Source: a virus. Taken from it: a stretch of 64,000 bases of DNA. Below the pieces are notes generated by a model. The model had not been told where the DNA came from and searched no databases. It saw only the letters and a program-made list of their open reading frames with translations. The position numbers and the translations under genes were made by a program. The stretch spans positions 27,364-91,363 of the IMG/VR virus record IMGVR_UViG_3300031548_000002. One strand, written 5' to 3'. This document shows positions 1 through 64,000 of this stretch, piece by piece; the stretch's first letter is position 1, and each line of letters begins with the position of its first letter.

Positions 1-96
1 CACGACGTTCCACCACTACCCACGGTGGATGAGCAGCGCGAGATCGTGGAGATGCTACGTGCACGTAACGAGATCGAGAGTGTTCACGACAACTGA
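1..96 (+). CDS. 3' end of a gene running in from before the window
   Basis: Frame 1 is open from base 1 to TGA at 94-96 (HDVPPLPTVDEQREIVEMLRARNEIESVHDN). Confidence 0.45.
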   Translation, partial: HDVPPLPTVDEQREIVEMLRARNEIESVHDN

Positions 97-156
97 TGCC
101 GAGCACGCACGATGCCCGCCGGTCGATTGCCGACCGGCGGGCTGTGTAAGAATGCA

Positions 157-342
157 TCAGGTGGTGGGGCCGAAGACGCGCGCGACCTGCATCTTGGAGG
201 CGGCGATGTTCAGCGCCCGCATCGTGTGCTCGGCGACCGGCTCACCCTCGACGTTGTACGCGGCATCCAGCGCGACGGCGACGGCGTCCTCGGCGGCCTT
301 GATGAGAGCGGCGAGCTCGGCGGGAGTGCAGGTCTTCGTCAT
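157..342 (-). CDS. hypothetical protein (61 aa)
   Basis: ATG at 342 with GAAGGA RBS and an upstream promoter; start shortened from the ORF track. Confidence 0.6.
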   Translation of the reverse strand: MTKTCTPAELAALIKAAEDAVAVALDAAYNVEGEPVAEHTMRALNIAASKMQVARVFGPTT

Positions 343-387
343 CTCGATCAGTCCTTCGTCGTTTGTCGTTTCGTTCCAACAACTAGA

Positions 388-416
388 ACAATACCACACG
401 TGAAGCGATGCGTCAA
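388..416 (-). promoter_or_regulatory. sigma70/HrdB-type promoter
   Basis: TTGACG-N17-TATTGT on the minus strand. Confidence 0.7.
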
Positions 417-504
417 TCACGCGGCGTCATAATCTTACAAGATCTTCCTGGTACAGTAGATCCAGTGGATTGACCGACCGGCCAACCGGCCGCGACGAAG
501 GTGA

Positions 505-687
505 GTGATCACGATGAGTAGCAAGACGACGATCAAGGACAGACGCGAGACGAGGCACGGCCTACACCTGATCTTGACGGTGTGTACGTGTGGCATGTGG
601 GCGCTGATCGGCTGGCCACTGTCGTGGCTGTGGAACAAGCTTGGGCCGCGTAAGCGGACCACCGTCAGGACGAGGAGCTACGAGTGA
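505..687 (+). CDS. small membrane protein
   Basis: HGLHLILTVCTCGMWALIGW hydrophobic segment; stop overlaps the next start. Confidence 0.7.
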   Translation: MITMSSKTTIKDRRETRHGLHLILTVCTCGMWALIGWPLSWLWNKLGPRKRTTVRTRSYE

Positions 688-1811
688 CGAACGCCGACCG
701 CCCGACCGAGGTGCTGCTGACCGGGGCCGCGGGCTTCGTGGGCAGTCACATGCTGCGGCGGCTGCTGCGCGACACGGACTGGGTCATTCACTGCCCGGTG
801 TCATTCAAGCACCACGGCAACCCGGAGCGGATCACACAGGTGATCGCGGAGGCGGAGGCCGAGGACGACCTGAACGGTGAGATCGCGTGGGAGCGCGTGC
901 GCATCGAGCCGTGTGACCTGTCGCTTCCGCTGGGCCCGACGCTGCGCATGGCGTGGACGCGCTGCAAGTACGTCTTCAACGTCGCATCGTCCAGCCACGT
1001 GGACCGGTCGATCGCGGAGCCGGGCGAGTTCATCCAGAACAACGTCGCCCTGATGACGAACGTCCTGGACGCCGCACGTGATATGCCGTTTCTGCGGGTC
1101 TTCATGCAGATGTCGACCGACGAGGTGTACGGTCCCGCTTCCGCCGATCACAGCCACGAAGAGTGGGAGACCATCCTTCCGAGCAACCCGTACTCCGCGA
1201 GCAAGGCGGCGCAGGAGGCCATCGCGTTCGCGTACTGGCGGACGTACGACCTGCCCATCGTGATCACCAACACGATGAACGTCATAGGAGAGCGGCAGGA
1301 TCCCGAGAAGTTTCTGCCCATGGTGATTCGTAAGCTGATGGATCATGAGGAGATTCTGATCCACTCGGACGTCGACGGCACGTCGGGCAGCCGCTTCTAC
1401 CTGCACGCGGCCAACCTCGCCGACGCGTGGATGACGATCATCGACCAGGTGAAGCGTGATCCGGCGCTGCTCGCGCGGTACTGTGCCGGCGCCGACCGGC
1501 CCACGCGCTACAACGTCGTGGGCGAGCGTGAGATCAAGAACGACGAGCTCGTCCTGCTCGTGGCTCGCGCGCTCTATGCGGCTGGGTCACTGGATGTGAC
1601 CGCTGCGGAGGTGGACGTGTACGCGCGTGGGCTCATGCGGTACGTTGACTTTCACACGTCTCGTCCGGGTCATGACCTGCGGTACGCGCTAGACGGCGGT
1701 AAGATCGAGCACCAGCTCGACTGGGAGCCGCCCGTGAAGCTTATCGACTCGATCCACAGCACCGTGCGCTGGTACGTACAGAACCCCGACTGGCTCCACC
1801 ACGCGAGCTGA
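684..1811 (+). CDS. rmlB: NDP-sugar (dTDP-glucose) 4,6-dehydratase, extended SDR family
   Basis: TGAAGFVG Rossmann motif, SHVDRSI, STDEVYG, YSASK, RPGHDLRYALD. Confidence 0.9.
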   Translation: MTNADRPTEVLLTGAAGFVGSHMLRRLLRDTDWVIHCPVSFKHHGNPERITQVIAEAEAEDDLNGEIAWERVRIEPCDLSLPLGPTLRMAWTRCKYVFNVASSSHVDRSIAEPGEFIQNNVALMTNVLDAARDMPFLRVFMQMSTDEVYGPASADHSHEEWETILPSNPYSASKAAQEAIAFAYWRTYDLPIVITNTMNVIGERQDPEKFLPMVIRKLMDHEEILIHSDVDGTSGSRFYLHAANLADAWMTIIDQVKRDPALLARYCAGADRPTRYNVVGEREIKNDELVLLVARALYAAGSLDVTAAEVDVYARGLMRYVDFHTSRPGHDLRYALDGGKIEHQLDWEPPVKLIDSIHSTVRWYVQNPDWLHHAS

Positions 1812-1823
1812 CCCGCGCACGAC

Positions 1824-1854
1824 GAAGGCCCGCACCTCATCAGCGCGGGCCTTC
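1824..1854. terminator. hairpin between convergent genes
   Basis: GAAGGCCCGC...GCGGGCCTTC inverted repeat. Confidence 0.7.
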
Positions 1855-1860
1855 ACTACG

Positions 1861-2022
1861 TCAGCAGCCGCTGCGGCAGCCGCTCTCATGACGCTGGAGC
1901 GCGACGTCCGCCGCGTTCTTGCTCGTGAAGTTGCCGGGGCCGTTGGCACCGCACTTCCCGTACCAGTTCCACTTTCGCGTGACGGGGTTCTGGGTGACGA
2001 ATGACGACGGTCGCTTGGGCAT
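1861..2022 (-). CDS. small basic hypothetical protein (53 aa)
   Basis: GAGGAGG RBS before ATG at 2022; own promoter upstream. Confidence 0.7.
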   Translation of the reverse strand: MPKRPSSFVTQNPVTRKWNWYGKCGANGPGNFTSKNAADVALQRHESGCRSGC

Positions 2023-2056
2023 TGATCCTCCTCGTGTCGGCGTTGCTGTTACTACT

Positions 2057-2085
2057 AGTATATCATAAGTTACCTTAATTGGCAA
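2057..2085 (-). promoter_or_regulatory. sigma70-type promoter
   Basis: TTGCCA-N17-TATACT. Confidence 0.75.
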
Positions 2086-2124
2086 CCGAATCGGCGGTAC
2101 GACGTGACGTGACCTGGTACCGTA

Positions 2125-2225
2125 GTCGGGTCAGGGTTCACGTTCGTTCCGGCTGACGTCGACGGTTCGCGCCGTCGGTCCACACCAGCGGCCCCACGGT
2201 CTTCGGATCGCGGGGCCGCTGCGTT
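2125..2225 (+). ncRNA. candidate small structured RNA
   Basis: Extended -10 TGgTACCGT at 2115-2123, no ORF, three consecutive stem-loops ending in a long C(UUCG)G hairpin at 2186-2221. Confidence 0.4.
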
Positions 2226-2226
2226 G

Positions 2227-2496
2227 CTAGCGCGACCGGCGCGTCAGCAGCATCCAGAGAATGATGAAGATCACCGTCGCTGTGAACAGCGGCCACAGTG
2301 CCGCCATGAGGATGTACGACCGGAACGCGGACCTACGCTCATCGTCGGTTCGGCGCTGACGGCGTCGTCGGTGGTTCCACTCACCCAGCGCGATCACAAC
2401 GGCGAGCACGATGACCACGCCGTAGAGGTACGCGAGTGTGGGACTTACTTCGTGTCCAACCGACTGGTCGGCCGGACCCAACTCCCAGTCCACCAC
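2227..2496 (-). CDS. two-TM membrane protein
   Basis: Two hydrophobic helices flanking an Arg-rich loop; AGGAGG RBS. Confidence 0.7.
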   Translation of the reverse strand: MVDWELGPADQSVGHEVSPTLAYLYGVVIVLAVVIALGEWNHRRRRQRRTDDERRSAFRSYILMAALWPLFTATVIFIILWMLLTRRSR

Positions 2497-2579
2497 GCCT
2501 CCTACTCGGTCTCACTCCCCCGCTAGGTGACACGCTCACACGGCCGTGGCTGCGGCAAGTTGATCCTGGGTTGACGACA

Positions 2580-2608
2580 ACGGTACCGTGCTGACGTTGA
2601 AAGTGCAA
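2580..2608 (-). promoter_or_regulatory. sigma70-type promoter
   Basis: TTGCAC-N17-TACCGT. Confidence 0.55.
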
Positions 2609-2616
2609 CAAGTCAA

Positions 2617-2662
2617 GCATCACTGAGGCCGCCACCTAAGCGGGTGGCGGCCTCAGCGATGC
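2617..2662. terminator. long hairpin terminator
   Basis: GCATCACTGAGGCCGCCACC...GGTGGCGGCCTCAGCGATGC just after the stop of 2665..3000. Confidence 0.75.
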
Positions 2663-2664
2663 GA

Positions 2665-3000
2665 CTAGTCGGTGCAGCAGGCACCCGCGCAGAGCGGGTA
2701 GTCGCACGGACTCGTGCAGCACGGCCCATCGCAGGCGGCGGCATCCGAGACGTCGGACGTGATGTCCTCGTCATCATCGCCCCAGCGGATGATGACCTCA
2801 GCGGATGCGATGCGGAGCTTCACTTGATCAACCAAGTCATCGTACGCCGGGTCACGTGGGTCTTCATCTACGGCGCGCAAGGCATCCCACGTGATGGTCA
2901 TCACATCATCGTGTGAGGCCATCTGGCCGTGGTTGGCGATGATCACAGCGGCGATCACCTTGGGATCCGTGAATCCGATCTTCATTTCACTCATGCTCAC
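2665..3000 (-). CDS. hypothetical protein, Cys-rich C-terminus
   Basis: Acidic ORF coupled to the upstream gene. Confidence 0.7.
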   Translation of the reverse strand: MSMSEMKIGFTDPKVIAAVIIANHGQMASHDDVMTITWDALRAVDEDPRDPAYDDLVDQVKLRIASAEVIIRWGDDDEDITSDVSDAAACDGPCCTSPCDYPLCAGACCTD

Positions 3001-3227
3001 TCCTCGTGCCAGCGGCGACTAAACAGCGCGACGTCCTCGTCGGCGCCGGAGACGTCCACCATGACCTCGGTGAGCGTGCAGTCGTGAAACTCCACGTCCA
3101 CCTCGGCGCCCACATCGGAGGCGAACTCACCCACAGTCTCCAACGCGTACTTAACACGCTCATCCTCGGTGTCGCAGTTAAGCAGTGCCAGGTCGTCCAC
3201 GGTGATCGTGATCATGCGAGCCATCAT
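2997..3227 (-). CDS. acidic hypothetical protein
   Basis: GGAGG RBS, GACACGA box and promoter upstream. Confidence 0.7.
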   Translation of the reverse strand: MMARMITITVDDLALLNCDTEDERVKYALETVGEFASDVGAEVDVEFHDCTLTEVMVDVSGADEDVALFSRRWHEE

Positions 3228-3266
3228 GTCCTCCGTCGTGTCATACCGTGTTCCGGTGTTGGTTCC

Positions 3267-3327
3267 AATATATCACGTGTACATCACGAGTGCAACCGTT
3301 GACAACTAAGTCTTGTGTGATTACTGT
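3267..3327. promoter_or_regulatory. back-to-back divergent promoters
   Basis: Minus: TTGCAC-N17-TATATT (3295-3267); plus: TTGACA-N17-TACTGT (3299-3327). Confidence 0.7.
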
Positions 3328-3341
3328 CGCTGACAACAACC

Positions 3342-3659
3342 GTGAACGAGCAACGGGAGGACCTAGTGTTTGTGCTCGCAACGGATCAGTGGCCCGTACG
3401 CACAACGGTGCTGCGGCCGGACGCCGCGGGAGACATGCACCCGTACACGTGCGTGTACGCAACGCTCAGCCAGGGACAGGGCGTGCGACGGTGTCACCAC
3501 TGTCAGATCTACATGCTCGCGGGTCCGGCGTACCGCGATGTGTCGGGACTCCGCGTGTGGCACACTGAGTGCTGGCTCCTTGAGCTACGCACGCACGTGC
3601 GCCCGCGATCGATCGAGCGATGGGTCCTCTGCAACGTCGAGTGGGCCAACGCACTCTAA
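3342..3659 (+). CDS. hypothetical protein, CxxC..HxxC metal-binding motif
   Basis: CHHC...WHTEC. Confidence 0.55.
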   Translation: MNEQREDLVFVLATDQWPVRTTVLRPDAAGDMHPYTCVYATLSQGQGVRRCHHCQIYMLAGPAYRDVSGLRVWHTECWLLELRTHVRPRSIERWVLCNVEWANAL

Positions 3660-3699
3660 GTAGCAGTACTCGCGCACTAGGACACGATAGGAGACCACT

Positions 3700-3981
3700 G
3701 TGACCACCACTGTGCCGCCGCTGGATCTGGACACCACCGATGTACCCGATGAGCTGACGCTGGGAAGCACCGAGGACCGTGAGATCCCCTCCTGGCTCGC
3801 GATGCTCATGACGGCGTACCTGCCGACGTACTGCGGTATCTGTCACGAGGTCGCGCCCGTGGGTAGCTCCGTCTACTATGAGGGCGGACGACCGCATCCC
3901 GCGCACGTGGAGTGCTGGCTCATCCAGCTGACCGCGCGACCGGTTCGCGTGCTGGCCGTGCACTACCGCAGGACCCACTAA
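3700..3981 (+). CDS. hypothetical protein, CxxC..HxxC motif
   Basis: CGIC...AHVEC; AGGAG RBS. Confidence 0.6.
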   Translation: MTTTVPPLDLDTTDVPDELTLGSTEDREIPSWLAMLMTAYLPTYCGICHEVAPVGSSVYYEGGRPHPAHVECWLIQLTARPVRVLAVHYRRTH

Positions 3982-4079
3982 CCGCGCACGCACATACGTG
4001 CGCATACACGACACCCACTCATGCTGTGAGTGGGTGTCGGGCGTTCGCGAAAGAATCTTGTGGAACCTCATCTCGGTGG

Positions 4080-4108
4080 TTGACACTCTACACCACGTGT
4101 GTTAAATT
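4080..4108 (+). promoter_or_regulatory. sigma70-type promoter
   Basis: TTGACA-N17-TAAATT. Confidence 0.75.
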
Positions 4109-4169
4109 AGTTGTTGTCAGGAAGTACAGAGACTGATCACGACACCGACACGATGAGGGACTGATCACC

Positions 4170-4847
4170 ATGACGAACACCGCTACCGCCGTCGCGACCA
4201 ACATGACCGAGTGGCTGACCCAGACGATCAACGAGCAGGGTCCGCTGACGGTCGCCCAGGTCGTCGAGCTGTCCGGTCGATCCGAGACCACCGCGCGCAA
4301 GCTGCTCAAGTCGCTGGTCGCGGACGGCACCCTCTGGAGGAACGACGAGGTGAAGCCCGCCACGTTCGAGCTGATCACCGACACGACCGAGGACGAGGCT
4401 TCCGAGGCCGAGGACGAGGCGAAGATCGATGAGATCATGGACGCGATCACCGCCGAGCCGAAGCCGAAGAAGTCCGCCAAGTCGAAGAAAGTCGCGCACA
4501 CCGACGTGCCACACGCTTACGACCGCAACGTGCGGGTGAACGGTGAGACTCTGGTCGTCACCGAGGCCTACGCCCTGCTGGTCGATCCGCCGACGTTCGA
4601 CTCGGCCGACGAGGCGTACGCGTGGGCCAACGCGGCGCAGGACCGCGGCGAGGGCGATCACACTGCGGACGAGATCGCCGGCCTGTACTTCGAGGTCGTG
4701 ACGGACTACCTGAACGTCCTGCTGCACGACGGCGACATCACCAAGCAGGTGTGGTACGGTCGTACCTTCCGGCTGCGTCGCACACTGGTGGGGCACGGCA
4801 AGGGCACCGCCTCGGCGCGACCGGAGCTTACGACCAGCGATGAGTGA
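4170..4847 (+). CDS. winged-HTH DNA-binding protein
   Basis: GPLTVAQVVELSGRSETTARKLLKSLVADG. Confidence 0.75.
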   Translation: MTNTATAVATNMTEWLTQTINEQGPLTVAQVVELSGRSETTARKLLKSLVADGTLWRNDEVKPATFELITDTTEDEASEAEDEAKIDEIMDAITAEPKPKKSAKSKKVAHTDVPHAYDRNVRVNGETLVVTEAYALLVDPPTFDSADEAYAWANAAQDRGEGDHTADEIAGLYFEVVTDYLNVLLHDGDITKQVWYGRTFRLRRTLVGHGKGTASARPELTTSDE

Positions 4848-4857
4848 TCGCACCGGT

Positions 4858-4889
4858 GAGGCCGCTTACGCGACAGCGTAGGCGGCCTC
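4858..4889 (+). terminator. hairpin terminator
   Basis: GAGGCCGC...GCGGCCTC followed by a T-rich tract. Confidence 0.7.
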
Positions 4890-4904
4890 TCTGTTTACCA
4901 GGCG

Positions 4905-4934
4905 TTGACTTGATCTTATCTTGTGTGATAGTAT
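4905..4934 (+). promoter_or_regulatory. sigma70-type promoter
   Basis: TTGACT-N18-TAGTAT. Confidence 0.65.
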
Positions 4935-4988
4935 GAAACCATGACCACCCGATCCAGTGGTGAAGATACGACACGATGAGGTGATGAT

Positions 4989-5579
4989 GTGGTACACGCA
5001 GCTGATCCTGTGGGGGCCTTCGAGCGTAAGCACGTTACCGAGCTCGCCGAGGACGACCTCGTGTGGGACGCGGACCTGGGCCGCTGGCGGCGCGTCACTT
5101 CGGTGGTGCGCTACACCGCGCAGGTGAGTGGCACGAAGATGATCAAGGTGGTGCTGGACCTCAGCACGTGGACGCGGCGTGAGGTAAGCGGTGAGGCGTA
5201 CTACGACGTCCTGCTGGACGCCGAGCCGTCGACCGCCGTCCGCCCGCTGTCCGCGACCGAACGGCGTCGCATCGCACGGCGCGGCGCGTCGGCCGACGTC
5301 GACGAAGAGTCGACTCTGCAGCCGCCGGCTGCGCCGGCCACTACGGCCGCTCAGCCTCCCGCTGAGCGGAGCACGCCGGCGGCTGATCAAACCGACCACG
5401 GCGGCGACGTACGCGCTCGCAGGGAGGAGCTGCGCCTCTCGCGCGCCACGGTCGCCGAGTTGTGCGGCCTGACGCCCGGCGCGCTGTGGCGTGTGGAGAA
5501 CGGTCGACCCAAGGATGATGAGCTGGACCGCGTGCGCGCGGCCCTGGACGCCGAGGAGGCGCGCCGTGCTACCCACTAA
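4989..5579 (+). CDS. XRE-family HTH protein
   Basis: C-terminal RARREELRLSRATVAELCGLTPGALWRVENG. Confidence 0.8.
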   Translation: MVHAADPVGAFERKHVTELAEDDLVWDADLGRWRRVTSVVRYTAQVSGTKMIKVVLDLSTWTRREVSGEAYYDVLLDAEPSTAVRPLSATERRRIARRGASADVDEESTLQPPAAPATTAAQPPAERSTPAADQTDHGGDVRARREELRLSRATVAELCGLTPGALWRVENGRPKDDELDRVRAALDAEEARRATH

Positions 5580-6078
5580 GGCCCGAGCACGCGGTGCTAC
5601 CGTAGTCGGACGGCCCGAGCACGCGCCACCGCGGCGCGCGTACCGGACGTCGCTGGAGGATGCCATCGCCGTCGCACTGCGGCAGGTCGCGCTGCGCACA
5701 CGGCTGTACGTGGACGACGTCACCGTGGACGCGTTCGCGCGCGCTCTCGCGCCCATGATCGTCCAGCTACCCTACGCGCGGCGTATCACCGCCGAGAAGC
5801 GACGCCGGCAGCGTGTGGCGGTCGATCAGAGTGGTCCGCTGTCGCCGCGGCAGAAGCGCGCGCTGGTCGGCGTCGCCCTGGGACTGTCGACGCACGAGAT
5901 CGGCGAGGACACGCAGACGACGTCCAACACGATCAAGACGCAACTTAAGGGCGTGTACGCGGCCCTGGGCGCGAGGAACGCGGCCAACGCCGTGGCCATC
6001 GCGTTCCGCACGGGCGTCCTGACTCCGCAAGATCTCACCATGTACCAGGAGGACACATGTGCGCTGTCTGCAGAGTGA
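5566..6078 (+). CDS. LuxR-family HTH regulator
   Basis: LSPRQKRALVGVALGLSTHEIG...TIKTQLKGVYAALGARNAANAVAIA; start uncertain. Confidence 0.8.
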   Translation: MLPTKARARGATVVGRPEHAPPRRAYRTSLEDAIAVALRQVALRTRLYVDDVTVDAFARALAPMIVQLPYARRITAEKRRRQRVAVDQSGPLSPRQKRALVGVALGLSTHEIGEDTQTTSNTIKTQLKGVYAALGARNAANAVAIAFRTGVLTPQDLTMYQEDTCALSAE

Positions 6079-6323
6079 TGGGTTCGAATGTGTTCGAGGA
6101 TGACCCTGAGCACGACGTGAACGAGGGTCTCGAGGTTGCGGTGGCGCTGGACGGCGACGTCGCGTGGTACGTCTGGCGGCGCAGCGACGGGTTTGTGAAC
6201 GCGTCGAACGAGCACCCGGACGAGGCCTTCGTCGACGACGAGTACCGGTACTTCATGATCGTCGTCTCGACCGACCTCGATGAGGTCCAGGCCACGATCA
6301 TGATGGCGCTGGCGTGTAACTAG
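6057..6323 (+). CDS. acidic hypothetical protein
   Basis: AGGAGG RBS, GC3-rich codons. Confidence 0.65.
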   Translation: MCAVCRVMGSNVFEDDPEHDVNEGLEVAVALDGDVAWYVWRRSDGFVNASNEHPDEAFVDDEYRYFMIVVSTDLDEVQATIMMALACN

Positions 6324-6333
6324 CTTCACGTGG

Positions 6334-6363
6334 TTGACGGACTGCGCTCTTGTGTGATATAGT
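6334..6363 (+). promoter_or_regulatory. sigma70-type promoter
   Basis: TTGACG-N18-TATAGT. Confidence 0.7.
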
Positions 6364-6405
6364 GGAACCACGCTGAACAACCGGCGAACGACACGAGGAG
6401 TCACG

Positions 6406-6855
6406 ATGCGAACCACTCTCAGCTCGGCGACCTACATCATTAACGAGCTCGACAAGCGCGGGCTGCACGGCGTGCTCTACCACACCGGTGGCGGCTGCAC
6501 GGCCGTCGAGGTCGAGGTGCTGTACATCACCGAGGACGGCAATGAGGAGACCGGGCTCGTCGTGATCACCGACGTCTCCGGCACCACGGTGTCGGTGGAC
6601 ATCGACTACGAGCCGGTGTTCCTCGGCTGGGTCGCCGGCTTCTACGTCAGCGAGGACGGTTTCTCCGGTGGTGACGAGGCCGAGTGGATCCACGCCGAGG
6701 CGTACGAGCGCGAGGAGACGGTGGCGCGGGCACGCGGTGAAGGCAATGAGTTCGCGCAGGCCGTGCTCGAGAACCTGCGTCAGGACTGGCAGACCGACGC
6801 CGACGTCATGGTGGCGGCGGTCGCTACATTCATCGAGGAGAAGAAGCGTGGCTGA
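6406..6855 (+). CDS. hypothetical protein (HTGGGC motif)
   Basis: GAGGAG RBS, coding bias. Confidence 0.75.
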   Translation: MRTTLSSATYIINELDKRGLHGVLYHTGGGCTAVEVEVLYITEDGNEETGLVVITDVSGTTVSVDIDYEPVFLGWVAGFYVSEDGFSGGDEAEWIHAEAYEREETVARARGEGNEFAQAVLENLRQDWQTDADVMVAAVATFIEEKKRG

Positions 6856-7078
6856 GCCTACGTACCCGGACTGCGTCGTCAACCTATCCGGTGAGGACGG
6901 CAACATCTTCGTCATCATCGGCCGCGTGCGCGTCGCGCTGCGCGAGCACATGAAGGTGCGCGGTGTGGGGCACGCCGAACGCAACCGACGTCTGGACGAG
7001 TTCACCGCCTCGGTGACGAACTCCCAGTCGTACGATGACGCCCTGGCGGTCGTCATGCACTGGGTCACCGTGGAGTAG
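6848..7078 (+). CDS. hypothetical protein
   Basis: GTG overlaps the upstream stop; LSGEDGNIFVIIGRV...SYDDAL is a familiar small phage protein pattern. Confidence 0.7.
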   Translation: MAEPTYPDCVVNLSGEDGNIFVIIGRVRVALREHMKVRGVGHAERNRRLDEFTASVTNSQSYDDALAVVMHWVTVE

Positions 7079-7083
7079 TCGTG

Positions 7084-7128
7084 AGAGGGCGTCCCGGTAT
7101 TGCACGGGACGCCCTCTTGTGGTATATT
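7084..7128 (+). promoter_or_regulatory. terminator hairpin fused with promoter
   Basis: 13-bp IR 7084-7117 overlapping TTGCAC-N17-TATATT (7100-7128). Confidence 0.7.
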
Positions 7129-7166
7129 GATCGCAACGGTTCAACCGATCACGATAAGATGAGGTA

Positions 7167-7601
7167 GTGATGACAGCCGTAGCCAACGGCCCACTGGAAC
7201 CGGGTGACCTCGTGACGACCACGTGCGTGGGAGAGGTCTACGGTCGCGTCTTCGACGTGATCGGCGACGTCCACCGCGTGTGGTGGGGCGACGCGGTCGC
7301 GCCCAACGCTGTGGAGAGCCTGAGTCCGCACACCGCCGGCGAGCTGCAACTCGTCCAGCGGCCCGTGTGGTACCTCGCCGTCTGGTTCACCGGCGACGAT
7401 GACGTCGATCCGTACGCGTTCGTCGTCGCGGATGAGCGGCCACTGAAGTACGTCGACGCGGAGCACGCGTTCGATCGCGCGGAGAACTACGAGATCGTCA
7501 GCCGTCGGCTCGGTCACACGCCGACCGGCGAGGACGCCAACCCCGACACGATGACCGATGAGGACAACGACGATGCTGGAGACGAACGCACCACCGGCTG
7601 A
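7167..7601 (+). CDS. hypothetical protein
   Basis: GAGG RBS, coding bias. Confidence 0.7.
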   Translation: MMTAVANGPLEPGDLVTTTCVGEVYGRVFDVIGDVHRVWWGDAVAPNAVESLSPHTAGELQLVQRPVWYLAVWFTGDDDVDPYAFVVADERPLKYVDAEHAFDRAENYEIVSRRLGHTPTGEDANPDTMTDEDNDDAGDERTTG

Positions 7602-8595
7602 CTGCCCGACTCCGCGTAAGATGCGATTCATGACGCGGAGTGCGGCGAAGAGATCCGCGGCGTACCGAAGCCGCAGCACCGGCTTTCCGCTGTACGTGTA
7701 CAAGTGCAACTGCAAGTCGTGGCATATGACGCGCCAGCGACAGGAGCTGACCGACGCGCCCGAGACGCAGATCCACGGTGTACCCCACGCGCTGGGCATG
7801 ACCGACGATGCGTTCCAGAATGCGGTCATCAACGACGTCATGTGCTCGATCGCGCCCGACGACGCGCAGTTCTTGCGGCACATCGACGTCATCGACCGCT
7901 GGTACGCAACGCTGGTCAAGACGCGTAAGCAGGCCGAGGCTGAGCTGACCGAGCTGCGCAAGCTGCGCAACCCGTCGGCCGAGGATGCGGAGTGGCGCGA
8001 CATGCTCAAGGAGTGCGTCGACCTGGTGGACGCGCGTCAGCGCGAGTGCGCCGAGCTGCGACGCGTTCGCGATGTCGTACCCGCTAAGCCGACTCCGCCG
8101 ACGTACGTCTCACCGGAGCGCGCGCAGCTTCGTCAGCTTAAGCAGGCCGCGGCACAGAGTGAGTACCGGCTGACGCGGCGTACGGCGGGTGACCGTGCGA
8201 TCGGCATCTTGGTGGACCGACACCGCGCCGAGTTCAACGAGATCTACACGGTGGAGGGCGCGCGGGCGGGTCTTGATCTCAAGTGGTTCGATGAAGATGA
8301 GCCCGTTGACGTCGCGTTCGTACGTGACCAGGATCCGCCGGGTGTGACGCCGGAGTATCGTGATCCGCGGCTGCCGGACGCGCACCTCGTGATCACCGGC
8401 GAGGAGACCTTCGATGAGGCCGCCAACCTGCTGATCGGCGCCGTGTACCGGCACCTGCGAGAGCACGAAGACGCGAACGTGGCGTCGCGCGCCGTGCGCG
8501 ACCTGGTGCTGCAGATCGAGCGCGTGCAAGACATCCACCGCAACATCCGGTCCATCGCGTACATCGCGCACGACTGGCTGACGCTCCACGTCTGA
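7558..8595 (+). CDS. hypothetical protein, N-terminal YxC..WH motif and coiled coil
   Basis: YKCNCKSWHMT; start may be 7573. Confidence 0.7.
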   Translation: MRTTTMLETNAPPADCPTPRKMRFMTRSAAKRSAAYRSRSTGFPLYVYKCNCKSWHMTRQRQELTDAPETQIHGVPHALGMTDDAFQNAVINDVMCSIAPDDAQFLRHIDVIDRWYATLVKTRKQAEAELTELRKLRNPSAEDAEWRDMLKECVDLVDARQRECAELRRVRDVVPAKPTPPTYVSPERAQLRQLKQAAAQSEYRLTRRTAGDRAIGILVDRHRAEFNEIYTVEGARAGLDLKWFDEDEPVDVAFVRDQDPPGVTPEYRDPRLPDAHLVITGEETFDEAANLLIGAVYRHLREHEDANVASRAVRDLVLQIERVQDIHRNIRSIAYIAHDWLTLHV

Positions 8596-8600
8596 CGGTG

Positions 8601-8648
8601 GGACGCGGTCGGCGGATCGTTGCCGACCGCGTCCGATCTTGATAGGAT
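8601..8648 (+). promoter_or_regulatory. terminator hairpin fused with promoter
   Basis: 13-bp IR 8601-8634 overlapping TTGCCG-N17-TAGGAT (8620-8648). Confidence 0.65.
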
Positions 8649-8680
8649 TAATACACGAGCAACGGACGAGGATGATCGAT

Positions 8681-8938
8681 ATGACGAAGATCTGGCTGGT
8701 GCTGCAGGGCACCGTGAGTCGCAACGTCGACGGCGAGCGCGTCGTCGTAAAACTTGAGGTCATCGCGCGCTGCGCGTACGAGGTGCAGGCGGAGCGCATC
8801 GCCGAGAGCCTGCGGTCGACTCACGCGGTGGCCGCGCGTCCGACGCGGGTTACCGCGCGCGGGTCGACCGTTGAGGACGCGAACGAGCACTCGTTCGTGG
8901 TCGCAGAGATGAGCTCACTGCTGGAGGGTGTACGATGA
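8681..8938 (+). CDS. hypothetical protein
   Basis: GAGG RBS; stop overlaps the next start. Confidence 0.6.
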   Translation: MTKIWLVLQGTVSRNVDGERVVVKLEVIARCAYEVQAERIAESLRSTHAVAARPTRVTARGSTVEDANEHSFVVAEMSSLLEGVR

Positions 8939-9708
8939 TTGACGAGATGCGCGCCTCCCCACTGAACGCGGTCGAGTACACGAAGTGGCCGCGGCTGCTG
9001 CTGCTCGGCGACCCGGTGACGCGGGAGCAGACCAACGAGATCTTGGTGCGTACCACGTGCCACTACATGCTGATCACCAACGACGATGAGTGGGAGGCGC
9101 AGGTTCGCAAGGTCTTGGGCACGCCGCCCGACATGGATCACGAGGACTACCGGCTGCCGCACGCCGAGCTCGTCGCACGTGTGGAGGCACGTCACGCTGC
9201 CCTGGACGCGCGTCAGCGCGAGCTTGGTGTGCTCGACCTGCACTACCTGTACAACGAGCGCGTCATGTCGTGCTACGCCGACGGTCCGCACGGCTGGTGC
9301 GACTGGAACGGCGACATCGGCGCGACGCGGTACAACGTCGGTAAGTGGCCGACGGCGACTGAGGTCGACTGCGACCTGCGCACCATCGCGGCGGCGTTCC
9401 CGTTCCTGCGTATGCGGGTCCAGCTGCTGAGCGAGCGGTACTACGAGGAGGTCAAGGACGCCGACGGCCACGGCACGTACCTGCACGACGACACCGCGCC
9501 GGTGATGTGGACGGTCGCGGACGGCGAGGTGACGTACGTCATTGCGGACGCTCCGCCGATCACGCCGCCCACGGAGCTCAGCTCTGATGAGCTGGTGCTG
9601 TCGTTCAGCAACCCGTACCGCGAGCGCGGCGTCACGCTCACGCGACTGCGCGAGGCAGTCGCGCAGGTGGAACGAACGTACACCCCCACCCGAGGAGGAC
9701 AACGATGA
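8935..9708 (+). CDS. hypothetical protein
   Basis: GGAGGG RBS, coding bias, GPHGWCDWNG...VGKWP motif. Confidence 0.75.
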   Translation: MIDEMRASPLNAVEYTKWPRLLLLGDPVTREQTNEILVRTTCHYMLITNDDEWEAQVRKVLGTPPDMDHEDYRLPHAELVARVEARHAALDARQRELGVLDLHYLYNERVMSCYADGPHGWCDWNGDIGATRYNVGKWPTATEVDCDLRTIAAAFPFLRMRVQLLSERYYEEVKDADGHGTYLHDDTAPVMWTVADGEVTYVIADAPPITPPTELSSDELVLSFSNPYRERGVTLTRLREAVAQVERTYTPTRGGQR

Positions 9709-10100
9709 TGGTGACGAGTAAGACCAGCCGTGAGCGGTCCGAGCGGCTGCTGTTCCCCGAGCGGCAGCGCTGCCGAACGTGCCGCGCGCCGTTCGCGTTC
9801 ATCGTGATCGACCGGCAGTACTGCTCGTACGACTGCGCGGGAGTGCAGCCGCCGGACGTACTGGCGAAGCCGCGCTCGTGCTGGACGGACATCGGCGAGC
9901 CCAAGTACTGCTACTTCACGCCGGACGACGCGGACCGCGCCGCGCGCCTGCACAACGAGGCGCGCAACCCGCGGGATCGACTGCACGCGTACTACTGCGA
10001 CCGGCACCACATGTGGCACATCGGCCAGCCGCAGGACGTCACGGGCACCGGCAGCTCGATCGGCGACTGGGCCGACCGTGTGCTGGAGTCGCGCACGTGA
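9705..10100 (+). CDS. Zn-binding hypothetical protein
   Basis: CRTC...YCSYDC and YYCDRHHMWH. Confidence 0.7.
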   Translation: MMVTSKTSRERSERLLFPERQRCRTCRAPFAFIVIDRQYCSYDCAGVQPPDVLAKPRSCWTDIGEPKYCYFTPDDADRAARLHNEARNPRDRLHAYYCDRHHMWHIGQPQDVTGTGSSIGDWADRVLESRT

Positions 10101-10333
10101 TGAAGGCGCCCGTTGTGCTCGCGCTCGCGTTTGTGGCCGGCGTCACCGGAGTGGGAAGTCTCGCGCTGTTCGTCGTGCTCGAAGACTTCGACACGTACAC
10201 GGCGCGCGGCCTAACGCTACTGCTCACGGCGTTCATCTTGGGTGGTGCGGGGACGGCGCTACTGCTGTCACACCGTGATGCGATTGAGGCGTGGGTTCAC
10301 GAAGATAATGACGAAGGCGAGGATGCACCGTGA
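10100..10333 (+). CDS. two-TM membrane protein
   Basis: ATG overlaps the upstream stop; two hydrophobic segments. Confidence 0.65.
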   Translation: MKAPVVLALAFVAGVTGVGSLALFVVLEDFDTYTARGLTLLLTAFILGGAGTALLLSHRDAIEAWVHEDNDEGEDAP

Positions 10334-10602
10334 AGATCTACCTGACGAAGACGCGCTGGAACGCGCTCGCGCTGACCGATGATGGCGGCGTGCACCCGCG
10401 GCCGCTGTCCGTCGAGCTGCTGACCGGCGAGCTCGGCCTGGCGACGCGCGATGCGATCGTCACCCTCTCGGGACTCATCAAGCACGGCGTCCTGACGCGG
10501 GTGGGCGCCGAGTACCGTTGCACGCGGAAGGGCGCCGAGCTCGTCCAGCGCATGCGCGTCGGCACGATCGACGACGTCACCCTGGAGGTCGACGATGACT
10601 GA
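10330..10602 (+). CDS. small winged-helix-like protein
   Basis: LSGLIKHGVL...YRCTRKGAELV. Confidence 0.6.
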   Translation: MKIYLTKTRWNALALTDDGGVHPRPLSVELLTGELGLATRDAIVTLSGLIKHGVLTRVGAEYRCTRKGAELVQRMRVGTIDDVTLEVDDD

Positions 10603-11482
10603 GAGCGACGCTCGTAGGCTGCGAGTTTCACCGGATGAGGCCGTCGCCATGCTGAAGAACCTGTGGGAGATCTCGGGCACCGGTGAGCTGCGCGTCGCGA
10701 AGCACCTACTGCCCGATCGGATCCCGTGGTACAGCGACGTTCAGAAGCTGTCGCCTCTGGCGAGCAGCGATCACGACCAGCACACCTTCGGCGGCGCCAC
10801 CAATCCGCTGTGGGATATCATCCGCTGGATGCCCGCGGTGGACGGCGACTGCTGGTGCACACGGCACCCGAAGATCGGTCGGTCGTGGATCGAGCTGCGC
10901 ACGGATGCGTACCAGCGGTACGTTGAGTCGGGCGTCGAGCGGTTCGCTGTCTGCACTGAGTACGCGTTCTCGATCATCTCGCCCGGTGACGTCGCGTGGA
11001 TCTCACAGCTCGTGCGGGGCCGGCCGGTCGTCGAGCTGGGCGCGGGACGCGGGTACTGGGCGTGGCAGCTTCAGCAGGCGGGTGTGACGGTTCACGCGTA
11101 CGAGCCGTGCCGACCCGGCGACGACAACACGTACTTCACGTTCGGAGAGCAGTTCACGAATGTCGTGAAACGCGATCACACGGCGGTGGATGATCACCCC
11201 GACGCGGCGCTGCTCATGGTGTGGCCGGGCTACGGCGCCCCGTGGGCCGCTGACGCCTTGAAGCGCTACCGCGGCGACATGGTGATCTACGCCGGCGAGG
11301 GCGAGGGCGGCTGCACGGCGGACGACGAGTTCTACGAGGTGCTCAAGCGCGACTGGGAGTGGCTCGCCACATCCGACAAGCACGTCACGTGGTGGGGCAT
11401 CCACGACCACCTGCAGGCGTACGTGCGCAAGCAGAGTCCGCGCGTCTCGCTGGTCAAGGAGCCCGCGACGGTCGCGGGCTGA
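10595..11482 (+). CDS. class I SAM-dependent methyltransferase
   Basis: VVELGAGRGYWA motif I; LLMVWP; IYAGEGEGGCTA. Confidence 0.8.
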   Translation: MTESDARRLRVSPDEAVAMLKNLWEISGTGELRVAKHLLPDRIPWYSDVQKLSPLASSDHDQHTFGGATNPLWDIIRWMPAVDGDCWCTRHPKIGRSWIELRTDAYQRYVESGVERFAVCTEYAFSIISPGDVAWISQLVRGRPVVELGAGRGYWAWQLQQAGVTVHAYEPCRPGDDNTYFTFGEQFTNVVKRDHTAVDDHPDAALLMVWPGYGAPWAADALKRYRGDMVIYAGEGEGGCTADDEFYEVLKRDWEWLATSDKHVTWWGIHDHLQAYVRKQSPRVSLVKEPATVAG

Positions 11483-11496
11483 CACGAGAGGAAGAC

Positions 11497-12465
11497 ATGT
11501 CACACTTCACGCTGATCGTCGAGCTGCCCGAGGGCACGCTGCCCGACGACTACGAGAGTGAGATCGCGCGCCGCCTGGAGCGCTACGACGAGAACCGCAA
11601 GGTCGAGCCGTACCGGGACTACTGGGAGAGCGTCGACCCGCGCGACAACTGGGCGTTCGAGTACGTGTACGAGACGCTCCAGAAGAGCGACGAGAACGCG
11701 CCGGCGCCGGAGGACGTCACGCTCGAGCGCTTCGTCGCCGCGTACAACGAGCGCTACCACAACGACGAGGAGGACAGTGAGAAGCCGGTCGAGTACGACG
11801 CCGAGACCGGCCGGGCGTTCACGTGGTCGACGTACAACCCCGAGTCCAAGTGGGACTGGTGGACCATCGGCGGCCGCTGGCGCGGGTACTTCACCACCGT
11901 CGAGAAGATGTCGTCGGATGACGTTCAGCGCGTGCTGCTGACCGCGCCCCGCTGGATGAACGAAGACTACGAGGTGCACGATCGCGCGTGCGACGGCGGA
12001 CCGATCCGGCTGCTCGACCTGGAGGGCCAGCGCGCCACGGCGGTCGCGAAGGCGGAGGAGCGCTTCGCGACGTACGAGCGCGCGATCGCCGGAACACCCG
12101 AGGCGCTGTCGTGGACGGAGTCGCGCGAGTCGCACGACGACATCGAAGATGCGCGCGCGTTCTACCGCGAGCAGCCGCGCGTGCAGGCGCTGAATGAGGC
12201 GTTCAGCGACTTCGGCTTCGGCTGTCGGATCGAAGAGTTCCGGTGGGGTCGCGAGCTCTACGTGCACCGTGCGCGGCTGAGTGCCGTGCCGGGCTACGCG
12301 TACCTGACGCGCGACGACCGGTGGCTGTCGCCCGGCGACATGGGCTGGTTCGGGCTGAGCTCGGACACCGTGGAGAGCCGTGAGGCATACGACACCGCGG
12401 TGAACGGGCGGATCACGAGCCTCGGTCCCGATGTCGTGCTCGTGCTGGTCGACTGTCACATCTGA
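11497..12465 (+). CDS. conserved phage hypothetical protein
   Basis: GAGAGGA RBS; YNPESKWDWWTIGGRW and C-terminal LVDCHI. Confidence 0.75.
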   Translation: MSHFTLIVELPEGTLPDDYESEIARRLERYDENRKVEPYRDYWESVDPRDNWAFEYVYETLQKSDENAPAPEDVTLERFVAAYNERYHNDEEDSEKPVEYDAETGRAFTWSTYNPESKWDWWTIGGRWRGYFTTVEKMSSDDVQRVLLTAPRWMNEDYEVHDRACDGGPIRLLDLEGQRATAVAKAEERFATYERAIAGTPEALSWTESRESHDDIEDARAFYREQPRVQALNEAFSDFGFGCRIEEFRWGRELYVHRARLSAVPGYAYLTRDDRWLSPGDMGWFGLSSDTVESREAYDTAVNGRITSLGPDVVLVLVDCHI

Positions 12466-12473
12466 CGTCCTGG

Positions 12474-12518
12474 GTGCGGGTTCCGTGAATCGCACGGGAC
12501 CCGCACTTGTGGTATATT
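12474..12518 (+). promoter_or_regulatory. terminator hairpin fused with promoter
   Basis: IR 12474-12506 overlapping TCGCAC-N17-TATATT (12490-12518). Confidence 0.6.
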
Positions 12519-12560
12519 CGTATCAGGCGTAGACGCGCCTCGACACGACAGGAGAAGTCA

Positions 12561-12995
12561 GTGCACTACACTCACTACGTGGAGAAGACGTCCGGCGGGT
12601 CGTCCGGTGGGTCGACCGGTGGTAAGTCGGGCGGGACCACGTCGGGCGGCAAGTCCGGCGGCTCCACGGGCAAGTCTTCGACCAGCGGCTCCAGTACGTC
12701 CAGTGGCTCCAGTATGTCCAGTGGCAAGGTCACGATCAAGAAGCCCGCGGACCTCGCGAAGCTGCCGCCGGTAAGCGTGCCGCAGCCCAACGGTCCGGCG
12801 ATCGTGATGAACATGCAGGACTTCTGCGTCCTGCCCAACGCCAACGCGATCAACGCCGCCGTGTACGGCCAGTGCGTCGCGCGCAAGCGCAAGAAGGACG
12901 ATGACGACGTTCCCATGTGGGGCGTCATCCTCATCGTCGCACTGGTCGTCGTCCTGGTGATCGCGGCGCTCGCGTACTTCCTCAGCAACGACTAG
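12561..12995 (+). CDS. Gly/Ser-rich protein with C-terminal TM anchor
   Basis: SGGxxGG repeats; hydrophobic C-terminal helix; AGGAG RBS. Confidence 0.7.
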   Translation: MHYTHYVEKTSGGSSGGSTGGKSGGTTSGGKSGGSTGKSSTSGSSTSSGSSMSSGKVTIKKPADLAKLPPVSVPQPNGPAIVMNMQDFCVLPNANAINAAVYGQCVARKRKKDDDDVPMWGVILIVALVVVLVIAALAYFLSND

Positions 12996-13007
12996 TCGGG
13001 AGACATC

Positions 13008-13793
13008 GTGGGAATCTTCAACCGAGGCCTGTTCGCGGGTGACATGTACAAGACCATGGACCCGGTGCGCGCCAGTGACGGCAGCAAGTCCGCCGCCATG
13101 ATGACGAGCACGTTCATGAGCAAGGCGCCGACGCTCGTCGAGTCGTTCCGCACCGCGGGCGTCTTGCTCGAGAAGAAGGGCGGCCTGGGACTGCGAGCCG
13201 CCGTGTACCTCGTCGTCGATCGCTCCGGCTCGATGAGCGGCTACTTCCGTGACGGCTCGGTCCAGGCGTTCGCGGACCGCATCCTCGCGGCCGCCGCGCA
13301 GTTCGATGACGACGGCGTCGTGCCGACCGTGTTCTTCGGCTCACGCGCTCACCCCACCAAGGACATCGTCCTGGGCCAGCACGCCGGCCGCGTCGCGCAG
13401 CTTCACCAGGAGTTCGGCAGCATGGGCTCGACGAACTACGCCGACGCCATGGAGACGGTGATCCGGCACTACCGCGGGACGAACCCGCGGGTGCCCGCCC
13501 TGGTGTTCTTCCAGACCGACGGCGCGCCGGACAACCAGTCCGCCGCGGAGGAAATCATCGTCAGGTCGTCGAAGCTGCCGATCTTCTGGCAGTTCGTCGG
13601 CTTCGGCCACGACCGGTTCGCGTTCCTCAACCGGCTGGACACGCTGACGAACCGCACGGTCGACAACGCGGGCTTCTTGGCCGCGGGCTTCGACCCGGCC
13701 GCGCTGTCCGACTCGGAGCTGTACGACAAGCTGCTCAACGAGTACCCCTCGTGGGTCCGGTCCGCGCAGAACGTCGGCATCGTCGCGCGCTAG
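13008..13793 (+). CDS. vWA-domain protein (TerF/toxic-cation-resistance-like)
   Basis: MIDAS DRSGSM, FQTDG, LPIFWQFVGFG, VDNAGF. Confidence 0.85.
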   Translation: MGIFNRGLFAGDMYKTMDPVRASDGSKSAAMMTSTFMSKAPTLVESFRTAGVLLEKKGGLGLRAAVYLVVDRSGSMSGYFRDGSVQAFADRILAAAAQFDDDGVVPTVFFGSRAHPTKDIVLGQHAGRVAQLHQEFGSMGSTNYADAMETVIRHYRGTNPRVPALVFFQTDGAPDNQSAAEEIIVRSSKLPIFWQFVGFGHDRFAFLNRLDTLTNRTVDNAGFLAAGFDPAALSDSELYDKLLNEYPSWVRSAQNVGIVAR

Positions 13794-13806
13794 TCCGCCG
13801 CAGCTC

Positions 13807-13950
13807 GAAGGCTCGCATCCGTTGGATGCGGGCCTTCAGCGTGCTGTACGGCCGCTGAGACGGCCAACGAACAGGCCCCGCCCGGTAGGGCGGGGCCTGT
13901 GTGCTGCGCCCGCCAACGGGCGCGTAGACGCCTACGGGTCGCGCGCACAT
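13807..13950. other. cluster of consecutive hairpins in the early/virion boundary region
   Basis: IRs at 13807-13837, 13850-13865, 13871-13900, 13906-13923, 13923-13936. Confidence 0.6.
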
Positions 13951-14030
13951 CGGACCAGGTCGCGCCGAACGCTCATCCACTCGTCGGCGACTCTCACATA
14001 GGTGTAGTACCGTAGCCGTGGGAGGACAAC

Positions 14031-14378
14031 GTGGAGAGCACCGTGGACGACACACTGACGATCGTGGCATTCGACCCACTACGACCGATCTTCCTACTCA
14101 TCATGATCAGCCTGGTGACGTACCGTGTCACGCGACTGATCGCGGCTGACGCGTTCCCACTGATCGCGACGCCGCGCGAGTGGATCATCGGCAAGCTGGG
14201 AGAGGACCACTGGTTCTCGTACTTGATCACATGCATGTGGTGCGCGTCGATGTACGTCGCGGCGGGCGTGGTCGCCGTGTTCGACCGCTACACAGCGGTG
14301 CCGTGGCCCTACGCGATGGTCTTCGTTGCGTCGGCGATCACCGGCACCATCGCGATGCACGAGCCGGAGGTTGACTGA
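14031..14378 (+). CDS. DUF1360-like membrane protein
   Basis: YRVTRLIAAD...LITCMWCASMY. Confidence 0.75.
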   Translation: MESTVDDTLTIVAFDPLRPIFLLIMISLVTYRVTRLIAADAFPLIATPREWIIGKLGEDHWFSYLITCMWCASMYVAAGVVAVFDRYTAVPWPYAMVFVASAITGTIAMHEPEVD

Positions 14379-14962
14379 TGGAGTGGCGACTGTTCGAAGA
14401 GGGCACGACGCCGTACGTCAGCACCGCCGAGTTTCACCGGGACCGCGAGCGCGCGCCGCACCTGGAGCAGGCGCACCACCGGGCGCGCATGGAGCTCGCG
14501 CTGGAGTGCGTGCGCGCCGCCGAGAACTGGTACGCCAAGCCGACGCTGTGCGACCTCGGCGCGGGCGACGGTGGGTTCCTGACGCTGGTCGCGCCGTACG
14601 TAAGTCGCGCGTGGGGCTACGACCTCTGTCCCGCGAACGTCGCGGGTGCGGCGGAGCGCGGAGTGAACGTCGAGCTGCGCGACTTCACCGCGGAGAAGCC
14701 CGAGCTGGGCACGGTGGTGACGACGCTGGAGGTCTTGGAGCACGTCGCCCGCCCGCACGCGCTGGTGAAGGCGCTGTGGCAGGCGGGCGTCCGGGTGCTG
14801 ATCGCATCATCACCGGTGGATGAGACGGAGGCATCTCACGACGCGGTTCACGCGTGGGCGTGGGACATGGACGGCTACCGCGCGCTCGTTGAGAGTGGCG
14901 GTTGGACCGTCGTACGGCACGAGACGGCCGGTCGGTACCAGGTGGTACTCGCTCGCAGGTAG
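14378..14962 (+). CDS. class I SAM methyltransferase (paralog of 42409..42978)
   Basis: DLGAGDG, EVLEHV, HAWAWD. Confidence 0.85.
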   Translation: MEWRLFEEGTTPYVSTAEFHRDRERAPHLEQAHHRARMELALECVRAAENWYAKPTLCDLGAGDGGFLTLVAPYVSRAWGYDLCPANVAGAAERGVNVELRDFTAEKPELGTVVTTLEVLEHVARPHALVKALWQAGVRVLIASSPVDETEASHDAVHAWAWDMDGYRALVESGGWTVVRHETAGRYQVVLARR

Positions 14963-14970
14963 GAGTAGCG

Positions 14971-16635
14971 GTGGGTTGGCGGAGAACCTCATCGGCGCGA
15001 CCGCGCGCACGCGTGATGCGCGGTGACCGCGAGAGTACGGCGCTCGCGGTCGTCGAGAGCCCCGCGCTGTCGCGCCGCGAGCACCGCGCGTTGCAGCGCG
15101 CCGCTAAGAAGAACGCGAAGAAGGAGTCGCTGACCGCGGCTGCCGCGATCATGCGGTCGGACACGCGCGGCACCGTCATCCAGAAGAAACGCTGGCAGGA
15201 TGAGGCGTGGGACAACTGGCGTGGTAACGGTGAGCTCTGGTACGCGACCGAGTGGAAGGGCAACGCGGTCTCACGCGTGCGGTTGAAGGCCGCGAAGATC
15301 GTGCCCGGCTCGGATGAGCCGGAGATCGTGGACGACGGTCCGGCGGCGGAGCTTATGGAGCAGCTCGCTGGTGGCATCGGCGGCCAGTCCGTGCTCATGA
15401 AGAGCTTCTCGATCAAGCTCGACATCGCGGGCGACTCGTATTTCATCATGTACGTGGATGAAGAGGGAGTTACGCACAGCGGGGTGTACTCCGCGGACGT
15501 CGTGCGCAAGGACACCAGCGGTGGTTTCTCACTTCAGCTGGATGAGTCCGGGCCAGTGCCGCTGCCGCGCGAGTCGCTGGTCGTCCGCATCTGGAACCCC
15601 GACGAGCAGTACCCGTGGCTGGCCATCTCGCCGACCGAGCCCGCGCTCAGCGTGCTGCGCGAGGTCGACCTCTACAACCGAAAGATCATCACCGAGCTGA
15701 CGGCGCGCATCGCCAGCAACGGCGTGTGGCTGATTCCCGATGAGGTGACGTTCCCCGTCCGCGACGAGTTCTCGGACGCGCCGGACCCGTTCATCTCCGA
15801 GTGGATCGACGTCGCATCGAAGGCGATCCAGAACCCGGGAAGTGCCGCGGCCGCACTGCCGATTCCGATGCGCGTGCCCGCGGACTTCATCGACAAGTTC
15901 GAGCACGTCCGCTTCTCGGACAACGTCGTCAAGGAGACGTTGGACGGTCGCGACCGCGCGCTGAGCCGACTCGCGAAGATGCTCAACGTTCCGGCTGAAG
16001 TTTTGACTGGCATGGGAGACGTGAACCATTGGGGGTCTTGGAAGATCGAAGACTCCGCGATCAAGATTCACGTGCTTCCCACGGTAGAAACGATTTGTCG
16101 TGGTCTCACGGTGGGGTACCTGCAGCCCGCCCTCTCCAATCAGAGCCTCGAAGAGTTCGACGATAATGACGTCGCGGATGACGCGAATGGCGAGCAGGCG
16201 CAATACGTCGTCTGGTATGATGCGTCCGAGCTGGAGAAGCAGCCCGACCTCGGCGAGCGCGCCGTCCAGCTCCACGACCGCGTCGCGATCTCTGACGAGG
16301 CACTGCGCCGCGCGACCGGCTTCGATGACTCCGACGCGCCGACCGACGAAGAGCGCAACGCGCAGATCCTGAAGAAGCTCGCGTACAGTGGCCAGCAGGT
16401 CACCAACGCGTACGAGGAGCTCACCGGAACTCCGGTGGCCGGCGTCGGGGACGAGGAATCCACGACCTCGCCCGAAGCGAACCTCCCCGCACCGGCGCCG
16501 GCCGCCGGGCCTGCGCCCACGGTGGTAAGACCACCGAGCACGCGCACCGAAGTACCGTCCGGTGAAAGTGGCGGACCTCCGGGCGCGAGCGTCGACACCA
16601 CCTTCCTCGAGATCGTTGAGAGGACGCGCACGTGA
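14971..16635 (+). CDS. portal protein
   Basis: WQDEAWD...GELWY, RIWNP, LNVPAEVLTGMGDVNHW typical of actinophage portals; AGGAG RBS before GTG 14971. Confidence 0.85.
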   Translation: MGWRRTSSARPRARVMRGDRESTALAVVESPALSRREHRALQRAAKKNAKKESLTAAAAIMRSDTRGTVIQKKRWQDEAWDNWRGNGELWYATEWKGNAVSRVRLKAAKIVPGSDEPEIVDDGPAAELMEQLAGGIGGQSVLMKSFSIKLDIAGDSYFIMYVDEEGVTHSGVYSADVVRKDTSGGFSLQLDESGPVPLPRESLVVRIWNPDEQYPWLAISPTEPALSVLREVDLYNRKIITELTARIASNGVWLIPDEVTFPVRDEFSDAPDPFISEWIDVASKAIQNPGSAAAALPIPMRVPADFIDKFEHVRFSDNVVKETLDGRDRALSRLAKMLNVPAEVLTGMGDVNHWGSWKIEDSAIKIHVLPTVETICRGLTVGYLQPALSNQSLEEFDDNDVADDANGEQAQYVVWYDASELEKQPDLGERAVQLHDRVAISDEALRRATGFDDSDAPTDEERNAQILKKLAYSGQQVTNAYEELTGTPVAGVGDEESTTSPEANLPAPAPAAGPAPTVVRPPSTRTEVPSGESGGPPGASVDTTFLEIVERTRT

Positions 16636-18788
16636 CGCGCATCACGATGGTCTCCGAGGCTGAGCTGCAAGCTGCCGCCGACGCGCTCGCCACGGACATG
16701 GTCGAGACGCTGCGTGCGGTTCTACGGCGCGCGGGCCAGGCGCTGGGCCAGACTATCACGGCGGCCGCCGAGCGGCCCGAGCGGGTCGTTCTAGACCAAG
16801 CTGAGACGGCCTGGCTGGACGCCGTCAACGGCGACTTCTTTCCGCGCGTTGTGAACGCCTACGTCTCCGCCGCAGAGCGCGCTCACCTGCAGCTCGTCGA
16901 CGTCTATGGCGGCGCGCCGGCCGCCGTGCCATTCGTGAGCCAGTCGGCGGCGGTCGCGTACCTCACGGACTCCGGCAACCGCATGATGAACGTCACGGAG
17001 GGCACGTGGGCGCGCGCTCGAGCGCAGCTCATTGAGGGTTTTCAGGCGGGCGAGTCGATCCAGCAGCTGACCGCTCGCCTGCAGTCGGTGAGCGACTGGA
17101 GCGAGTCGCGCGCCGCGACCGTGGCCCGCACTGAGATCATCTCCGCGTCCAACGCGGGCGCGCTGGCCGAGGTGCAGGCGACCGGTGCGATCGCGAAGAA
17201 GACGTGGCTCGCCACCAAGGATTCGCGCACGCGTGAGGCGCACCGTAAGGCTGACGGCCAGACGGTTAGCGTCAACAACGTGTTCATCGTGGACGGTGAG
17301 GCGCTGGACTTCCCGGGCGACCCGCAGGGTGAGCCGGAAAATGTGATCAACTGCAGATGTACTTTGTCACTTGACGTCAAAAAGTCGGAGCTGTCCGTCG
17401 CGCTGGAAGACCTGCCCGACGTCACCGACGAGTTCGACCCAGCGGACTTCGTCGACCTGGACTCGCTGGTCGCGGCGGCGTCGCGCATTGAGCTCGCGCC
17501 GCGTAAGAAGTACGACGAGTCGAAGCACAAGCGCGGTAAGGGTGGACGCTTCGCACCTAAGTCTGGCGGTGGCGGCGGTAAGATCGACTATAAGAAGAAG
17601 ACCGCCAAGAAGGCGCCCGAGCCGGAGCCCGCCGAACCGGCGAAGAAGATCAGCTACAAGAAGACCACCGCTAAGAAGACGGCCGCGCCTCCGACGCCGC
17701 CGCCCGCGCCGACTCCGCCGCCCGCTAAGAAGGCCGCACCGGCGAAGACGACCGGCAAGAAGATCGCGCCCACCCCGCCTCCGCCGCCGGTCAAAGAACC
17801 GCCCGCGCCGGAGATCGAAGAGCTGCCCACACCGGAGCCGGCTGCACCCGGCGGCATCGAGCCGAGCGCGCCGATCGTGCAGGTGACGCCCGAGGTGCGG
17901 GACGCGCTGGACCTGTCGGAGGGCGACTTCGCGGAGACGGGTAGCCGTGTGCTGGTCGGCGACCGTGCCGGAACGGTGCGCCACTCGACGACCAACGACG
18001 CGGATCTCAGTGATGAGCTCTGGGTGCAGTTCGACGATGACCCGACGCGCGTCCAGCGCATGGCCGCGACGGACGCTGAGGTGATCGACGCGGCGGATGA
18101 CGACTACGCGGACATCACGCGGTCGCCCTTCCCAGCGGACGTCGTCGAGAACCTGCCCGCGGGCGCGCCGTTGGGCGATGAGGACGAGAATGAAGCTGAC
18201 GAGGACGCGGGCGACGACGGTGCGGAGCTGCCGTTCGCGGTCACGCCCGGCTTCGAGCCTCTCACCGAGTCGGATGCCAACGACATGCAGGACGAGATGC
18301 TGGCGCGCGAGCCCTGGTCCGTGGCGCAGGAGGAAGCACTCACCGTGTACAGCGGCGACGCGTACACAGAGATGAACGGCTGCCTGCGGTTCGATGAGGG
18401 CTGCACGGATGACATCGAGTTCGACAACCGGCAGGCGTCCGCGGCGATGCGTCCCACGACGCGCGCGACGACGGTCACGCGCGGCGCGAACTTCCAGTCG
18501 CTGGGCATCAACAACGCGGCACAGCTGGAGTCGCTGGTCGGCGCCACGGTGAGTGACCACGGCTTCACCAGCACATCGATCGATCCGAACTCCGCGTTCG
18601 CCGGCGACGTCCGGCTGCAGATCGAGGTGCCCGAGGGTGCGCGCGCCGCGTACATCGACCAGATCAGCCAGAACGCGGGCGAGCGTGAGCTGCTGCTCGA
18701 CAGAGGCACGCGCTTCGAGGTGCTGGAAGTCCAGATGCCTGCGGAAGAAGGCATGCCCGCCGCGGTGCGAGTGAGGGTGGTTGTGTAA
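16632..18788 (+). CDS. MuF-like minor head protein with C-terminal VIP2-type ADP-ribosyltransferase
   Basis: RAATVARTE, KTWLATKDSRTREAH, PGDP...INCRC (MuF); TVTRG...FTSTS...GERELLL (R-S-E ART). Confidence 0.88.
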   Translation: MTRITMVSEAELQAAADALATDMVETLRAVLRRAGQALGQTITAAAERPERVVLDQAETAWLDAVNGDFFPRVVNAYVSAAERAHLQLVDVYGGAPAAVPFVSQSAAVAYLTDSGNRMMNVTEGTWARARAQLIEGFQAGESIQQLTARLQSVSDWSESRAATVARTEIISASNAGALAEVQATGAIAKKTWLATKDSRTREAHRKADGQTVSVNNVFIVDGEALDFPGDPQGEPENVINCRCTLSLDVKKSELSVALEDLPDVTDEFDPADFVDLDSLVAAASRIELAPRKKYDESKHKRGKGGRFAPKSGGGGGKIDYKKKTAKKAPEPEPAEPAKKISYKKTTAKKTAAPPTPPPAPTPPPAKKAAPAKTTGKKIAPTPPPPPVKEPPAPEIEELPTPEPAAPGGIEPSAPIVQVTPEVRDALDLSEGDFAETGSRVLVGDRAGTVRHSTTNDADLSDELWVQFDDDPTRVQRMAATDAEVIDAADDDYADITRSPFPADVVENLPAGAPLGDEDENEADEDAGDDGAELPFAVTPGFEPLTESDANDMQDEMLAREPWSVAQEEALTVYSGDAYTEMNGCLRFDEGCTDDIEFDNRQASAAMRPTTRATTVTRGANFQSLGINNAAQLESLVGATVSDHGFTSTSIDPNSAFAGDVRLQIEVPEGARAAYIDQISQNAGERELLLDRGTRFEVLEVQMPAEEGMPAAVRVRVVV

Positions 18789-21700
18789 TGGCCAACGGCG
18801 AAAAGCTCACGCCGCTGACGGACCCGAGCAACGTCCAGTGGGTCATCGAGCGCCCGGGTGATGCTGCCGCGACGACGGCTGCGGTCACGCCGCGCCCGAA
18901 GATGGCCGCATACTCCGCGCTGGTTGCGGCGACCGCGGTCAGCCTCAAGAAGAAGTTCGACGAGTCCAAGGTCAAGCGTGGGCCCGGTGGCAAGTTCGCG
19001 AAGAAGGCTGGCGGGGGATCGTCGGCGCCCGCGCCCGCAAAGAAGACCTCCGCGGCGCCGATCGCGTCCGGTAAGAAGATCACCAACAAGGTCATCTACG
19101 GGAAGCACGCCAACGGCTCGATCATCCAGTCCACCGACGGCCAGCACCGCATGGTCTACAATGCGGCGGGCAACAACTGGACGGTCCAGCGGCGCACGTC
19201 CGACGGCGGCTGGGAGGTCGTCGAGGTCCTCGGCAAGGGCGCCGCGTATAAGAAGGCGAACGCGCTCAGCTCTTCGTGGGGTGAGCTGCGCGCGGACGAT
19301 GATGAGGAGCCTGACGTCGCGACCGCGGCGACTGTGGATGCGGATGCCGGTGACGCCCCTGACGCAGGCACGACAACGAGTAATGCCTCCGCGGGACACG
19401 GCGCATTCGCGGACGGCTGGAACGACCTGTCGGCGTCACCACTGTCGGCGTATCAGATGGCGAGTCTGCACATCGAGTCGGCATTCTCCAATGAAGATGC
19501 TCTGAATGCGGGTCTCGCCGCGCAGCACGTCGCCAATTTGGCGAACAAGTACGGCGTCACGCCTGAGCAGGCGCTGGCCATCATCGACCATGAACGCGGC
19601 GACAGCGTGTACTCGGATCGCGTTCGCGCTCACCTCGCGGGCCAGCCATTTCCGCCGTCCACCCTGACCGTACCTCCGGGAACGCCGTTGGGCTCGGCGA
19701 AGAAAATCGCCGCGAAGAAGACTGCGGCGAAGAAGGTGGCGCCGCCCGCGGTCGCGCCGTCGCCGGCACCGGCGAAAAAGGCCGCTAAGAAGATTGCGTA
19801 CACAAATCCCATGGCGTCCGCACTCGCGGGCGAGGATGTGCCTCTCGCGCAGCTGGAGGCGCAGCAGGCCGCATCACAACAGATTCGAGATGCTCTTCAC
19901 AACTACAACAATGCATTGGCGGATCCCTCACTGACCGTCACGGACACGAGTAGCTACGCGTCCATCTTGTCGATTCTTAAGAAGCAGTATAAGAATAAGT
20001 ACGGTGTGGCGTGGTCGCCGTCACATCACGCTGCGGTCGTCGGGACGTACCAGAAGCAGCTCGCTAAGAGTGGACCCGCCGTAGCTCCAACGTCGGAACC
20101 GGCGACGCCCGCTCCGACGAAGAAGCCCGCGAAGTCGAAGACGTTCGCGAAGGGTGACTCGGTGATCGGACCGACCGGCGCGACGGGCGAGGTCGTCGCC
20201 GTTGCGGAGACCACCGGCACGAAGATCAAAATGTCGAAGGTGCAGTTTCCCGACGGTCAGGTGGGCTGGTTCAAGAACGACGAGCTCTCTGACGCCACGA
20301 CGGCGTCCAGTCCCGCCGCGGCGGATCGCCTGGACGGCGCGCAGAAGGGCGTCATTCCGGGAGCTTACGTCTACACGCCAGGAGGTGACATCGCGACCGT
20401 CGTAGGCCAGGGGCCGCCTAACGCGTATGGTGATCCGCAGGTCACGTTCCAGACGGTGAGTGGATCAACGGGCACACTCGCCGCCGGGGACTTGCGACCA
20501 CTTACGCAGTTTCAGATCGACTCGCTGACCAACGCGCCCGTCGACGGCGCGTACGTCAGCACTCCCATGGGTGACGGTTACGTCGTAGGTGCACCGTTCG
20601 CCAACGCGATCGGTAATCCATCGATCACCGTTGACGTCAACGGAACGCCCACGAAGTTCAACGTCAACGACGTGACGCCCGCGACGGCACCAACGCCTGC
20701 GCCCGCGGCTCCGGTGATCACGCCCGCGACGCCCGCCGCAGCTCCGGCACTGTCGTACGACGCCGACGGCGTTCCGATTCTTGACGACGCGCAGCAGGCA
20801 ATGCTCCAGAGTCACTTCAAGGATGCGGGCGTCAACTGGTACAGCGACACAACGTCGATCTTTGACGCCGCGTACGCCGCGTCCCAGGCGACGGGCATGT
20901 CCATGGAGGATGTGCTCAAGTACGCCGATGCGAACTACCACAGCTCGGCGAAGTTTGGCGGCAAGCCGTTTCAGGCCAAGGTTGAGAAGTGGGCGAAGTC
21001 TTCTAAGGGCAAGGCTCACGTTCAGGCGACGCTGGGCACCGCGCCGACCGGGGCGACGCCGACGTCGCTGGTGCCGGTTCGCACACCACCCGTTCCGACG
21101 CCGCAGCCGCCGCCCGCGCCCGCGAACATCACCGCGACCAACTACGGTTCGACGAGTCAGCCTCACGGTGACTTCTTTCCACTTTCCAGCGGTTACACCA
21201 CGTTGGATCCCGATGAAGCGCTCGAGCTGCAGCGTGAGATGGAAGCACAATCGGGTGCACTTGATCCGCGGGAAAGTAGCGCACTCACATACTATACCAG
21301 CGAGTCTTACCGTGAAATGAACAACTGCTTGCGGCGTGGTGAAGACTGTAACGCGGGTGTGATGTATCATAACGGCACGCGCTACACGTCGTACCAGACC
21401 AGCGAGTACGCGACGCAGGGAATGCGACCACTTACGCAGAACGTCACCCTGTACCGCGGCACGAACATCGAGTTCGCGCCGGACCTCAACCTGACGAGCG
21501 CGCACGACCTCGAGAATCACGTCGGATACATGGCACAGGACTTCGCTTTTTCCAGCGCATCGGTGAACCCTACCACCGCGCACAGCTGGGGTGCGGGCCA
21601 GTACAACGCGGTGATCATGCAGATCGAGGTACCCGCCGGCTACCCCGCCACGTACGTCGACCACATTTCCGATAACCCGGGCGAGTATGAAATGGTGCTG

Positions 21701-21790
21701 CCGCCGGGAACGCGCTACCGCATTGTGGAAGTTAAGCCGTCGCGCAGCATTTCGGACGGCGTCATTGTTCGAGTGGAGGTCATTCCGTGA
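18788..21790 (+). CDS. large virion-associated ADP-ribosyltransferase
   Basis: YTSESYREMN, TLYRG, FSSAS, GEYEMVLPPG; AKK-rich linkers; SH3/KOW-like repeats. Confidence 0.8.
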   Translation: MANGEKLTPLTDPSNVQWVIERPGDAAATTAAVTPRPKMAAYSALVAATAVSLKKKFDESKVKRGPGGKFAKKAGGGSSAPAPAKKTSAAPIASGKKITNKVIYGKHANGSIIQSTDGQHRMVYNAAGNNWTVQRRTSDGGWEVVEVLGKGAAYKKANALSSSWGELRADDDEEPDVATAATVDADAGDAPDAGTTTSNASAGHGAFADGWNDLSASPLSAYQMASLHIESAFSNEDALNAGLAAQHVANLANKYGVTPEQALAIIDHERGDSVYSDRVRAHLAGQPFPPSTLTVPPGTPLGSAKKIAAKKTAAKKVAPPAVAPSPAPAKKAAKKIAYTNPMASALAGEDVPLAQLEAQQAASQQIRDALHNYNNALADPSLTVTDTSSYASILSILKKQYKNKYGVAWSPSHHAAVVGTYQKQLAKSGPAVAPTSEPATPAPTKKPAKSKTFAKGDSVIGPTGATGEVVAVAETTGTKIKMSKVQFPDGQVGWFKNDELSDATTASSPAAADRLDGAQKGVIPGAYVYTPGGDIATVVGQGPPNAYGDPQVTFQTVSGSTGTLAAGDLRPLTQFQIDSLTNAPVDGAYVSTPMGDGYVVGAPFANAIGNPSITVDVNGTPTKFNVNDVTPATAPTPAPAAPVITPATPAAAPALSYDADGVPILDDAQQAMLQSHFKDAGVNWYSDTTSIFDAAYAASQATGMSMEDVLKYADANYHSSAKFGGKPFQAKVEKWAKSSKGKAHVQATLGTAPTGATPTSLVPVRTPPVPTPQPPPAPANITATNYGSTSQPHGDFFPLSSGYTTLDPDEALELQREMEAQSGALDPRESSALTYYTSESYREMNNCLRRGEDCNAGVMYHNGTRYTSYQTSEYATQGMRPLTQNVTLYRGTNIEFAPDLNLTSAHDLENHVGYMAQDFAFSSASVNPTTAHSWGAGQYNAVIMQIEVPAGYPATYVDHISDNPGEYEMVLPPGTRYRIVEVKPSRSISDGVIVRVEVIP

Positions 21791-22236
21791 CGACACCTGC
21801 AAGCGGTGAGGTAGAAGAGCGTGGCCCGACGGTAAGCTCACTGGTGGACCCCACGTCCGTGGAGTGGGTGTCACTGGTGCCCGTCTCCGAAGAGAATCCG
21901 TTCGATGAGGGTGAGCTGGATGAGGACGGCCTGACCGAGTCCGAGTTCGACATGATCTTTCGGCGACCCGCGGCGAGCGTTCCGATCAACCTCATCGCCG
22001 CAGTGGACGTCACAGAGAGTCCGCGCGAAGAGCTGCAGTCAGGCATGCCACGGCAGCTGAAGGACTACTGGCTGCGCGGCGAGGGCGCGGCGCAGATTCG
22101 GTGGGGCACCAAGGGTTCGTTCACCCGCTGCGTCCGCGAGCTGCGCGAGCACTTCCCCACGGGGACCGAGGGCCTGTGCGCGAACCTCTACCACGAGGCA
22201 ACGGGGCACTGGCCCGGTGAGGATCGTGACAAGTAG
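21787..22236 (+). CDS. head-module protein (YWxxGEGAAxIRWG domain)
   Basis: YWLRGEGAAQIRWGTKGSFTRC...GLCANLYHEATGHWPG, a domain seen in actinophage head modules. Confidence 0.7.
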   Translation: MTTPASGEVEERGPTVSSLVDPTSVEWVSLVPVSEENPFDEGELDEDGLTESEFDMIFRRPAASVPINLIAAVDVTESPREELQSGMPRQLKDYWLRGEGAAQIRWGTKGSFTRCVRELREHFPTGTEGLCANLYHEATGHWPGEDRDK

Positions 22237-23585
22237 TGGAGACGCTCGCACCGCGTAGACGCTTCGATGAGTCGAAGGTCAAGCGCAACAAGGGACGCTT
22301 CGCGAGGAAGGCGGTGGGCGCGCTCTTTCGCCCGCCGCCCGCGCTGGTGCGCGGCACTCCGGAGGCCAACGTCTTTCGACGTCACAACGACGGCGACGTC
22401 ACGCACGTGTCGGACGACGGCAGCCAGCGGATGGTCTACGATGAGGTCACCGACCAGTTCGATCAGCAAGTGCGTCAGCCCGACGGCTCGTGGCAGTCGA
22501 TCGGTAAGCGTGGTAAGCTTCAGGCGTACCTACTAACAAAGCTCGGCTGGCGCGCAGGTGAACAGGAAGATCAGGACGCACCCGCGCTGGCCGTTGACGC
22601 GGTGGACGTCGATTCGCCGGACGTTAGTGCACCGGATGCGAGTGCATCAGCGACACACTCTTCCATTGCGACGCCCGCGGACGACATCAGTGCACTGACG
22701 CCCGAGCAGATCCGTAACGCGTACAACGCGGTCAACGCCGCGGGCAGCGTGCTCAGCGACCCGTACACACCGCCGGAAGATCTCGCGCAAGTGGCGTCGA
22801 ACGTCGCTGACGAGCAGTCGCTGACGCCGCTGCAGGTGCTGCGCGCCGTCGACGCGCACGAGGCATCTCTCTACGGTGATCCCAACACGAATCGCATTGA
22901 GAATCGCGTCGTTCAGCACCTAGCGGGTGCGGACTTTCCCGCACCGGGTGGTCCACTTACGACGGACGGGCCCGCACCGGCACCACTTCCCGCGACCGTG
23001 GTCGCGCTACCGCACCAAGATACCGCGCCATTTCCGATAAGTGACGACTTCCCCACGCGAACCGACACTGATATGGCGCGCATTCAACGTGAGATGGAAG
23101 CGCAGAGCGGCGCGCGAACTCCCGCGGAGATCGCGGCGATTCGCGACTACTCCGTCACGGCGTACCAGGGCATGAATGAGTGCCTACGAACGGGAAGTGG
23201 CTGCGATCCCAATGTGATTGATCGCAATAATGAGCTTGAAAGTGCGATGCGTCCCATCACCGAACCGGTGACCGTCTTCCGACGCATGATGCTGGATAAC
23301 CTACCAGGTGTGACGTCGGCCGCTGACCTGCAGTCGCTGGTCGGCTCAGACATCACAGACGCCGGGTTTACCAGTACGTCGCTGGACCCCGCGCAGACTC
23401 AATTGTTCGGCAACGTGCGACTTCAGATCGCGGTGCCTACCGGAACGAGGGCCACCGTTCCGGGCGCACACAGCGTACACTCTGGCGAGCAGGAGGTCAT
23501 CTTGGCGCCCGGAACGCGTTATCGCGTCATCGACGTTGACACCTCGGGCACAACGCCCGCTGTGCAACTGGAGGTAGTGCTGTGA
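22236..23585 (+). CDS. ADP-ribosyltransferase (paralog of 18788..21790)
   Basis: YSVTAYQGMN, TVFRR, FTSTS, GEQEVILAPG. Confidence 0.82.
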   Translation: METLAPRRRFDESKVKRNKGRFARKAVGALFRPPPALVRGTPEANVFRRHNDGDVTHVSDDGSQRMVYDEVTDQFDQQVRQPDGSWQSIGKRGKLQAYLLTKLGWRAGEQEDQDAPALAVDAVDVDSPDVSAPDASASATHSSIATPADDISALTPEQIRNAYNAVNAAGSVLSDPYTPPEDLAQVASNVADEQSLTPLQVLRAVDAHEASLYGDPNTNRIENRVVQHLAGADFPAPGGPLTTDGPAPAPLPATVVALPHQDTAPFPISDDFPTRTDTDMARIQREMEAQSGARTPAEIAAIRDYSVTAYQGMNECLRTGSGCDPNVIDRNNELESAMRPITEPVTVFRRMMLDNLPGVTSAADLQSLVGSDITDAGFTSTSLDPAQTQLFGNVRLQIAVPTGTRATVPGAHSVHSGEQEVILAPGTRYRVIDVDTSGTTPAVQLEVVL

Positions 23586-25801
23586 CCACGCCCATCGATG
23601 TGAACACTAGTGAGTTCACGCCACTCACTGACCCGAACAATGCAGTGATGACGATTATCCCCACCGAAGATGAGGTCATTGAGGAGATCACCGAAGATGA
23701 GCTCGCCGCAGTTGGTGACACCTTCACCAGTGGCATGATCGCTCTCATTCCTACTGCTGCCAATGCTGAACGTCTCTACGCGGGCGAAGATGATTTTGGC
23801 GAGTTGCCTGAGGACTTGCACACCACGGTGATCTACTTGGGCGACATCACAAGTATGGACGAGCGAACGTTTAGCACGATCGTGGACGAGCTCGTGAACA
23901 TCGCCGATGAGGAGCTTGGGCCGGTCGTCGCGGAGGGGTTCAATGTCGCGCTCTTCAACCCACACACTGACGAGCGTGACACATGTGTGACGCTGGGTCT
24001 GAGCGGATCAACGCTTCACCTGCTCTGTAAGAAGATCCGCGACCGGATCATTAAGAAGATCGCCGGTGAGAGTTATCAGATTCCCGAGCAGCACGAGCCG
24101 TGGATTCCGCACGTGACGCTCGCGTACACCGAGGACTACTCCACGGTGGAGCGCCTGGCAGACCGCACCGGCGACATCACATTTGATCGTGTGCGCTTGG
24201 CCCTGGGTGATGATGTCTACGACTTCGATCTCAGAGACACGTTCAAGCCAGTGGATCTAGCTGACGTTGAGGACGACGCGGACTACGAAGAACTTAGCGA
24301 CGGCGAACTCTTTGGTGAGCTCTTCGCGGGCGCGGCAGTGTCGGAGATCGACCGAGACTCCACGATGGAATATAATGATCGCGAAGGTGAGGTGATGAAC
24401 GTGACCGACACGGTCGAAGAGGCCGCCGAGGTGGAGGTCTCCGAGTCCGAGCCCGGCGCGTGGTCCGGCGTCCTGATCGTCGAGGGCGTTGAGTCGGGCG
24501 ACGGTCGCATGTTCGCGGAGGGCTCGCTCAAGTCCGCGCCACTGCCGCTGCCGCTGATGTGGCAGAAGCAGACCGCCACGGGGCACGAGACCGCCGTGCA
24601 GGCGGGTCGCATCGATGAGGTGTGGCGCGAGGGCAACCAGATCTGGGGACGCGGAGTCTTCGACCTGGAGGGCGACGACGGCTACGAGGCGTACCGGCAG
24701 GTGGCGCAGGGCTTCCTGCGCGGCGTGTCCGGCGACGTCGACTCGGTGAAGGACTCTGACGTCGAGCTCGTCTTCCCGAAGTCCGGCGGTGCGGAGAGTG
24801 CGGAGGGAGCCGACGGCTTCGGCGACCTCTTCGCGGCGCCCGAGCTGACGATCTTTCACCGTGGCCGGCTGCGCGGCGCGACGCTCGTGCAGTTTCCCGC
24901 CTTCGTGGAGGCGTCCATCGCATTGGACGGTCAGACGCTCGACACGGACGAGACCGCGATCGAGGAGGGCCCGCACTCAGAGTTCGCCGATGACGACGCG
25001 ACCGAGCTTGCGATCGAGAGCGCCGGTGAGTCGGTGGACGCTGAGGACGAGGAGGAGATCGGTCACCTCGCTCGGCGCGCCGAGCTGACCGCCTGCGGCT
25101 GCACCGATGAGGCGCCGCCGACCGACTGGTTCGAGGACCCGAAGCTGTCCGGACCGACGCCGCTCACCGTCACGGAGGACGGTCGGATCTTCGGCCACGC
25201 CGCCGTCTGGGGAACCTGCCACACCGGCTTCTCCGGCACGTGCGTGACGCCGCCGCGCGAGCGACTCCACGAGTACTTCCTACTGGGCGAGACGCTCACC
25301 GCGGACGGATCCACCGTTGCCACGGGCTCCATCACACTGGGAACGGGTCACGCGGCGACCGGCGGCAAGCTCACCGCACTGCAGGCGATCGATCACTACG
25401 ACCACACCGGCACCGTCGTGGCGGACGTCGCGACGGGTGAGGATAAGCACGGCCTCTGGTTCTCCGGCGCGCTGCGGCCGAAGCTGTCGCCGTATAAGCT
25501 GCGCGCACTCCGCGCCGCGAAGCTGTCCGGCGACTGGCGCCGCTTCGGCAATGGGCTGCGCCTCATCGCGCTGCTGGCGGTCAACGTGCCGGGCTTCCCG
25601 GTGCCGCGCGTCAAGGCCGGCGCGCGCCGTGGGGTTCAGACGTCGCTGGTGGCCGCGGGCGTCAACCCGTACGGCCCGGGCGACCAGCAGAGCGCGGTCG
25701 AGCAGGAGGCGCTGCAGGCCATCGTGGCGAGCCTGAAGCAGCGCATCGGACGCGACGACAAGTCGCGGCTGGATGAGATCCGCAAGCGGATTGGGAGGTA
25801 G
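23582..25801 (+). CDS. 2H phosphoesterase (LigT-like) fused to putative capsid maturation protease
   Basis: LHTTVIY and PHVTLAY HxT motifs; EGVESGDGR, PLPLMWQ...GH, RGVS, RGATLVQFPAF protease-like region; GRIFGH...LSGDWR C-terminal domain. Confidence 0.8.
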   Translation: MTTPIDVNTSEFTPLTDPNNAVMTIIPTEDEVIEEITEDELAAVGDTFTSGMIALIPTAANAERLYAGEDDFGELPEDLHTTVIYLGDITSMDERTFSTIVDELVNIADEELGPVVAEGFNVALFNPHTDERDTCVTLGLSGSTLHLLCKKIRDRIIKKIAGESYQIPEQHEPWIPHVTLAYTEDYSTVERLADRTGDITFDRVRLALGDDVYDFDLRDTFKPVDLADVEDDADYEELSDGELFGELFAGAAVSEIDRDSTMEYNDREGEVMNVTDTVEEAAEVEVSESEPGAWSGVLIVEGVESGDGRMFAEGSLKSAPLPLPLMWQKQTATGHETAVQAGRIDEVWREGNQIWGRGVFDLEGDDGYEAYRQVAQGFLRGVSGDVDSVKDSDVELVFPKSGGAESAEGADGFGDLFAAPELTIFHRGRLRGATLVQFPAFVEASIALDGQTLDTDETAIEEGPHSEFADDDATELAIESAGESVDAEDEEEIGHLARRAELTACGCTDEAPPTDWFEDPKLSGPTPLTVTEDGRIFGHAAVWGTCHTGFSGTCVTPPRERLHEYFLLGETLTADGSTVATGSITLGTGHAATGGKLTALQAIDHYDHTGTVVADVATGEDKHGLWFSGALRPKLSPYKLRALRAAKLSGDWRRFGNGLRLIALLAVNVPGFPVPRVKAGARRGVQTSLVAAGVNPYGPGDQQSAVEQEALQAIVASLKQRIGRDDKSRLDEIRKRIGR

Positions 25802-25803
25802 TC

Positions 25804-25977
25804 GTGGGATGTGGATGTGGACGACGGCGCACGACCGCCGTGACGTCTGTGAATGAGGCCGAGCTGGCGCTTCAGAAGGAGCAGGAGAAGGAGTCGCTCG
25901 CTCGCGACCTGGCATCGCTGCGCGCGGCGGTCTACAACTCGCAGTCCGATGTGGTGGAGTCCGCCGGCCAGCAGTGA
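25804..25977 (+). CDS. small MGCGCG protein (57 aa, below ORF-track cutoff)
   Basis: GGGAGG RBS, GTG GGA TGT GGA TGT...TGA; fills the gap before the capsid gene. Confidence 0.65.
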   Translation: MGCGCGRRRTTAVTSVNEAELALQKEQEKESLARDLASLRAAVYNSQSDVVESAGQQ

Positions 25978-25992
25978 CTACTTCACGGTGAT

Positions 25993-26021
25993 TTGCCGAG
26001 ATCAACACCGTGGTGTACAAT
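25993..26021 (+). promoter_or_regulatory. promoter for capsid gene
   Basis: TTGCCG-N17-TACAAT. Confidence 0.65.
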
Positions 26022-26060
26022 GCGCGTAAGGTTCATCAACGTGAAGCAAGAGGAAGCCGC

Positions 26061-27779
26061 ATGAATGGGTATCAGGGTCTGCCGGAGGACCTCTCCGCGC
26101 TGAGCGATGATGAGCTTCGCGCGCTGGAGGAGGCTGCGGTCGCGGCCTTCGACGAGGCCGCCGACCCGGAGAACGACGTCTCGGCCGAGGTAGTCGCGCA
26201 GGCCGCGCAGCTCGCCGACGACATCGACGCCATCCGCGCCGAGATCGCCTCGCGCGAAGAGATGGCACTGCAGCACGCCGCCGACCGTGAGGCGCTGCAG
26301 TCGCGCGTGCACGGCCGGGGCGAGGCACCGACCGAGGCCGCCGAGGAGACCACGCAGGAACTGGCCACGGAGCTCGCCGTGGAGGAAGGCGAGGAAGTGG
26401 ACGAAGACGAAGTCGTCGCGGGTGGGCAGCACTACAGCCCGGCGCGGACGACGCCCCGCAACGCGACCGGGAAGCGCAAGCTCAACGTCTCGCTGTCGGC
26501 GATCCAGGCGCGCGCGCCGAAGGTTGAGGTTCCCAACACCCCGTTGCGTTCGACGCTGGTCGCGTCCGCGGACATCCCGGGTTACGCCCAGGGCTCCCGG
26601 CTCGACTCGATGTACGACCTGGTTTCTGCGGCGCACAACCGTGTGCGCACCGTCGGCACCACGACGCGCGGTGATGACGCCCCGCGGTACACCGTCGCGT
26701 CGATGAACCGCAGCTTCAAGTACACGCTCGACCGGCAGGCCACACCGCAGCAGATCTCCGAGGTCCTGACCGCCGCGACCAACGTCAGCGAGCTCGTCGC
26801 CGCCGGCGGCTGGTGCGCCCCGTCCGAGATCTCGTACGACCTCTTCAACATCGTCTGCGAAGACGGCATGCTGGACCTGCCGACCGTGGGCATCAACCGC
26901 GGTGGCATCCGCTTCCCGATCTCCCCGGACTTCTCCAGCCTCTCGGGCAACCCGGCCCTCTGGACCTGGACCGAGACGCAGGACATCGCCGCCGTCACCG
27001 GCACTGACCAGTCGGGCGTCAAGACCTGCGGTCGCGTCCCGTGCGCGACGTTCTCTGAGGAGCGCCTCGCGTGCGACGGCGTTTGCCTCACCGTCGGCAA
27101 CCTCATGGACGACGCGTACCCGGAGCTCATTGCGAACCACATGAAGCTCCTGATGGCCTTCCACGCGCACAAGATGAACTTGTCGCGCATCAATAAGCTG
27201 GTGGCCGCGTCCGTCGCGGTGTCCGGCACGGTGGGCATGGGCGCCGTCGGCGAGTCCGTCATCAACAACGTCCTCGGGGCGCTGGAGCTGCAGGCTCGCG
27301 ACTACCGCGAGAAGTTCGCGATGTGCGAGGATGCCGTCCTCGAGGTCGTGCTGCCGCGCTGGATCCTCGACATGATGCGGTCGGACATCCGTCGCCGCAC
27401 CGGCGTCGAGCTGCTCTCGGTCGCGGACTCGTACATCGAGGGGCTCTTCGATGCCCTCGACATCCGCATCCAGTTCGTCGGCGACTGGCAGGTGCGCACC
27501 ACGGGCTTCCCGGGCGGTACCGGAACGCTGCTGGCCTGGCCGACGCAGGTGCAGGCGCTGATGTTCGCGCCGGGCACCTTCGTTCTCGGCGAGGGTCTCA
27601 CGCTGGACCTCGGCGTCATCCGCGACTCGGTGCTCAACCAGACGAACGACTACACCGCGGCGTGGATGGAAGAGTGCTGGCTGATCGCCAAGCTCGGTCA
27701 CGAGTCCCGTCTTCTCACGATCAACGTCTGCGCCAACGGCCGGACCGGTGCCGCCGACATCACCGCCTGCGGTCTCTGA
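26061..27779 (+). CDS. major capsid protein with N-terminal scaffold-like region
   Basis: Acidic coiled-coil N-terminus; LVAAGGWCAPSE, LDLP..GINRGGI, LDLGVIRDS.LN.TNDY. Confidence 0.88.
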   Translation: MNGYQGLPEDLSALSDDELRALEEAAVAAFDEAADPENDVSAEVVAQAAQLADDIDAIRAEIASREEMALQHAADREALQSRVHGRGEAPTEAAEETTQELATELAVEEGEEVDEDEVVAGGQHYSPARTTPRNATGKRKLNVSLSAIQARAPKVEVPNTPLRSTLVASADIPGYAQGSRLDSMYDLVSAAHNRVRTVGTTTRGDDAPRYTVASMNRSFKYTLDRQATPQQISEVLTAATNVSELVAAGGWCAPSEISYDLFNIVCEDGMLDLPTVGINRGGIRFPISPDFSSLSGNPALWTWTETQDIAAVTGTDQSGVKTCGRVPCATFSEERLACDGVCLTVGNLMDDAYPELIANHMKLLMAFHAHKMNLSRINKLVAASVAVSGTVGMGAVGESVINNVLGALELQARDYREKFAMCEDAVLEVVLPRWILDMMRSDIRRRTGVELLSVADSYIEGLFDALDIRIQFVGDWQVRTTGFPGGTGTLLAWPTQVQALMFAPGTFVLGEGLTLDLGVIRDSVLNQTNDYTAAWMEECWLIAKLGHESRLLTINVCANGRTGAADITACGL

Positions 27780-27824
27780 CCGGAGCGGATCGAAGTCAAC
27801 GGTGAGCAGCGTGAGGGAGGGTAA

Positions 27825-28739
27825 GTGGCAAGCACACGGCTGATCGTCTCAGGACCCAACTTCGCGCTGCCGCCGTACAACTTGGCGTCCGTCGTCGACT
27901 GGCGAGACGGCGACGGACACTGGCGCGCGGGCGTCGAGTGGGAGACCGTCTGCGGCGATGCGGACAGCACGTACGACGAGTGCGTCATCATCGGCGCAAC
28001 CAGCGGTGCGGTCACCGGTGTGCCGGTGCCGTTCCCTGAGCCGGGACCCAAGGCCGCCACGGCGACGCGCGAGAACTTCGGCGCCACGCCGTTCACGGTG
28101 TACGCCGAGGTGGACTGCTCCGCGGTCGGCTTCTACGACGACTCGACGGCGTGGGCGCGCGACCGACTGGAGCGCACCGAGTTCAAGGAGCTGGAGAAGA
28201 TCTTCTTCAGCGGCACGGTCGCCGGCGTCGTCGACGCACAGTTTCCCCACCTCGCCGCAAGTGCCGAAGTGACCGACGTTGAGGCGAACGGCAACTCGGT
28301 CACACTCCAGCAGGCGGCCACGATCGTCACCGGCTCAGCGGTGTGCGTCGAGGTAGCCCTCGGCCTGCTGGAGTCCGCCTTCGCCGACTGCTACTCGGGC
28401 GCGGGAATCGTACACGTGCCCAACGAGCTGATCCCGATCATGGACCAGGCGTACCTCCTGGAGCGCGACGATGACCGGCTGATCACCGGCAACGGCAACG
28501 TCGTCGTCGCGGGCACAGGCTACGCCGGGTCCTCGCCGGCCGGTGTGGTCGACCCCGCCGTGCGCTGGATCTACATGACCCCGCAGATCTTCGGCTACCG
28601 GTCGGAGATCCGCACCTTCGCGCCCGAAACAACGCTCGACCGCTCGGTGAACACGGTCAAGGCCATCGCCGAGCGCACGTACCTGCTGGGCTACGACTGC
28701 TGCCTGGTTGCGGTGCCCGTGTCCTTGACGTGCGGTTAG
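27825..28739 (+). CDS. second capsid protein (minor capsid/pentamer-like)
   Basis: Position after MCP; PFTVYA..C, C-terminal AERTY. Confidence 0.7.
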   Translation: MASTRLIVSGPNFALPPYNLASVVDWRDGDGHWRAGVEWETVCGDADSTYDECVIIGATSGAVTGVPVPFPEPGPKAATATRENFGATPFTVYAEVDCSAVGFYDDSTAWARDRLERTEFKELEKIFFSGTVAGVVDAQFPHLAASAEVTDVEANGNSVTLQQAATIVTGSAVCVEVALGLLESAFADCYSGAGIVHVPNELIPIMDQAYLLERDDDRLITGNGNVVVAGTGYAGSSPAGVVDPAVRWIYMTPQIFGYRSEIRTFAPETTLDRSVNTVKAIAERTYLLGYDCCLVAVPVSLTCG

Positions 28740-28750
28740 TGAGGTAAGGA

Positions 28751-29422
28751 ATGGCTGCCACTTGCGTGACGCCGATCAAGGCATCGGTGATCCGCTTCAT
28801 CAAGCTTGACGCGTGTGGTGTGCCGGTGTCCGGTGCATCGTCCGCGGTCGCGGTGTTCAACGGGTTCATCTCCGTGGGTGTGACGCCGGACTACGAGGAG
28901 GGCGAGGAGTTCATTCTCAAGCGCGCGGACGGCTCACTCTGCGTCAACGAGAAGGACCCCAACGAGCTCAAGCGCGCCGGTCTCGAGGTCGAGGTCTGCA
29001 CACTCGATCCGGACGTCCAGGTCATCGCGTCCGGTGAGCGCCTGCTGACCACCGGCACTCCCGCCACGGGCACCGGCGTCGCGTACGGCGAGGGCCAGCT
29101 GCTGGCACGCTACTCCATGGAGCTGTGGCAGCCGATCGCGGGCGCCAACGCGTGCACCCCGGGCGGCCTGCAGCAGTACGTCTACTGGCTGTTCGGCAAC
29201 GTCGGCAACACGATGATCCAGGACTTCACCTTCGAGAACGGAACGTTCACGTTCACCTTCTCGTCGGAGACGAAGGCCTGGTACACTCTCTGGCCCGACC
29301 TCATCGGCGCGCTGACGACGGGTCTCGGCGACAACGTTCTCGAGGCGAGCGAGCACTTCCTCTGGAACATCACAACGACTCCGCCGCCGACCGCCAGCTG
29401 CGGCGCCGTCCTACTCGCGTAA
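28751..29422 (+). CDS. major tail (tube) protein
   Basis: IRFIKLDACG...EEGEE...ADGSLC; position. Confidence 0.75.
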   Translation: MAATCVTPIKASVIRFIKLDACGVPVSGASSAVAVFNGFISVGVTPDYEEGEEFILKRADGSLCVNEKDPNELKRAGLEVEVCTLDPDVQVIASGERLLTTGTPATGTGVAYGEGQLLARYSMELWQPIAGANACTPGGLQQYVYWLFGNVGNTMIQDFTFENGTFTFTFSSETKAWYTLWPDLIGALTTGLGDNVLEASEHFLWNITTTPPPTASCGAVLLA

Positions 29423-29434
29423 GGAGGTCGGATC

Positions 29435-29878
29435 TTGGCCAGCATCGTCTTCAACATCTCCAAGGGACGCTTCATCCAGTACGCGTCGCTACCCGCGGCG
29501 AACGACGCGATCATCATCGTGCCTCTGGAGTCCGCTGGCCTCGAGGCCGACTCGGTGCTCATCGACTACGACACGCTCGCCGCGCTGCTCGCCGCGTCCA
29601 ACAACGAGCAGACGACCATGGGTCGGAAGACCGCGGCGGGCATCGTCATCACAGTGGACGACACCGCGAACACCGCGAGCTTCGACATGACGGACCCCGT
29701 CTGGGCGGCGGCGACCGGCAACCAGACGGGCGCCGTGCTGGTGTGCTACGATCCCGACACCACCGGCGGCACCGACGCCGACATCATTCCGCTCACCAAG
29801 CACGACTTCGTAATCACGCCCAACGGCGGCGACATCACGGGTCAGGTCGCGGCGACCGGAGTCGGACGCGCCTCCTAA
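29435..29878 (+). CDS. virion structural protein
   Basis: TPNGGDIT C-terminal motif of small phage structural proteins; AAGGAGG RBS. Confidence 0.7.
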   Translation: MASIVFNISKGRFIQYASLPAANDAIIIVPLESAGLEADSVLIDYDTLAALLAASNNEQTTMGRKTAAGIVITVDDTANTASFDMTDPVWAAATGNQTGAVLVCYDPDTTGGTDADIIPLTKHDFVITPNGGDITGQVAATGVGRAS

Positions 29879-29893
29879 GCGAGGGGAGGACGC

Positions 29894-31582
29894 GTGGTTG
29901 AGAGCATCTTCACGTCGCAGACGCCTGCGACGCCCGACGCCAACGACGGCGCGTCGACGCTCGGAACGGTGTTCACCGCGGCAGTGAACGGCACGATCGA
30001 CGGGTGCCGCTGGTTCGCGCCCAGCGTCGTGCCCAGTGGCACCGTGCAGGCGCTGCTCTACCAGTGGACGAATGACGCCACGGGTACGCTGCTCGCGCAA
30101 ATCAACTTCGGCGCGATCACGCCCGGCACGTGGAACACCGTCAACTACGCGGCGCCGGTTGCGATCACCGCGGGCCAGCGGTACGTCACGTGCATCTTCA
30201 CGAACGATCACTACTGCTTCACGAACTTCGTCTTCACCAGCTCGCCGATCGTCAACGGTAACCTCACCGCGGTCCAGGACAACCCCGGCGGCAACCCTCA
30301 CAACGGTAAGTTCATCCAGAACGCCACGCCGGCGTACCCCACGCAGGAGTTCCGCCAGTCGAACTACTTCGTGGACGTTCTCTTCACCGCGGCTGCGGCG
30401 CCGTCGGGACAGACCGGCGTCATCGCGACGTCGGAAGAGACGGACGTCGCGTTTCCGTTCAGCATCGCGCTGGGCCTGGGCACCGCCGAAGAGACTGATG
30501 AGGCGTTTCCGATCACGGTGCTGATCGGTCCGGTCACGGTCGCGATCACCGGCGCGTCCGAGGTGGACGAGGCGTTTGCGATCACCCCGATCGCCGGTGA
30601 CGCTACAATACCGCTAGAAACCGCCGAAGAGGTTGACGAGGCGTTTTCGATCACAGCTCTTGGCGATCAAGTCGTCGCGATCAGCACCGCGGAGGAGACG
30701 GACGCAGCCTTCACGATCTCACCGAGGAGCGCGGGTGTGGCCACGACGTTCAACTCCACCGGACCGTGCTCGCCACTGGACGACTGGCAGCCGATCTGGT
30801 GCGAGGAGCTGAGTCCGGAGGCGCAGGCCGTGACCGGCGACGCGGTCGAGATGGCCGCGGACATCCTGTGGATCGCGACCGGCCAGCGGTTCGGACTCTG
30901 CACAACGACCATCCGGCCCTGCCGTGAGGACTGCTCGTCGGACTGGTTCGGCGTTGAGAACCAGTGGTGGCCCGGAGTCGGCGGGATGTACCGCAGCTTC
31001 GGCGGAGGCGGACCACGACCGTGGTGGTACAACGGCGTGTGGTACAACGTCTGTGGCGGTTGCGCGGGCTCGTGCTCGTGCACGGTGCTGGACTCGGCGA
31101 ACCTGCCCGCGCCGACGCGCGAGGTCGTCGAGGTGAAGCTCGACGGCGCCGTGCTGGACCCGTCGAAGTACCGCGTCGACGAGAACCGCAAGCTCGTTCG
31201 GACCGACGGACTTCTCTGGCCGATGTGCCAGGACATGGCCGCGGACGACGACCAGCCGGGCACGTGGTCCGTTACGATCACCGTCGGCGAGGACGTCCCG
31301 AAGCTCGCGCGGCGCGCGGTGGGCCAGCTGGCCGCGGAGTTTGCGAAGGACTGTGCGGGCGAGGCTTGTCAGCTGCCGTATGAGATCACCTCGCTGTCGC
31401 GTCAGGGCATCAACATGTCGTTCGGCTCGCCCGATGAGGTCGATGCGATCACAGGCCAGCTCAACTTGCGCTGGGTAAACCTCTTCATCAACACGTACAA
31501 CCCGTCCGGACTGCGTCACCGCGCCAAGACGTACGACGTCGATCGCAACCCGCGACCGTGGCGAAGGGTGGACACGAGCTGA
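29894..31582 (+). CDS. DUF4082-like domain + acidic repeats fused to head-to-tail adaptor
   Basis: LGTVF...NYFVDVLF N-domain; five EETDEAF-type repeats; ILWIATGQRFG...IRPC...CQLP..ITSLSRQG adaptor. Confidence 0.7.
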   Translation: MVESIFTSQTPATPDANDGASTLGTVFTAAVNGTIDGCRWFAPSVVPSGTVQALLYQWTNDATGTLLAQINFGAITPGTWNTVNYAAPVAITAGQRYVTCIFTNDHYCFTNFVFTSSPIVNGNLTAVQDNPGGNPHNGKFIQNATPAYPTQEFRQSNYFVDVLFTAAAAPSGQTGVIATSEETDVAFPFSIALGLGTAEETDEAFPITVLIGPVTVAITGASEVDEAFAITPIAGDATIPLETAEEVDEAFSITALGDQVVAISTAEETDAAFTISPRSAGVATTFNSTGPCSPLDDWQPIWCEELSPEAQAVTGDAVEMAADILWIATGQRFGLCTTTIRPCREDCSSDWFGVENQWWPGVGGMYRSFGGGGPRPWWYNGVWYNVCGGCAGSCSCTVLDSANLPAPTREVVEVKLDGAVLDPSKYRVDENRKLVRTDGLLWPMCQDMAADDDQPGTWSVTITVGEDVPKLARRAVGQLAAEFAKDCAGEACQLPYEITSLSRQGINMSFGSPDEVDAITGQLNLRWVNLFINTYNPSGLRHRAKTYDVDRNPRPWRRVDTS

Positions 31583-32109
31583 TGCCGAGTCAGTACACCC
31601 CGCTAGGCCACTACGTCAACGTCACCGGCATCGCGGAGTGCATCACCGAGCGGCTGGCCGCGACAACCGGCGGCCTGCCCGACCGCGTCTGCATCTACCC
31701 GGGCGACGTCGCGTGGGATGAGTGTGAGTGTGGCCTGCTAGCGCTGACCACGTCGCGGATCTTCGGCTCCGAGACGTTTCCCAACGAGGGGCTGGCGGGC
31801 GTCAGCATCTCGCAGTGCGGCCTGCCATACCTCGTCGCGAACGTCGACATCACGATGCTGCGCTGCGTTCCATCCGTCCAGGCGGGCAAGCGCGCGCCGT
31901 CGTGCGCGGCGCTGGGCGATGCGACGCAGATCATGTACGAGGATGCATTCGCCGTCTGGCAGGGAACGCTGTGCTGCCTACTGGAGATGCGTAAGCTCGG
32001 CATGGTGGCGGAGTACAACCTCGCCGCACAGACGTTCGTCGGGCCGCAGGGCCAGTGCGCGGGCTCGACGATGTCCATCCAGCTGGGCTACATCGGCCCC
32101 TGCTGCTAG
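31582..32109 (+). CDS. head-tail/tail terminator protein
   Basis: PGDVAWDECECG...LRC...VGPQGQCAG; position. Confidence 0.65.
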   Translation: MPSQYTPLGHYVNVTGIAECITERLAATTGGLPDRVCIYPGDVAWDECECGLLALTTSRIFGSETFPNEGLAGVSISQCGLPYLVANVDITMLRCVPSVQAGKRAPSCAALGDATQIMYEDAFAVWQGTLCCLLEMRKLGMVAEYNLAAQTFVGPQGQCAGSTMSIQLGYIGPCC

Positions 32110-32118
32110 GAGGTCACG

Positions 32119-32526
32119 ATGGCGCAGGTGAACCTGCAGATCAACCAGAACGCCGTGCGCGCGCTGCTGCTCGACCCCAACAGCGGTGTGGCGCGCGACC
32201 TGCTACGTCGCGGCAACAACGTCGCCACGTTGGCGAAGAAGTACGCCCCGGTGAACACCGGTCGCTTGCGAGCGAGCATCGAGGCGAAGCTCGTACGCTA
32301 CGGCGACAACGTGGCGGTGATCGTCGGCACGAACGTCGAGTACGCGATGTACCAGCACGAGGGCACCGGTATCTACGGGCCGCAGGGTCAGCCCATTCGC
32401 CCGCGGAACGCCAAGTTCCTGCGGTTCAAGCCGAAGGGCTCCGGCGCGTATGTGTTCGCGCGCGAGGTGCGCGGCTCGATGCCGACGTTCTTCCTGAAGC
32501 GCGCGCTGGTCGCCGCGGCGGAGTAG
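32119..32526 (+). CDS. HK97 gp10-like tail completion protein
   Basis: APVNTGRLRASI...VGTNVEYAMYQHEGT. Confidence 0.8.
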   Translation: MAQVNLQINQNAVRALLLDPNSGVARDLLRRGNNVATLAKKYAPVNTGRLRASIEAKLVRYGDNVAVIVGTNVEYAMYQHEGTGIYGPQGQPIRPRNAKFLRFKPKGSGAYVFAREVRGSMPTFFLKRALVAAAE

Positions 32527-32589
32527 CCTCTGGACGCGCACGAAGTGGAGACTAGTACGCTAGAACCGGTCACCACACTGGGAGGTTAG

Positions 32590-32997
32590 ATGACCACCGA
32601 CGTGCGCTTCAAAGACTTCAGCACCCCGAACCAGCCGGTCAGCTTCCAGGTCGACGGCGACCTCTTCGAGGCTCCCGCGGTGCTGCCGGTTCCCGTCATG
32701 CAGGAGCTGGTCGTCACCGCCGACAAGCTCAAGAACATCGGCGAGGACGCATCCGTCTTCACCGCGATGATCGAGATCTTCGATGTGATCCTCGTCGACG
32801 CGTCCGCGGCGCGCTTTCGCGAGCGCGTGAACAGCAAGACGGAGCCGATCGGCATGCAGCAGATCGTCGACATCATGCTGTGGCTGCTGGAGGCGTATGG
32901 GCTCCGCCCTACTCAGCCGTCATCGGACTCTTTGACTGGTGCGCTCGCAGAGATGTCTGGCACGCCTTCAGTGGCTGGTGCGCCGAGCGCCGGGTAG
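32590..32997 (+). CDS. tail assembly chaperone
   Basis: Directly upstream of the tape measure gene; ...YGLRPT near the end. Confidence 0.75.
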   Translation: MTTDVRFKDFSTPNQPVSFQVDGDLFEAPAVLPVPVMQELVVTADKLKNIGEDASVFTAMIEIFDVILVDASAARFRERVNSKTEPIGMQQIVDIMLWLLEAYGLRPTQPSSDSLTGALAEMSGTPSVAGAPSAG

Positions 32998-33239
32998 ATC
33001 CGCTGCAGCTGCGACCGAGCGCCTTTCTCGACCTCGTACAGCACTACCTATACAGCGTGTATGAGATCGAGGAGAAGAAGCGCGTGCAGCTTCAGCGCGA
33101 GCTCGTGGGCGTTCCACGGCTGCTGCTACCGGAGGCTGAAGCGGACTCGGTTCCGAAGTGGGCACCGGCGTGGTGGGGCGGCGATGAGGACGCCACCGCG
33201 TCGAACTTCGCCGCAATGGCGGCGTTGAAGCGAGGCTAG
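32907..33239 (+). CDS. tail assembly chaperone, -1 frameshifted C-terminal part
   Basis: Overlapping -1 frame ORF without its own RBS, entered at CGC CCT AC. Confidence 0.65.
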   Translation, partial: PYSAVIGLFDWCARRDVWHAFSGWCAERRVDPLQLRPSAFLDLVQHYLYSVYEIEEKKRVQLQRELVGVPRLLLPEAEADSVPKWAPAWWGGDEDATASNFAAMAALKRG

Positions 33240-33248
33240 GAGGACGGC

Positions 33249-36200
33249 GTGACCTCACCGACCGGACCAATCGTCGCCACCGCGTCGGTCGCGATCACGC
33301 CGTCCACGGCCGCGTTCAACGCGCAACTGCGAGCGGGACTTCAGAACGCGCAGCAGGCCGTCAGCGACGCCGCCGACGCGATGGGCGACGCGATCGCGCG
33401 GGAGATCACGCGCGGCGTCGCGGAGGCGCGCATCGCGCTGGCCGCGCTGACGGCGGGACTCAACGAGCGACTGAACGTCACGATCACCAACACCGAGCGC
33501 GTGGGCGGCGCGCTACTCGACGTCGGTAAGAAGGCGACCACGGCGGGCGTCGCGATCGGCGCCCTGGGAGCGGCGGCGGGAAGCGCGGCGTTCACGCTGG
33601 GCGCGCTCTTGGGCACCGCGAGTGAGCTCTCCGGAATCCTCGTGGGCCTGCCCGCGCTCATCGGCTCGGCGGCGCTGGTCATGGGCACGCTGAAGCTCGC
33701 GACCCAGGGCGTCGGCGAGGCGATGGGCGCGGCGCTGTCCGGCGACACGGAGGCGTTCGCCGCCGCACTGGAGGAACTCTCACCCGCGGCGCGCGAGCTC
33801 GCCTTCGACGTGCAGGCGCTCAGCGGACGCTTCGACACGCTGAAGGAGCGGGTCCAGGAGAACTTCTTCGCTCCCCTGGTCGGACCCTTTGAGGCGTTCT
33901 CCAAGCAGGCAGCGGGTGTGGCGGAGAAGGGACTGCCACGGATCTCCACCGAGCTCGGCAAGATCTCGAGTGAGTTCTTGAAGGTCGCGAACAGCGGTGC
34001 ATTCTTCGGCGGGCTGCAGGCACTCATCGACCAGACGGTCAGCGGCCTGCAGCGGTGGCGGGGCGTCACCGGCCAGGTCGCGGACGCCATCGGCAACCTC
34101 TTTCGCGTGGGCTCGCAGTTCGCCGGCGACATGATCGGCGGCATCGGCGGCGTCGTGGAGCAGTTCGCGGCGTGGATCAACACGGCGTCGCAAACGGGCG
34201 AGCTGCAGGCGCGACTCCAGAGCGCGCTGGACGCGTTCGCGCAGCTGGGCCGGATCATCGGAAACGTCGGCGACATCTTCGGCGCCTTCTGGTTCGCGGC
34301 GCAGGAGGCGGGCGCAAGCTTCCTCGGCGTCCTGGAGAACCTCACCTCGAAGTTCGCCGCGTTCCTCAACTCGGATGCGGGCATTGAGAGTCTCACCGCG
34401 CTGATGAACGCGGGCGCCACCGCGGCGTCGATCCTAGGTGATGCGGTCGCCGGGCTGCTGCCGGTCGTGGGTCAGCTCGTGATGACGTTCAGCCAGGCGC
34501 TGGTCGGCGCGCTGCAGGCCGTGAAGCCGGGTCTCGACGCTCTGATCGAGGGGATAGCTCTCTTCGCGCAGGAAGCATCGGGTGGAGTCAGCAACGCGAT
34601 CGGAGTGATCGCGGACGTCCTAGGACGATTGCTTACGGCGGTGGCACCGTTGTTGCCCGCCATCGGCCAGCTGGTGGGTCTGCTGGCGGAGCACTTCGCC
34701 GCGGTGCTCGAGGCCGTCGCGCCGCTTCTGGTCGCGTTCCTCGACGCACTTCAGCCAATGATCCCGATCATCAGCGACCTGGTGTCGCAGGTGCTCACGG
34801 CGTTCGTCGGCGCGCTCACCGCGATCTTCACCGCGATCGAGCCGCTCATTCCCACGCTGATCCAGCTGGCGACGAAGGTGCTCACGCTGGTCGCAGAGCA
34901 CTTCATTCACATCTTCGAGGCCGTTGAGCCACTGATCCCGATCATCGTGGACCTCGCGGAGCAGGGCTTCGCGATCTTGGCGGACGTCCTGCCGGTCATC
35001 ATGGACGTCCTCGAGCCGCTGCTGCCGATCATCGCTGACTTGGCGCGCGAGATCGGCGGCGCACTGGCGCCGGTGCTGCCCGCGATCGCCGAGGCGTTCC
35101 GTGAGATCTTCCAGCAGCTGCGCCCGGTGCTGCCGCAGCTGGCCGAGCTGGCCGGCGACATCCTTGTGACGCTGGCGCAGCTGTTCACCGCGCTGGTGCG
35201 CGCGGTCGCGCCGCTGCTGCCGCCGCTGATCCAGATCGGCACCGAGATCCTCGCGGTGCTCATGCCCGCGTTCAATGACCTGCTGCAGGCGATCATTCCG
35301 ATCTTGCCGGTGCTCTCGGACCTCGCGGTGCGCGTGCTGCGCGAGGCGCTGTTGCCGATCATTCAGGCGCTGCTGCCGATCATTCCGATCTTGGTGGACG
35401 CGTTCATTCAGCTGCTGCCGTCGGTCGTGGCCCTCGCGCCACCCATCGCCGAGATCGCGATCGCGCTGACTCCGATCATCGTGCTAGCTGCCCAGCTGGC
35501 GACCGTGCTCATTCAGGTGGTCGCGCCCGCGATTGTGGTTATCATGACCGTCGTCAATGAGCTGCGCAACACAGCTCTCATACTGCTCGCGGCGGCCATC
35601 GAGGCCCTGGTCGTTGTGGTGCAAATCGCGTGGGAGACGATCGTCAGCGTGATCCAGATCGCGTGGCTCGTCATTAAGGGCGTCTTTGACACCATCATCT
35701 CCGTGCTGCAGGGCGACTTCGGCGAGGCGTGGCGTCGGCTCCAGCGGCTGGTGGACGAGGTCTGGACCAAGATCAAAGAGCTCGTCACCAACGCGGTCAG
35801 CAGTGTGGTGACGTACGTCACCGAGTGGGGCCCGAAGCTCTACACGGCGGGCAAGGACTCCGCGCAGCGCGTGTGGGATGCGTTCAGTGAGATGTTCGGC
35901 GGGTTGTTTAAGAGCTTCGGCGGTTGGATCGTCGACATCGTCAAGTGGATGGGCGCCATCAAGGGCGCCATCGGACTGTTCTTCATGGACGCCGCTAAGT
36001 GGCTCTACAACTTCGGCAAGGACGTCATTCAGGGCTTCATCAACGGCCTGATCGACAAGGCCCAAGAGCTGTACGATAAGATGCAGGGCATCATCGACAA
36101 GGCTAAGGGCCTCTGGGAAGCGGGCACCGGCTGGCTCTTCGGCTCGCCGTCCAAGTGGATGCTGCAGCGCGGTAAGTGGGTTGTGGAGGGATTCGTTGAG

Positions 36201-36527
36201 GGGCTGGAGGACAGGGAGTCCCTCGCTGTGAGCGCGTCGCAGAGTCTCATCGATGCGACGAAACGCCCGTTTGAGACGTCGCTGACGGCCGGCGTGCCCA
36301 ACCTATCGAGCATCCTGGGAACGGCCGCCGTCGCCGCACCGGGAGCCACCGCGGGCGGTGCGGGAACCACCACGACCGTTACCTTCGCGCAGGGCGCCGT
36401 GGTGGTCAGCTTCGAGGGCGTCGTTCCCTCCGAGACGGAGGCGCTGGCCACCGGCCGCGCGGTCGGACGCGGAATCGCGGAGTCGCTCGCGCGCCGCGAC
36501 ACACAGCTTGCGGTAAGGGTGATGTGA
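33249..36527 (+). CDS. tape measure protein
   Basis: 1092 aa Ala/Leu-rich helical repeats, GSPSK near the C-terminus. Confidence 0.92.
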   Translation: MTSPTGPIVATASVAITPSTAAFNAQLRAGLQNAQQAVSDAADAMGDAIAREITRGVAEARIALAALTAGLNERLNVTITNTERVGGALLDVGKKATTAGVAIGALGAAAGSAAFTLGALLGTASELSGILVGLPALIGSAALVMGTLKLATQGVGEAMGAALSGDTEAFAAALEELSPAARELAFDVQALSGRFDTLKERVQENFFAPLVGPFEAFSKQAAGVAEKGLPRISTELGKISSEFLKVANSGAFFGGLQALIDQTVSGLQRWRGVTGQVADAIGNLFRVGSQFAGDMIGGIGGVVEQFAAWINTASQTGELQARLQSALDAFAQLGRIIGNVGDIFGAFWFAAQEAGASFLGVLENLTSKFAAFLNSDAGIESLTALMNAGATAASILGDAVAGLLPVVGQLVMTFSQALVGALQAVKPGLDALIEGIALFAQEASGGVSNAIGVIADVLGRLLTAVAPLLPAIGQLVGLLAEHFAAVLEAVAPLLVAFLDALQPMIPIISDLVSQVLTAFVGALTAIFTAIEPLIPTLIQLATKVLTLVAEHFIHIFEAVEPLIPIIVDLAEQGFAILADVLPVIMDVLEPLLPIIADLAREIGGALAPVLPAIAEAFREIFQQLRPVLPQLAELAGDILVTLAQLFTALVRAVAPLLPPLIQIGTEILAVLMPAFNDLLQAIIPILPVLSDLAVRVLREALLPIIQALLPIIPILVDAFIQLLPSVVALAPPIAEIAIALTPIIVLAAQLATVLIQVVAPAIVVIMTVVNELRNTALILLAAAIEALVVVVQIAWETIVSVIQIAWLVIKGVFDTIISVLQGDFGEAWRRLQRLVDEVWTKIKELVTNAVSSVVTYVTEWGPKLYTAGKDSAQRVWDAFSEMFGGLFKSFGGWIVDIVKWMGAIKGAIGLFFMDAAKWLYNFGKDVIQGFINGLIDKAQELYDKMQGIIDKAKGLWEAGTGWLFGSPSKWMLQRGKWVVEGFVEGLEDRESLAVSASQSLIDATKRPFETSLTAGVPNLSSILGTAAVAAPGATAGGAGTTTTVTFAQGAVVVSFEGVVPSETEALATGRAVGRGIAESLARRDTQLAVRVM

Positions 36528-39500
36528 TGGCGGACTACAACTACCACCGGCCGGACATCGTCGGGCAAGAGTGGGTTCCGATCCTCGATGCGGCGTACCA
36601 GCCGGACATCACGCAGGAGCGCGGTTACGCCTTCACGGCCACGCAGACCGGCGCCCCGCTGGTGCTCAACCGCGGCATCTTCTACGTCGACACGGTGCCT
36701 CCCGGCGTCACGACGTCGCAGGTTCCCTTCGTGACGGTGTACGCTAAGGGCAACGACGTCCCCATCGGCACGACCATGCGCACGGTGATTCCGTGTAGTG
36801 CCGCGACGAACGCCGGTGCGAACGGCGCGTTCTTCGGCGACCTCACCGGCGCACCGGCGCTGCAGAACCCGTCGGACGGTAGCGGCTTCAGCTTCGCCAG
36901 TGGGCCGGTCAGCACGACCGCCAACGGCACACTGGACCTGGGCTTCGACGTTTCGGGGTCCGCGATCAACGGCCTGAGCACGGCGCGCATCTTCAACGTG
37001 TCGTTCATCTACGCGGCCAACGGCGACACGGTACGCGTGGCGACGATTCCGAACTTCATGCTGACGTCCATACGCTACCGCAGCGTGGACGTGTACTATG
37101 GCAACGGCGTCCTGGAGGGCGGCGTCTCCACGCGCGGCGACCTGACCACGTCGCTGGGCCGGCTGTCGCTGGGAGAGATCAACCCCAACTGGAGCAACGC
37201 GACGTACCAGGGCACGGCGGACCGCTACCCCTGGACCGAGCCGCGGCTGCAGCTGTTCGATGAGTCGTCGGGTGACCCGATGCGCATCCGCTTCGCGTGG
37301 TCGTTCGACACCACGGGACCGGCGAGCGACGAGCCCAACCTGATGTACGCGGCGCTGGAGGTCATCTGGGCGCCGTTCGAGAACCGCCTGGCGTACGGCG
37401 GGCGCCACCTGGGCGTTGACCAGACGATCACCGGCACGGAGCCGTACTACACGACCGGCGACAACTTCGTCATCCTTCGCACGGCGAGCACGCTGGCGAC
37501 CGGCGCGGGACTTCGCGTCAACACCGGTGAGTACGTCGTGACGACGCACCTCGCCGACCTGGGTGACATGAACCAGCCGATCTTCGGCGTCAACGCCGCG
37601 GCGGCGACCAACACGCGGCCGACGTTCAACGCCATTCGCGAGCTGTACCAGGAGCCGCCGATCCAGGGTATGGAGCTGGACCGCGTGCTCTCGATCACCG
37701 ACCGGTTCGCGCTGCGATCATCACACATCATCCCCGCCATCGGCGTCTCGATCACCGGCGCCGCCGCGGCCAACCGCGTCTACTCCGGCTGCCACGGCTA
37801 CGCGTCGCAGACCCAGGGCACCGCGTTCATTCTGGCCAACACCACGCAGACGTTCCAGTCGGTCAACCTCGACGGCAGCCTGCCGTACCCGTGGGTACGC
37901 TTCTACGCGCGACGCGTCTCCGGTGAGCCCGCGGGAAGCATCCGATTCGCGGATAGCGTGGGCGCGAACAACACCTACGTGGAGATTACCGGCGCCGCAC
38001 TGGAGGCGCTGCCGGAGATCGTCGACGGCTGGCGCGAGGTGACGCTGCGCTTCGAGCCTCCGTCCAACGTTCCGGTGATGGACGGCTCAACGACGTCGCG
38101 CACGTGGGTCTGGTCCGTCACCAGCCTGGCGACCGACGAGTTTGAGACCTCGTACGAGATCCTCGCAGCCGCGTCCGCCACGCAGCTTCAGGACGCCAAC
38201 TACGAGACGTCGAGCAACGACGCCTCGATCCCGTTCGGGCGTGCGCCGTTCGCGGACACCACGTTTTTGTTCTCCACCGAGCCGCCGGCGGTCACCGGAC
38301 TCGCCGTGACGCCGAGCTCGTTCGCGGTGACCGGCATCGGAACGGAGTGCAGCGTCGTACCGGCGTGCATTCCGAGCACCGTACCGTACAACCGCGTGAC
38401 CTGGTCCATTCCGAACTTCGGAACGAACATCGAGGACACCTTCGACCGCGCGGTCACCAACGGGTGGGGCAACGCGAACACCGGCCAGGCCTGGACGATC
38501 TCCGGTGGCAGCGCCAGTGACTACTCCGTCAGCGTCACCGGTAGCCACGGCATTCACACGCACACCGGCGTCAACGTGGGGCACCACAGCACCGTTGGCC
38601 CAACGACGCTGCGCGACTTCGAGGTCTACACCGAGGCGCAGTGGCCGGGAACCTCTCCCACCGGCGCGCCCTATGAGGTGGCGGTCCTCGGACGCTTCGT
38701 GGACACGTCCAACTACTACTACTTCCGCGTGCGCTGGAGCCAAACGGACACGATCGAGGCGGCCATCGTCCGCGTGCTGGCGGGCTCATTCACGACGCTG
38801 GCGACGTCCATCATCAACCCGCAGTACTTCTCGAACGGCGGGTCGGTCAACGGCATCGTCAGCATCCGTGTGCAGGCACAGGGCTCCATGCTGCGCATGA
38901 AGATCTGGGATGAGACCGCGGGCACCGAGCCGGTTGCGTGGACCGTGACCACGTCCGACGCCAACCTCACCGCGGGACAGGTGGGCCTGCGGTCGGAGCT
39001 GATCTCCGGTAACACCAACACACTGCCGGTGAGCTTCCGCTTTCCCACCTTCATCACCACACCGGCCACGAGCGGCTTCGGCTACTACGAGCTTCAGCGC
39101 TCGGACGTCGAGACCGACTGGCAGACGATCCTCAGGGTAACGTCGCCCGGCGTCACCGGCTTCAACGACTCCGAGGCGCGCATCAGCCTGCAGTCGAACT
39201 ACCGCATCCGGCAGGTCAACGTGCACGAGTTCGTCGGACCGTGGTCCGCGACCGTCTCCGCGACGCTGCCCAGCCCGAGCGTGGCGCCCGTCGGCGCGAC
39301 GCACGAGCTGTTGGTGTTCACAACCAACACCGACCAGTCGGGCGGGCGCGTGCTCGCGTATGAGGAGGTCTGGGAGAACAGCCCCGCCAGCGAGTTCACA
39401 TACTTCGAGGGTGACGGCATGGTGCAGTTCCAGCAGATGTACGACCGGAACTTTCAGGTGGGCTTCCACCCCCTGGAGCGCGGCGGTGTACAGTTCACCC

Positions 39501-39763
39501 GCACGCTGCTGGTGCAGAACGCCGCGGTGGCCGCGCCGATCTTGGAGAACGCATTTGTGACGCTGCGCGACCTCGCGTGGCAGGATGCACCGTACATCTG
39601 CGTGCGTACCGACGTCGGCGACCGCTGGTTCACGACCGTGGAGGTGCCGTCCGGTACGATTCGACGAGCTCGGCGACTTCAGCTCGTGCAGGTGCGCATT
39701 ACAGAGTCGTCGGACACGTCCACCGTGCTGGACGTCGACCCGCCGTTCACCGCCAACCCGTGA
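36527..39763 (+). CDS. minor tail protein (distal tail with inserted beta-rich domains)
   Basis: Follows TMP; beta-rich; DTFDRAVTNGWG lectin-like segment. Confidence 0.75.
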   Translation: MADYNYHRPDIVGQEWVPILDAAYQPDITQERGYAFTATQTGAPLVLNRGIFYVDTVPPGVTTSQVPFVTVYAKGNDVPIGTTMRTVIPCSAATNAGANGAFFGDLTGAPALQNPSDGSGFSFASGPVSTTANGTLDLGFDVSGSAINGLSTARIFNVSFIYAANGDTVRVATIPNFMLTSIRYRSVDVYYGNGVLEGGVSTRGDLTTSLGRLSLGEINPNWSNATYQGTADRYPWTEPRLQLFDESSGDPMRIRFAWSFDTTGPASDEPNLMYAALEVIWAPFENRLAYGGRHLGVDQTITGTEPYYTTGDNFVILRTASTLATGAGLRVNTGEYVVTTHLADLGDMNQPIFGVNAAAATNTRPTFNAIRELYQEPPIQGMELDRVLSITDRFALRSSHIIPAIGVSITGAAAANRVYSGCHGYASQTQGTAFILANTTQTFQSVNLDGSLPYPWVRFYARRVSGEPAGSIRFADSVGANNTYVEITGAALEALPEIVDGWREVTLRFEPPSNVPVMDGSTTSRTWVWSVTSLATDEFETSYEILAAASATQLQDANYETSSNDASIPFGRAPFADTTFLFSTEPPAVTGLAVTPSSFAVTGIGTECSVVPACIPSTVPYNRVTWSIPNFGTNIEDTFDRAVTNGWGNANTGQAWTISGGSASDYSVSVTGSHGIHTHTGVNVGHHSTVGPTTLRDFEVYTEAQWPGTSPTGAPYEVAVLGRFVDTSNYYYFRVRWSQTDTIEAAIVRVLAGSFTTLATSIINPQYFSNGGSVNGIVSIRVQAQGSMLRMKIWDETAGTEPVAWTVTTSDANLTAGQVGLRSELISGNTNTLPVSFRFPTFITTPATSGFGYYELQRSDVETDWQTILRVTSPGVTGFNDSEARISLQSNYRIRQVNVHEFVGPWSATVSATLPSPSVAPVGATHELLVFTTNTDQSGGRVLAYEEVWENSPASEFTYFEGDGMVQFQQMYDRNFQVGFHPLERGGVQFTRTLLVQNAAVAAPILENAFVTLRDLAWQDAPYICVRTDVGDRWFTTVEVPSGTIRRARRLQLVQVRITESSDTSTVLDVDPPFTANP

Positions 39764-39770
39764 GGTGAGT

Positions 39771-40970
39771 GTGCCGTTTGACACCGGTCTTCCGATCACC
39801 GAGAGCGCACGTGATGACTACTTTGACTTCACGACTCGCGGCCTACGCTCGGCGACCTTCCGCTTCACACTGATCGAGTCGCTCACTCAGGCGGTCGTCG
39901 ACACGATCACGCCGATCCGCAACTCGGCGCCGACGCTGAGCCATGACGTCACGCGCGCGGTGAAGCGCGCGGTCACACTTACGCTGGGCGTGGCGGACAC
40001 CGCGATCTTCGACGAGATCGCGCACCGCGTGGACATCGACATGGTGCTGGGCGACGGCCGTGTGTTCCCACTGGGTCGCTACATGCCGGTGAGCTTCTCG
40101 CGCATTCCGACGACCGCGGGCGACATGAGCTCGGTCGCGCTGGTGGATGAGCTCTTCGTCGTGTCGCAGCCGATCACCGCGAGCCTCTCCGCCGCCCTCG
40201 TTCCGGGCAACTCGTTCACGGATGACGGCGTGGGACGCACGAACGTCTACGACGTCGTAAACGACTTTCTCGATGACTACCTGCTCTTCAACCCGTTGAA
40301 GTACCGCGGCGGTCCGACCAGTGGGTCGACGTCCGTCACCGCCACCACGACGCGGCGCGGCGTCGTGCGCAACATCGCGTTCACAAACTACGTCTCCAGC
40401 GGGTCGTGGCAGGCGGGCACCAACGGAACGACGGTGCTGACGGACCTGGCGACGTCGGGTGACTACTTCACGCCGTGGATGGGCAACGACCGAGAGTTCC
40501 ACATGATCCGGACGTTCGACCCAGCGGACGTCATTCCGAACTTCGACTTCGACGAGCAGCAGTGTGTGATCCGCGAGTCGATCACCCGGACTAACGACCT
40601 GCTGAACGCGCCCAACCGCATCATCGTGGTGTCCAACGCGGGCACCGCGGACAACCGCAACGCGGCGATCGTCGGAACGTACGACATTCCCGCCACCGCG
40701 CCTCACTCCGTCGCTAACCGCGGCTTCGTGATCGCCAAGGTGATCGACATGCAGGTCACCACACGGTCGCAGGCCAACGCGATCGCGCGGAACATCGCGG
40801 TCAACCAGCGCAACGTGGAGCGCGTGGAGCTGTCCACACCGCCCGACCCGCGGCACGACAGCTACGATGTGGTGCGCTGGAACGGCGAGCTGTGGCTCGA
40901 GATCGGCTGGAGCATGCCGCTGGTTGAGGGCGGTCAGATGCATCACACCCTGCAGAGGATCTTCCAGTGA
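39771..40970 (+). CDS. minor tail / baseplate hub protein
   Basis: Position; PNRIIVV, TPPDPRHDSYDVV; start adjusted to GTG after GAGG. Confidence 0.75.
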   Translation: MPFDTGLPITESARDDYFDFTTRGLRSATFRFTLIESLTQAVVDTITPIRNSAPTLSHDVTRAVKRAVTLTLGVADTAIFDEIAHRVDIDMVLGDGRVFPLGRYMPVSFSRIPTTAGDMSSVALVDELFVVSQPITASLSAALVPGNSFTDDGVGRTNVYDVVNDFLDDYLLFNPLKYRGGPTSGSTSVTATTTRRGVVRNIAFTNYVSSGSWQAGTNGTTVLTDLATSGDYFTPWMGNDREFHMIRTFDPADVIPNFDFDEQQCVIRESITRTNDLLNAPNRIIVVSNAGTADNRNAAIVGTYDIPATAPHSVANRGFVIAKVIDMQVTTRSQANAIARNIAVNQRNVERVELSTPPDPRHDSYDVVRWNGELWLEIGWSMPLVEGGQMHHTLQRIFQ

Positions 40971-41692
40971 GCACACCCATCGAGCCGACGATTCCGCAGA
41001 CGACCGCGCTGGCCAGCGTCGACGAGCTCGTGACGCAGGCGCAGCGCCTCGGCTTGATCTGGACGCTGCGGCCCGGCACGGTGCTCGATGTGCTGAACGG
41101 TGATGCGGCGTATAGCCCGCGCGTGCAGCTGGACGGTGACGACCAGAACTCGCGCATCATGGCAGCCTCGCTGGTCGGTGGGCTCGCGATCGGCATGCGC
41201 GTCATGGTGATGTTCGTGCCGCCCGAGGGCTACTACATCATCGGCGTGATCAACGTGGACACGACGAAGCGCTACGAGATCGGCGCGCGCACCAGCCACG
41301 GCACGACCATCACCACCACCGAGACGGTGATGGAGACGTTCACATCGTTCACCGCCCTGGCGGGCGCGGCGTACCGGTACGAGGTCGACGGCGCGATCCT
41401 GGCCGCGACGTCGACGTACACGCGGTTTCGACTGCGGAAGACCAACACCGCGGGACAGTCGCTGGGCATGAGCGACTACTGGCCGGGCATTGGCTTGGGC
41501 AACGCTCCGTTTCGTCACGAGGGCTACTTCCGCAACATCAGCAACGGCGCGATCACGACGAACATCGTCCTCACCGCCAACACGTCCATCAGCACGTCCA
41601 ACTGGGTCGCGGATGCGGAGCTGCCGCGCTACGTCAGCATCCAGTACGCGGGGCCTGCGGTAGAATATCCGTCTGCGGTGGCCATCACTTAG
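40967..41692 (+). CDS. minor tail protein (tip)
   Basis: N-terminal OB-like RPGTV...GMRVMV...YIIG; position. Confidence 0.65.
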   Translation: MSTPIEPTIPQTTALASVDELVTQAQRLGLIWTLRPGTVLDVLNGDAAYSPRVQLDGDDQNSRIMAASLVGGLAIGMRVMVMFVPPEGYYIIGVINVDTTKRYEIGARTSHGTTITTTETVMETFTSFTALAGAAYRYEVDGAILAATSTYTRFRLRKTNTAGQSLGMSDYWPGIGLGNAPFRHEGYFRNISNGAITTNIVLTANTSISTSNWVADAELPRYVSIQYAGPAVEYPSAVAIT

Positions 41693-41719
41693 GCGGCCGC
41701 ATCGAGATCTCACTGGGAG

Positions 41720-42412
41720 GTGGAGATGCTCGTCATCGTTCCGTCGCGCGGGCGACCCGACAACATCACAGCGCTGGTGGAAGCGTGGCGCCCGACGCGC
41801 ACGTACGCGCAGCTGCTGGTGGTGGCCGATGAAGATGATGAACTGATCGAGCGTTATGAGCTGCTGCGCGAGACGCTGCCGGAGTGGGCGTCGATCGCGG
41901 TCACGCCGCGAAAGCGCCTAGGTCCCACGCTCAACGACTACGCGGTGAACCTGACGAGCACGTACGACATCATCGGCTTCATGGGTGATGATCACCGACC
42001 GCGCACGCCGCACTGGGACCGCCGCCTCGCGAGCGCGATCTCGAACCTCGGCGGCGTTGGCCTCGCGTACGGCAACGACCTCATCCAGGGGATCAACCTG
42101 CCGACGGCGGTGTGGATGTCGTCGTGCATCATCGAGACGCTCGGCTACATGGTGCCACCCGGCATGATCCACCTCTACCTCGACGACTTCTGGAAGGCGC
42201 TCGGCCTGCGCATTCAGCGCCTGGCGTACGTTAACGACGTCGTCATCGAGCACATGCACCCCGTCGCCGGTAAGGCCACGTGGGACGAGCGCTACGCCGA
42301 AGTGAACAGCGGCGCGATGTACGAGAACGACGGCAAGGTCTTCCAGGCCTACCTCACCAACGCGCTGCAGGCGGATGCGGAGCGCGTCGTCGAGCGCTGT
42401 GTGATCCGGTGA
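41720..42412 (+). CDS. GT-A (GT2-like) glycosyltransferase
   Basis: VIVPSRGRP, FMGDDH, HLYLDD, IEHMHP. Confidence 0.85.
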   Translation: MEMLVIVPSRGRPDNITALVEAWRPTRTYAQLLVVADEDDELIERYELLRETLPEWASIAVTPRKRLGPTLNDYAVNLTSTYDIIGFMGDDHRPRTPHWDRRLASAISNLGGVGLAYGNDLIQGINLPTAVWMSSCIIETLGYMVPPGMIHLYLDDFWKALGLRIQRLAYVNDVVIEHMHPVAGKATWDERYAEVNSGAMYENDGKVFQAYLTNALQADAERVVERCVIR

Positions 42413-42978
42413 CCATCCGGCGGCTGCGGCCGCGGTACACCGACGGCGAGCTGGCGCACGTGTACGAGGAGCAGTACGATCACACGCGCTGGCCGGATCA
42501 CGTCTTGCGCGTGGAGGCCACCGTGGACTTCATCCGCACGGTGACGACGAAGTCGGGACGTCGCCGCGTCGCGGACCTCTCGTGCGGTGACGCGGCGATC
42601 GCCCGCGCCGTTCCCGACGTCCATGAGCGCTACCTCGGCGACCTGGTGCACAACGACGAGTACGACTTTCACGGACGCATCGAAGACACAGTGCACCAGC
42701 TGCCCGTCGTGGATCTCTTCATTCTCTCAGAGACGCTCGAGCACCTCGACGACCCGTGGCGCGTGCTCGAGCTAATCCGCGAACGCGCGCACCGCATCGT
42801 GCTGACCACCCCACTGGACGAGCGGGACGGCGGCAACCCCGAGCACTACTGGGGCTGGGATGAGGACGGCGTTCGCTCGATCATGGAGACCGTCGGCTGG
42901 GCGCCCACGCACTACGAGGCGTGGACGCCGCAGGTGAAAGATCCGTACTACACCTTCCAGTTCTGGAGCGCGATCTGA
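42409..42978 (+). CDS. class I SAM methyltransferase
   Basis: ADLSCGD, SETLEHLDDP, HYWGWD. Confidence 0.82.
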   Translation: MTIRRLRPRYTDGELAHVYEEQYDHTRWPDHVLRVEATVDFIRTVTTKSGRRRVADLSCGDAAIARAVPDVHERYLGDLVHNDEYDFHGRIEDTVHQLPVVDLFILSETLEHLDDPWRVLELIRERAHRIVLTTPLDERDGGNPEHYWGWDEDGVRSIMETVGWAPTHYEAWTPQVKDPYYTFQFWSAI

Positions 42979-43550
42979 TGCGGCCGTCCGTAGGCGTCGC
43001 CATTCCAAGCATTCCGCCGCGGTCTGAGCTCCTTCTGCGGGCCGTCCGGTCCGTATCTGACCAGACATACCCGGTCAGTCAGTTGAGCATCTCAATCGAC
43101 CACGAGCGGCTTGGCGCCGCGGGCAACCGCCAGCGGGCGCTGGACGGACTCGCGACCGACTGGGTCGCGTTCCTTGACGACGACGACGCCTTCATGCCCG
43201 AGCATGTGCAGAAGCTTATGCACTTCGCGCGCGACACCGGTGCGGACTACGTCTTCTCGTGGTTCGAGGTCGTGCAGGGCGCGGATCCGTTCCCACAGCA
43301 CTTCGGAAAGAAATACGACGTCACTAATCCACATCACACGACGATCACGGTGATGGTGCGAACGGAGCTCGCGCAGGAAGTTGGCTTCTTTCAGCCTCCG
43401 GACGGCGACGGAGCCGGTGGCAGTGGTGAGGACTGGAACTTCACGCTTCGCTGCATTGAGGCGGGTGCTCGCATCGAGCACCTACCCGAGCGCACGTGGT
43501 ATTGGTTCCACAATTCTGGCAACACCTCAGGAAGGAATGATCGCTGGTGA
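42978..43550 (+). CDS. GT2 glycosyltransferase
   Basis: WVAFLDDDD, GEDW, NTSG. Confidence 0.88.
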   Translation: MRPSVGVAIPSIPPRSELLLRAVRSVSDQTYPVSQLSISIDHERLGAAGNRQRALDGLATDWVAFLDDDDAFMPEHVQKLMHFARDTGADYVFSWFEVVQGADPFPQHFGKKYDVTNPHHTTITVMVRTELAQEVGFFQPPDGDGAGGSGEDWNFTLRCIEAGARIEHLPERTWYWFHNSGNTSGRNDRW

Positions 43551-43777
43551 AGTTCTTGAAGCTTCTCAACAGCAACTACGTCAACACCAGGTACGTCTTC
43601 TCGGCATACGCACTGCCGGGTGTCAGCGGATGGAAGATCGACATTGCCGGCGGTGAGGACGGCACCATTACCATCGGAACGTTGAACACGCCTGAGTTTA
43701 CGACCGAGGCCAAGGCGCAGCAGTTCATCCAGCAAGTGCTCGGCGGCGTGGATCCCGAGCTCTTCATCGACTTGTGA
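43547..43777 (+). CDS. small hypothetical protein
   Basis: Fills the gap between paralogous GT2 genes, overlapping start. Confidence 0.6.
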   Translation: MKFLKLLNSNYVNTRYVFSAYALPGVSGWKIDIAGGEDGTITIGTLNTPEFTTEAKAQQFIQQVLGGVDPELFIDL

Positions 43778-43784
43778 GGTCATA

Positions 43785-44363
43785 ATGAGTGTGACGGTTG
43801 TGATTCCACACATTCCCATACGTGACACGATGCTACCACGTGCGCTGAAGAGTGTGTTCAGTCAGACGCAACCGGCGGATGTCGTCACAGTCATCACTGA
43901 TGTCCGGCACGAGGGATCCGCCGCGACTCGGAATCGCGCCCTCGCCGGTGTCACCACGGAGTGGATCGCGTTTCTGGATGATGATGATGAGTGGTACCCG
44001 CAGCACCTGAAGTCGCTGCTCGCGGCCGCGCGGTCGACGGGTGCTGACGTCATCTACCCCGGCTGTGACGTCGAGCGTGACGGCCACATCATTCCGCGCC
44101 AGGAAGAGTGGGGACGCTACGGGCAGTCGTTCGACGCGGACCTCTTGCGGCGGCGGTCGTACATTCCGGTGACGTCACTGGTGCGCACCGAGCTGGTGCG
44201 CAAGACGCGCGGCTTCGAGCCTCCACCCGAGTCGCAGTATGATGACTGGGGCTTCTACCTGCAACTTCTCGACGTAGGTGCGAGGTTCTACCACCTGCCT
44301 CGCGTCACCTGGCGCTGGCATCACGGTGATCACAACACATCAGGTCAGGGAGACCGCTGGTGA
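43785..44363 (+). CDS. GT2 glycosyltransferase (paralog of 42978..43550)
   Basis: WIAFLDDDD, YDDW, HNTSGQGDRW. Confidence 0.88.
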   Translation: MSVTVVIPHIPIRDTMLPRALKSVFSQTQPADVVTVITDVRHEGSAATRNRALAGVTTEWIAFLDDDDEWYPQHLKSLLAAARSTGADVIYPGCDVERDGHIIPRQEEWGRYGQSFDADLLRRRSYIPVTSLVRTELVRKTRGFEPPPESQYDDWGFYLQLLDVGARFYHLPRVTWRWHHGDHNTSGQGDRW

Positions 44364-45412
44364 AGATCTACGCCTACCCGGCGGACTCGTTCGGCTGCGG
44401 TCACTTCCGGATCATCTGGCCCGCCGCCGAGCTGCAGAAGCAGGGCGTCGACGTCACGGTCATGCCGCCGGACGAGCGCGGCGCGTTTCACGCGGAGATC
44501 AAGAACGACCAGGTGGTCGACGTCCACTACCCGCGCGACGCCGACGTCATCGTGCTGCAGCGCGTCTCACACAAGTACCTAGCGCAGGCGGTGGGCTTCA
44601 TCCGGAAGCGCGGCGTCGCGGTGATCATGGACATCGATGACGATCTCTCCACGATCCATCCGAACAACCCGGCGTGGCAGATCTTGCACCCGCGCACGGG
44701 TGGCAGCTCAATCGTGCAGGATCACTCGTGGCATCACGTTGAGACCGCCGCGCGCAACGCGACGCTGACCGTCGTGTCCAGTGAGGCGCTGGCGCGGAAG
44801 TACCGCGGCGTGCACGGCGCGCGCGTGCTGTACAACCGCGTGCCCAACCACTACCTCGAGGTGGAGCACGTCGACTCCGACGTCATCGGCTGGTGCGGCT
44901 CGGCGTGGACGCACCCGGACGACGGACCCGAGGTGGGACCCGCGATCGCACGGCTGGTCAACGCCGGTCACAAGTTCGCGTTCGTGGGACCGAAGGACCA
45001 CGTGGCGACGTCGTTCGGAATCAGCGAGGATGACTTCGCGTGCACCGGTGGCGTCCCGATCACCGAGTGGCCACTCCGCGTCGCGGAGCTCGGCATCGGC
45101 ATCGCGCCCCTGGCGGATACCAAGTTTAATGCCTCGAAGTCGCATCTGAAGCCACTAGAATTTGCTGCACTTGGTGTACCGTGCGTCATGTCACCGCGCG
45201 CCGAGTACCTACGGCTCCACAAGGAGACAGGCATCGGCGTGATCGCCGAGCGACCCAAGGAGTGGTACCGTGAGCTGAAGAAGCTCGTGAACGACGCGCC
45301 GTACCGACGCCTCATGAGCGCACTGGCTCGTGATGAGGCGCGTAAGCTGACGTACGCCGAGCACGCGTGGCGCTGGAAGGAGGTCTGGGAGGAGGCGAAC
45401 GGCCTGCGGTAG
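44360..45412 (+). CDS. GT-B (GT4-like) glycosyltransferase
   Basis: GCGHFR, DIDDDL, IGIAPL..TKFNASKSHLKPLEFAALGVP. Confidence 0.88.
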   Translation: MKIYAYPADSFGCGHFRIIWPAAELQKQGVDVTVMPPDERGAFHAEIKNDQVVDVHYPRDADVIVLQRVSHKYLAQAVGFIRKRGVAVIMDIDDDLSTIHPNNPAWQILHPRTGGSSIVQDHSWHHVETAARNATLTVVSSEALARKYRGVHGARVLYNRVPNHYLEVEHVDSDVIGWCGSAWTHPDDGPEVGPAIARLVNAGHKFAFVGPKDHVATSFGISEDDFACTGGVPITEWPLRVAELGIGIAPLADTKFNASKSHLKPLEFAALGVPCVMSPRAEYLRLHKETGIGVIAERPKEWYRELKKLVNDAPYRRLMSALARDEARKLTYAEHAWRWKEVWEEANGLR

Positions 45413-45427
45413 TTCGCGACCAACGAG

Positions 45428-45456
45428 TCAGCCCCGGCCGCTCTGGCCGGGGCTGA
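45428..45456. terminator. bidirectional terminator between convergent arms
   Basis: TCAGCCCCGGCC...GGCCGGGGCTGA. Confidence 0.75.
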
Positions 45457-45469
45457 TGTGCATCTCGGG

Positions 45470-45853
45470 CTACGCTACGTCGCGCACGTTGGGCCAGCTG
45501 AGGCCGCAGCTGCCGCACGTGTCCGCTGTGGCGCCGCGCTTGATCTCGGTGCTGCGGCAGTCGACGTCGGGACAGTGAGCGCGCCGCTGCTTACGGCGAA
45601 ACCGCTGCCGCTGCTTCCACGTCGTGCCGCCCCACACGCCCTCGAAGTTGTTTGTGAAGGCGAAGTTCAGGCAGTGAGCGCGCACCGAGCACTCACCACA
45701 GTGTACCTCAGGCGGCGGGCTGTCGGCGTGATAATCATCATCGTAGAAGAATGGATCGTCGAAGATGCACGCGGCGTCGAGCATCCAGCTCTCGCCGGAT
45801 GTGATGCCGTAGTCGGTTCGAGGTCGGACGGATCCCACGGACTTCCCCCTCAC
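45470..45853 (-). CDS. whiB: WhiB-family transcription factor
   Basis: AAC...FF...CGECSVRAHC...GVWGG. Confidence 0.88.
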   Translation of the reverse strand: MRGKSVGSVRPRTDYGITSGESWMLDAACIFDDPFFYDDDYHADSPPPEVHCGECSVRAHCLNFAFTNNFEGVWGGTTWKQRQRFRRKQRRAHCPDVDCRSTEIKRGATADTCGSCGLSWPNVRDVA

Positions 45854-45895
45854 GCAGAGTAGGGCCCGCCGGCCGACGGTCGGCGGGCGCTGTGA

Positions 45896-46807
45896 CTACG
45901 CGGCAAGCGCGAGTGCGGCCGTCGAGTTGATCATCTTGTAGGTGATACCCTGGAGTGCCCCGGTGAACCGGGACTCCGCCGAGCCACCCGCGCGACCGTG
46001 GTCGAAGTAGTCCGAGACCGCGTTCACGAGACCCCACCCGTTGCCGGAGTAGCCGACCGTCTCACCGTGCTGCCACAGCTGCATGATCGACTGGATGACC
46101 TCTTCGGTCTTCGGCCGGTTGGGCAGAACGCGTCGGATGAGCTTCTCACCCTCCTCCGGACTGAACGGCTGGGCCGCGAGTCGCTCGGCGGTGCGCTTCA
46201 GCTCCGACGCGTAGACGTCGAGCTTCTTGATCGAGTTCTGCGCGACGTGCAGCTTGTCGTGCATCGACCGGGTGTGGGGGATCGACCAGCGGTTCTCGAC
46301 GCCGGACTTGAACGACTGCAGACCCAGCTGGTTCATGCACCGCTGGCGCAGCGGCATCACCATCGCCTCGACCGCGCGAGAGCGGTCGTGCGAGGTGCGG
46401 ACGACCACGTAGAGGTCGTGCTGGTCGTCGCCCAGCAGCGTCAACGACTCCATCTCCGGAGCCTGCACGACGACGAAGCCCTGCTTGCCGCCCTTGAGCG
46501 TGCCGGCCGCGACGAACCTCGGGTTGATCTCGTCGAGGAAGTCGAACGCCTCGCCGTACTGCAAGATCTCGTAGTCGCCCGAGACGACGTCGAAGGGCTC
46601 TTCGGTGTCGTCTCGCACGACCCACTTACGCGAGTCGGACCGGACGAACTCGCCCGCTTGCGTCCGCTGGAAGCACGGCTGCAGCGAGACGGTGAAGTCC
46701 ATGCCGCCGAGTCGGACGGCCTCTTCGGCCGTCATGACGTCCTGCTCGAGGATGTCGCCGAGCTTCATCCACGGGACGGATCGTGTGGTGATCATGGTGT
46801 CGGTCAT
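45896..46807 (-). CDS. DUF932/DUF945 family protein
   Basis: PWMKLG, YEILQ, TSHDRS, RCMNQL, WGLVNAVSDYFDH. Confidence 0.8.
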   Translation of the reverse strand: MTDTMITTRSVPWMKLGDILEQDVMTAEEAVRLGGMDFTVSLQPCFQRTQAGEFVRSDSRKWVVRDDTEEPFDVVSGDYEILQYGEAFDFLDEINPRFVAAGTLKGGKQGFVVVQAPEMESLTLLGDDQHDLYVVVRTSHDRSRAVEAMVMPLRQRCMNQLGLQSFKSGVENRWSIPHTRSMHDKLHVAQNSIKKLDVYASELKRTAERLAAQPFSPEEGEKLIRRVLPNRPKTEEVIQSIMQLWQHGETVGYSGNGWGLVNAVSDYFDHGRAGGSAESRFTGALQGITYKMINSTAALALAA

Positions 46808-46845
46808 TGTGCTCTCCCGTCGTGTCGTGTGGCTGTGCTGTGACT

Positions 46846-46875
46846 AACGTATCAGGTGATATGACGATAAGTCAA
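46846..46875 (-). promoter_or_regulatory. sigma70-type promoter
   Basis: TTGACT-N18-TACGTT. Confidence 0.6.
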
Positions 46876-47072
46876 CGGCGTGTGCGCTCGATCACGCTGA
46901 CGAACTGTACGTTGTCAGGGTCGTTCGTGGACGTCACGGGACCGACGTCTTCGGCCGCTCCGGGCGACTCCGCGCAGCGCGAGTTGTGCAAGATCACCCA
47001 GCGGCGACCGTCCACGGACTTCATCGCGGCGACGTGACAGCTCGGGCAAGACCACTTTGTGACTACGGACAT
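46872..47072 (-). CDS. small CxxC hypothetical protein
   Basis: GAGGAG RBS, own promoter. Confidence 0.6.
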   Translation of the reverse strand: MSVVTKWSCPSCHVAAMKSVDGRRWVILHNSRCAESPGAAEDVGPVTSTNDPDNVQFVSVIERTRR

Positions 47073-47111
47073 GTTGTCTCCTCATCATTGTCGTGTCGTG
47101 CTTACTCAACT

Positions 47112-47167
47112 ACAGTAAACCATAAGTGACACAATGTCAACGGCCGTGTTCGCGTACGGCCGTTGAC
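47112..47167 (-). promoter_or_regulatory. terminator hairpin fused with promoter
   Basis: IR 47136-47167 overlapping TTGACA-N17-TACTGT (47140-47112). Confidence 0.7.
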
Positions 47168-47173
47168 GCTGTG

Positions 47174-47404
47174 TCAGTGCTTGCGCGTCCGCGTGCGCGG
47201 CTCGCTGGACAGGTAGCCTCCGATCGTCGTCACCAGGGCGGGCAGTAGCGGGGCCAGAAAGACCTCTACCCAGCCTGGCAGACCCGTCCGTAGGTCCGGG
47301 TCGGACAGCCCGTTGAGGAGCGCCAGGAGGAACGTCAGGCCCACGTACGTCGTTCCGCCGGCGGTCGTCGCCCGGGTCGCGTTTGAGCCCTGAAGCGCGG
47401 CCAC
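47174..47404 (-). CDS. holin
   Basis: Two TM segments, basic C-terminus, directly after the endolysin. Confidence 0.7.
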   Translation of the reverse strand: MAALQGSNATRATTAGGTTYVGLTFLLALLNGLSDPDLRTGLPGWVEVFLAPLLPALVTTIGGYLSSEPRTRTRKH

Positions 47405-48229
47405 CTACGTCACCGTGAAGCCGCGGCGCCGCCCAAGCTCGGACAGGCTCGCGCGGCCCGGCACGCCGTCGGCGTCCGCACCCGCGTAACCCAGGCGTCG
47501 CTGGAACACCGCGTAGGCGGCGACGGTCTTGGTTCCGAATGAGCCGTCCACGTAGCGCGGTTCGAGCAGTCCCTCCGCGGCCAGCGCGCGCTCGACCACG
47601 ATCACCGACGCGTAGTTCGTCGTGTGGCCGTCCTCGGCGGGCGGGTCGGCGACCGCGGCGTTGACGATCTCACGGAGTGGGATGACCGGCTGTGTCGGCG
47701 TGGGCGGTGGCACCGACGGCGTTCCGGTGCCACCCGCATAGCGCGGGTCGGCTGACACGATGCCCTCGGTGTAGCGCGGGTAGCCGTAGCCGTAGAGGTA
47801 CGCGTCACGGCGGAGTCGCTTCTTCAGGTACACGCCGTCGCCCTCGGCGGACCCGGTGGCGTTCGTGTTGCCCTCGATTGTGTACGAGTAGTTGGCGTCG
47901 TAGGCGTAGACGAGGCCGACGTGCGAGCCGCCGCCCTGACCGAAGAACACCTGCGCGCCGACCGCCGGGTACTCGGAGAAGCGACCGCGCTGCTTGAACC
48001 AGCTTACGGCGGTGAGACACGATGCGGTCACCGGCGCGAGCGACTTGAGTCCCGCCTCTTGGAAGTTCCACGACTGGAACGTCTGGCACCACGCCTGGTC
48101 CTGCGACCACTCGAGTCCCGGAACCGCGGGTGAGTACTTCTGGTGGTTGGTCCAGTGGCCGCCAAAGTAGCCCTCGTGGTAGCCGACCTGGCCGCGCGCG
48201 ACGTTGATCAGTCGCTCGACGCTCTTCAC
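47405..48229 (-). CDS. endolysin, CHAP domain + peptidoglycan-binding domain
   Basis: AWCQTF, SHVGLV, TIEGNT; VDGSFGTKT...ADGVPG. Confidence 0.9.
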   Translation of the reverse strand: MKSVERLINVARGQVGYHEGYFGGHWTNHQKYSPAVPGLEWSQDQAWCQTFQSWNFQEAGLKSLAPVTASCLTAVSWFKQRGRFSEYPAVGAQVFFGQGGGSHVGLVYAYDANYSYTIEGNTNATGSAEGDGVYLKKRLRRDAYLYGYGYPRYTEGIVSADPRYAGGTGTPSVPPPTPTQPVIPLREIVNAAVADPPAEDGHTTNYASVIVVERALAAEGLLEPRYVDGSFGTKTVAAYAVFQRRLGYAGADADGVPGRASLSELGRRRGFTVT

Positions 48230-48411
48230 CGCGTCGACTCCGTCGTGCTCAGGTCCGTGACCGGTTCGTCCAGCGTGCCGGTCGGACCCGCCTGCGAGTC
48301 GCGACCGCGTGTGGCCTGCATGTCCGCGCCGTTGGCCACGTCACCCGCGACCTCGGCGAAGATCCCCACATCCGGTTCGAAGTTCACGCTCTCACTCACG
48401 GCCTCGTCCAC
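48226..48411 (-). CDS. small acidic hypothetical protein
   Basis: AGGAGG RBS before GTG 48411. Confidence 0.55.
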   Translation of the reverse strand: MDEAVSESVNFEPDVGIFAEVAGDVANGADMQATRGRDSQAGPTGTLDEPVTDLSTTESTR

Positions 48412-48419
48412 GATGCCTC

Positions 48420-48716
48420 CTAGTTGAGAATACCAAAGACCAGCGTCACGATGACGCCCGCCGCGGTGAGCAGCACGCCGAGCGCCGTCCACATTGCGGC
48501 GGGTGTGACGACCGGACGCGCCTCAAGGTGACGGACGCGCGTCTCCAGGTCACTGGTGGTGTTCGTCGTCGCGGTGTGGCGCGACTCCAGAGCGGTCACC
48601 AGCATGGAGAGGTGCGTCAGCTGCGCCACGACGCCCACCACCTGATCGTAGATCTCGCGGAGACCGATCGTCACCCCCGGTGACGATCGGTTCCCACTCT
48701 GCGGCGTGGTGGCCAC
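48420..48716 (-). CDS. coiled-coil membrane protein (lysis-associated)
   Basis: DLETRVRHLE + C-terminal TM. Confidence 0.7.
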   Translation of the reverse strand: MATTPQSGNRSSPGVTIGLREIYDQVVGVVAQLTHLSMLVTALESRHTATTNTTSDLETRVRHLEARPVVTPAAMWTALGVLLTAAGVIVTLVFGILN

Positions 48717-48717
48717 G

Positions 48718-50385
48718 TCAGATCCAGGACTCCGCCTGCGCGGGACCCTGCGGCTCGACCGCCGGCTCGGCGGAGGGCGCAGCCTCGGCCACCGGCTCGG
48801 TGGCGGCCTCCGGCGCGCCGACCTCCCACATGTGCATGCTGCCGGTGCGCACGCGCCGGATCTGCTGCGTCTTCTGCAGGCGGTGGAGGGAGAGGTAGAC
48901 CTCGCTCTCCTTGAGACCCGTCGCCTCGGCCAGCGCCACCTTGGTGGACGGGCCCTCGACGAGGATCTTCAGCACGGCCTCGTCGCGCGCGATGGTCGCC
49001 TCCGGCCGCGGCCGACCGCGCCGGTTCGCGGCCACCGGAGCGGACTCCGTGGTCGCCTCGGGCGCGCTCTCCACGTTGACGTCCTCCGACACTTTCTTAC
49101 CTCCCTGGTTGGATGTGGTCTTCGTCCTCGAGACTACCTTACCAGACTTGATCACGATCTTGCCGTCGGTCTGCCACGTGCTTGTGCAGTCGATGAGGCT
49201 CTCGCGGTCGCCGACGTCCTGCCCCGCGTAGCCGCCGGGCGAGCCGTCCAGTGCGGCCCTGATCCACCCGCCGATCCATCGGCCGCAGTCCACCGTGATG
49301 CCCTTACCCCACGTCGGCGCGAGGCCACCGCGGGGGATCGGGTCGATCAGCCAGTCGTCGGGGAAGCCCATGATGCGGGCCGTCTCACGGTGCGTGATCG
49401 TCCGGTCGAGCGTTGGGTGGATGACGCAGCCCAGCGCGCCACCGGTGATCACGCGTGACGGGTACTCACCGTCCCAGCGCACGGGCGCCGTGTACCCTTG
49501 GAAGAAGTCGCTGGCGACGAGCTTCGCCTCGTTGTGCTTCCACAGCGGCGGCAGTGAGCCGTGCTCCTCGTAGCAGCGGCGCAGCGCGTTCTGGATCGGC
49601 TCGCGCGGCCGCATACCGGCCCACTCGATGAGTTCCTTGATGCGGTGGTGGAGCGGCGACTCGGTCATCGCGTGGCCGTCCACCGTTAGGGCTGCGACGC
49701 CGTGCTCGCCCGAGTTGCGGCGTGGCCGCGCCCACCACGACACCGGCGCGTCGTCGTACGACTGCGCCTCCCACCGGAGCGGCAGCTCGCGGAGGTCGCC
49801 GATCACCTCATTGAGCGTCGGGTATCGCGTGATGCCCGGGTCCTCGATGCCGAACGGCACGCGCGATGCCAGCCAGAAGTACCGCCGTCGCTGGGACGAG
49901 CCGCCGACCGAGTACGCGTTGTGAAGCACGTGATAGAGGTGGTAGGCGTCACCAGTGAGTTCCTCGAGTCGGGCACGGAGCGCGCGCATGAGCTCACGCC
50001 CCTCGCCCTCCTTCGCCGCCAGCTGGACGGACTCGAAGATCGCGATGACCGGCTTCACCTTGGCGGAGTACTCGGCGAACGCCCACATGCAGTGATTGAT
50101 CGACGAGTCTGCGCCACGGAAGTCACGCGCACTCATCACCGAGAAACCTGAACACGGGGGATTACCGAAAGTTACTACAGGATTACTCAGTGGAACGGAC
50201 CACTCCGACGGATCCACGGCCTCGGTCTGCCAGTCGTCGCCCAGTAGGTGACGGTTGACCTCGCAGTTGGGCGCACCAAAGCCACCCTTCATCTCACGCT
50301 TGCCGACGAGCGTGAAGCCCGCCTGCACCATGCCCAGCGTGAACCCGCCCGCGAATGACTGGCAGTCCACGGCGTTGTACGTCAC
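48718..50385 (-). CDS. DNA (cytosine-5) methyltransferase with C-terminal wHTH
   Basis: FAGGF (motif I), GNPPCSGFS (IV), FESV (VI), QRRRYF (VIII), RTITHRETARIMGFPD (IX). Confidence 0.85.
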   Translation of the reverse strand: MTYNAVDCQSFAGGFTLGMVQAGFTLVGKREMKGGFGAPNCEVNRHLLGDDWQTEAVDPSEWSVPLSNPVVTFGNPPCSGFSVMSARDFRGADSSINHCMWAFAEYSAKVKPVIAIFESVQLAAKEGEGRELMRALRARLEELTGDAYHLYHVLHNAYSVGGSSQRRRYFWLASRVPFGIEDPGITRYPTLNEVIGDLRELPLRWEAQSYDDAPVSWWARPRRNSGEHGVAALTVDGHAMTESPLHHRIKELIEWAGMRPREPIQNALRRCYEEHGSLPPLWKHNEAKLVASDFFQGYTAPVRWDGEYPSRVITGGALGCVIHPTLDRTITHRETARIMGFPDDWLIDPIPRGGLAPTWGKGITVDCGRWIGGWIRAALDGSPGGYAGQDVGDRESLIDCTSTWQTDGKIVIKSGKVVSRTKTTSNQGGKKVSEDVNVESAPEATTESAPVAANRRGRPRPEATIARDEAVLKILVEGPSTKVALAEATGLKESEVYLSLHRLQKTQQIRRVRTGSMHMWEVGAPEAATEPVAEAAPSAEPAVEPQGPAQAESWI

Positions 50386-50433
50386 CTACGCACCTCCCAC
50401 CGCTTGATCACTGAACGTATTCAGCTGATCATA

Positions 50434-50575
50434 CTAGGTGAGAAGCCTGCCGTACGTGTCGAACCAGCGGTTCACGGTGTCGCAGAAGTACTCTCCCGCG
50501 TGCGCGCTAAAGCCGTCGCCGTCGAAGTAGCACTCGGTTTCATCGTCATCCAGGTCGCGCCGACAGTGGGGGGCA
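50434..50575 (-). other. out-of-frame second Zn-ribbon repeat of the upstream pyrophosphatase
   Basis: PHCRRDLDDDETEC...EYFC mirrors CPNCRRALDDDAVMC...EFVC; frames join at a C6 run. Confidence 0.6.
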
Positions 50576-51106
50576 CGTGTTCGTGCTGACGCGCCGGCCG
50601 TCCGCGTAGTAGCACACACCGGAGGGCTGGCAGACGAACTCCGCGGGACCGTCAGCGTACTCGTCCGCCGTGTAGCGCCGGCACATGACGGCGTCGTCGT
50701 CCAGCGCGCGTCGGCAGTTGGGACACTTATTCGTGCCGTCGTATCCGTCGCGCTGCCGCTGCAGGTTCTTGCGGTTCTTCAGCTGGTAGCGCGCGCTCAG
50801 CTCGGTGGCCACCTGCGCGGGTGTCCACCCGGGATGCGCGACGAGCAGCAGGTTCATGACGAAGTGCCAGAGGTCCACGAGCTCGGCGAAGAACGCGTCG
50901 TCGTTGATCGTCGGGTCGCCGCTGGCCCAGGGCTTCCACGACACCTCGTTGAGCGCCTCGTGCAGCTCGTCGGTCGCGGCGAGCACCATGTTTTTGATGA
51001 ACGCGACGCGCGCGGACTGCGAGAGGTTGGTGATGTCGCGGTGGTACGCCTCGCGCTGGAGCCGCTCCTGCGCGGCGAGCATAGCGAGCAGTCGGTCGTC
51101 GGTCAT
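50546..51106 (-). CDS. all-alpha NTP pyrophosphatase (dCTPase/dUTPase-like)
   Basis: DELHEALNEVSWKPW...ELVDLWHF...YQLKNRKNLQRQRDGY. Confidence 0.82.
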   Translation of the reverse strand: MTDDRLLAMLAAQERLQREAYHRDITNLSQSARVAFIKNMVLAATDELHEALNEVSWKPWASGDPTINDDAFFAELVDLWHFVMNLLLVAHPGWTPAQVATELSARYQLKNRKNLQRQRDGYDGTNKCPNCRRALDDDAVMCRRYTADEYADGPAEFVCQPSGVCYYADGRRVSTNTCPPLSARPG

Positions 51107-51107
51107 C

Positions 51108-52229
51108 CTAGTCCTCGTCGTTGTCGTCGGGCACAGCCGCGTCGAACAGCTGCGCCTCGGGGTGATTGCGGTCGATCGCGGCGAGGTCGTCGAGCCACGC
51201 GTCGTACGCGTTGATCGCGAGCGCCGGCACGTAGGGAAGCTTCTCGAGCCTACGCACGAGCGCGCTCACCAGCTCGTCGACGCGCGACGTCCTGGGCAGC
51301 GGCGCGAGCGTCAGGTGGTCGAGCAGGTCGTCCGTGTAGCGGTAGCCGATCAGCTCGAGCTCGAGGTCGCGCACCAGGTCGTGCTCGTTGCGGTCCTGTC
51401 GCACGACGGGGTGGCCGTACTGCAGCCACAGCCCAACGTGCTCCATGATCTCGCCGGCCACGTAGCTCGCCCAGATGTCGTCCATGCGGCCGACGCCCGG
51501 CAGGCACATCAGGGCCGGTGCAAGCGCCGTGCGGTACGCGGTCGCCTGCGAGTTGAACGGCGCGATCGTGCCCCGCAGCAGCGTGACGTTGTCCCAGAGG
51601 ACGCGCTCCACCACGGGCGCGTTCGCGATGCGCTCCACCGCATCCACATCCGGGTCGCCGAGCCATAGTGCGGCGAAGACGCCGATGTGACGAGGACCAC
51701 TGTGAATGTCGTGGCCACTGTGCTGCACGTGATTGATGTGACGTTGCGCCGGCGGAAAGCCACGGTGAACGACCGGCGGGTCGCAGAGCTCACCCGGGTT
51801 GAAGTATCCGGTGTTGGTCCACGTGAACTCACCGCGACTCGGCGTGGTGAGGATCTTGTGAACGCGCGTCAACCAGTCGCCCTCGTGCGCGAGCTCATCG
51901 TCATTGACCGGGTAGTTGTCGTCGTCGATCGTGAGAATGAACTCGGGCTCGTAGGTCAGCGCCTCGAGGATCGCGATGTTGCGCCGCTGGATGCAGTTCC
52001 ACGGAATGACATCGGAGCTCTGCCACCTAGACTGGTCGTCCGGGTGTACGTAGCGAATGTCACGACCGGTGCGCGCGTTCTCCCGCTCGGCCATAACACG
52101 AATCTCAGTGTGGGGTGTCCTTCGATCACCGACGACGATCATGACGTCATCCTCGGACATCTGATCTACCCACGCGCTCATATTCGGCATGGCGTTGATC
52201 GTCGTTGTGATGATGGCGGCGCGGGTCAT
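51108..52229 (-). CDS. GT75/RGP-STELLO-like protein (NDP-sugar mutase or glycosyltransferase)
   Basis: TTTIN, VVGDRRTP, RRNIAIL, IDDDN, RGFP, LWLGDPDVDA, PFNSQ, GRMDDIW, QDRNEHDL. Confidence 0.75.
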   Translation of the reverse strand: MTRAAIITTTINAMPNMSAWVDQMSEDDVMIVVGDRRTPHTEIRVMAERENARTGRDIRYVHPDDQSRWQSSDVIPWNCIQRRNIAILEALTYEPEFILTIDDDNYPVNDDELAHEGDWLTRVHKILTTPSRGEFTWTNTGYFNPGELCDPPVVHRGFPPAQRHINHVQHSGHDIHSGPRHIGVFAALWLGDPDVDAVERIANAPVVERVLWDNVTLLRGTIAPFNSQATAYRTALAPALMCLPGVGRMDDIWASYVAGEIMEHVGLWLQYGHPVVRQDRNEHDLVRDLELELIGYRYTDDLLDHLTLAPLPRTSRVDELVSALVRRLEKLPYVPALAINAYDAWLDDLAAIDRNHPEAQLFDAAVPDDNDED

Positions 52230-53560
52230 CCGTAGAGCCTCTCCTTGATGCGCTGCACGTAGCGCAGCGCGGTGATCTCCTGCTCAAAGTACGCCCGTTG
52301 GACGCTTACCAGCCACTCCCACAGGCCGCGGTCGTTCGAGACCTCGTGCAGCTTGCGCTGGAAGTCGCCGGGGTGCTTGACCCGCAGCCACTCTTGCGCG
52401 ACCGCGGGGAGCCCGCCGAGAATGTGGTTCTGGTCGTCGTACAGCGGGTGGAAGAAGCAGACCGTGCCGGCGGCGAACGCCTCCCACGGCTTGGTCGTCG
52501 CGAAGCCCGAGCCGCTGGACGGCGTCGTCAGCGTGCACTTGACGCTGTGGAGTCGCGGGTAGTACTCATTCCACGGCGCGGGCTCGATGTCGACACCCAG
52601 CTCCTCTTGGGATTTCTTCGACCACGTGCCGTGGATGAAGTGAGGCTTCACGGGAAGCGCATAGTCGCGCAGCGCGTTGACGCGCTTCGTGGCGTCGGAG
52701 ACGTACGTGCGCGCCTCGTTGATGAAGAGTCCGAACTTGCCGGGCCGGTCGAAGTCCTGGTCGTACGAGACGAGGTCGCCGAACGGCGTGCCCGGCATGA
52801 GCGCGTTGATCTCGAGGCGCGAGTACCCGCACGCGACGGTGGACTCCCACAGCGTGTGGCCGTACTTCTCCACGGCGTGAGCTTCCGCCATGAGCTCCCA
52901 CTGCGGGTCGACCTTGAGCTCGCGACCGGCGCGCTCGTGACGGATGGTGTGCTTGTAGTTGCGCTGGGTCAGCACGGGGTTGAGAAGTGGCCACGCGAGG
53001 TCGCGCATCTTCAGGTAGTTGCGCGAGTCCGCGTTCAGCCAGACCTCCTCGCGCGTGTACGGGTCGACGTCGCGCCAGCGGTTCACCGCGTTTAGGAAGT
53101 AGCTGCAGTACGCCACGGAGAAGTCTTGCGGCCGAGTCAGCTTGCCACTGGACTTCTTTGTGATCCCCGGCGTGGGCCGGTTGGTCGTCCCGTGCTGGCC
53201 GATCCAGCCGACGATGCCGCCCGCTTGGTCCACCACGTCGCGCGTAAGCGCGTCGGTGAACTCGACGATCGCGAGCTGCTGGTCCACCGTGAAGTTGCCG
53301 GTGAACTCCTTGCGCTTCAGGAACGAGCGCAGCTCGTCGCGCCAGCCGTACTCCGTCCACGGGTTGACGACGTTGCCGGGCAGCTCGGCCTCGGCGGCCG
53401 TCTCGCCGGAGTTGCGGCCGAACAGCATGAACGTGTCGTCGGGGTGACGCTCCGCCAGCGCCTTGACGACGGGCACGCACTCGACGTCGCCGCCGAGCGT
53501 GCCGCACTTGTCAAGAGTGAGCGGCATTGATCTTCCGAGCTTTCCGTACAGAATGATCAT
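52226..53560 (-). CDS. GT-B DNA glycosyltransferase, T4 beta-glucosyltransferase-like
   Basis: C-terminal TTKPWEAFAAGTVCFFHPLYDDQNHI...LVSVQ resembles the BGT C-terminal TLRVWETMA region as recalled; context among DNA-modification genes. Confidence 0.68.
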   Translation of the reverse strand: MIILYGKLGRSMPLTLDKCGTLGGDVECVPVVKALAERHPDDTFMLFGRNSGETAAEAELPGNVVNPWTEYGWRDELRSFLKRKEFTGNFTVDQQLAIVEFTDALTRDVVDQAGGIVGWIGQHGTTNRPTPGITKKSSGKLTRPQDFSVAYCSYFLNAVNRWRDVDPYTREEVWLNADSRNYLKMRDLAWPLLNPVLTQRNYKHTIRHERAGRELKVDPQWELMAEAHAVEKYGHTLWESTVACGYSRLEINALMPGTPFGDLVSYDQDFDRPGKFGLFINEARTYVSDATKRVNALRDYALPVKPHFIHGTWSKKSQEELGVDIEPAPWNEYYPRLHSVKCTLTTPSSGSGFATTKPWEAFAAGTVCFFHPLYDDQNHILGGLPAVAQEWLRVKHPGDFQRKLHEVSNDRGLWEWLVSVQRAYFEQEITALRYVQRIKERLYG

Positions 53561-53590
53561 CTGACCTCATCAGTGTCGTGTCCGGGTGAA

Positions 53591-53642
53591 CGCCGGCGAC
53601 CCGGGACGTGGTCAACGTACCAGGACGCCGGCGCTTGATCAA
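53591..53642 (-). promoter_or_regulatory. hairpin with embedded promoter for the modification operon
   Basis: IR 53591-53633; TTGATC-N17-TACGTT (53642-53614). Confidence 0.5.
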
Positions 53643-53654
53643 GTCACCCTGAGC

Positions 53655-54197
53655 TTAGAAGGGGGACGGCGGGGGTGGAACCGCCGAGCCGCCGCCCGCG
53701 GCCGGCTTGGGAACGTCCGCGGCAGGCGTCGGAATGCCCGCAGACGGGCTCGGGACGCCGGCCGCGGTCGGACCAACGGCGCCCGGAACCGGGAGGCCTA
53801 CGTTGCCCGCGAGCGGCGCCTCGACCTTCTCGACGTTCTCGCGGTCGACGCCCTGCCACTCGCGCACGCCGACGGTGAACCGGCAGCGCTTGCCTTGCAG
53901 CGCGGCGGCGACCTGCTCCGGCGCGGGGTTCTGGTCGAAGTACGGGCCGTCGAGTCCGAAGGCCTTCATGTTGCCGAAGAACATGCGGAGCGCCGCCGGG
54001 CTGTCGACCGAGATCACGAACTGCGTGAAGAAGGTCTTGCCGTGGTGCTTGCCACCCTCGACCTGCAGCTTAACGCGGATCATCGGCTTGCCGTTGGAGG
54101 ACTGGTCGAGCTTCGACTCGGCCACGAGGCCGTCGAAGGTGCCGGTCACGAGCGTGGTCGCGTCCTTGTACAGGTCGCCGAAGTTGAACGATGTCAC
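53655..54197 (-). CDS. DUF669-like ssDNA-binding protein
   Basis: SSNGKPMI..., Pro-rich tail ending PF; follows AAA gene. Confidence 0.75.
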   Translation of the reverse strand: MTSFNFGDLYKDATTLVTGTFDGLVAESKLDQSSNGKPMIRVKLQVEGGKHHGKTFFTQFVISVDSPAALRMFFGNMKAFGLDGPYFDQNPAPEQVAAALQGKRCRFTVGVREWQGVDRENVEKVEAPLAGNVGLPVPGAVGPTAAGVPSPSAGIPTPAADVPKPAAGGGSAVPPPPSPF

Positions 54198-55021
54198 TTG
54201 TCAGAGCCCTTCGTCGCGCTGGGTTCGGTGTCGCCGGTGGGGTGGGGGAAGATGGTGTTCACGATGGTGGTGATGTCGGGTTGGTTGACGGTGAGACCGA
54301 GAACGCCCTGCACCCGCTCGCCCGCCTCGAACGTCGGGTTCGGCCCGACGAGAAGCTTGCGGACGGGCACCGTGGGCTGGCCGTGTTCATCGAGCTCGCT
54401 GTCCACATACAGGTACCCTACTACGTCCATCCAGTAGGGGAGCGAGGTGCCGATCTGGCCCTGCATGAAGGGTCGCCAGCGCCCCATGTGCTCCTTCGTC
54501 TCGGCGAGGAACACCGCGACACGGACGTTGTTGGGAAGCAGCACCAGGTCGCGGAAGCCGCGGATCAGCTTGTCCATCTCCGTGAGGAGACGTCCCCAGT
54601 CCTGGATCTGCATCTGGCCGTCGCTCTTAATGTTCTCCTTGCACCGCCGCTGCGCCTCGGTGATGGAGTCCATGACGAGCGACCGGAAGTCGTGGGGCGT
54701 CGTCAGCAGCCACTCGTAGACGCGCCGCAGCGTGCCCCAGCTGTTGACGGTGACGATGCACGCGTCCCACGCGCCGTCGTGACGCGGCGGCGGGCCCGCG
54801 TTCGGATCCCAGAAGATCTTGCGCAGTGGCCGGCCGGACTGGAAGCCCGCCTCACGAATGAAGCGCCAGCCGCCCTCCGCGTCGAGCACCAGCACCGGCG
54901 GGGGCGCGGTGCTGGACAGCGTGGACTTGCCGATCTTACTCGGTGCGTGGATGAGGATGGACAGCGTCGCCTCATCCAAAATGGTCACAGTCGAAGACTG
55001 TGCGCCACTAGTTGAAGACAC
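54194..55021 (-). CDS. AAA_24 / Sak4-like recombinase ATPase
   Basis: APSKIGKST, LDAEGG, VMDSITE, DVVGYL. Confidence 0.8.
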   Translation of the reverse strand: MSSTSGAQSSTVTILDEATLSILIHAPSKIGKSTLSSTAPPPVLVLDAEGGWRFIREAGFQSGRPLRKIFWDPNAGPPPRHDGAWDACIVTVNSWGTLRRVYEWLLTTPHDFRSLVMDSITEAQRRCKENIKSDGQMQIQDWGRLLTEMDKLIRGFRDLVLLPNNVRVAVFLAETKEHMGRWRPFMQGQIGTSLPYWMDVVGYLYVDSELDEHGQPTVPVRKLLVGPNPTFEAGERVQGVLGLTVNQPDITTIVNTIFPHPTGDTEPSATKGSDK

Positions 55022-55454
55022 TCACACACTCCTTGCAGCAGCGCTGGTAGATCTTACCCTCGAGCGGCACGTCTCCGAAGGGACGCACCTCGTACACCTG
55101 TTCGGCCTTCGCGAAGCGCTTATCGCAGCGCTCACATCGACCACCACCCTGGCCGACGAAGCTGTGCATCACGAGGTCCGCATGCTGACCACGACGTAGG
55201 TCATCGATCAACTCTTGCGCGTTCGTGCACTCTGCGTGCACGTACCGAGACCACCCGGGTCGGTTCTCGAAGTGGGCTTTCTCGTACATCTGGCCGACGT
55301 CGAGGTCACCACCACACGCGACGCAGAGCGTCTTTGTCTCGGCGACACCCACCCAGCCCGAGCGTACGAGCTCACCCAAGATTTGACGGTCTTGCGCCAG
55401 CTGCGCCATAATCAAAGCGCGCTGGAACGCGCTTCGCAGGTGGTTCGTTCCCAA
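55008..55454 (-). CDS. Zn-finger hypothetical protein
   Basis: CVAC..HAEC and CERC..CKEC; start uncertain. Confidence 0.55.
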   Translation of the reverse strand: MGTNHLRSAFQRALIMAQLAQDRQILGELVRSGWVGVAETKTLCVACGGDLDVGQMYEKAHFENRPGWSRYVHAECTNAQELIDDLRRGQHADLVMHSFVGQGGGRCERCDKRFAKAEQVYEVRPFGDVPLEGKIYQRCCKECVSVFN

Positions 55455-55455
55455 T

Positions 55456-56457
55456 CTACGCCTCCCCATTCCTCGTCTTGTCGATGATGTCGCCGTAGTA
55501 GTGCAGCGGGTCGCCAACGACGTAGTGGTGCGCGAGCAGGTCCTCCACGCGCGACCCGTCGTCGAACATCGTGCAGATCGCGGCGAACGAGCACTGCCAC
55601 CCGCAGTCGCGCGACGGCCGCATGTGGATGATGTCGAGCGGGTCGACGCCATCATCGAGCGCCGCCTCGACGGTGAGCATCTCGCGCACCGTCGCGATCG
55701 TCCGCCGGTAGAACGCGTTCCGCCGGTGCCGGTTATGCGTGATGAGGTGCCGCTCGTAGAACGGCGGCTTGGCGCGCGCGGTGCGCTTCACCCGGCGCAG
55801 GACGTTATAGAGCGCGCCCGTGCACGCCTCCTCGCCGGGTGTGAGGTACTCGAGCAGCTCGTAGTACTGCATCTGTTCGTTGCGCTCGAGGTCGTCGAGC
55901 TTCGGCGCGACGTCCGCGGTCTTGTGGTCGATGAACACGCGCTGGCCGTTGGACCGAAAGCGCGCCCGCACGTCGATCTTGCCGACCGCGCGAACGTCCA
56001 GCGCGAACCCGGGAATGGGGACCTCGAGGTACGTCTCGGACGCGACGATCTCCAGGTTCTCGTCGACGTGCTCGGCCTCGACCCACTCCATGTACCCCTC
56101 GATCATGATGCGCTCGAGGTCGTTGAGCTTGACGAGCTTGACCCACTCGTCGGTGTCCTCGGCTGAGTCGCCGCGACCGCTCGCGTTCAGGTACTCGTTG
56201 TACGCCCCTCGGTCCTCCCTGATGGCGTCTTCGAGCGCCTCCCGGGGGTCGACACGAGGCACGCCCTCGGGGACGTACCAGGGCTGCAGCGCCCTGTGGA
56301 TGCGGTCGCCGTTGTGCTTCTTCTCGATCGGCACCTCGTAGTTGAAGCGCAGCCCGCGGTACCACGCCAGCCACCACTGGCGGCGGCACGACTTGAACGA
56401 CTGGATCTCCGAGTTCGAGATGCGCCGCACCCCGTCGACGACTCCACTGTGCACCAT
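55456..56457 (-). CDS. Cas4/RecB-like PD-(D/E)xK exonuclease
   Basis: SNSEIQSFKSCRR, GKID..IDHKT, QMQYY, CGWQCSFAAIC. Confidence 0.85.
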   Translation of the reverse strand: MVHSGVVDGVRRISNSEIQSFKSCRRQWWLAWYRGLRFNYEVPIEKKHNGDRIHRALQPWYVPEGVPRVDPREALEDAIREDRGAYNEYLNASGRGDSAEDTDEWVKLVKLNDLERIMIEGYMEWVEAEHVDENLEIVASETYLEVPIPGFALDVRAVGKIDVRARFRSNGQRVFIDHKTADVAPKLDDLERNEQMQYYELLEYLTPGEEACTGALYNVLRRVKRTARAKPPFYERHLITHNRHRRNAFYRRTIATVREMLTVEAALDDGVDPLDIIHMRPSRDCGWQCSFAAICTMFDDGSRVEDLLAHHYVVGDPLHYYGDIIDKTRNGEA

Positions 56458-56466
56458 ACAGCCTCC

Positions 56467-58332
56467 TCAGATGACGGATGCCATGATCATGGTCTCTTCG
56501 TTGTCGAGCTCGAGCGTGCTGAGCCCGGCCTTGCGCAGCGTCTCCTTGTCGCGCACGATCTCTTCGAGCCGCTCGAGCTTCTCGTAGAGCTTAGGCAGCT
56601 GGTGCGTCTCCTCGATGGTCTCTTCGGCGATGATGTCGATGATGTTGATCGACGAGTGGATCTCCGACCCGATGCGGTGAACGCGGTCCTCCGCCTGCTT
56701 GTTCTCGATCATCGACCACGACCGCTGCATGAAGATGATCGTGCTGGCCGCCGTCATCGTCAGGCCGGTGCCACCCGCGGCGATCGTGAAGAGCATGACG
56801 CGCTTCTTACCCTCCTGGAACTGTTGGAGCTGGTGATCGCGCTCGGCCTCGGTCACCTTGCCGGTGATGATGCCGTACGAGATCTTCTCCTTCTCCAGGC
56901 GCTGGGCCGTCAGCTCGATGAGCTGGCGTGATGCGGCGCAGACCGCCACCTGCTTGTCGGGATCGAGGTCGCCGAGGATGCTGATGACCTCATCGATCTT
57001 GGGGGACGGGTCCTTCAGTCGGACCTGCCACGTGCGCGGGTCTTCGGGATCGCCCTTGATGATCTCGGCGTACGACGACGACAGCTGCAGCAGCCGACCG
57101 TGCGCGGTGAGGTTGTTCGCCGCGACGAGCAGCGTGCCGTCGTCGAGGCGCGTCAGCAGCCGACCGGCAAGCTCATCGTACGCCTTGCGCTGCTTGCTGG
57201 TCAGCTGCACGAAGCGTTGGGTTCGGATCTTCGGCGGCAGGTGCCGCAGGATGAGGTCCTTCGGCATGCGCCGGAAGATCGGGTCGAGGATCGCGAAGAA
57301 CTCATCGCGGGTCGCGGGGTTGAGCCCGACGATCTCCATGCCGCCGAATGAGTTCCACGACTGCAGCGCGTAGCGCGCGATGAACTTGGACTTGGTGGGG
57401 AAGTCCAGTGGTCGAACGCCGTGCGCGATCGACCACAGGTCACCGGGGTGCTTGGCGATGGGAGTGCCGGTCGCAGCCCAGTTGGTGGTGACCGTCGGCT
57501 GGTGCGCCACCGCCCACCACGCGCGCGTCTGCTTGGACTTTGGGTCCTTAGCGCGGTGCACCTCATCGAAGATCACGGTCTTGAACGGGATGCGGTTGAA
57601 CTCGCGCACGTGCGTCTCACACTGCGTCGCGGTGACCGTCTCGCCACCGCTCACCGGGTCGCACTCGCGACACTTACGCAGCGCCACCGACGGGTAGGGC
57701 GCGAGCCGCGTGAACTGGCGCAGCGACTCGATGTTCACGATGAAGACGGCGGTCGGGTCGTCGACGGCGGACGCGATGATCTTGCGCCGCTGGGCCATGG
57801 ACCCCTCGAGAACGTAGGGCGTCGCGCCAGTGCACCACTTAGACAGCTCGCGTCGCCACGGACGCTTTGTCGAGTTGGGACAGATGACGACGGCGGGAAG
57901 CACGTCCTTCTCGTCCATGATCAGGTTGTTGAGCATCATGGACAACTGCACAGTTTTTCCTGAGCCCATGTCGTCGCACAAGAGTCCAGACCCTGCGACG
58001 TCCAGCCACTTAACGCCCGCCCGCTGGAACGGGTAGAGCCGAACGTCACCCTCACCCTCGGGAAGCTCTGTCACCTCACGAAGATCGAGTGATGGGTCAA
58101 TGCGCGTCGTGCGCTCATGCCACGCCCAGTTGTGGAGGGACTGGTCGACGGTGAGTCGGTCGCCAAAGATCCCGCGCATCGTCACGCACGACGCCCACGC
58201 GAGCGGCAGCTCCCAGCGGGTCGCCGCTGCGTTCCAGCGTGAGCCCGGAACGGACTTGATCAACTCCTTCTCACGGTACTCGGTGTACACGGCGATGCGA
58301 TCGCCCTCGGGGGTCAGAGCTGCTGTGGCCAC
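56467..58332 (-). CDS. SNF2-family helicase
   Basis: DDMGSGKT, DEVH, TGTP, QAEDRVHRIG. Confidence 0.9.
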   Translation of the reverse strand: MATAALTPEGDRIAVYTEYREKELIKSVPGSRWNAAATRWELPLAWASCVTMRGIFGDRLTVDQSLHNWAWHERTTRIDPSLDLREVTELPEGEGDVRLYPFQRAGVKWLDVAGSGLLCDDMGSGKTVQLSMMLNNLIMDEKDVLPAVVICPNSTKRPWRRELSKWCTGATPYVLEGSMAQRRKIIASAVDDPTAVFIVNIESLRQFTRLAPYPSVALRKCRECDPVSGGETVTATQCETHVREFNRIPFKTVIFDEVHRAKDPKSKQTRAWWAVAHQPTVTTNWAATGTPIAKHPGDLWSIAHGVRPLDFPTKSKFIARYALQSWNSFGGMEIVGLNPATRDEFFAILDPIFRRMPKDLILRHLPPKIRTQRFVQLTSKQRKAYDELAGRLLTRLDDGTLLVAANNLTAHGRLLQLSSSYAEIIKGDPEDPRTWQVRLKDPSPKIDEVISILGDLDPDKQVAVCAASRQLIELTAQRLEKEKISYGIITGKVTEAERDHQLQQFQEGKKRVMLFTIAAGGTGLTMTAASTIIFMQRSWSMIENKQAEDRVHRIGSEIHSSINIIDIIAEETIEETHQLPKLYEKLERLEEIVRDKETLRKAGLSTLELDNEETMIMASVI

Positions 58333-58378
58333 TAGATTCCCCTCATCGTTGGTCGTTGATCTCTAATCGCTTAGCTAC

Positions 58379-58822
58379 CTAGATTATATCAGGCGTGACA
58401 TTCTGATGAACCCACGCGGGGTGGTGATCGACCACCGCCTTAAAGACCTGCGCGGCCGCGTCGTTCATGTGACGGCCGGCGCGCCCCGTCTTCCACCAGC
58501 CCAGCGCGCGCAGGAGATCGGGCCGCGCGAGCCTCTTCGCGTCCGACATATTCTGATACACGAGCGTGTGGTGTCCCGTGCGCTCGACGAGGTTCTGAAT
58601 GACGCCCGACACCTTGAGCGCGTCGGGCTGCTGCGTCTTCTTACCCGTGTGAACGGTGATCACAAAGCGCTCCACCGCGACGATCGTAGACACGTCGGAT
58701 GATAGCCACGACCACAGCATCGGCTCGACCTCGCCGAACGTCGCGGTGACCTGGTAGAGCCGGTCACGACGCAGCAGCGCGAGACCCGTCGTCGTGCCGG
58801 GGTCGCAGCCGATCACCCGCAC
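58379..58822 (-). CDS. RuvC-like Holliday junction resolvase
   Basis: VIGCDPGTTTG, VERF, HMNDA. Confidence 0.75.
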   Translation of the reverse strand: MRVIGCDPGTTTGLALLRRDRLYQVTATFGEVEPMLWSWLSSDVSTIVAVERFVITVHTGKKTQQPDALKVSGVIQNLVERTGHHTLVYQNMSDAKRLARPDLLRALGWWKTGRAGRHMNDAAAQVFKAVVDHHPAWVHQNVTPDII

Positions 58823-58826
58823 GTAG

Positions 58827-60632
58827 TCAAGCGGCGGCACGAAGCGACTCCCGCCACAGACTCGCGTTCCAGTCGGACTTCTCACCCCACCGCTGGCCGA
58901 ACGAGACCGACGCCGACACGGGCACGGGCGCGAGGACGTCAGCGTCGTTCATCACGCGCTCCAGCGTGTGGACCGCGTCGACCACGTGCTCGTTCGGAAC
59001 GTCCAGCACGACCTCATCGTGCACGAGCATGGTGAGCCACTGGCCCAGGCCGGCGGCGTCAACCTCGAGGACCTTCATCTTGAACAGCTCGGCGGCGAGT
59101 CCTTGGATGAGGTAGTTCACCAGGGCGTACTCCTTGTTGCGGTCGCCCACGTGCTTGCGACCGGTGAGCGGCGAGCGCACGTACGCCTCACCCTCCTGGT
59201 GGCGCCGCGTCATGACGAGGCTGTTAACGTCGCGGATGAACTTGGGAATGCCCGGGTACGTGACGTCCACGAGCTCCATGAAGATCTTAGCCTCCGCCTC
59301 GGGAATGCCCGCGGTGAGCGCGAACTTCGCGATGCCCGAGCCGTACGACTTCGCGTACATGGAGTTCTTCGTGAGCTGGCGGCGCGAGTCGCTCTTCGCC
59401 ATCGACTCGAGGTCGTACAGCTGGCACGCCATGCTGGTGAAGAAGTCCGCGTCCGAGAGGAACGCGGCGAGCATGGCCTCATCCCGCGACAGGTACGCGA
59501 GGATGCGCATCTCGATCTGGTCGAAGTCGCACATCAGCAGTGTGTGACCGGGCCGTGCGGAGATGCAGTTGCGAACGGTGATCGCCGCGCGGTTCTTCTC
59601 GCTGCGCCGGGGTAGCGTCTGCAGCGCGGGCCGCTGGACGGACATGCGGCCGGTGCGCGCGCCGATCGAGTTGATCGAGCAGTGGATGAGGTCGGCCGCG
59701 TCGCGCTCGTCGATGAAGTGACGCAGGTACGTCTGTGATAGCTTCTGGAGCTGCCGCCGCAGCAGCACCGTCTGCGCCAGTGGGTGGTCGATCCCGGCGA
59801 GGACCTCCTTGTCGAGGGCGGGCGCGCCGGACGCGGTCCGCTTCGTCCACTCATAGCCCTCGTCGTTGAGCGCCTTTACGACACCCTGGTTCGACCCGGC
59901 GGAGATCCCGTACTGATCCTTCACCCACTTGCCCGACTCGGCCACGTGGTCGTCGAACTTACGGAGCGCCGTCGCGGTGTACTCTGCGTCCACGTGAATA
60001 CCGTAGCGCTCGATGTCACTGGTGACCCACGACGTCGCGAGCTCGAGGTCGTACGCCTTCGGACACTCGGCCTGCACGCGCGGGTAGATCGCGTCCTTCA
60101 CGCCCTTGGTGAGCACCGGGTCCAGTGCGGCGTACACCCAGTAGGGCTGGAAGGTGACGGGTATCTTATCCCAACCGTACACCTTGATGGCGTCGTCAAG
60201 CTCCTTCTGCGCCGCGCCCGCGCGCGGGTCGACGTAGCGCGCGGCGAGGTTCTTCAGCGCGGTGGAGTACGTCGACTCGAGCGGATGGTGCATGGGCCGC
60301 GTGTCGTGGATCTTACTTCGCGGCGGCGGCTCGATGCCGCTGTTACGCAGCATGGCATCATCGAACGGCCAGTTCGCGCCGACGTACGTTCCGTCGAACT
60401 TGGCGAAGACCTCCTTGATGACGCCCTTCCAGTCGTCCACGGGAATCGTCCAGCCGTGACGCAGGTCGCCGAACTGGACGGTTCGCACGACGTCGGTCTG
60501 CTTGTTCAGCCCGGTGGACTCGGTGTCGCAGCCGATCTCGTTGTCGGGACGCCACTCGCCCAGCCAGCGCATGAACTCGGCGACCGCATCGGTCGAGTCG
60601 ACGAGGTGAACCTGGACGTCATCGAGACTCAA
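58827..60632 (-). CDS. polA: DNA polymerase family A (3'-5' exo + pol)
   Basis: DTESTG, RTGRMS, DFDQIEMR, KNSMYAKSYG, NYLIQG, VHDE. Confidence 0.93.
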   Translation of the reverse strand: MSLDDVQVHLVDSTDAVAEFMRWLGEWRPDNEIGCDTESTGLNKQTDVVRTVQFGDLRHGWTIPVDDWKGVIKEVFAKFDGTYVGANWPFDDAMLRNSGIEPPPRSKIHDTRPMHHPLESTYSTALKNLAARYVDPRAGAAQKELDDAIKVYGWDKIPVTFQPYWVYAALDPVLTKGVKDAIYPRVQAECPKAYDLELATSWVTSDIERYGIHVDAEYTATALRKFDDHVAESGKWVKDQYGISAGSNQGVVKALNDEGYEWTKRTASGAPALDKEVLAGIDHPLAQTVLLRRQLQKLSQTYLRHFIDERDAADLIHCSINSIGARTGRMSVQRPALQTLPRRSEKNRAAITVRNCISARPGHTLLMCDFDQIEMRILAYLSRDEAMLAAFLSDADFFTSMACQLYDLESMAKSDSRRQLTKNSMYAKSYGSGIAKFALTAGIPEAEAKIFMELVDVTYPGIPKFIRDVNSLVMTRRHQEGEAYVRSPLTGRKHVGDRNKEYALVNYLIQGLAAELFKMKVLEVDAAGLGQWLTMLVHDEVVLDVPNEHVVDAVHTLERVMNDADVLAPVPVSASVSFGQRWGEKSDWNASLWRESLRAAA

Positions 60633-60879
60633 TGAACGCTCCTATGATCTCGTGCGTAAGTTCTATGATCAATTCGCGGCGCCACGTCGCTGTGCGCGCA
60701 TCGAATGATCCAGGACGCATCGGTGTCACGACCGCCCCGTAGCGCGCGAAGTCAAAGTGCTCGACAGCATCCGTAACGAGTGCGTGGATCTCAGCGGCAT
60801 CCGGAAAGTACGGTATGTACTCGGGATCGTCCACGTGCTCACGGTCACACTCATACGTGCAGCACGTGTCACAGCACAT
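60619..60879 (-). CDS. hypothetical protein
   Basis: GAGG RBS, fills the gap. Confidence 0.5.
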   Translation of the reverse strand: MCCDTCCTYECDREHVDDPEYIPYFPDAAEIHALVTDAVEHFDFARYGAVVTPMRPGSFDARTATWRRELIIELTHEIIGAFIESR

Positions 60880-61390
60880 CTCGGACCTCTACCTCGATGT
60901 CGCAGCGCTCAAGGAACGCATAGCCCGATGACGAGTCGCGGTGCGCGTGCTCGTGTCGCGGCTGGACGACCGCACGTGTGAGTCCAGAGTTCGCGATGAG
61001 CTTAGCGCAGCTCAGGCAGACGTGACTCGTCACGTAGATCGTACCACCCTCGCGAACCGTCCGCTCGCAGACCATCAGCGAGTTGGCCTCGGCGTGTAGG
61101 CTCGGACAGTCGGAGTAGTCCGCCGCGAGACCGCGCCGCTGATCCGGCATGCCTGCCCCGAGTACCGGTCGTGCGGCGTCCGCGACCATGGCACGCGGAC
61201 ACCACTCGGTACATCGTTGGCCGTTGTGCGTGAAGCCCTCAGGCGGTCCGTTGTACCCTGTGGCAACGATGCGGTTGCGCTGGTCCACGATGACCGCACC
61301 GACGCGGTCGCGCGAGCAGAGTGAGCGGCACGCGACGGCGGACGCGACGAGCAGCCAGGTGTCATCCCACGACGTTCGGACGTCAGTCAC
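60869..61390 (-). CDS. dCMP deaminase family protein
   Basis: RSLC..VGAVIV, TGYNG, HAEAN, CLSCAKLI; start moved to GTG overlapping the upstream stop. Confidence 0.88.
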   Translation of the reverse strand: MTDVRTSWDDTWLLVASAVACRSLCSRDRVGAVIVDQRNRIVATGYNGPPEGFTHNGQRCTEWCPRAMVADAARPVLGAGMPDQRRGLAADYSDCPSLHAEANSLMVCERTVREGGTIYVTSHVCLSCAKLIANSGLTRAVVQPRHEHAHRDSSSGYAFLERCDIEVEVRDVL

Positions 61391-62210
61391 GCCGGCTGCC
61401 GGTGAGGGCGTTCCGGAACCAATGCTCGCCGGGGAGGTAGTGCCCGTCGACGTAGGGAAGTCGCCGGCAGCGCTGCTTGGCCAGAAGAGCCGAGTCACCG
61501 TTGCGCGCCAGTCCTCCGGGGAATGAGTCATCTTCCACGACCTCCGGTCGCTTGTGAAGTGTCTTGATCTTGTCTATGTCGCGCTCGTACAGGTGGAGCG
61601 ACAGCGTCGTGTGCCGGTACGCGCCGACGTCGCGGCCGATGAGCGTGGCCACCGTCAGCTGCAGCGTCGTGAACTGGAAGAAGTCATACGGGATGCCCAG
61701 CCAGACGTCGCTGGACCGCATGACGACGTCGACGGCCAGGTGGCCCGCGTCGTCGACCGAGAACCCGATGCTCAGCGTGCACGGGTAGTCGTGCTTGAAC
61801 GGAACGTTGTCGAGCTCGGGTTTCCACAGCTGGATCACCGCCTGTCGCGTCGCGGGATCGCGCTTGAGCTTGGCCACGACGTCCAGCAGCTGGTATCCGA
61901 TGCGGTCGCCGTACGCGCCCCAGAACCGGCCGTCAGCCTCCCTGTACGGGTCGAATGACGGCGGTAGTAGATCCGGGTCAGAGAACCCGCCAACGAGCTG
62001 GACGGCCTCCGCTGCGGCCACGCGCCGACTGAGACCGCGACCGGTGCCCAGTGGAAACGCGCGTCGCGGGTTCTCCACCTCGATCACCGTCAAGCCGAGG
62101 TCGCGCGTCGCCTCGCCACGCGGCGCGCGCTTGACCCCGGAGTCGTGAACCAGCTCCACCAGGCGGCGGTACCCGCTGGGCCCGTCCTCCATGTACACTA
62201 CGGTCGCCAC
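61383..62210 (-). CDS. thymidylate synthase homolog, probably dCMP-modifying (hydroxymethylase-type)
   Basis: GAYG.R, TRQA, DYPCT, MRSSDVWLGIPYD (Asp where dUMP enzymes have Asn), SLHLYERD. Confidence 0.82.
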   Translation of the reverse strand: MATVVYMEDGPSGYRRLVELVHDSGVKRAPRGEATRDLGLTVIEVENPRRAFPLGTGRGLSRRVAAAEAVQLVGGFSDPDLLPPSFDPYREADGRFWGAYGDRIGYQLLDVVAKLKRDPATRQAVIQLWKPELDNVPFKHDYPCTLSIGFSVDDAGHLAVDVVMRSSDVWLGIPYDFFQFTTLQLTVATLIGRDVGAYRHTTLSLHLYERDIDKIKTLHKRPEVVEDDSFPGGLARNGDSALLAKQRCRRLPYVDGHYLPGEHWFRNALTGSRRD

Positions 62211-63160
62211 TTGCGCAGGTCCCTTCCGGTCTGAAGCGCGTCGACGATCGCGTCGCCGTACGCCGCGTGATGCGAGTGGTGAAAGCGGCGCACGTACTGC
62301 GGGTGAGGCACGGCGCCGACGGGATGCGAGCCAAGAAGACCGGCGCACGCTTCGCGCGCGTTGGCACCCAACGTCACAACGCTGCTTGGCTGGACGACGC
62401 CTAGGACCCGGGGCAGCGAGTCGACGTCACAGCCGTTCACGATGCCAACGCGCAGTCCATCGAGGCGATGGAGCCGCGCCAGCAGCGCGCGGCCGAGGTA
62501 CGCGCCCGACGTGGACGGGTAGGGCATGAATGCCGTGCCCAAAGGGTGGCGACTGCCGGGGCCACGCACGTCGCCAACGAGCAGCGCGTCGACCGCGGGC
62601 GGTCCGATGTACGTGACGAAGTCGTTGAGGATGCGCGCGGGGCTCTCGGCGCGCGTCCCCTCGGCCACGACGTATTCGACGAGGTCCGGTGTGTCGAGGC
62701 GTACCATGACGCTGCGCAGATCGGACGTCGCGCGCACGGCGGCGAAGAGGTTCTGCGTCGTCGTGAGCTCAGACTCGGGGATCACAAACTCACCGCGGTC
62801 ACGAAAGACGTCCTGGATCTCCAAGTGGTCGCGCCAGAGGTGTACGCCCAGCGCGCCGCGCGACCGGAGGAACAGCTCGGTGTACCGAAAGACGGCGTCA
62901 TCCATGAGCGACTCGCGGTTCTTCACGCGCGGATACACCCGCTCGCCCCAGTGCCAGCGGTCACAGATGATGTGGTGGTTGCGCCCGGGCCGGTAGCCCA
63001 GCAGCGGAACCACGTACTCGTCCAGTGGGTGCTGGGTGGGCCGGCCCCGGTGCCAGACCTCCACGGTGTCGTCGGGTCGGTGCTTGGCCAGGTACTCGGA
63101 GATGCGCTGGATCAGCGTCGTCTTACCGACGCCGTCCGCTCCGTCACAGAGAATAAGCAC
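62198..63160 (-). CDS. dNMP kinase fused to uracil-DNA-glycosylase-like domain
   Basis: DGADGVGKTT...CDRWHWGE kinase; LLVGD.RG...F...SGAYL...N...VTLG..A...HPQ UDG-like. Confidence 0.75.
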   Translation of the reverse strand: MLILCDGADGVGKTTLIQRISEYLAKHRPDDTVEVWHRGRPTQHPLDEYVVPLLGYRPGRNHHIICDRWHWGERVYPRVKNRESLMDDAVFRYTELFLRSRGALGVHLWRDHLEIQDVFRDRGEFVIPESELTTTQNLFAAVRATSDLRSVMVRLDTPDLVEYVVAEGTRAESPARILNDFVTYIGPPAVDALLVGDVRGPGSRHPLGTAFMPYPSTSGAYLGRALLARLHRLDGLRVGIVNGCDVDSLPRVLGVVQPSSVVTLGANAREACAGLLGSHPVGAVPHPQYVRRFHHSHHAAYGDAIVDALQTGRDLRKWRP

Positions 63161-63232
63161 GTCGTGTCCTCTTCACTTGCGGTGAGTCGGTGGGTACGGC
63201 CGACCGCCTGGATCGACCGTACCACACGCGAT

Positions 63233-63715
63233 CTACGTCCTCTTCGTCTGCACGTCGCGCACCATGCGCTCGCGCCGGTGCCGGTAGATGGTGCCCGTGG
63301 AGCAGCCCGCGCGGGCGGCGACCTCCGGTACGGTGCGGCCCGGAATGTCCAGCAGCTCGATGAGCGCGAACCGCACGGCGATCGGCTCGTGCGCGAAGTC
63401 GATCGCCGCGCCGGACGACACGAGCTCCACCGCGCGCACGACCGCCGCGGCCTCGATCTCGGACCTGCGCCGCCGCCAGCGGGCGTGCGTCACGACCGCG
63501 GTGCACGTCTTACAGTATGATGACGTGGGCGGCTCACCCGCGTGGCGGGCGTAGAACTCGGACGGCGGCTGGTCGCGGTGACAGCGCGCGCACCGTCGGG
63601 TGATCGTATCGGCGAACGCGATCGGATGCGGCGCTAGTACGCCGCGATCTCCTGGCATGAGTCGCACCTCCACAGTCGGCCGGTCAGCTTGTCGCCGGAG
63701 CTCAGCGTTCGGCAC
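63233..63715 (-). CDS. Zn-finger + HTH protein
   Basis: CARC..EFY..YCKTC; TVPEVAARAGCSTGTIYR; start probably near 63658. Confidence 0.65.
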   Translation of the reverse strand: MPNAELRRQADRPTVEVRLMPGDRGVLAPHPIAFADTITRRCARCHRDQPPSEFYARHAGEPPTSSYCKTCTAVVTHARWRRRRSEIEAAAVVRAVELVSSGAAIDFAHEPIAVRFALIELLDIPGRTVPEVAARAGCSTGTIYRHRRERMVRDVQTKRT

Positions 63716-63948
63716 TTCTTGCAGAGGTGCGCGACCCGCTCGGGTTCGGCGAGAATCTTAGGAATCTCGATGGTTGTGTCCGTCAACCGTACCACCACTC
63801 CCGACTGGCGCACGGTGAAGGCCAGGACGTCCTCGCGCTTGAGCGCCGCGTCGAAGATCCGGTTCCAACCCTCGGTGACCAGGAACTCGTCGGGCGTGAG
63901 CGTCGGCTTGGGCGGGGCCAGCGCGACGCTGATGTCGGCGGGTCCCAC
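63634..63948 (-). CDS. hypothetical Zn-ribbon protein
   Basis: CKKC...CDSC; start uncertain at the window edge. Confidence 0.5.
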   Translation of the reverse strand: MGPADISVALAPPKPTLTPDEFLVTEGWNRIFDAALKREDVLAFTVRQSGVVVRLTDTTIEIPKILAEPERVAHLCKKCRTLSSGDKLTGRLWRCDSCQEIAAY

Positions 63949-64000
63949 GCCCGCGGGAGTGGGGTCGCGCCGCGGGTCGTGCGCGGGTGTGCGAATGATG

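Follow-up and report, generated by a model that had tools for sequence, protein, structure and literature searches.

Effector domains in polyvalent proteins, and those fused to MuF or portal proteins, are thought to be packed in the phage head and injected (Iyer, Burroughs, Anand, de Souza, and Aravind 2017, PMC5512222). Short N-terminal peptides cut by the prohead protease are known from the capsid-targeting sequence of T4 IPI-III and Alt and from the propeptides of the phiKZ and SPN3US ejection proteins (PMC3012670, PMC5694885, PMC10052503). MuF polymorphic toxins, with Bxa among them, are a further described group (Jamet et al. 2017, PMC5576092; PMC11699363). Here, we analyzed a 64,000-nucleotide stretch of DNA (the window, to which all coordinates refer; all features are on the + strand) from the 91,363-bp virus record of an uncultured actinobacterial phage, in which three genes for toxin-like ADP-ribosyltransferase (ART) proteins lie between the portal and capsid genes in the block of head genes. 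Near-identical DNA was not found among cultured phages; of these, Gordonia phage GMA6 has the most similar MuF/ART protein (31% identity).

Based on PHROG assignments, the genes for ART1, ART2, and ART3 are located between those for the portal and the protease. ART1 (16632..18788) consists of a MuF domain (residues 131-245; PF04233, E 1.6e-20), a putative cleavage site, a short conserved peptide referred to here as the tag, a basic Pro/Ala/Lys linker, and a C3-like ART domain (PF03496 at residues 562-702). ART2 (18788..21790) has a leader, a putative site, the tag, a long multi-domain middle region, and an ART domain at residues 825-985, while ART3 (22236..23585) begins with the tag and continues with a small beta domain, a helical domain, and a C3-like ART domain at residues 295-436. 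A Pfam search detected no MuF domain in ART2 or ART3. The PF03496 matches in the three proteins score 71.3, 63.9, and 58.3 bits versus a curated cut-off of 23.4, and the catalytic motifs read from the sequences (TRG/STS/ERE, YRG/SAS/EYE, and FRR/STS/EQE) correspond to Arg, Ser-x-Ser, and Glu-x-Glu, i.e., the C3-like R-S-ExE arrangement. The predicted structure of ART3 resembles C3bot and a Listeria ART toxin (target-normalized TM-score 0.7-0.8). The three ART domains are paralogous, and ART2 and ART3 also have in common the domain that follows the tag. No immunity gene was recognized: the one small gene nearby (21787-22236) falls into a PHROG family linked to heads. The gene at 23582..25801 encodes a 2H-phosphoesterase-like domain fused to the head-maturation protease.

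This organization resembles that of polyvalent proteins (PMC5512222) in that ART and 2H phosphoesterase effectors are fused to or lie beside MuF, portal, and protease genes; it differs in having its cargo divided among three genes instead of joined in one giant chain. ART1, with its N-terminal MuF domain, linker, and C-terminal arginine-type ART domain in a head-morphogenesis block, has the architecture of a MuF polymorphic toxin such as Bxa (PMC5576092, PMC11699363), whereas ART2 and ART3, without MuF, do not. The text of PMC5512222 makes no mention of a junction motif or of cleavage at junctions, and a tag with a protease site between MuF and toxin was found neither in PMC5576092 nor in the passages on MuF of PMC11699363.

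The earlier note on this DNA had pointed out three similar motifs in the ART genes, and translation places all three in frame at the positions given there. Tag copy 1, KKYDESKHKRGKGGRFAPK (17505..17561), is internal and spans residues 292-310 of ART1, beginning 49 residues past the end of MuF; copy 2, KKKFDESKVKRGPGGKFAKK (18947..19006), spans residues 54-73 of ART2; and copy 3, RRRFDESKVKRNKGRFARK (22254..22310), spans residues 7-25 of ART3, where it is already N-terminal and, as the note had also stated, has no LVAA ahead of it. Copy 3 is predicted to be disordered (pLDDT <50), and model confidence is below 50 across residues 1-29 of ART3. In a six-frame scan with a relaxed peptide pattern, these three sites were the only matches, at residues 294, 57, and 10 of ART1, ART2, and ART3, respectively. 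A profile built from the three copies likewise gave three matches only in the whole 91,363-bp record (E 3e-24 to 4e-20), a result that is circular because the copies seeded the profile, so that independent support comes from the matches in other phages described below. The tags of ART1 and ART3 are 65% identical over 26 residues versus 30-40% for the ART domains, and the sequences flanking the tag cannot be aligned between the ARTs. Among 15 ART3 orthologues, R9, E12, K14, K16, R17, K19, G20, R21, F22, A23, and K25 are invariant. Synonymous sites vary freely among the tag copies, with identical DNA runs of only ~11-14 bases, which supports that conservation acts at the level of the peptide. 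In this phage, the tags have an unusually basic composition, and the Pro/Ala/Lys-rich stretches that come after them resemble DNA-binding sequences.

The earlier note had proposed a motif search across phage head modules. A search with the tag profile retrieved 235 protein clusters at E<=1e-3 (20 at <=1e-10) that have a common consensus, [FW]-D-E-S-K-[HV]-[KPN]-R-D-x-x-G-[RKQ]-F-A-x-K-x-G-G. The number of clusters is a lower bound, as the profile is biased toward the basic variant of this phage and recognized only 11 of 49 exact FDESKHPRD copies. On 73 of the matches, the named Pfam and PHROG families are with few exceptions those of MuF, portals, prohead proteases, or toxin domains, and in different phages the tag heads unrelated cargo domains. 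We counted 303 tag instances in 148 proteins, 101 of which have at least two copies; the tag-bearing proteins are mostly large and multi-modular, with 2-6 copies at a median spacing of 335 residues. The commonest position is near the N-terminus: the first copy lies within 40 residues of it in 56 of the 148 proteins, and 23 of the 49 exact FDESKHPRD copies fall in the first 40 residues of the reading frame, often directly after Met. The tag also recurs between the modules of polyvalent proteins. In P0025, which has seven ART-PolyVal matches and a C-terminal MuF domain, tags precede at least five of the ART-PolyVal matches; in the single case in which the distance was checked, the tag is at residue 316 and the ART domain starts at 352. 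These data support that the motifs in the three ARTs belong to a short linear motif that is widespread and not private to this phage.

The distribution of the tag relative to head genes was also considered. In all 21 IMG/VR records (lengths up to 120 kb) in which an exact FDESKHPRD occurs together with a MuF match, the two share a strand and are separated by 0.07-7.9 kb. However, more than half of the tag-bearing records (25 of 46) gave no PF04233 match, among them 8 of the 14 with a completeness of 90% or higher; MuF is therefore unlikely to be the general partner of the tag, and we rejected it as an obligatory one. Moreover, none of 58 loci with a related capsid in actinobacterial genomes, mostly contigs of cultured isolates and hence probable prophages, had a tag within 10 kb, which supports that the tag is accessory. 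Automatic pattern scans of IMG/VR, one derived from an alignment of the tag and one from an alignment of ART3, each found a single locus. The profile matches and the tagged IMG/VR records are all from uncultured phages, and when cultured phages were searched by tblastn with a 36-residue tag sequence, the sole match, in primase/polymerase genes of Arthrobacter phages, was chance-like and lacked the key motif residues. Sequence searches of Pfam, PHROG, and PDB gave no model or structure of the tag; no paper describing it was found, and a full-text search for the motif letters returned noise only. Another short peptide of head cargo, Pfam DUF7211 (L-x-H-[HY]-G-x-K-G-M-K-W-G), occurs together with the tag in P0072, P0074, P0137, and P0173, but we rejected the possibility that the two are the same, given their different sequences and the lack of a DUF7211 match in this phage.

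Upstream of the tag, ART1 and ART2 contain LVAA, a putative prohead-protease site. It is located between MuF and tag copy 1 in ART1 (17466..17477) and ends the leader in ART2 (18920..18931). As the earlier note had it, SLVAAA starts at 17463 and ALVAAT at 18917, and LVAA is separated from the aromatic residue of the tag by 11 residues in ART1 and by 8 in ART2. The ART1 site is LTAA in the syntenic relative L005, and the ART2 site is L[VL]A[AS] or LTAA in orthologues. The motif is also present in the major capsid protein (26010-27779; LVAA at 26793..26804, residues 262-265), where it lies at the junction between the N-terminal propeptide and the HK97 fold, in the N-terminal region of the portal (14902-16635; LTAA at 15130..15141, conserved in L005), and near the C-terminus of the protease fusion (LVAA at 25646-25657). 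Altogether, L[VTI]AA occurs eight times in six head proteins versus 0.78 expected from composition, and none of 2000 shuffles reached eight, while the other 94 proteins contain six occurrences versus 4.2 expected. Each of the six head proteins has the motif, the sites are kept in L005, and none lies downstream of the tag in the three ARTs.

At the capsid junction, L-V-A-A-G-G-W-C is nearly invariant in 120 homologues, which makes the cut motif easy to see. The propeptide region is scaffold-like, model confidence dips at residues 249-259 ahead of the HK97 fold, and the capsid model matches mature HK97-type capsids over 310-350 columns; a cut at LVAA would leave a mature protein of ~324 residues. 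In tag-bearing proteins at large, [LVIM]xA[AGSC] is found in 25% of the windows upstream of tags versus 7-8% of control windows. The eight residues preceding the tag are 31% identical within a protein versus 10% between proteins, compared with 9% versus 7% for a control region, and P0028 and P0107 contain repeated [LV][VT]AAG-DFDE. The distance between site and tag ranges from 2 to 12 residues. The protease encoded at 23582-25801 was recognized through PHROG families only, with no match to a Pfam peptidase and none in PDB. Herpesvirus assemblin and the phage prohead proteases of the same fold have the cleavage consensus (V/L/I)-x-A followed by S; L-[VTI]-A-A presumably fits such a site, in which a hydrophobic residue, any residue, and Ala precede a small residue, as in assemblin sites. 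Thus, L[VTI]AA is a credible prohead-protease site, and because it behaves like one, cleavage is predicted to bring the tags of ART1 and ART2 close to the N-terminus, where the ART3 tag already is. The suggestion in the earlier note that cleavage exposes an N-terminal tag thereby gains partial support, from the enrichment of the motif, its position in the capsid, its conservation in L005, and its enrichment before tags elsewhere.

The region ahead of the site is conserved as well. ART2 has the N-terminal leader LTPLTDPSNVQWV (18806..18844), probably a removable propeptide, and similar leaders open the genes at 21787-22236 and 23582-25801. This LTPLTDPxNV leader precedes the site in ART2, in the 21787-22236 protein, in the protease fusion, and in stand-alone homologues of ART1, while ART1 has MuF in its place. 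In the stand-alone ART1-like genes P0041 and P0083, the leader stands where ART1 has MuF, which supports that the carrier is interchangeable. ART3 has neither leader, MuF, nor site, so that either the tag alone suffices or ART3 is not cargo. In T4, phiKZ, and SPN3US, short N-terminal peptides are found on head-internal proteins, one of them an ART (Alt in T4), and the prohead protease cuts at a motif shared with the capsid protein; the ARTs of this phage resemble these proteins in their short peptide and in a putative cut motif that the capsid protein also has. Unlike in T4, where the targeting peptide precedes the cut and is discarded, the tag follows the putative cut by 8-11 residues and would stay on the cargo; the sequences are dissimilar, and the tag spans many phage lineages rather than one. 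The T4 layout fits the LTPLTDP leader and not the tag, and between the removable parts (leader or MuF) and the retained tag, it is the former that bear the closer resemblance to a targeting sequence of the T4 kind. The reading in the earlier note is in part supported, as the tag is tied to head modules and heads unrelated cargo domains elsewhere, but capsid targeting, one of the roles considered there, is weakened by the separate leader or MuF upstream, which competes with the tag as the loading signal.

Based on these comparisons, we lean toward the reading that the tag is a docking or handling peptide on internal head cargo that is exposed in ART1 and ART2 by a predicted head-protease cut at L[VTI]AA. 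On this reading, in which cleavage, packaging, and the partner and role of the tag are all what we infer from sequence, the tag, which is N-terminal or nearly so in head-module proteins that stand alone and is present wherever two modules of a giant polyvalent protein meet, probably marks capsid cargo. ART1 and ART2 would be made with a removable N-terminal carrier (MuF in ART1; a leader of ~47 residues in ART2) that ends in the motif shared with the propeptide junction of the capsid, the N-terminal region of the portal, and the C-terminus of the protease. The head-maturation protease would most likely cut there within the procapsid and so free the ART cargo, whose disordered tag would be retained and lie 8-11 residues from the new N-terminus, as it does from the outset in ART3. 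The tag may then bind a conserved interior component of the head for loading or retention, or may lead the protein out at ejection. DNA tethering, which the earlier note had also considered, is unlikely as its general role because the general consensus is roughly neutral in charge and the strong basicity is peculiar to this phage. A more far-reaching version, which is possible though we would not expect it to hold, is that tailed phages with HK97-type heads use the tag as a portable and near-universal address peptide, and that a tag at a free N-terminus, whether encoded there or exposed by the head protease, would be sufficient for retention in the capsid and delivery with the DNA.

Since each putative site is preceded by a leader or by MuF, and relatives can have one in place of the other, the carrier could itself be the real capsid-loading signal. 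The retained tag would then act at a later stage, once inside the infected cell, for instance through binding to nucleic acid or to a conserved component of the host. MuF has already been proposed as a capsid-targeting domain (PMC5576092, PMC11699363), and the basic tags and Pro/Ala/Lys-rich stretches of this phage look DNA-binding. We nevertheless regard this explanation as unlikely: ART3 and its 14 orthologues have the tag only, many tagged proteins of other phages begin with the tag directly after Met, the general consensus is close to neutral in charge, and a target common to hosts of very different composition would need to be universal. A role confined to cleavage, in which the tag is a recognition or docking element that directs the head-maturation protease to a nearby upstream site and has no function afterwards, would account for a phage-specific conserved flank directly upstream of a universal tag and for tags at every module junction of polyprotein-like chains. 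It is improbable, though, because the capsid, portal, and protease sites of this phage are without a tag, the distance between site and tag is variable, and for many tags, which are already N-terminal, there is no preceding segment to remove.

The position of the tag, where a constant carrier gives way to a variable effector domain, together with the unrelated domains it heads across phages, also recalls VENN in CdiA and the DPxGL region of Rhs, so that it could be a junction marker promoting cassette swapping by recombination, with or without a role at the protein level. We give this little credence, as the shared runs of DNA are short and it is the peptide that is conserved across phages of very different base composition. 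Lastly, paralogy of the three ART domains and the post-tag domain common to ART2 and ART3 are what would be expected if the similarity of the tags were a leftover of ART gene duplication without a function of its own. This is very improbable, and the profile search already speaks against it: conservation of the tag exceeds that of the catalytic domains, its flanks do not align, and it is invariant in orthologues and present on unrelated domains in hundreds of other proteins.

Phage proteins that are carried in the capsid and injected, such as toxins, anti-defense enzymes, and transcription factors, are hard to spot from sequence. The window offers a clean, small case, with three related ARTs in three states (MuF carrier, leader carrier, and bare tag). 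A conserved tag combined with a phage-specific cut site that copies the capsid maturation site would allow the cargo of uncultured phages to be listed from sequence only, and the same design would suggest how the modules of giant polyvalent proteins are freed. If the tag is indeed an address peptide, sequence alone would suffice to recognize injected effectors, and it would become possible to load cargo of choice.

The head genes of this phage include three for ADP-ribosyltransferases (ARTs), and the earlier note had placed one copy of a short (F/Y)DESK-type peptide, the tag, in each of them. We found all three peptides in frame at exactly the positions claimed (17505-17561 in ART1, 18947-19006 in ART2, and 22254-22310 in ART3), and no further copies are present in the genome. 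The three genes lie between the portal gene (14902-16635) and the major capsid gene (26010-27779), in the order ART1, which is fused to the head-associated MuF domain (16632-18788), ART2 (18788-21790), a gene for a 149-residue protein (21787-22236), ART3 (22236-23585), and a fusion of a 2H-phosphoesterase-like domain to the head-maturation protease (23582-25801). All three ARTs exceed the Pfam cut-off for PF03496 and contain the Arg, Ser-x-Ser, and Glu-x-Glu motifs, and the ART3 structure model matches C3-type toxins. In the protease fusion, the 2H-phosphoesterase-like domain is N-terminal, has a weak Pfam match to PF13563, and falls into a PHROG RNA-ligase family; the fusion is also kept in L005, a syntenic 92-kb relative. 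The C-terminus of the 149-residue protein is formed by a conserved small domain (PHROG 6439), which other phages also have within polyvalent proteins and protease fusions. The stop codon of the gene for the 149-residue protein shares one base with the ART3 start.

The tags of ART1 and ART3 are 65% identical, while their catalytic domains share 30-40% identity and the flanks cannot be aligned. Among 15 ART3 orthologues, 11 tag positions are invariant, and all three genes are still tagged in L005. Synonymous sites differ among the tag copies, which supports that selection acts on the peptide. Based on the higher conservation of the tag than of the catalytic domains, the unalignable flanks, the invariant positions, the retention in L005, and the varying synonymous sites, we ruled out that the tag is a mere by-product of paralogy. 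In the ART3 structure model, the tag has a confidence of <50, and it is therefore predicted to be a flexible linear motif.

Using a profile built from seven copies and biased to this phage's basic variant, we searched 1.84 billion cluster representatives. This motif search, of a kind that the earlier note had proposed for phage head modules, identified 235 proteins at E≤1e-3; the majority lack any Pfam domain, and the remainder carry largely head or toxin domains (MuF, portal, prohead protease, ART, zeta toxin, and similar). The best 148 of these proteins contain 303 tag copies with the consensus [FW]DESK[HV][KPN]RDxxG[RKQ]FAxKxGG; 101 of them have at least two copies (median spacing, 335 residues), and in 56 the first copy is at most 40 residues from the N-terminus. 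The profile also retrieves NP[NY]HDxxGRF variants. P0025, a matched protein of 2747 residues that combines seven ART-PolyVal matches with a MuF at the C-terminus, has tags preceding at least five of its ART units; in the one case in which the distance was checked, the tag is at 316 and the ART starts at 352. We also examined 47 IMG/VR stretches containing an exact FDESKHPRD. All 21 of these records with a MuF match have the tag on the MuF strand at a distance of 0.07-7.9 kb (the records being as long as 120 kb), and 23 of the 49 exact copies are found no further than 40 residues from the frame start, often immediately after Met. No entry covering the tag was found in Pfam, PHROG, or PDB. DUF7211 (LxH[HY]GxKGMKWG) is a second, distinct short peptide that is sometimes found in the same proteins; its presence in the tagged multi-module proteins P0072, P0074, P0137, and P0173 suggests that junction tags fall into more than one class. 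At residue 31, a 233-residue protein (L004:5896-6597) encoded on a low-G+C 101-kb phage contig carries a tag-like FDYNDKHDKLGRFAPKSGGSGG; its gene is followed ~1.4 kb downstream by ParB-like genes, and no head genes are recognizable at this locus.

The IMG/VR virus record (91,363 bp; rated complete by CheckV), of which the window covers bases 27364-91363, has no near relative that we could find among cultured phages, and the G+C content of the window is 65.7%. Genome assemblies of Streptomyces, Gordonia, Rhodococcus, Mycobacterium, and other Actinomycetota commonly contain capsids of this family, probably as part of prophages, making an actinobacterial host likely. In 58 related actinobacterial loci (L054-L111), no tag lies within 10 kb of the capsid gene; the tag system is therefore accessory.

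L[VTI]AA, the putative prohead-protease site, occurs 14 times in ~100 predicted proteins. Eight occurrences are in six head proteins (portal to capsid) compared to 0.78 expected from composition, and 0 of 2000 shuffles reached eight; the remaining proteome has six compared to 4.2 expected. The sites make sense as cut positions: they lie in the N-terminal region of the portal, where MuF ends, where the leader of ART2 ends, in the 149-residue protein, at the C-terminus of the protease, and in the capsid. They are also retained in L005, where some A/S and V/T exchanges have occurred. Beyond this lineage, the 8 residues preceding a tag share 31% identity among copies of one protein compared to 10% between proteins, [LVIM]xA[AGSC] is enriched three to four times in them, and P0028 and P0107 contain a repeated [LV][VT]AAG-DFDE. 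The capsid site, L-V-A-A-G-G-W-C, is nearly invariant across 120 homologues; it separates the HK97 fold from a helical, partly disordered N-terminal region and coincides with a dip in model confidence. A cut here would leave ~324 residues; mature capsids are matched by the capsid model over 310-350 columns. The AAGGWC junction is also present in the capsid family of the Actinomycetota assemblies (L054-L111). Unusually for an HK97-type capsid, eight cysteines (C252, C323, C328, C338, C342, C539, C557, and C570 of the 572-residue form) are invariant in 59 aligned homologues and may provide disulfide or metal-mediated stabilization.

ART2 (18806-18844), the 149-residue protein (21838-21873), and the protease fusion (23615-23650) all open with a conserved leader, LTPLTDPxNVxWV or a close variant. 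Every ART2 orthologue begins with MTTPxxKLTPLTDPDNVxWV, followed ~30 residues later by site and tag. Some relatives encode the ART1 cargo in a gene of its own, with the leader instead of MuF, which argues that leader and MuF are interchangeable, putatively removable carriers; both are absent from ART3 and its orthologues. The leader resembles a removable propeptide for head targeting more than it does an immunity peptide.

A pure protease-recognition role of the tag is disfavored because the capsid, portal, and protease sites have no tag, the site-to-tag spacing is not constant, and many N-terminal tags are preceded by nothing that could be cut off. Similarly, the near-neutral general consensus disfavors DNA tethering as the general role. 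The Pro/Ala/Lys-rich stretches that follow the tags of ART1 and ART2 (17562-17900 and 19700-19800), with repeated K-I-x-Y-K-K units, are similar to the basic tails found on nucleoid proteins of actinobacteria, which may reflect a DNA association specific to this phage's lineage. A purely recombinational role is disfavored by the varying synonymous sites. We consider it most likely that the carriers would take ART1 and ART2 into the procapsid, where the head protease would cut them at L[VTI]AA and leave their tags near a free N-terminus, as in ART3 from the outset. There, the tag probably functions in docking or handling cargo in the head or in leading cargo out at ejection.

Follow-up and report, generated by a model that had tools for sequence, protein, structure and literature searches.

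The window analysed here, a stretch of 64,000 nucleotides, belongs to an uncultured actinobacterial phage of 91 kb (record length 91,363 bp). The head cassette of this phage consists of five coupled plus-strand genes, ART1, ART2, gpC, ART3 and gpE (Table 1), three of which encode toxin-like ADP-ribosyltransferases (ARTs). All three ART proteins match PF03496 (E 8.6e-20, 1.7e-17 and 8.5e-16). Their catalytic arginine, STS and ExE motifs align with each other and with those of relatives, as in the R-S-E class of ARTs (VIP2/C3-like), and the nearest solved relatives are VIP2, which is the best match, and CdtA (E about 1e-7). In ART1, the MuF domain (PF04233, residues 131–245) is followed by LVAAAS (279–284) and by a basic tag, KKYDESKHKRGKGGRFAPK (292–310); its PF03496 match (562–702) lies within an R-S-ExE ART domain at about residues 545–718. 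The ART domain of ART2 covers about residues 790–1000 (PF03496 at 825–985) and includes R890, S923/S925 and E966/E968. ART3 carries its basic tag, RRFDESKVKRNKGRFARK, directly at the N-terminal start (residues 8–25).

Table 1. Genes, leader copies and candidate cleavage sites (positions are those of the window).
Feature	Position	Strand	Remarks
ART1	16632..18788	+	MuF head domain and C-terminal ART; Pfam PF04233, PF03496; PHROG head morphogenesis
ART2	18788..21790	+	1000 aa; leader, LVAA site, basic tag, long linker, C-terminal ART
Leader copy 1, LTPLTDPSNVQW	18806..18841	+	ART2 residues 7–18; HMM 31.1 bits
LVAAT, candidate site after leader 1	18920..18934	+	LVAA is ART2 residues 45–48
gpC	21787..22236	+	149 aa; disordered N-terminal leader, acidic spacer, all-helical YWLRGEG domain (85–149)
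Leader copy 2, VSSLVDPTSVEW	21832..21867	+	gpC residues 16–27; HMM 15.8 bits
LIAAV, candidate site after leader 2	21991..22005	+	LIAA is gpC residues 69–72
ART3	22236..23585	+	No leader; basic tag at start; C-terminal ART domain at about 283–449
gpE	23582..25801	+	Leader, ELAAVG, 2H phosphoesterase (HxT twice), prohead protease, SLVAAG in C-terminal tail
Leader copy 3, FTPLTDPNNAVM	23615..23650	+	gpE residues 12–23; HMM 22.7 bits
ELAAVG, candidate site after leader 3	23699..23716	+	ELAA is gpE residues 40–43
SLVAAG, candidate autoprocessing site in protease C-terminal tail	25643..25660	+	Kept in relatives
TLVASAD, end of delta-like N-terminal region of major capsid protein	26553..26573	+	
gpS	46872..47072	-	66-aa zinc-knuckle ORF, CxxC...HxxxC; C-terminal motif copy GPVTSTNDPDNVQFV at about 46887–46943

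Near the N-termini of ART2, gpC and gpE we found the TPLTDP-like peptides, hereafter leaders, that the sequence-only reading had reported there (consensus h-T-x-[LV]-[TSV]-D-P-x-[NS]-[VA]-x-[WFLM]-V). As that reading had also stated, the starts of these three genes overlap the stop codons of the ART-ending genes before them (TAATG at 18786–18790, GTGA at 21787–21790 and GTGA at 23582–23585). The overlap is not specific to ART junctions, because the portal-to-ART1 and gpC-to-ART3 junctions have similarly overlapping start and stop codons, yet lack the motif. Apart from the leader the three proteins are indeed unrelated: ART2 matches PF03496, gpC matches phrog_6439, and gpE combines a 2H phosphoesterase with a prohead protease. 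In other phages the conserved head-module domain that makes up the bulk of gpC is joined to MuF or to the protease. A comparison of the gpC fold with the PDB gave no match, and in an AlphaFold2 monomer its leader is disordered (pLDDT 44–59) while the YW domain exceeds 90.

A search of all six reading frames of the complete 91,363-bp genome for the pattern [ST][PS]L[TV]DP gave three matches and no more, one at each of these N-termini. A leader HMM of 20 positions, built from 38 leaders, scored the three N-terminal leaders at 15.8–31 bits and the top unrelated match at 6.1 bits. Within the head module the motif is confined to ART2, gpC and gpE, and the scan bore out its absence from ART3. It begins 5–25 codons past the start codon, at a variable distance. 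About 30 gpC homologues retain it, with D21 invariant, and ART2 homologues retain K6, T8, L10, D12, P13, N15, V16 and W18. The copies within the genome are only 40–62% identical in nucleotides, and their conserved residues are encoded by different synonymous codons, which is at odds with sequence copied along with the 3′ end of an ART gene and decaying free of amino-acid constraint. This comparison supports the view that the motif is constrained as amino acids and not as copied DNA. In a profile search of 5.8 billion proteins the motif turned up solely on gpC-like, ART2-like and 2H-protease-like proteins; an HMM search that covered 1.84 billion representatives exhaustively yielded eight matches, four of which look real, three of these being short fragments.

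The present analysis also identified a new element, a fourth copy of the motif (21.1 bits with the leader HMM). It lies at the C-terminus of gpS, a small ORF outside the head genes, and no cleavage site follows it; gpS is kept at the syntenic position in a related genome (G001; 54% identity). The earlier claim that no separate immunity ORFs exist thus needs qualifying: it holds inside the cassette, but elsewhere the 66-aa gpS ORF bears the motif.

Each N-terminal leader is followed by an LxAA-type site (LVAA, LIAA and ELAA), in keeping with the earlier description, and an equivalent site is present in 22 of 29 leader-bearing homologues, the remainder having VAS[SA]. L45 of ART2 is invariant in six homologues, and gpE homologues have ELTAAG/A or LVAAA immediately before the 2H domain. 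At the end of the delta-like N-terminal region, six of eight aligned major capsid proteins keep [LV][VL]A[SA] and then [AS]D[IV]PG, with a looser match in L049 and L046. Together with the candidate autoprocessing site, LxA[AS] looks like the prohead-protease site of this phage group. These proteins are rich in alanine and LxAA is frequent in them, also within the mature capsid fold, so its presence is weak evidence for cleavage.

In relatives the motif occurs in the same three protein types, and it follows an ART-ending gene wherever the context is readable. A leader gene comes after an ART C-terminus three times in the window, three times in L006, twice in L039, and also in L040, L045 and L020. 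No leader was found in about 14 phages in which MuF, YW, 2H and protease domains are fused, and L046 and L049, where MuF and protease are encoded separately and no ART is present, lack it as well. The motif tracks ART genes in relatives and is absent where the ART is missing or the domains are MuF-fused, as expected if leader and ART belong together. The numbers of ART domains and N-terminal leaders match in three complete genomes: 3:3 in the present phage (G000), 3:3 in G001 and 1:1 in G002. This match explains why ART3, which stands free without a leader here and in G001, L039, L040 and L045, needs none of its own. The lineages that display the adjacency are few, about three to four, and the motif persists between lineages with a capsid-protein identity of only 52%. 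P0052, a natural single chain that runs from a leader through a 2H domain and a basic tag to an ART, is an evident case of module shuffling.

One complex was predicted, that of the ART2 catalytic domain (21155..21787, plus strand) with gpC residues 1–75, in three runs and with three controls. Pairing an ART with the leader of the next gene had been suggested by the sequence-only reading, and the model placed the leader in the NAD cleft with scores of 0.91, 0.90 and 0.91, the best of the three controls reaching 0.01. A benchmark of the score had 58 of 80 solved complexes reaching this mark, against 2 of 110 mismatched pairs; the counts apply only approximately here, since custom-made alignments went into the prediction. 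The pLDDT of the partner was 48–49, and at least 63% of contacts agreed between runs. The modelled interface involves gpC residues 16–30 and 32, with the lowest expected error at W27, and ART2 residues 836–849, 890–900 (including the catalytic R890), 914–925 (STS), 930–938, 963–968 (ExE) and 976–977. We know of no solved complex with a leader of this kind in an ART cleft. The prediction supports a docked position of the leader within the NAD cleft of the ART encoded upstream.

The explanation that we prefer, tentatively and at a little less than even confidence, is that the leader is a disordered motif that docks on an ART and plugs its active site until it is clipped in the prohead. Its partner would most simply be the ART encoded directly upstream, the C-terminal catalytic domain of which would be complete shortly before synthesis from the next, translationally coupled gene begins. 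The docked leader would keep the ARTs silent in the producing cell, and docking would join the head-module proteins pairwise (MuF-ART1 with ART2, ART2 with gpC, ART3 with the gpE protease). Given the LxA[AS] site 20–55 residues downstream, the leader would probably be clipped inside the prohead, and clipping would release active ARTs to be injected together with the DNA. If this is true, the leader is a removable plug or tether for capsid-loaded enzymes. Sequence analysis and one structure model form the whole basis of this account. They lend partial support, in silico, to the earlier proposal that the leader docks on the ART and is later clipped, and from them we infer inhibition, the pairing of each ART with the leader of the following gene, cleavage, packaging and injection.

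Several observations weigh against such a plug. A search for a tyrosine integrase (PF00589) across the 91-kb record found none; the phage may thus be a virulent one, which casts doubt on immunity in the classical sense. In the MuF-ART phages Gretchen and Zanella the next gene lacks such a leader, which suggests that ARTs of this family do not generally need one, and the small number of lineages with the adjacency also counts against it. In an AlphaFold2 model of single-chain P0052 the leader is disordered (pLDDT 27–36) and does not dock in cis. The interface residues are mostly universally conserved catalytic ones, and no co-variation of ART interface residues with leader class was seen in the alignment. 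T4 Alt, too, is packaged and is not known to have an inhibitor.

The main rival, which we consider rather unlikely, is that the leader is a capsid-targeting signal (CTS) of the T4 type that binds the scaffold, delta domain, portal or protease, and not the ART. Unrelated cargo would be drawn into the prohead, the prohead protease would remove the leader, and the adjacency to ARTs would be a by-product of gene order. T4 has exactly this pattern: unrelated internal proteins (IPI–III) have short common N-terminal propeptides that are cut by gp21 during maturation, and Alt, itself an ART, also loses its propeptide (PMC9026906, PMC3012670). The leader is likewise N-terminal, disordered and followed by a protease-like site, and it occurs only with cargo that is not covalently fused to MuF. 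Another N-terminal motif that Chidiebere gp26 and gp27 have in common suggests that such tags are common in actinophage head modules. However, ART3 is free-standing cargo with no leader, and the basic tag cannot replace it there because ART2 carries both. Neither the 1:1 match of leaders to ART domains nor the specific, high-scoring docking predicted on the ART cleft would be expected of a targeting signal, and the gpS copy is C-terminal, on a non-head protein, with no subsequent cleavage site.

That the leader docks on the ART for physical coupling and not for inhibition seems to us quite unlikely. It would be a non-covalent snap replacing the covalent link between MuF and cargo, lost when ART modules split an ancestral MuF-YW-2H-protease polyprotein, and all pieces would enter the prohead on MuF and on the protease. 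MuF, YW, 2H and protease do form one leaderless chain in relatives, and in the split genomes that contain ARTs, leaders stand precisely at the post-ART break points. Coupling would give every piece a route into the head (ART1 via MuF, ART2 via ART1, gpC via ART2 and ART3 via the protease), and the docking that it calls for is supported by the complex model. On the other hand, the modelled site is the catalytic cleft itself, where binding would block NAD access regardless of purpose, so that pure tethering and inhibition are difficult to tell apart. L046 and L049 manage with separate MuF and protease genes and no leader, which indicates that a MuF-cargo link is not generally required, and gpS bears the motif with no obvious cargo role. 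Finally, a functionless vestige (a linker or junction copied in module duplication) or a nucleotide-level element for translational coupling is very improbable: shuffled modules such as those of P0052 and the overlapping start/stop pair at every operon junction would suit it, but it is largely refuted by the codon comparison between copies, and the persistence of the motif between diverged lineages, its absence from two coupled junctions and its variable spacing also oppose it.

The preferred reading of the leader as a removable ART plug can be compared with four known systems. Phage polyvalent proteins are domain sets whose genes adjoin those for portal and terminase, and packaging and injection are predicted for them (Iyer, Burroughs, Anand, de Souza and Aravind 2017, PMC5512222). 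The same vocabulary of MuF, ART, 2H phosphoesterase and peptidase lies beside the portal and terminase genes here, but polyvalent proteins are single chains, whereas here the domains are split over five coupled genes, with the leader motif at the breaks after ARTs. The T4 CTS resembles the leader in being a short N-terminal peptide common to unrelated head-internal proteins, an ART among them, and in preceding a protease site, for which LxA[AS] is the candidate here. It differs in binding the scaffolding core and in being present on each internal protein, whereas ART3 has no leader; here, moreover, the leaders are 1:1 with ART domains and the modelled partner is the ART cleft. The T4 cleavage motif is LxE, and there is no sequence similarity.

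MuF toxins usually have immunity ORFs downstream (Jamet et al. 2017, PMC5576092), and a binder, Bsi, blocks Bxa, an ART of a prophage, in a system that also includes BAH (PMC11699363). In these systems, as here, a MuF head domain is joined to a C-terminal ART, presumably for delivery along with the DNA, and the neutralising function, in our case a putative one, is encoded directly downstream. ART1, with an N-terminal MuF fused to a C-terminal toxin-like domain, has the layout of a MuF toxin. No separate small ORF (<about 150 aa) that could be a downstream immunity gene was found among the cassette ORFs: the gene after ART1 is the 1000-aa ART2, which overlaps its stop codon, and the 149-aa gpC after ART2 is mostly a head-module domain. 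Unlike the separate immunity ORFs, the candidate neutraliser is a leader of 15–20 residues carried by whichever structural or effector gene follows, and it recurs along a chain of three ARTs. MuF toxins and Bxa belong to temperate phages; in the record studied here the search for a tyrosine integrase found none.

The Serratia proteamaculans T6SS offers a further parallel, where the active site of Tre1, an R-S-E ART, is occluded by an N-terminal extension of Tri1, the neutralising product of the adjacent gene (PMC8120803). In the present phage, the predicted complex has the N-terminal stretch encoded by the neighbouring gene in a cleft of that kind. The two have no sequence similarity, and the present leader precedes a protease-like site and lies in a virion-assembly operon. 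Tri1 is devoted to immunity and has a DraG-like ADP-ribosylhydrolase domain, which a Pfam search did not find in gpC, ART2 or gpE, whereas in the present phage the extension is grafted onto these three proteins.

Toxin-like enzymes that are loaded into the capsid are made in hundreds of copies while the cell is still building virions, and they must stay harmless. To our knowledge, how phages silence such enzymes has been worked out for little more than a few toxin-immunity pairs. The record (an IMG/VR virus of 91,363 bp with a G+C content of 64–67%, whose bases 27364–91363 form the window) holds three ADP-ribosyltransferase (ART) genes in its head module, the stretch studied here, where the genes from the portal to the major capsid protein are all on the plus strand and every start overlaps the preceding stop.

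Head-module genes and other features, in window positions
Feature	Position	Strand	Remarks
portal	14902-16635	+	
ART1	16632-18788	+	MuF domain and R-S-ExE ADP-ribosyltransferase
ART2	18788-21790	+	1000 aa; C-terminal ART domain
gpC	21787-22236	+	149 aa; YWLRGEG domain, phrog_6439
ART3	22236-23585	+	
gpE	23582-25801	+	2H phosphoesterase and prohead protease
57-aa gene	25804-25977	+	coiled-coil-like; between protease and capsid protein
major capsid protein	26010-27779	+	
gpS	46872-47072	-	66-aa ORF, leader HMM 21.1 bits; also L051:1501-1692 (related locus)
second (basic) tag	17505-17561 (ART1), 18950-19006 (ART2), 22257-22310 (ART3)		also in L020 (locus of the relative G002) after MuF

The YWLRGEG...CANLYHEATGHWPGE domain stands free in gpC and lies within MuF-protease fusion proteins in other actinophages; it is a confident all-helical bundle in the AlphaFold2 monomer, and a PDB fold search with it gave no match. 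Joining of gpC and ART3 through a frameshift was considered and rejected: a TGA is found in the ART3 frame at 22227–22229, and the remaining seven bases hold no slippery run. The position of the 57-aa gene is occupied by a sequence homologue in the related locus L048 and by small ORFs of similar size in MellowYellow and Abt2graduatex2; its product may help in scaffolding or decoration.

The three genes that directly follow an ART gene carry a short conserved motif near their N-termini, the leader, found exactly where the sequence-only reading had placed it (residues 7–18 of ART2, 16–27 of gpC and 12–23 of gpE). In a six-frame translation of the whole genome, [ST][PS]L[TV]DP occurs three times, only at these three N-termini. 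A leader HMM of 20 positions, built from 38 non-identical leaders, scores 31.1, 15.8 and 22.7 bits for ART2, gpC and gpE respectively, and its best unrelated match in the three complete genomes (this one and its relatives G001 and G002) reaches 6.1 bits. The leader is real and far beyond chance. The earlier reading had named as its own refutation a motif that is merely copied DNA, decaying without amino-acid constraint; the in-genome copies share only 40–62% nucleotide identity and encode the conserved T, L, D, P and N by differing synonymous codons, which rules this out. The ideas that the leader descends from the MuF C-terminus, or is homologous with the ART1 segment LEDLPDVTDEFDPADF, were rejected as well, ART1 being without a match to the leader HMM. 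Following the ATGA or GTGA overlap, homologues of gpC, gpE and ART2 almost invariably start with MTTP; the ART2 of the window begins with MANGEK at this place.

The motif is kept in about 30 metagenomic gpC homologues, with the consensus LTxVSDPxNAxF or LTPLTDPDNVxW and an invariant D21, and K6, T8, L10, D12, P13, N15, V16 and W18 are retained across ART2 homologues. A profile from 11 leaders, searched against 5.8 billion proteins with targets of any greater length, found only gpC-like, ART2-like and 2H-protease-like proteins and P0052, a metagenomic protein of 510 aa that joins leader, 2H phosphoesterase, basic tag and ART in a single natural chain, an order indicating that modules were shuffled within this phage group. 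The P0052 ART has QxE instead of ExE. In 1.84 billion representatives, searched exhaustively with an HMM (E up to 0.001), there were eight matches, of which four look real, three of these being short N-terminal fragments. The leader motif is therefore rare and confined to a small phage group. Among INPHARED cultured phages none is close, the leader regions have no near or protein-level match there, and cultured-phage matches to the L020 protease begin downstream of the leader. Searching IMG/VR with gpE as a single protein gave no match, and a DNA pattern for TPLTDPxN hit 13 stretches there, the copy in G001 being the only real one.

It had been proposed to check whether the motif follows ART genes in related phages and is absent where the ART is missing. 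Wherever the context is readable (the window, G001/L006, the fragments L039, L040 and L045, and G002/L020), the leader-bearing gene indeed comes after an ART C-terminus; most metagenomic gpC homologues (P0027, P0036–P0044, P0058, P0059 and P0063) have no readable context and fall outside this comparison. G001/L006 (92 kb) has the same set of five genes with three leaders, its portal being 73% and its capsid protein 85% identical, and the three fragments are laid out as in the window. G002/L020 (62 kb, capsid protein 52% identical) has a single MuF-...-ART gene followed by a leader-bearing 2H-YW-protease gene. About 14 phages with MuF, YW, 2H and protease in one chain have neither ART nor leader, and L046 and L049, related loci with separate MuF and protease genes and no ART, have no leader. 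In Gretchen and Zanella, other MuF-ART phages, the gene after the ART has no leader, so the device is specific to a lineage.

ART3 (22236) lacks the leader, as the sequence-only reading had said. In whole-genome scans, ART domains and N-terminal leaders number 3:3 in this genome, 3:3 in G001 and 1:1 in G002, a match that explains this absence, as the gpE leader would serve the ART3 domain. A serious rival is that the leader is a capsid-targeting signal like those of T4 (PMC9026906, PMC3012670). A plain targeting signal leaves the leaderless ART3 unexplained, whereas the matching counts account for it.

Two further observations concern related phages. In the cultured Gordonia phage Chidiebere (L023, 91 kb) the adjacent gp26 (8590–9678, an ART) and gp27 (9678–12593) have a common N-terminal motif, VRDxE[YF]WGxPYGTPITPG, which is different from the leader and may be another shared head-cargo tag. 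L046:1002–3683 encodes an 893-aa portal with a stretch resembling an intein N-terminal splicing region (C...TEILTENGW...) in its first ~390 residues.

The complex prediction that had been suggested was run for the ART2 catalytic domain (residues 790–1000, 6-row alignment) with gpC residues 1–75 (30-row alignment), and it supports binding of the leader in the ART2 cleft. The complex scored 0.91, 0.90 and 0.91, and the best of three controls 0.01; solved complexes attain the score mark in 58 of 80 cases and mismatched pairs in 2 of 110, counts that are only approximate here because we supplied our own alignments. Partner pLDDT was 48–49, and contacts agreed between runs to at least 63%. The confident gpC interface comprises residues 16–30 and 32, exactly the motif, with the lowest expected error at W27. 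On ART2 it comprises residues 836–849 (the YxxxYxxxNxxLR helix), 890–900 (with the catalytic R890), 914–925 (strand and STS), 930–938 and 963–968 (ExE), which jointly make up the NAD cleft. The nearest solved relatives are VIP2 and CdtA (E ~1e-7); we know of no solved complex of this kind, so that a score earned by reproducing a known structure seems unlikely. In the gpC monomer the leader is disordered (pLDDT 44–59), which fits a linear motif that would become ordered on binding. An AlphaFold2 model of P0052 is weak negative evidence, as the leader stays disordered there and does not dock in cis. Two candidate correlates were dropped: co-variation of leader class (aromatic position W, F or L/M) with the ART pocket gave no pattern at this alignment depth, and the CLR-x4-C loop, considered as a hallmark of ARTs that bind leaders, is absent from L020.

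The sequence-only reading had an LxAA or LAA site follow each leader. LxA[AS] lies 20–55 residues past each leader, often after an acidic stretch, and is found in 22 of 29 proteins, the remainder having VAS[SA]. In the capsid protein, LxA[AS] also closes the delta-like region (TLVASADIPG, kept in six of eight aligned proteins, with looser forms in L049 and L046), and it occurs in the C-terminal tail of the protease as well (SLVAAGVNPY). Both are canonical places for prohead-protease cuts, and the motif recalls the herpesvirus assemblin site (V/L)-x-A/S. As LxA[AS] is common in these alanine-rich proteins, we only infer that the prohead protease would cleave the leaders there. A second tag, [KR][KR][FY]DESK[HV]KRxxG[KR]FAxK, precedes every ART module, immediately after LxAA in ART1 and ART2 and at the very N-terminus in ART3, so cleavage would leave it N-terminal on all three ARTs. 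The L020 variant, FVEKQHPRDNDGKFKKKG, follows VTAAG.

A fourth motif copy, EDVGPVTSTNDPDNVQFV, forms the C-terminal end of gpS, which also has CxxC...HxxxC and is flanked by a holin-like gene with a CHAP lysin on one side and a DUF932 gene on the other. Its syntenic counterpart in G001 shows 54% identity, the C-terminal motif stretch being conserved best; a homologue search of the 5.8-billion-protein set found gpS itself only. Upstream are an inverted repeat, a TTGACA hexamer and a GACACGA box, and a promoter scan found no consensus promoter. Should the motif act as an ART plug, we speculate that gpS could be a free ART inhibitor made outside the head operon.

From the comparative genomics and one complex model, the best-supported reading is that the leader's purpose is to encounter an ART domain. 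This is the core of the original idea, in which each leader inhibits the preceding ART during assembly. Inhibition itself is plausible, since the modelled contact falls in the catalytic cleft and Tri1/Tre1 offers a precedent for inhibition at an ART (PMC8120803). The main role of the contact could instead be to link cargo into a chain for loading. Returning to inhibition, we tentatively propose that a single peptide of 15–20 residues is a portable, protease-removable active-site plug on virion-borne ARTs. Translation would reach the plug directly after each ART domain, making co-translational capture possible; plugs would chain the cargo for loading, the prohead protease itself bearing one; and all would be cut off in the prohead, so that the ARTs would gain activity only once within the sealed capsid. 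The protein gpS, encoded separately and with the same plug, may silence the ARTs again after their injection into a new host cell.

A removable plug would be a compact, transferable route to a conditionally active ART and would explain the absence of immunity genes from these cassettes. It would mean that an enzyme can be neutralised at birth through the order of genes in an operon and their translational coupling, and would provide a sequence signature for finding regulated effectors of this sort. Were the leader a targeting tag, actinobacteriophages would have their first candidate capsid-targeting sequence, of use for packaging foreign proteins into them.

Set against MuF toxin-immunity pairs (PMC5576092, PMC11699363) and polyvalent proteins (PMC5512222), the leader system would be a new variant. 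The neutraliser would not have a gene of its own but would be a leader, removable, at the start of the following gene; this leader recurs along a chain, and even the protease bears one.

What the first reader, a model, noticed from the sequence alone, without database searches (positions are those of the whole stretch)
48718..63160. T4-style cytosine hypermodification pathway in an actinophage, with a GT75/RGP-type enzyme suggesting an unusual sugar on DNA
Seen: a TS homolog with GIPYD (Asp at the position that is Asn in dUMP-specific TS and Asp in T4 dCMP hydroxymethylase), an adjacent dNMP kinase, dCMP deaminase and own PolA. A separate operon holds a BGT-like GT-B enzyme, an RGP/STELLO-like protein, a dCTPase/dUTPase-like pyrophosphatase and a C5-MTase. 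Known: T4 uses gp42, gp1, gp56 and BGT to make glucosyl-hmC, and plant GT75/RGP proteins interconvert UDP-Ara pyranose and furanose. Inference: the phage makes 5-hm-dC (or 5-OH-dC), removes dCTP, and adds a furanose sugar or a disaccharide, by a route different from T4. That would protect against restriction and CRISPR and could be a new DNA base.
Basis: partly seen in the sequence, partly recalled or inferred. Interest (0 to 1): 0.88.

Follow-up and report, generated by a model that had tools for sequence, protein, structure and literature searches.

The report
Phage genes for sugar-coated hydroxymethylcytosine DNA
An uncultured high-GC soil phage carries T4-style genes that most likely replace cytosine in its DNA with hydroxymethylcytosine and cap it with an unusual five-membered-ring sugar (probably L-galactofuranose); this would be a new sugar variant of a known anti-restriction trick, and no chemistry has been done.

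Summary

The module is conserved in 71 related IMG/VR loci. The slot beside the transferase is a variable nucleotide-sugar cassette. Rearranged versions occur in distant phages, including cultured Pseudoalteromonas phage vB_Psh_XG4.

Unexplained: an intact C5-methyltransferase that always travels with the module, and a UDG-like domain fused to the kinase.

The general kind is published (ThyS-linked BGT-like DNA glycosyltransferases). I found no paper that places a GT75 mutase in a phage DNA pathway. This scan has already reported the same cassette in at least eight other genomes. Verdict: a new variant of a known kind, chemically untested.

The parts
62198..63160 (-). Two-domain protein. The N-terminal part is a P-loop dNMP/thymidylate-kinase-like domain, the presumed hm-dCMP kinase. 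The C-terminal part (about 62201-62647) is a UDG-superfamily-like domain of unknown role.
   Evidence: A profile of 15 homologs matches SPbeta YorR (2axp) at E 2.7e-14 and thymidylate kinases. PF02223 hits 13 of 15 members, best E 2.4e-7. The C-terminal domain rests on weak evidence: Pfam UDG at 7.7e-5 in 1 of 15 members and 2.4e-4 in the L070 homolog; family-4 UDG chains at E 0.06; and an Atlas lead of 0.88 to viral clusters carrying PF03167.
61383..62192 (-). Thymidylate-synthase homolog of the T4 gp42 type, a predicted dCMP hydroxymethylase that makes 5-hm-dCMP.
   Evidence: PF00303, E 4e-22. Aligned with T4 gp42, Asp stands at the E. coli L143 and N177 positions, the catalytic Cys is kept and D169 is kept. 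The same D/C/D/D pattern occurs in all 115 related loci. The diagnostic residues come from PMC13326640.
60869..61531 (-). dCMP deaminase, the counterpart of T4 Cd. These are the longest-ORF coordinates; the true start probably lies near 61380.
   Evidence: PF00383, E 9e-16. phrog_174 dCMP deaminase, E 9e-36. Syntenic in 39 of 71 related loci.
58827..60632 (-). Family A DNA polymerase. It is context only: the enzyme that would have to incorporate hm-dCTP.
   Evidence: PF00476, E 2.7e-61.
52226..53560 (-). p444, a GT-B glycosyltransferase structurally nearest to T4 DNA beta-glucosyltransferase. It is the predicted DNA (5hmC) glycosyltransferase.
51108..52229 (-). GT75 NDP-pyranose mutase, MtdL-like. 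It is predicted to turn an NDP-pyranose into an NDP-furanose, most likely GDP-L-galactopyranose into GDP-L-galactofuranose. Its start overlaps the p444 stop by 4 nt.
50546..51106 (-). All-alpha NTP pyrophosphatase related to T4 gp56 dCTPase/dUTPase, with a Cys-rich C-terminal tail. It is predicted to deplete dCTP and/or dUTP.
   Evidence: PF08761, 44.7 bits. phrog_18650, E 6e-30. hhalign of a 27-member family against T4 gp56: probability 98.7%, E 3.9e-16, 112 columns. Campylobacter dimeric dUTPase 1w2y, E 2e-12.
48718..50385 (-). C5 cytosine DNA methyltransferase with a C-terminal winged-helix-like extension. It is a conserved member of the module; its role alongside hmC is unexplained.
   Evidence: PF00145, E 4e-17, with a weak TrmB match at residues 472-513. 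Motifs I, IV (PPC), VI (E), VIII (QRRR) and IX (RE..R..GFPD) can be read in the translation. Present in 56 of 71 related loci, and next to TS and p444 in L062 and in phage XG4.
684..1811 (+). dTDP-glucose 4,6-dehydratase-like SDR. It is a possible further sugar-nucleotide enzyme, and its link to the DNA pathway is uncertain. The better-linked GDP-mannose 3,5-epimerase lies outside the window, at genome positions 19036-20007.
   Evidence: TIGR01181, 197.7 bits, below the cut-off. PDB dTDP-glucose 4,6-dehydratases, E 6e-38. The epimerase in the same genome is 50% identical to the SDR that sits beside the GT75 gene in L024, and matches GDP-mannose 3,5-epimerase structures at E 3.6e-90 against 1.8e-26 for the next SDR.

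Best explanation
The module is a T4-type pre-replicative cytosine hypermodification system with a different sugar.

All steps are inferred from sequence and fold:
1. The gp56-like pyrophosphatase lowers dCTP/dUTP and yields dCMP.
2. The gp42-type TS homolog converts dCMP to 5-hydroxymethyl-dCMP.
3. The P-loop kinase, together with host NDP kinase, raises it to hm-dCTP.
4. The phage PolA incorporates hm-dCTP.
5. The dCMP deaminase balances the dTTP supply, as T4 Cd does.
6. After replication, the BGT-like GT-B enzyme p444 transfers a sugar to the hydroxymethyl group in DNA.

The donor would be made by a GDP-mannose 3,5-epimerase (encoded elsewhere in the genome; it sits next to the mutase gene in some relatives) and the MtdL-like GT75 mutase. 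The route is GDP-D-mannose to GDP-L-galactopyranose to GDP-L-galactofuranose. The predicted base is 5-(L-galactofuranosyloxymethyl)cytosine, which would block restriction enzymes and other nucleases.

Confidence by layer:
- hmC plus some sugar on DNA: about 0.75.
- The sugar is a furanose made by the GT75 enzyme: about 0.55.
- The sugar is L-galactofuranose: about 0.4.
For: TS signature: D/C/D/D at E. coli L143/C146/D169/N177, identical to T4 gp42. The published meaning of each position is in PMC13326640. The nearest cultured-phage TS homologs include ones annotated 'pyrimidine hmase' and SPO1 gp29.

Pyrophosphatase: related to gp56 at hhalign probability 98.7%.

Epimerase: a GDP-mannose 3,5-epimerase ortholog is in the same genome. 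Its orthologs lie directly beside the GT75 gene and p444 in L024, L050, L051, L060 and L061.

Gene context:
- p444, the GT75 gene and the NTP-PPase gene are translationally coupled.
- Synteny holds in 71 loci.
- The slot beside p444 swaps between GT75 alone, GT75 plus an SDR, and NTP_transferase with or without APH and SIS. All of these are nucleotide-sugar supply genes.
- TS(D), kinase, p444 and a sugar nucleotidyltransferase recur in a different order in L062, L070 and L071, and in cultured phage XG4.
- p444 is nested within the TS(D) phages; some TS(D) phages lack it. That is the pattern expected if the transferase needs hmC.

Literature: BGT-like GT-B DNA glycosyltransferases linked to ThyS, epimerases and APH are known (bioRxiv 10.1101/2023.12.21.572611).
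Against: - No chemistry exists, and the phage is uncultured.
- An intact C5-MTase is a fixed member of the module. It would have no substrate if every C were hmC.
- p444 matches no BGT sequence family. The equivalent of the catalytic Asp100 could not be mapped residue by residue.
- The GT75 enzyme lacks two residues that are essential in MtdL: the Mn ligand H287 is Gln, and D87 is Ile. Activity or substrate may therefore differ.
- In this genome the epimerase lies about 60 kb from the mutase.
- An earlier scan note reports a separate glycosyltransferase/methyltransferase cluster at 41720-45412. It could be the real user of the furanose donor.
- In cyanophage S-T4 a GT75 homolog sits in a fucosyltransferase/heptose cluster with no sign of DNA modification.
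- The dCTP-versus-dUTP preference of the pyrophosphatase cannot be read from sequence.
Confidence: 0.62

Rival explanations
1. The phage makes hmC, plain or glucosylated from a host UDP-sugar. The GT75 mutase and the epimerase instead supply a furanose donor for another target, such as virion proteins or a host envelope polymer.
For: An earlier scan note reports a separate GT-A/GT-B/methyltransferase cluster at 41720-45412, and the genome also has an RmlB-like dehydratase. In cyanophage S-T4 the GT75 homolog lies among fucosyltransferases and heptose enzymes, not DNA genes. In this genome the epimerase is far from the replication module.
Against: The GT75 gene overlaps the p444 stop codon and abuts the gp56-like gene inside the replication module. 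It keeps that position in 43 of 71 loci. In loci that lack it, other nucleotide-sugar genes fill the same slot. In relatives the epimerase sits in that same slot.
Confidence: 0.13
2. The product base is a uracil derivative. hm-dCMP is deaminated by the phage deaminase to hm-dUMP, 5hmU enters the DNA and p444 glycosylates it in a base-J-like manner. Cytosines remain canonical and are methylated at motifs by the C5-MTase.
For: This would give the C5-MTase a substrate. The dCMP deaminase lies directly downstream of the TS homolog in 39 loci. The nearest cultured-phage TS homologs include dUMP hydroxymethylases such as SPO1 gp29 and PW916.
Against: Known 5hmU phages use Asn177-type dUMP hydroxymethylases, whereas this clade invariably has Asp (PMC13326640). 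I found no phage route through hm-dCMP deamination in the papers read. T4 itself pairs gp42 with a dCMP deaminase without making hmU. No dTTP-removing function is evident.
Confidence: 0.07
3. The TS homolog is a flavin-dependent 5-hydroxy-dCMP synthase, as in RB69, DLP3 and RL38JI, and the sugar is ether-linked directly to C5-OH.
For: N177D and L143D/E are shared with the 5hodCMP synthases. Furanose sugars (Araf, and predicted Galf) are known on 5hoC (PMC13326640).
Against: The diagnostic D169N change is absent. Asp is kept in the window protein and in all 115 related loci.
Confidence: 0.04
4. The TS homolog is an ordinary thymidylate synthase or a dCMP methylase. The glycosyltransferase and the mutase are unrelated to DNA.
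For: The Pfam and PHROG labels say 'thymidylate synthase'. A dCMP methylase together with a C5-MTase would simply give 5mC DNA.
Against: Asp at N177 disfavours dUMP. Asp at L143 marks non-methyl products. The conserved linkage with the BGT-like enzyme and the gp56-like enzyme across distant phages is hard to explain otherwise.
Confidence: 0.05

Closest known systems
Phage T4 glucosyl-hydroxymethylcytosine pathway (gp56 dCTPase/dUTPase, gp42 dCMP hydroxymethylase, gp1 dNMP kinase, Cd dCMP deaminase, beta-glucosyltransferase)
   Same: The enzyme roles are the same. The TS homolog has the gp42 active-site signature. The pyrophosphatase is homologous to gp56. The transferase is structurally nearest to BGT. 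A dCMP deaminase is present.
   Different: The kinase is TMPK/YorR-like and fused to a UDG-like domain. The transferase belongs to a separate, unnamed sequence family of about 445 aa. The donor is probably a GDP-furanose made by phage enzymes instead of host UDP-glucose. A C5-MTase is part of the module. The host is probably a high-GC Gram-positive bacterium.
ThyS-associated GT-B DNA glycosyltransferase gene clusters in metaviromes (bioRxiv 10.1101/2023.12.21.572611)
   Same: These are BGT-like GT-B enzymes next to a thymidylate-synthase homolog, dCMP deaminase, methyltransferases, epimerases and APH or nucleotidyltransferase genes. The heptose cassette of their contig 53 resembles the NTP_transferase/APH/SIS cassettes of relatives found here.
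   Different: That paper does not mention a pyranose-furanose mutase. I did not test whether their HMMs capture the p444 family.
Glycosylated 5-hydroxycytosine systems of RB69, DLP3 and RL38JI (PMC13326640)
   Same: A TS-homolog-initiated cytosine modification, followed by DNA glycosyltransferases and phage-encoded NDP-sugar synthesis that yields furanose sugars (Araf, and predicted Galf).
   Different: Those systems use D169N 5hodCMP synthases and an ether link to C5-OH. Their furanose comes from arabinose-5-P isomerase routes or an FAD-dependent UDP-galactopyranose mutase. Here D169 is kept, and the mutase is the metal-dependent GT75 type.
MtdL / Hyg20 GT75 NDP-pyranose mutases of actinomycete antibiotic pathways (A201A, hygromycin A; PMC9937993)
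   Different: The phage context and a presumed DNA acceptor. The Mn ligand H287 is Gln, D87 is Ile and N42 is Arg/Lys, so the metal and sugar specificity may differ.

Membership tests
gp42-type dCMP hydroxymethylase (thymidylate synthase superfamily) | TS fold and sequence family PF00303 | tested here: met
   E 4.2e-22, 79 bits against a 24.3 cut-off. PDB TS and MilA CMP hydroxymethylase, E 1e-14 to 3e-15.
gp42-type dCMP hydroxymethylase (thymidylate synthase superfamily) | Catalytic Cys (E. coli C146), Asp at N177 (dCMP specificity) and an acidic residue at L143 (non-methyl product) | tested here: met
   DYPC and RSSDVWLGIPYD align column for column with T4 gp42. The pattern is D/C/D/D in 115 of 115 related loci. 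The meaning of the positions comes from PMC13326640.
gp42-type dCMP hydroxymethylase (thymidylate synthase superfamily) | Makes 5-hm-dCMP from dCMP and methylene-THF | not testable with these tools
   An enzymatic assay or heterologous expression with LC-MS is needed.
5-hydroxy-dCMP synthase (RB69 gp48 type) | Asn at E. coli D169 (D169N) | tested here: not met
   Asp is retained in the window protein and in all 115 loci. The criterion is from PMC13326640.
T4 DNA beta-glucosyltransferase (BGT, GT63) | GT-B fold with BGT as the nearest structure | tested here: met
T4 DNA beta-glucosyltransferase (BGT, GT63) | Sequence-family membership | tested here: not met
   No Pfam or PHROG family at E<=0.01. 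hhalign against BGT gives only a 66-column C-terminal match, probability 40%.
T4 DNA beta-glucosyltransferase (BGT, GT63) | Catalytic Asp100 and donor ligands R191/R195/R269/E272 | tested here: inconclusive
   K357/E360 align with R269/E272. An invariant NAD178xRN motif after a beta-strand resembles BGT's FTD100IR. No residue-level structural alignment was available, and global hhalign failed.
T4 DNA beta-glucosyltransferase (BGT, GT63) | Transfers sugar to 5hmC in duplex DNA | not testable with these tools
   Inferred only from fold and gene context.
GT75 NDP-pyranose mutase (MtdL/Hyg20/plant RGP-UAM) | GT75 fold and sequence family | tested here: met
GT75 NDP-pyranose mutase (MtdL/Hyg20/plant RGP-UAM) | DXD motif, catalytic/autoglycosylated Arg (MtdL R159), and D195, Q229, R257, D260 | tested here: met
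   Window residues D102-D104, R156, D194, Q228, R248 and D251 are invariant or nearly so in 35 sequences. Their roles are described in PMC9937993.
GT75 NDP-pyranose mutase (MtdL/Hyg20/plant RGP-UAM) | Mn2+-coordinating His287 and sugar-binding Asp87 of MtdL | tested here: not met
   H287 aligns with a near-invariant Gln278, and D87 with Ile80. Active plant RGPs have Ser at the D87 position. Only the His loss is therefore unusual.
T4 gp56 dCTPase/dUTPase (all-alpha dimeric dUTPase family) | Sequence homology to gp56 and PF08761 | tested here: met
   hhalign probability 98.7%, E 3.9e-16. PF08761, 44.7 bits against a 22.9 cut-off.
T4 gp56 dCTPase/dUTPase (all-alpha dimeric dUTPase family) | Hydrolyses dCTP/dCDP | not testable with these tools
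   Substrate preference cannot be read from sequence.
C5 cytosine DNA methyltransferase | PF00145 with motif IV Pro-Cys and motifs I, VI, VIII and IX | tested here: met
   63 bits against a 22 cut-off. The motifs can be read in the translation.
GDP-mannose 3,5-epimerase (gene outside the window, genome 19036-20007) | Close sequence similarity to solved GME enzymes, well above other SDRs | tested here: met
   E 3.6e-90 to 8sg0 and 2c59, against 1.8e-26 for the next SDR. 50% identical to the SDR adjacent to the GT75 gene in L024.

The most novel reading that the evidence does not exclude
The module may do more than swap the T4 sugar. Its fixed C5-methyltransferase and the kinase-UDG-like fusion could be functional parts of a two-layer system. 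In one version the DNA carries both L-galactofuranosyl-hmC and motif-specific 5mC. In another, the UDG-like domain acts as a glycosylase, or as a base-flipping module, that discriminates unmodified cytosine DNA from the phage's own modified DNA. L-galactofuranose attached to a nucleobase would itself be a DNA modification not yet described.
Probability: 0.15. Interest if true: 0.78.

Novelty: new variant of a known kind. Interest (0 to 1): 0.58.

Why it matters
If the chemistry is as predicted, this large clade of uncultured phages would carry a DNA base not yet described: an L-furanosyl-hydroxymethylcytosine. The p444 family has at least 662 protein clusters. The gp42-type TS clade has about 500 IMG/VR loci.

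The donor would be made by an enzyme pair (GDP-mannose 3,5-epimerase and a GT75 mutase) so far known from plant cell-wall and actinomycete antibiotic pathways. That would widen the known sugar diversity on phage DNA. It would also provide new DNA glycosyltransferases for epigenetic tools, and it would help explain resistance of such phages to restriction and CRISPR.

The interchangeable sugar-supply cassette beside one conserved transferase is a natural experiment in donor specificity. The related module in cultured Pseudoalteromonas phage vB_Psh_XG4 offers a direct experimental handle, including on the unexplained C5-methyltransferase.

Tried and rejected
- Megablast of the 12.8-kb region against 50,697 phage records: no match.
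- tblastn of p444 against the phage records: nothing at 1e-5. At E<=1 a single distant hit appeared, phage XG4.
- TET/JBP (PF12851): absent from the 100%-complete genome. The C5-MTase plus TET post-replicative route is therefore rejected.
- NTP_transferase (PF00483): absent from this genome.
- Global hhalign of p444 against T4 BGT, intended to map Asp100, gave no alignment.
- The 405-aa gene that fills the p444 slot in a freshwater sister clade shows no detectable homology to p444 (hhalign probability 0.6). It has no Pfam hit either.
- The second SDR subgroup found beside the GT75 gene in some relatives could not be assigned: GME, Fcl and MoeE5 all score near E 1e-15.
- The PNAS 2017 A201A paper is not held. 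The MtdM-MtdL pairing is therefore cited from my own memory only.
- The UDP-arabinose reading was considered and set aside. MtdL is much closer than plant UAM, and a GME ortholog is present in the genome.
- The 5-hydroxycytosine reading was rejected on the D169 criterion.

Full report
**Setting.** The window is the last 64 kb of a 91,363-bp IMG/VR virus record that CheckV rates as complete. GC content is about 65%. From about 45.9 kb to 63.2 kb all plausible genes run on the minus strand. Megablast finds no close relative among 50,697 deposited phage genomes.

**Observation.**
- C5-MTase, 48718-50385.
- dUTPase_2-type pyrophosphatase, 50546-51106.
- RGP/STELLO-like protein, 51108-52229.
- A 444-aa protein with no family, 52226-53560.
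- SSB, AAA_24, PD-(D/E)XK, SNF2 and PolA, 53655-60632.
- dCMP deaminase, 60869-61531.
- TS homolog, 61383-62348.
- P-loop kinase, 62198-63160.

The GIPYD motif is present. The TS gene most likely starts at the ATG at 62192. The genes for p444, the GT75 protein and the pyrophosphatase overlap or abut by 4 nt and 1 nt, so they look translationally coupled.

**The TS homolog.** A 2026 NAR paper (PMC13326640) gives three diagnostic positions in E. coli numbering.
- N177: Asn means dUMP, Asp means dCMP.
- L143: a hydrophobic residue means a methyl product; Asp or Glu means a non-methyl product.
- D169: Asn marks the flavin-dependent 5-hydroxy-dCMP synthases.

The window protein reads D, C (catalytic Cys146), D, D at positions 143, 146, 169 and 177. 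It aligns column for column with T4 gp42. All 115 related loci I collected have the same four residues. This supports a dCMP hydroxymethylase and argues against dTMP synthesis, dCMP methylation and 5-hydroxycytosine. The nearest homologs in cultured phages (38% identity or less) include ones annotated 'pyrimidine hmase' and SPO1 gp29.

**The pyrophosphatase.** A 27-member family alignment matches T4 gp56 dCTPase/dUTPase with hhalign probability 98.7% and E 3.9e-16. It also matches the Campylobacter dimeric dUTPase at E 2e-12. Substrate preference cannot be read from sequence.

**The kinase.** The N-terminal half matches SPbeta YorR and thymidylate kinases. PF02223 hits 13 of 15 members. The C-terminal 145 residues form a separate conserved domain with invariant G-D-x-R, P-A-F-x-P, S-G-x-x-L, N-A-C and P-H-P-Q-x-x-R-R-F motifs. 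Weak but mutually consistent signals place this domain in the uracil-DNA-glycosylase superfamily. Its role is unknown.

**p444.**
- The family has at least 662 clusters at about 50% identity, none named.
- An AlphaFold2 model built on 44 sequences has pLDDT 89.6.
- Among predicted viral structures, a protein named 'DNA beta-glucosyltransferase' matches with TM 0.73.
- hhalign recovers only the C-terminal donor-binding motif: K357/E360 against BGT R269/E272.
- I could not map Asp100.

**The RGP-like protein.**
- A profile of 35 homologs hits MtdL at E 6.5e-61 and rice UDP-arabinopyranose mutase at 3.7e-7.
- MtdL is the GT75 GDP-L-galactopyranose/GDP-L-fucopyranose mutase of antibiotic A201A biosynthesis (PMC9937993).
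- Of the residues shown there to be essential, the phage family keeps the DXD motif, R159, D195, S228, Q229, R257, D260, R289 and H292, and also the GDP-type Thr13.
- It replaces the Mn ligand H287 with Gln, and D87 with Ile.

It is therefore a GT75 member with a somewhat altered active site.

**The sugar.** In related phages the GT75 gene is often flanked by an SDR. One subgroup of these SDRs has a 50%-identical ortholog in this same genome, at 19036-20007 and so outside the window. That ortholog matches GDP-mannose 3,5-epimerase structures at E 3.6e-90, against 1.8e-26 for the next SDR. GME makes GDP-L-galactose from GDP-mannose (PMC8787198, PMC6678494), and MtdL-type mutases turn that into GDP-L-galactofuranose. 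The most economical prediction is therefore GDP-D-Man to GDP-L-Galp to GDP-L-Galf, followed by transfer by p444. This is an inference. The changed mutase residues, a second SDR subgroup of unclear type and an RmlB-like dehydratase at 684-1811 leave other 6-deoxy or L-sugars open.

**Comparative context.**
- 71 IMG/VR loci encode p444 relatives. The whole replication and nucleotide module is syntenic in them.
- Wherever the flank reaches, the gp42-type TS, the gp56-like enzyme and usually the C5-MTase are present.
- The slot next to p444 is variable. It holds GT75 alone (the window and L002), GT75 plus an SDR, or, where GT75 is absent, sugar-1-phosphate nucleotidyltransferases with or without an APH-like kinase and a SIS isomerase. 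All of these are nucleotide-sugar supply genes, which fits p444 being a sugar transferase whose donor varies between phages.
- Three distant loci keep the TS(D) homolog and p444 in a different gene order, with other module members alongside. L062 adds a TMPK-like kinase, a nucleotidyltransferase, a C5-MTase and a MazG/PRA-PH pyrophosphatase. L070 adds a P-loop protein with a UDG-like domain. L071 adds a P-loop protein and a nucleotidyltransferase.
- Cultured Pseudoalteromonas phage vB_Psh_XG4 has, within 7.5 kb: a gp42-like TS (D/C/D/D), a nucleotidyltransferase/APH fusion, a p444 homolog, a second GT-B-like protein, a C5-MTase and a gp56-like protein.
- Conversely, TS(D) phages without p444 exist. 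L090 is one. A freshwater clade has unrelated 405-aa and 339-aa genes in the slot. The transferase is thus nested within hmC-type phages, as expected if it depends on hmC.

**Open problems.**
- The C5-MTase looks catalytically intact and there is no TET/JBP oxygenase in the genome. The MTase is therefore not feeding a post-replicative hmC route, and it would be idle on fully substituted DNA. Partial substitution, another DNA target or another chemistry remain possible.
- In cyanophage S-T4 a GT75 homolog sits in a non-DNA glycan cluster.
- An earlier scan note reports a separate glycosyltransferase cluster in this phage at 41720-45412. A non-DNA target for the furanose therefore cannot be excluded.

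**Comparison with the literature.** ThyS-linked, BGT-like GT-B DNA glycosyltransferases with neighbouring epimerase, APH, methyltransferase and deaminase genes have been catalogued across IMG/VR (bioRxiv 10.1101/2023.12.21.572611). Furanose sugars on phage cytosine are known on 5-hydroxycytosine (PMC13326640). My full-text searches found no report of a GT75 mutase, or of GME, in a phage DNA pathway.

Earlier follow-ups in this scan reached the same reading on at least eight other genomes. I arrived at the GME/MtdL/L-Galf reading before seeing those notes.

**Verdict.** This is a new variant of a known kind. It is moderately interesting, is not unique to this window, and rests entirely on sequence and fold inference.

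Noticed in passing
window 62201-62647 (-): The C-terminal half of the kinase is a conserved UDG-superfamily-like domain with motifs GDxR, PAFxP, SGxxL, NAC and PHPQxxRRF. The kinase-UDG fusion sits directly upstream of the gp42-type TS, and it does so even in the distant phage L070. Its function is unknown; it could be a base-flipping or glycosylase module.
   Followed up: partly
window 48718-50385 (-); L062:6757-8010; L156 (PP712099.1):5363-6580: An intact C5 cytosine methyltransferase co-travels with the dCMP hydroxymethylase, the BGT-like transferase and the gp56-like pyrophosphatase in soil phages, in a rearranged distant locus and in cultured Pseudoalteromonas phage vB_Psh_XG4. This is chemically puzzling if all cytosines are hmC.
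   Followed up: partly
L026:11323-12884, L022:11349-13412, L057:11281-13370, L017:8629-9864, L066:11254-12750: In relatives that lack the GT75 gene, the slot beside p444 holds nucleotidyltransferases, an APH-like kinase, a SIS isomerase and a 282-aa protein with no family. These look like alternative nucleotide-sugar pathways, possibly heptose-type, feeding the same transferase family.
   Followed up: partly
L112:18020-20253 (and the similar loci L098-L152): A sister clade, apparently from freshwater samples, has the same kinase-TS(D)-deaminase-PolA-...-SSB-...-gp56-like synteny. In place of p444 and the GT75 gene it carries two genes (405 aa and 339 aa) with no Pfam family and no detectable similarity to p444. 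These may be a different hmC-tailoring system.
   Followed up: partly
window 50546-50740 (-), residues about 124-186 of the pyrophosphatase: The gp56-like pyrophosphatase has a Cys-rich C-terminal tail (CPNCRR...C...C...C), conserved as 'KCPxCxRALDD' in the family consensus. It resembles a small zinc ribbon, which T4 gp56 lacks.
   Followed up: no
L155 (Synechococcus phage S-T4, MH412654.1) 5920-6828: One of only six phage records with a GT75 homolog. There it is annotated 'putative membrane protein' and lies among fucosyltransferases, heptose enzymes and an epimerase. Phage GT75 mutases are therefore not restricted to DNA pathways.
   Followed up: partly
window 49960-50385 region downstream; MTase residues about 430-555 (window about 48718-49100): The C5-MTase has a low-complexity linker and a C-terminal winged-helix-like segment (weak TrmB match, residues 472-513). 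Ordinary C5-MTases lack these.
   Followed up: no
genome G000:C1:19036-20007 (outside the window, L153:1495-2484): A GDP-mannose 3,5-epimerase ortholog is encoded about 60 kb from the mutase in this phage. In several relatives the orthologous gene lies directly beside the GT75 gene and p444, so the gene has moved.
   Followed up: yes
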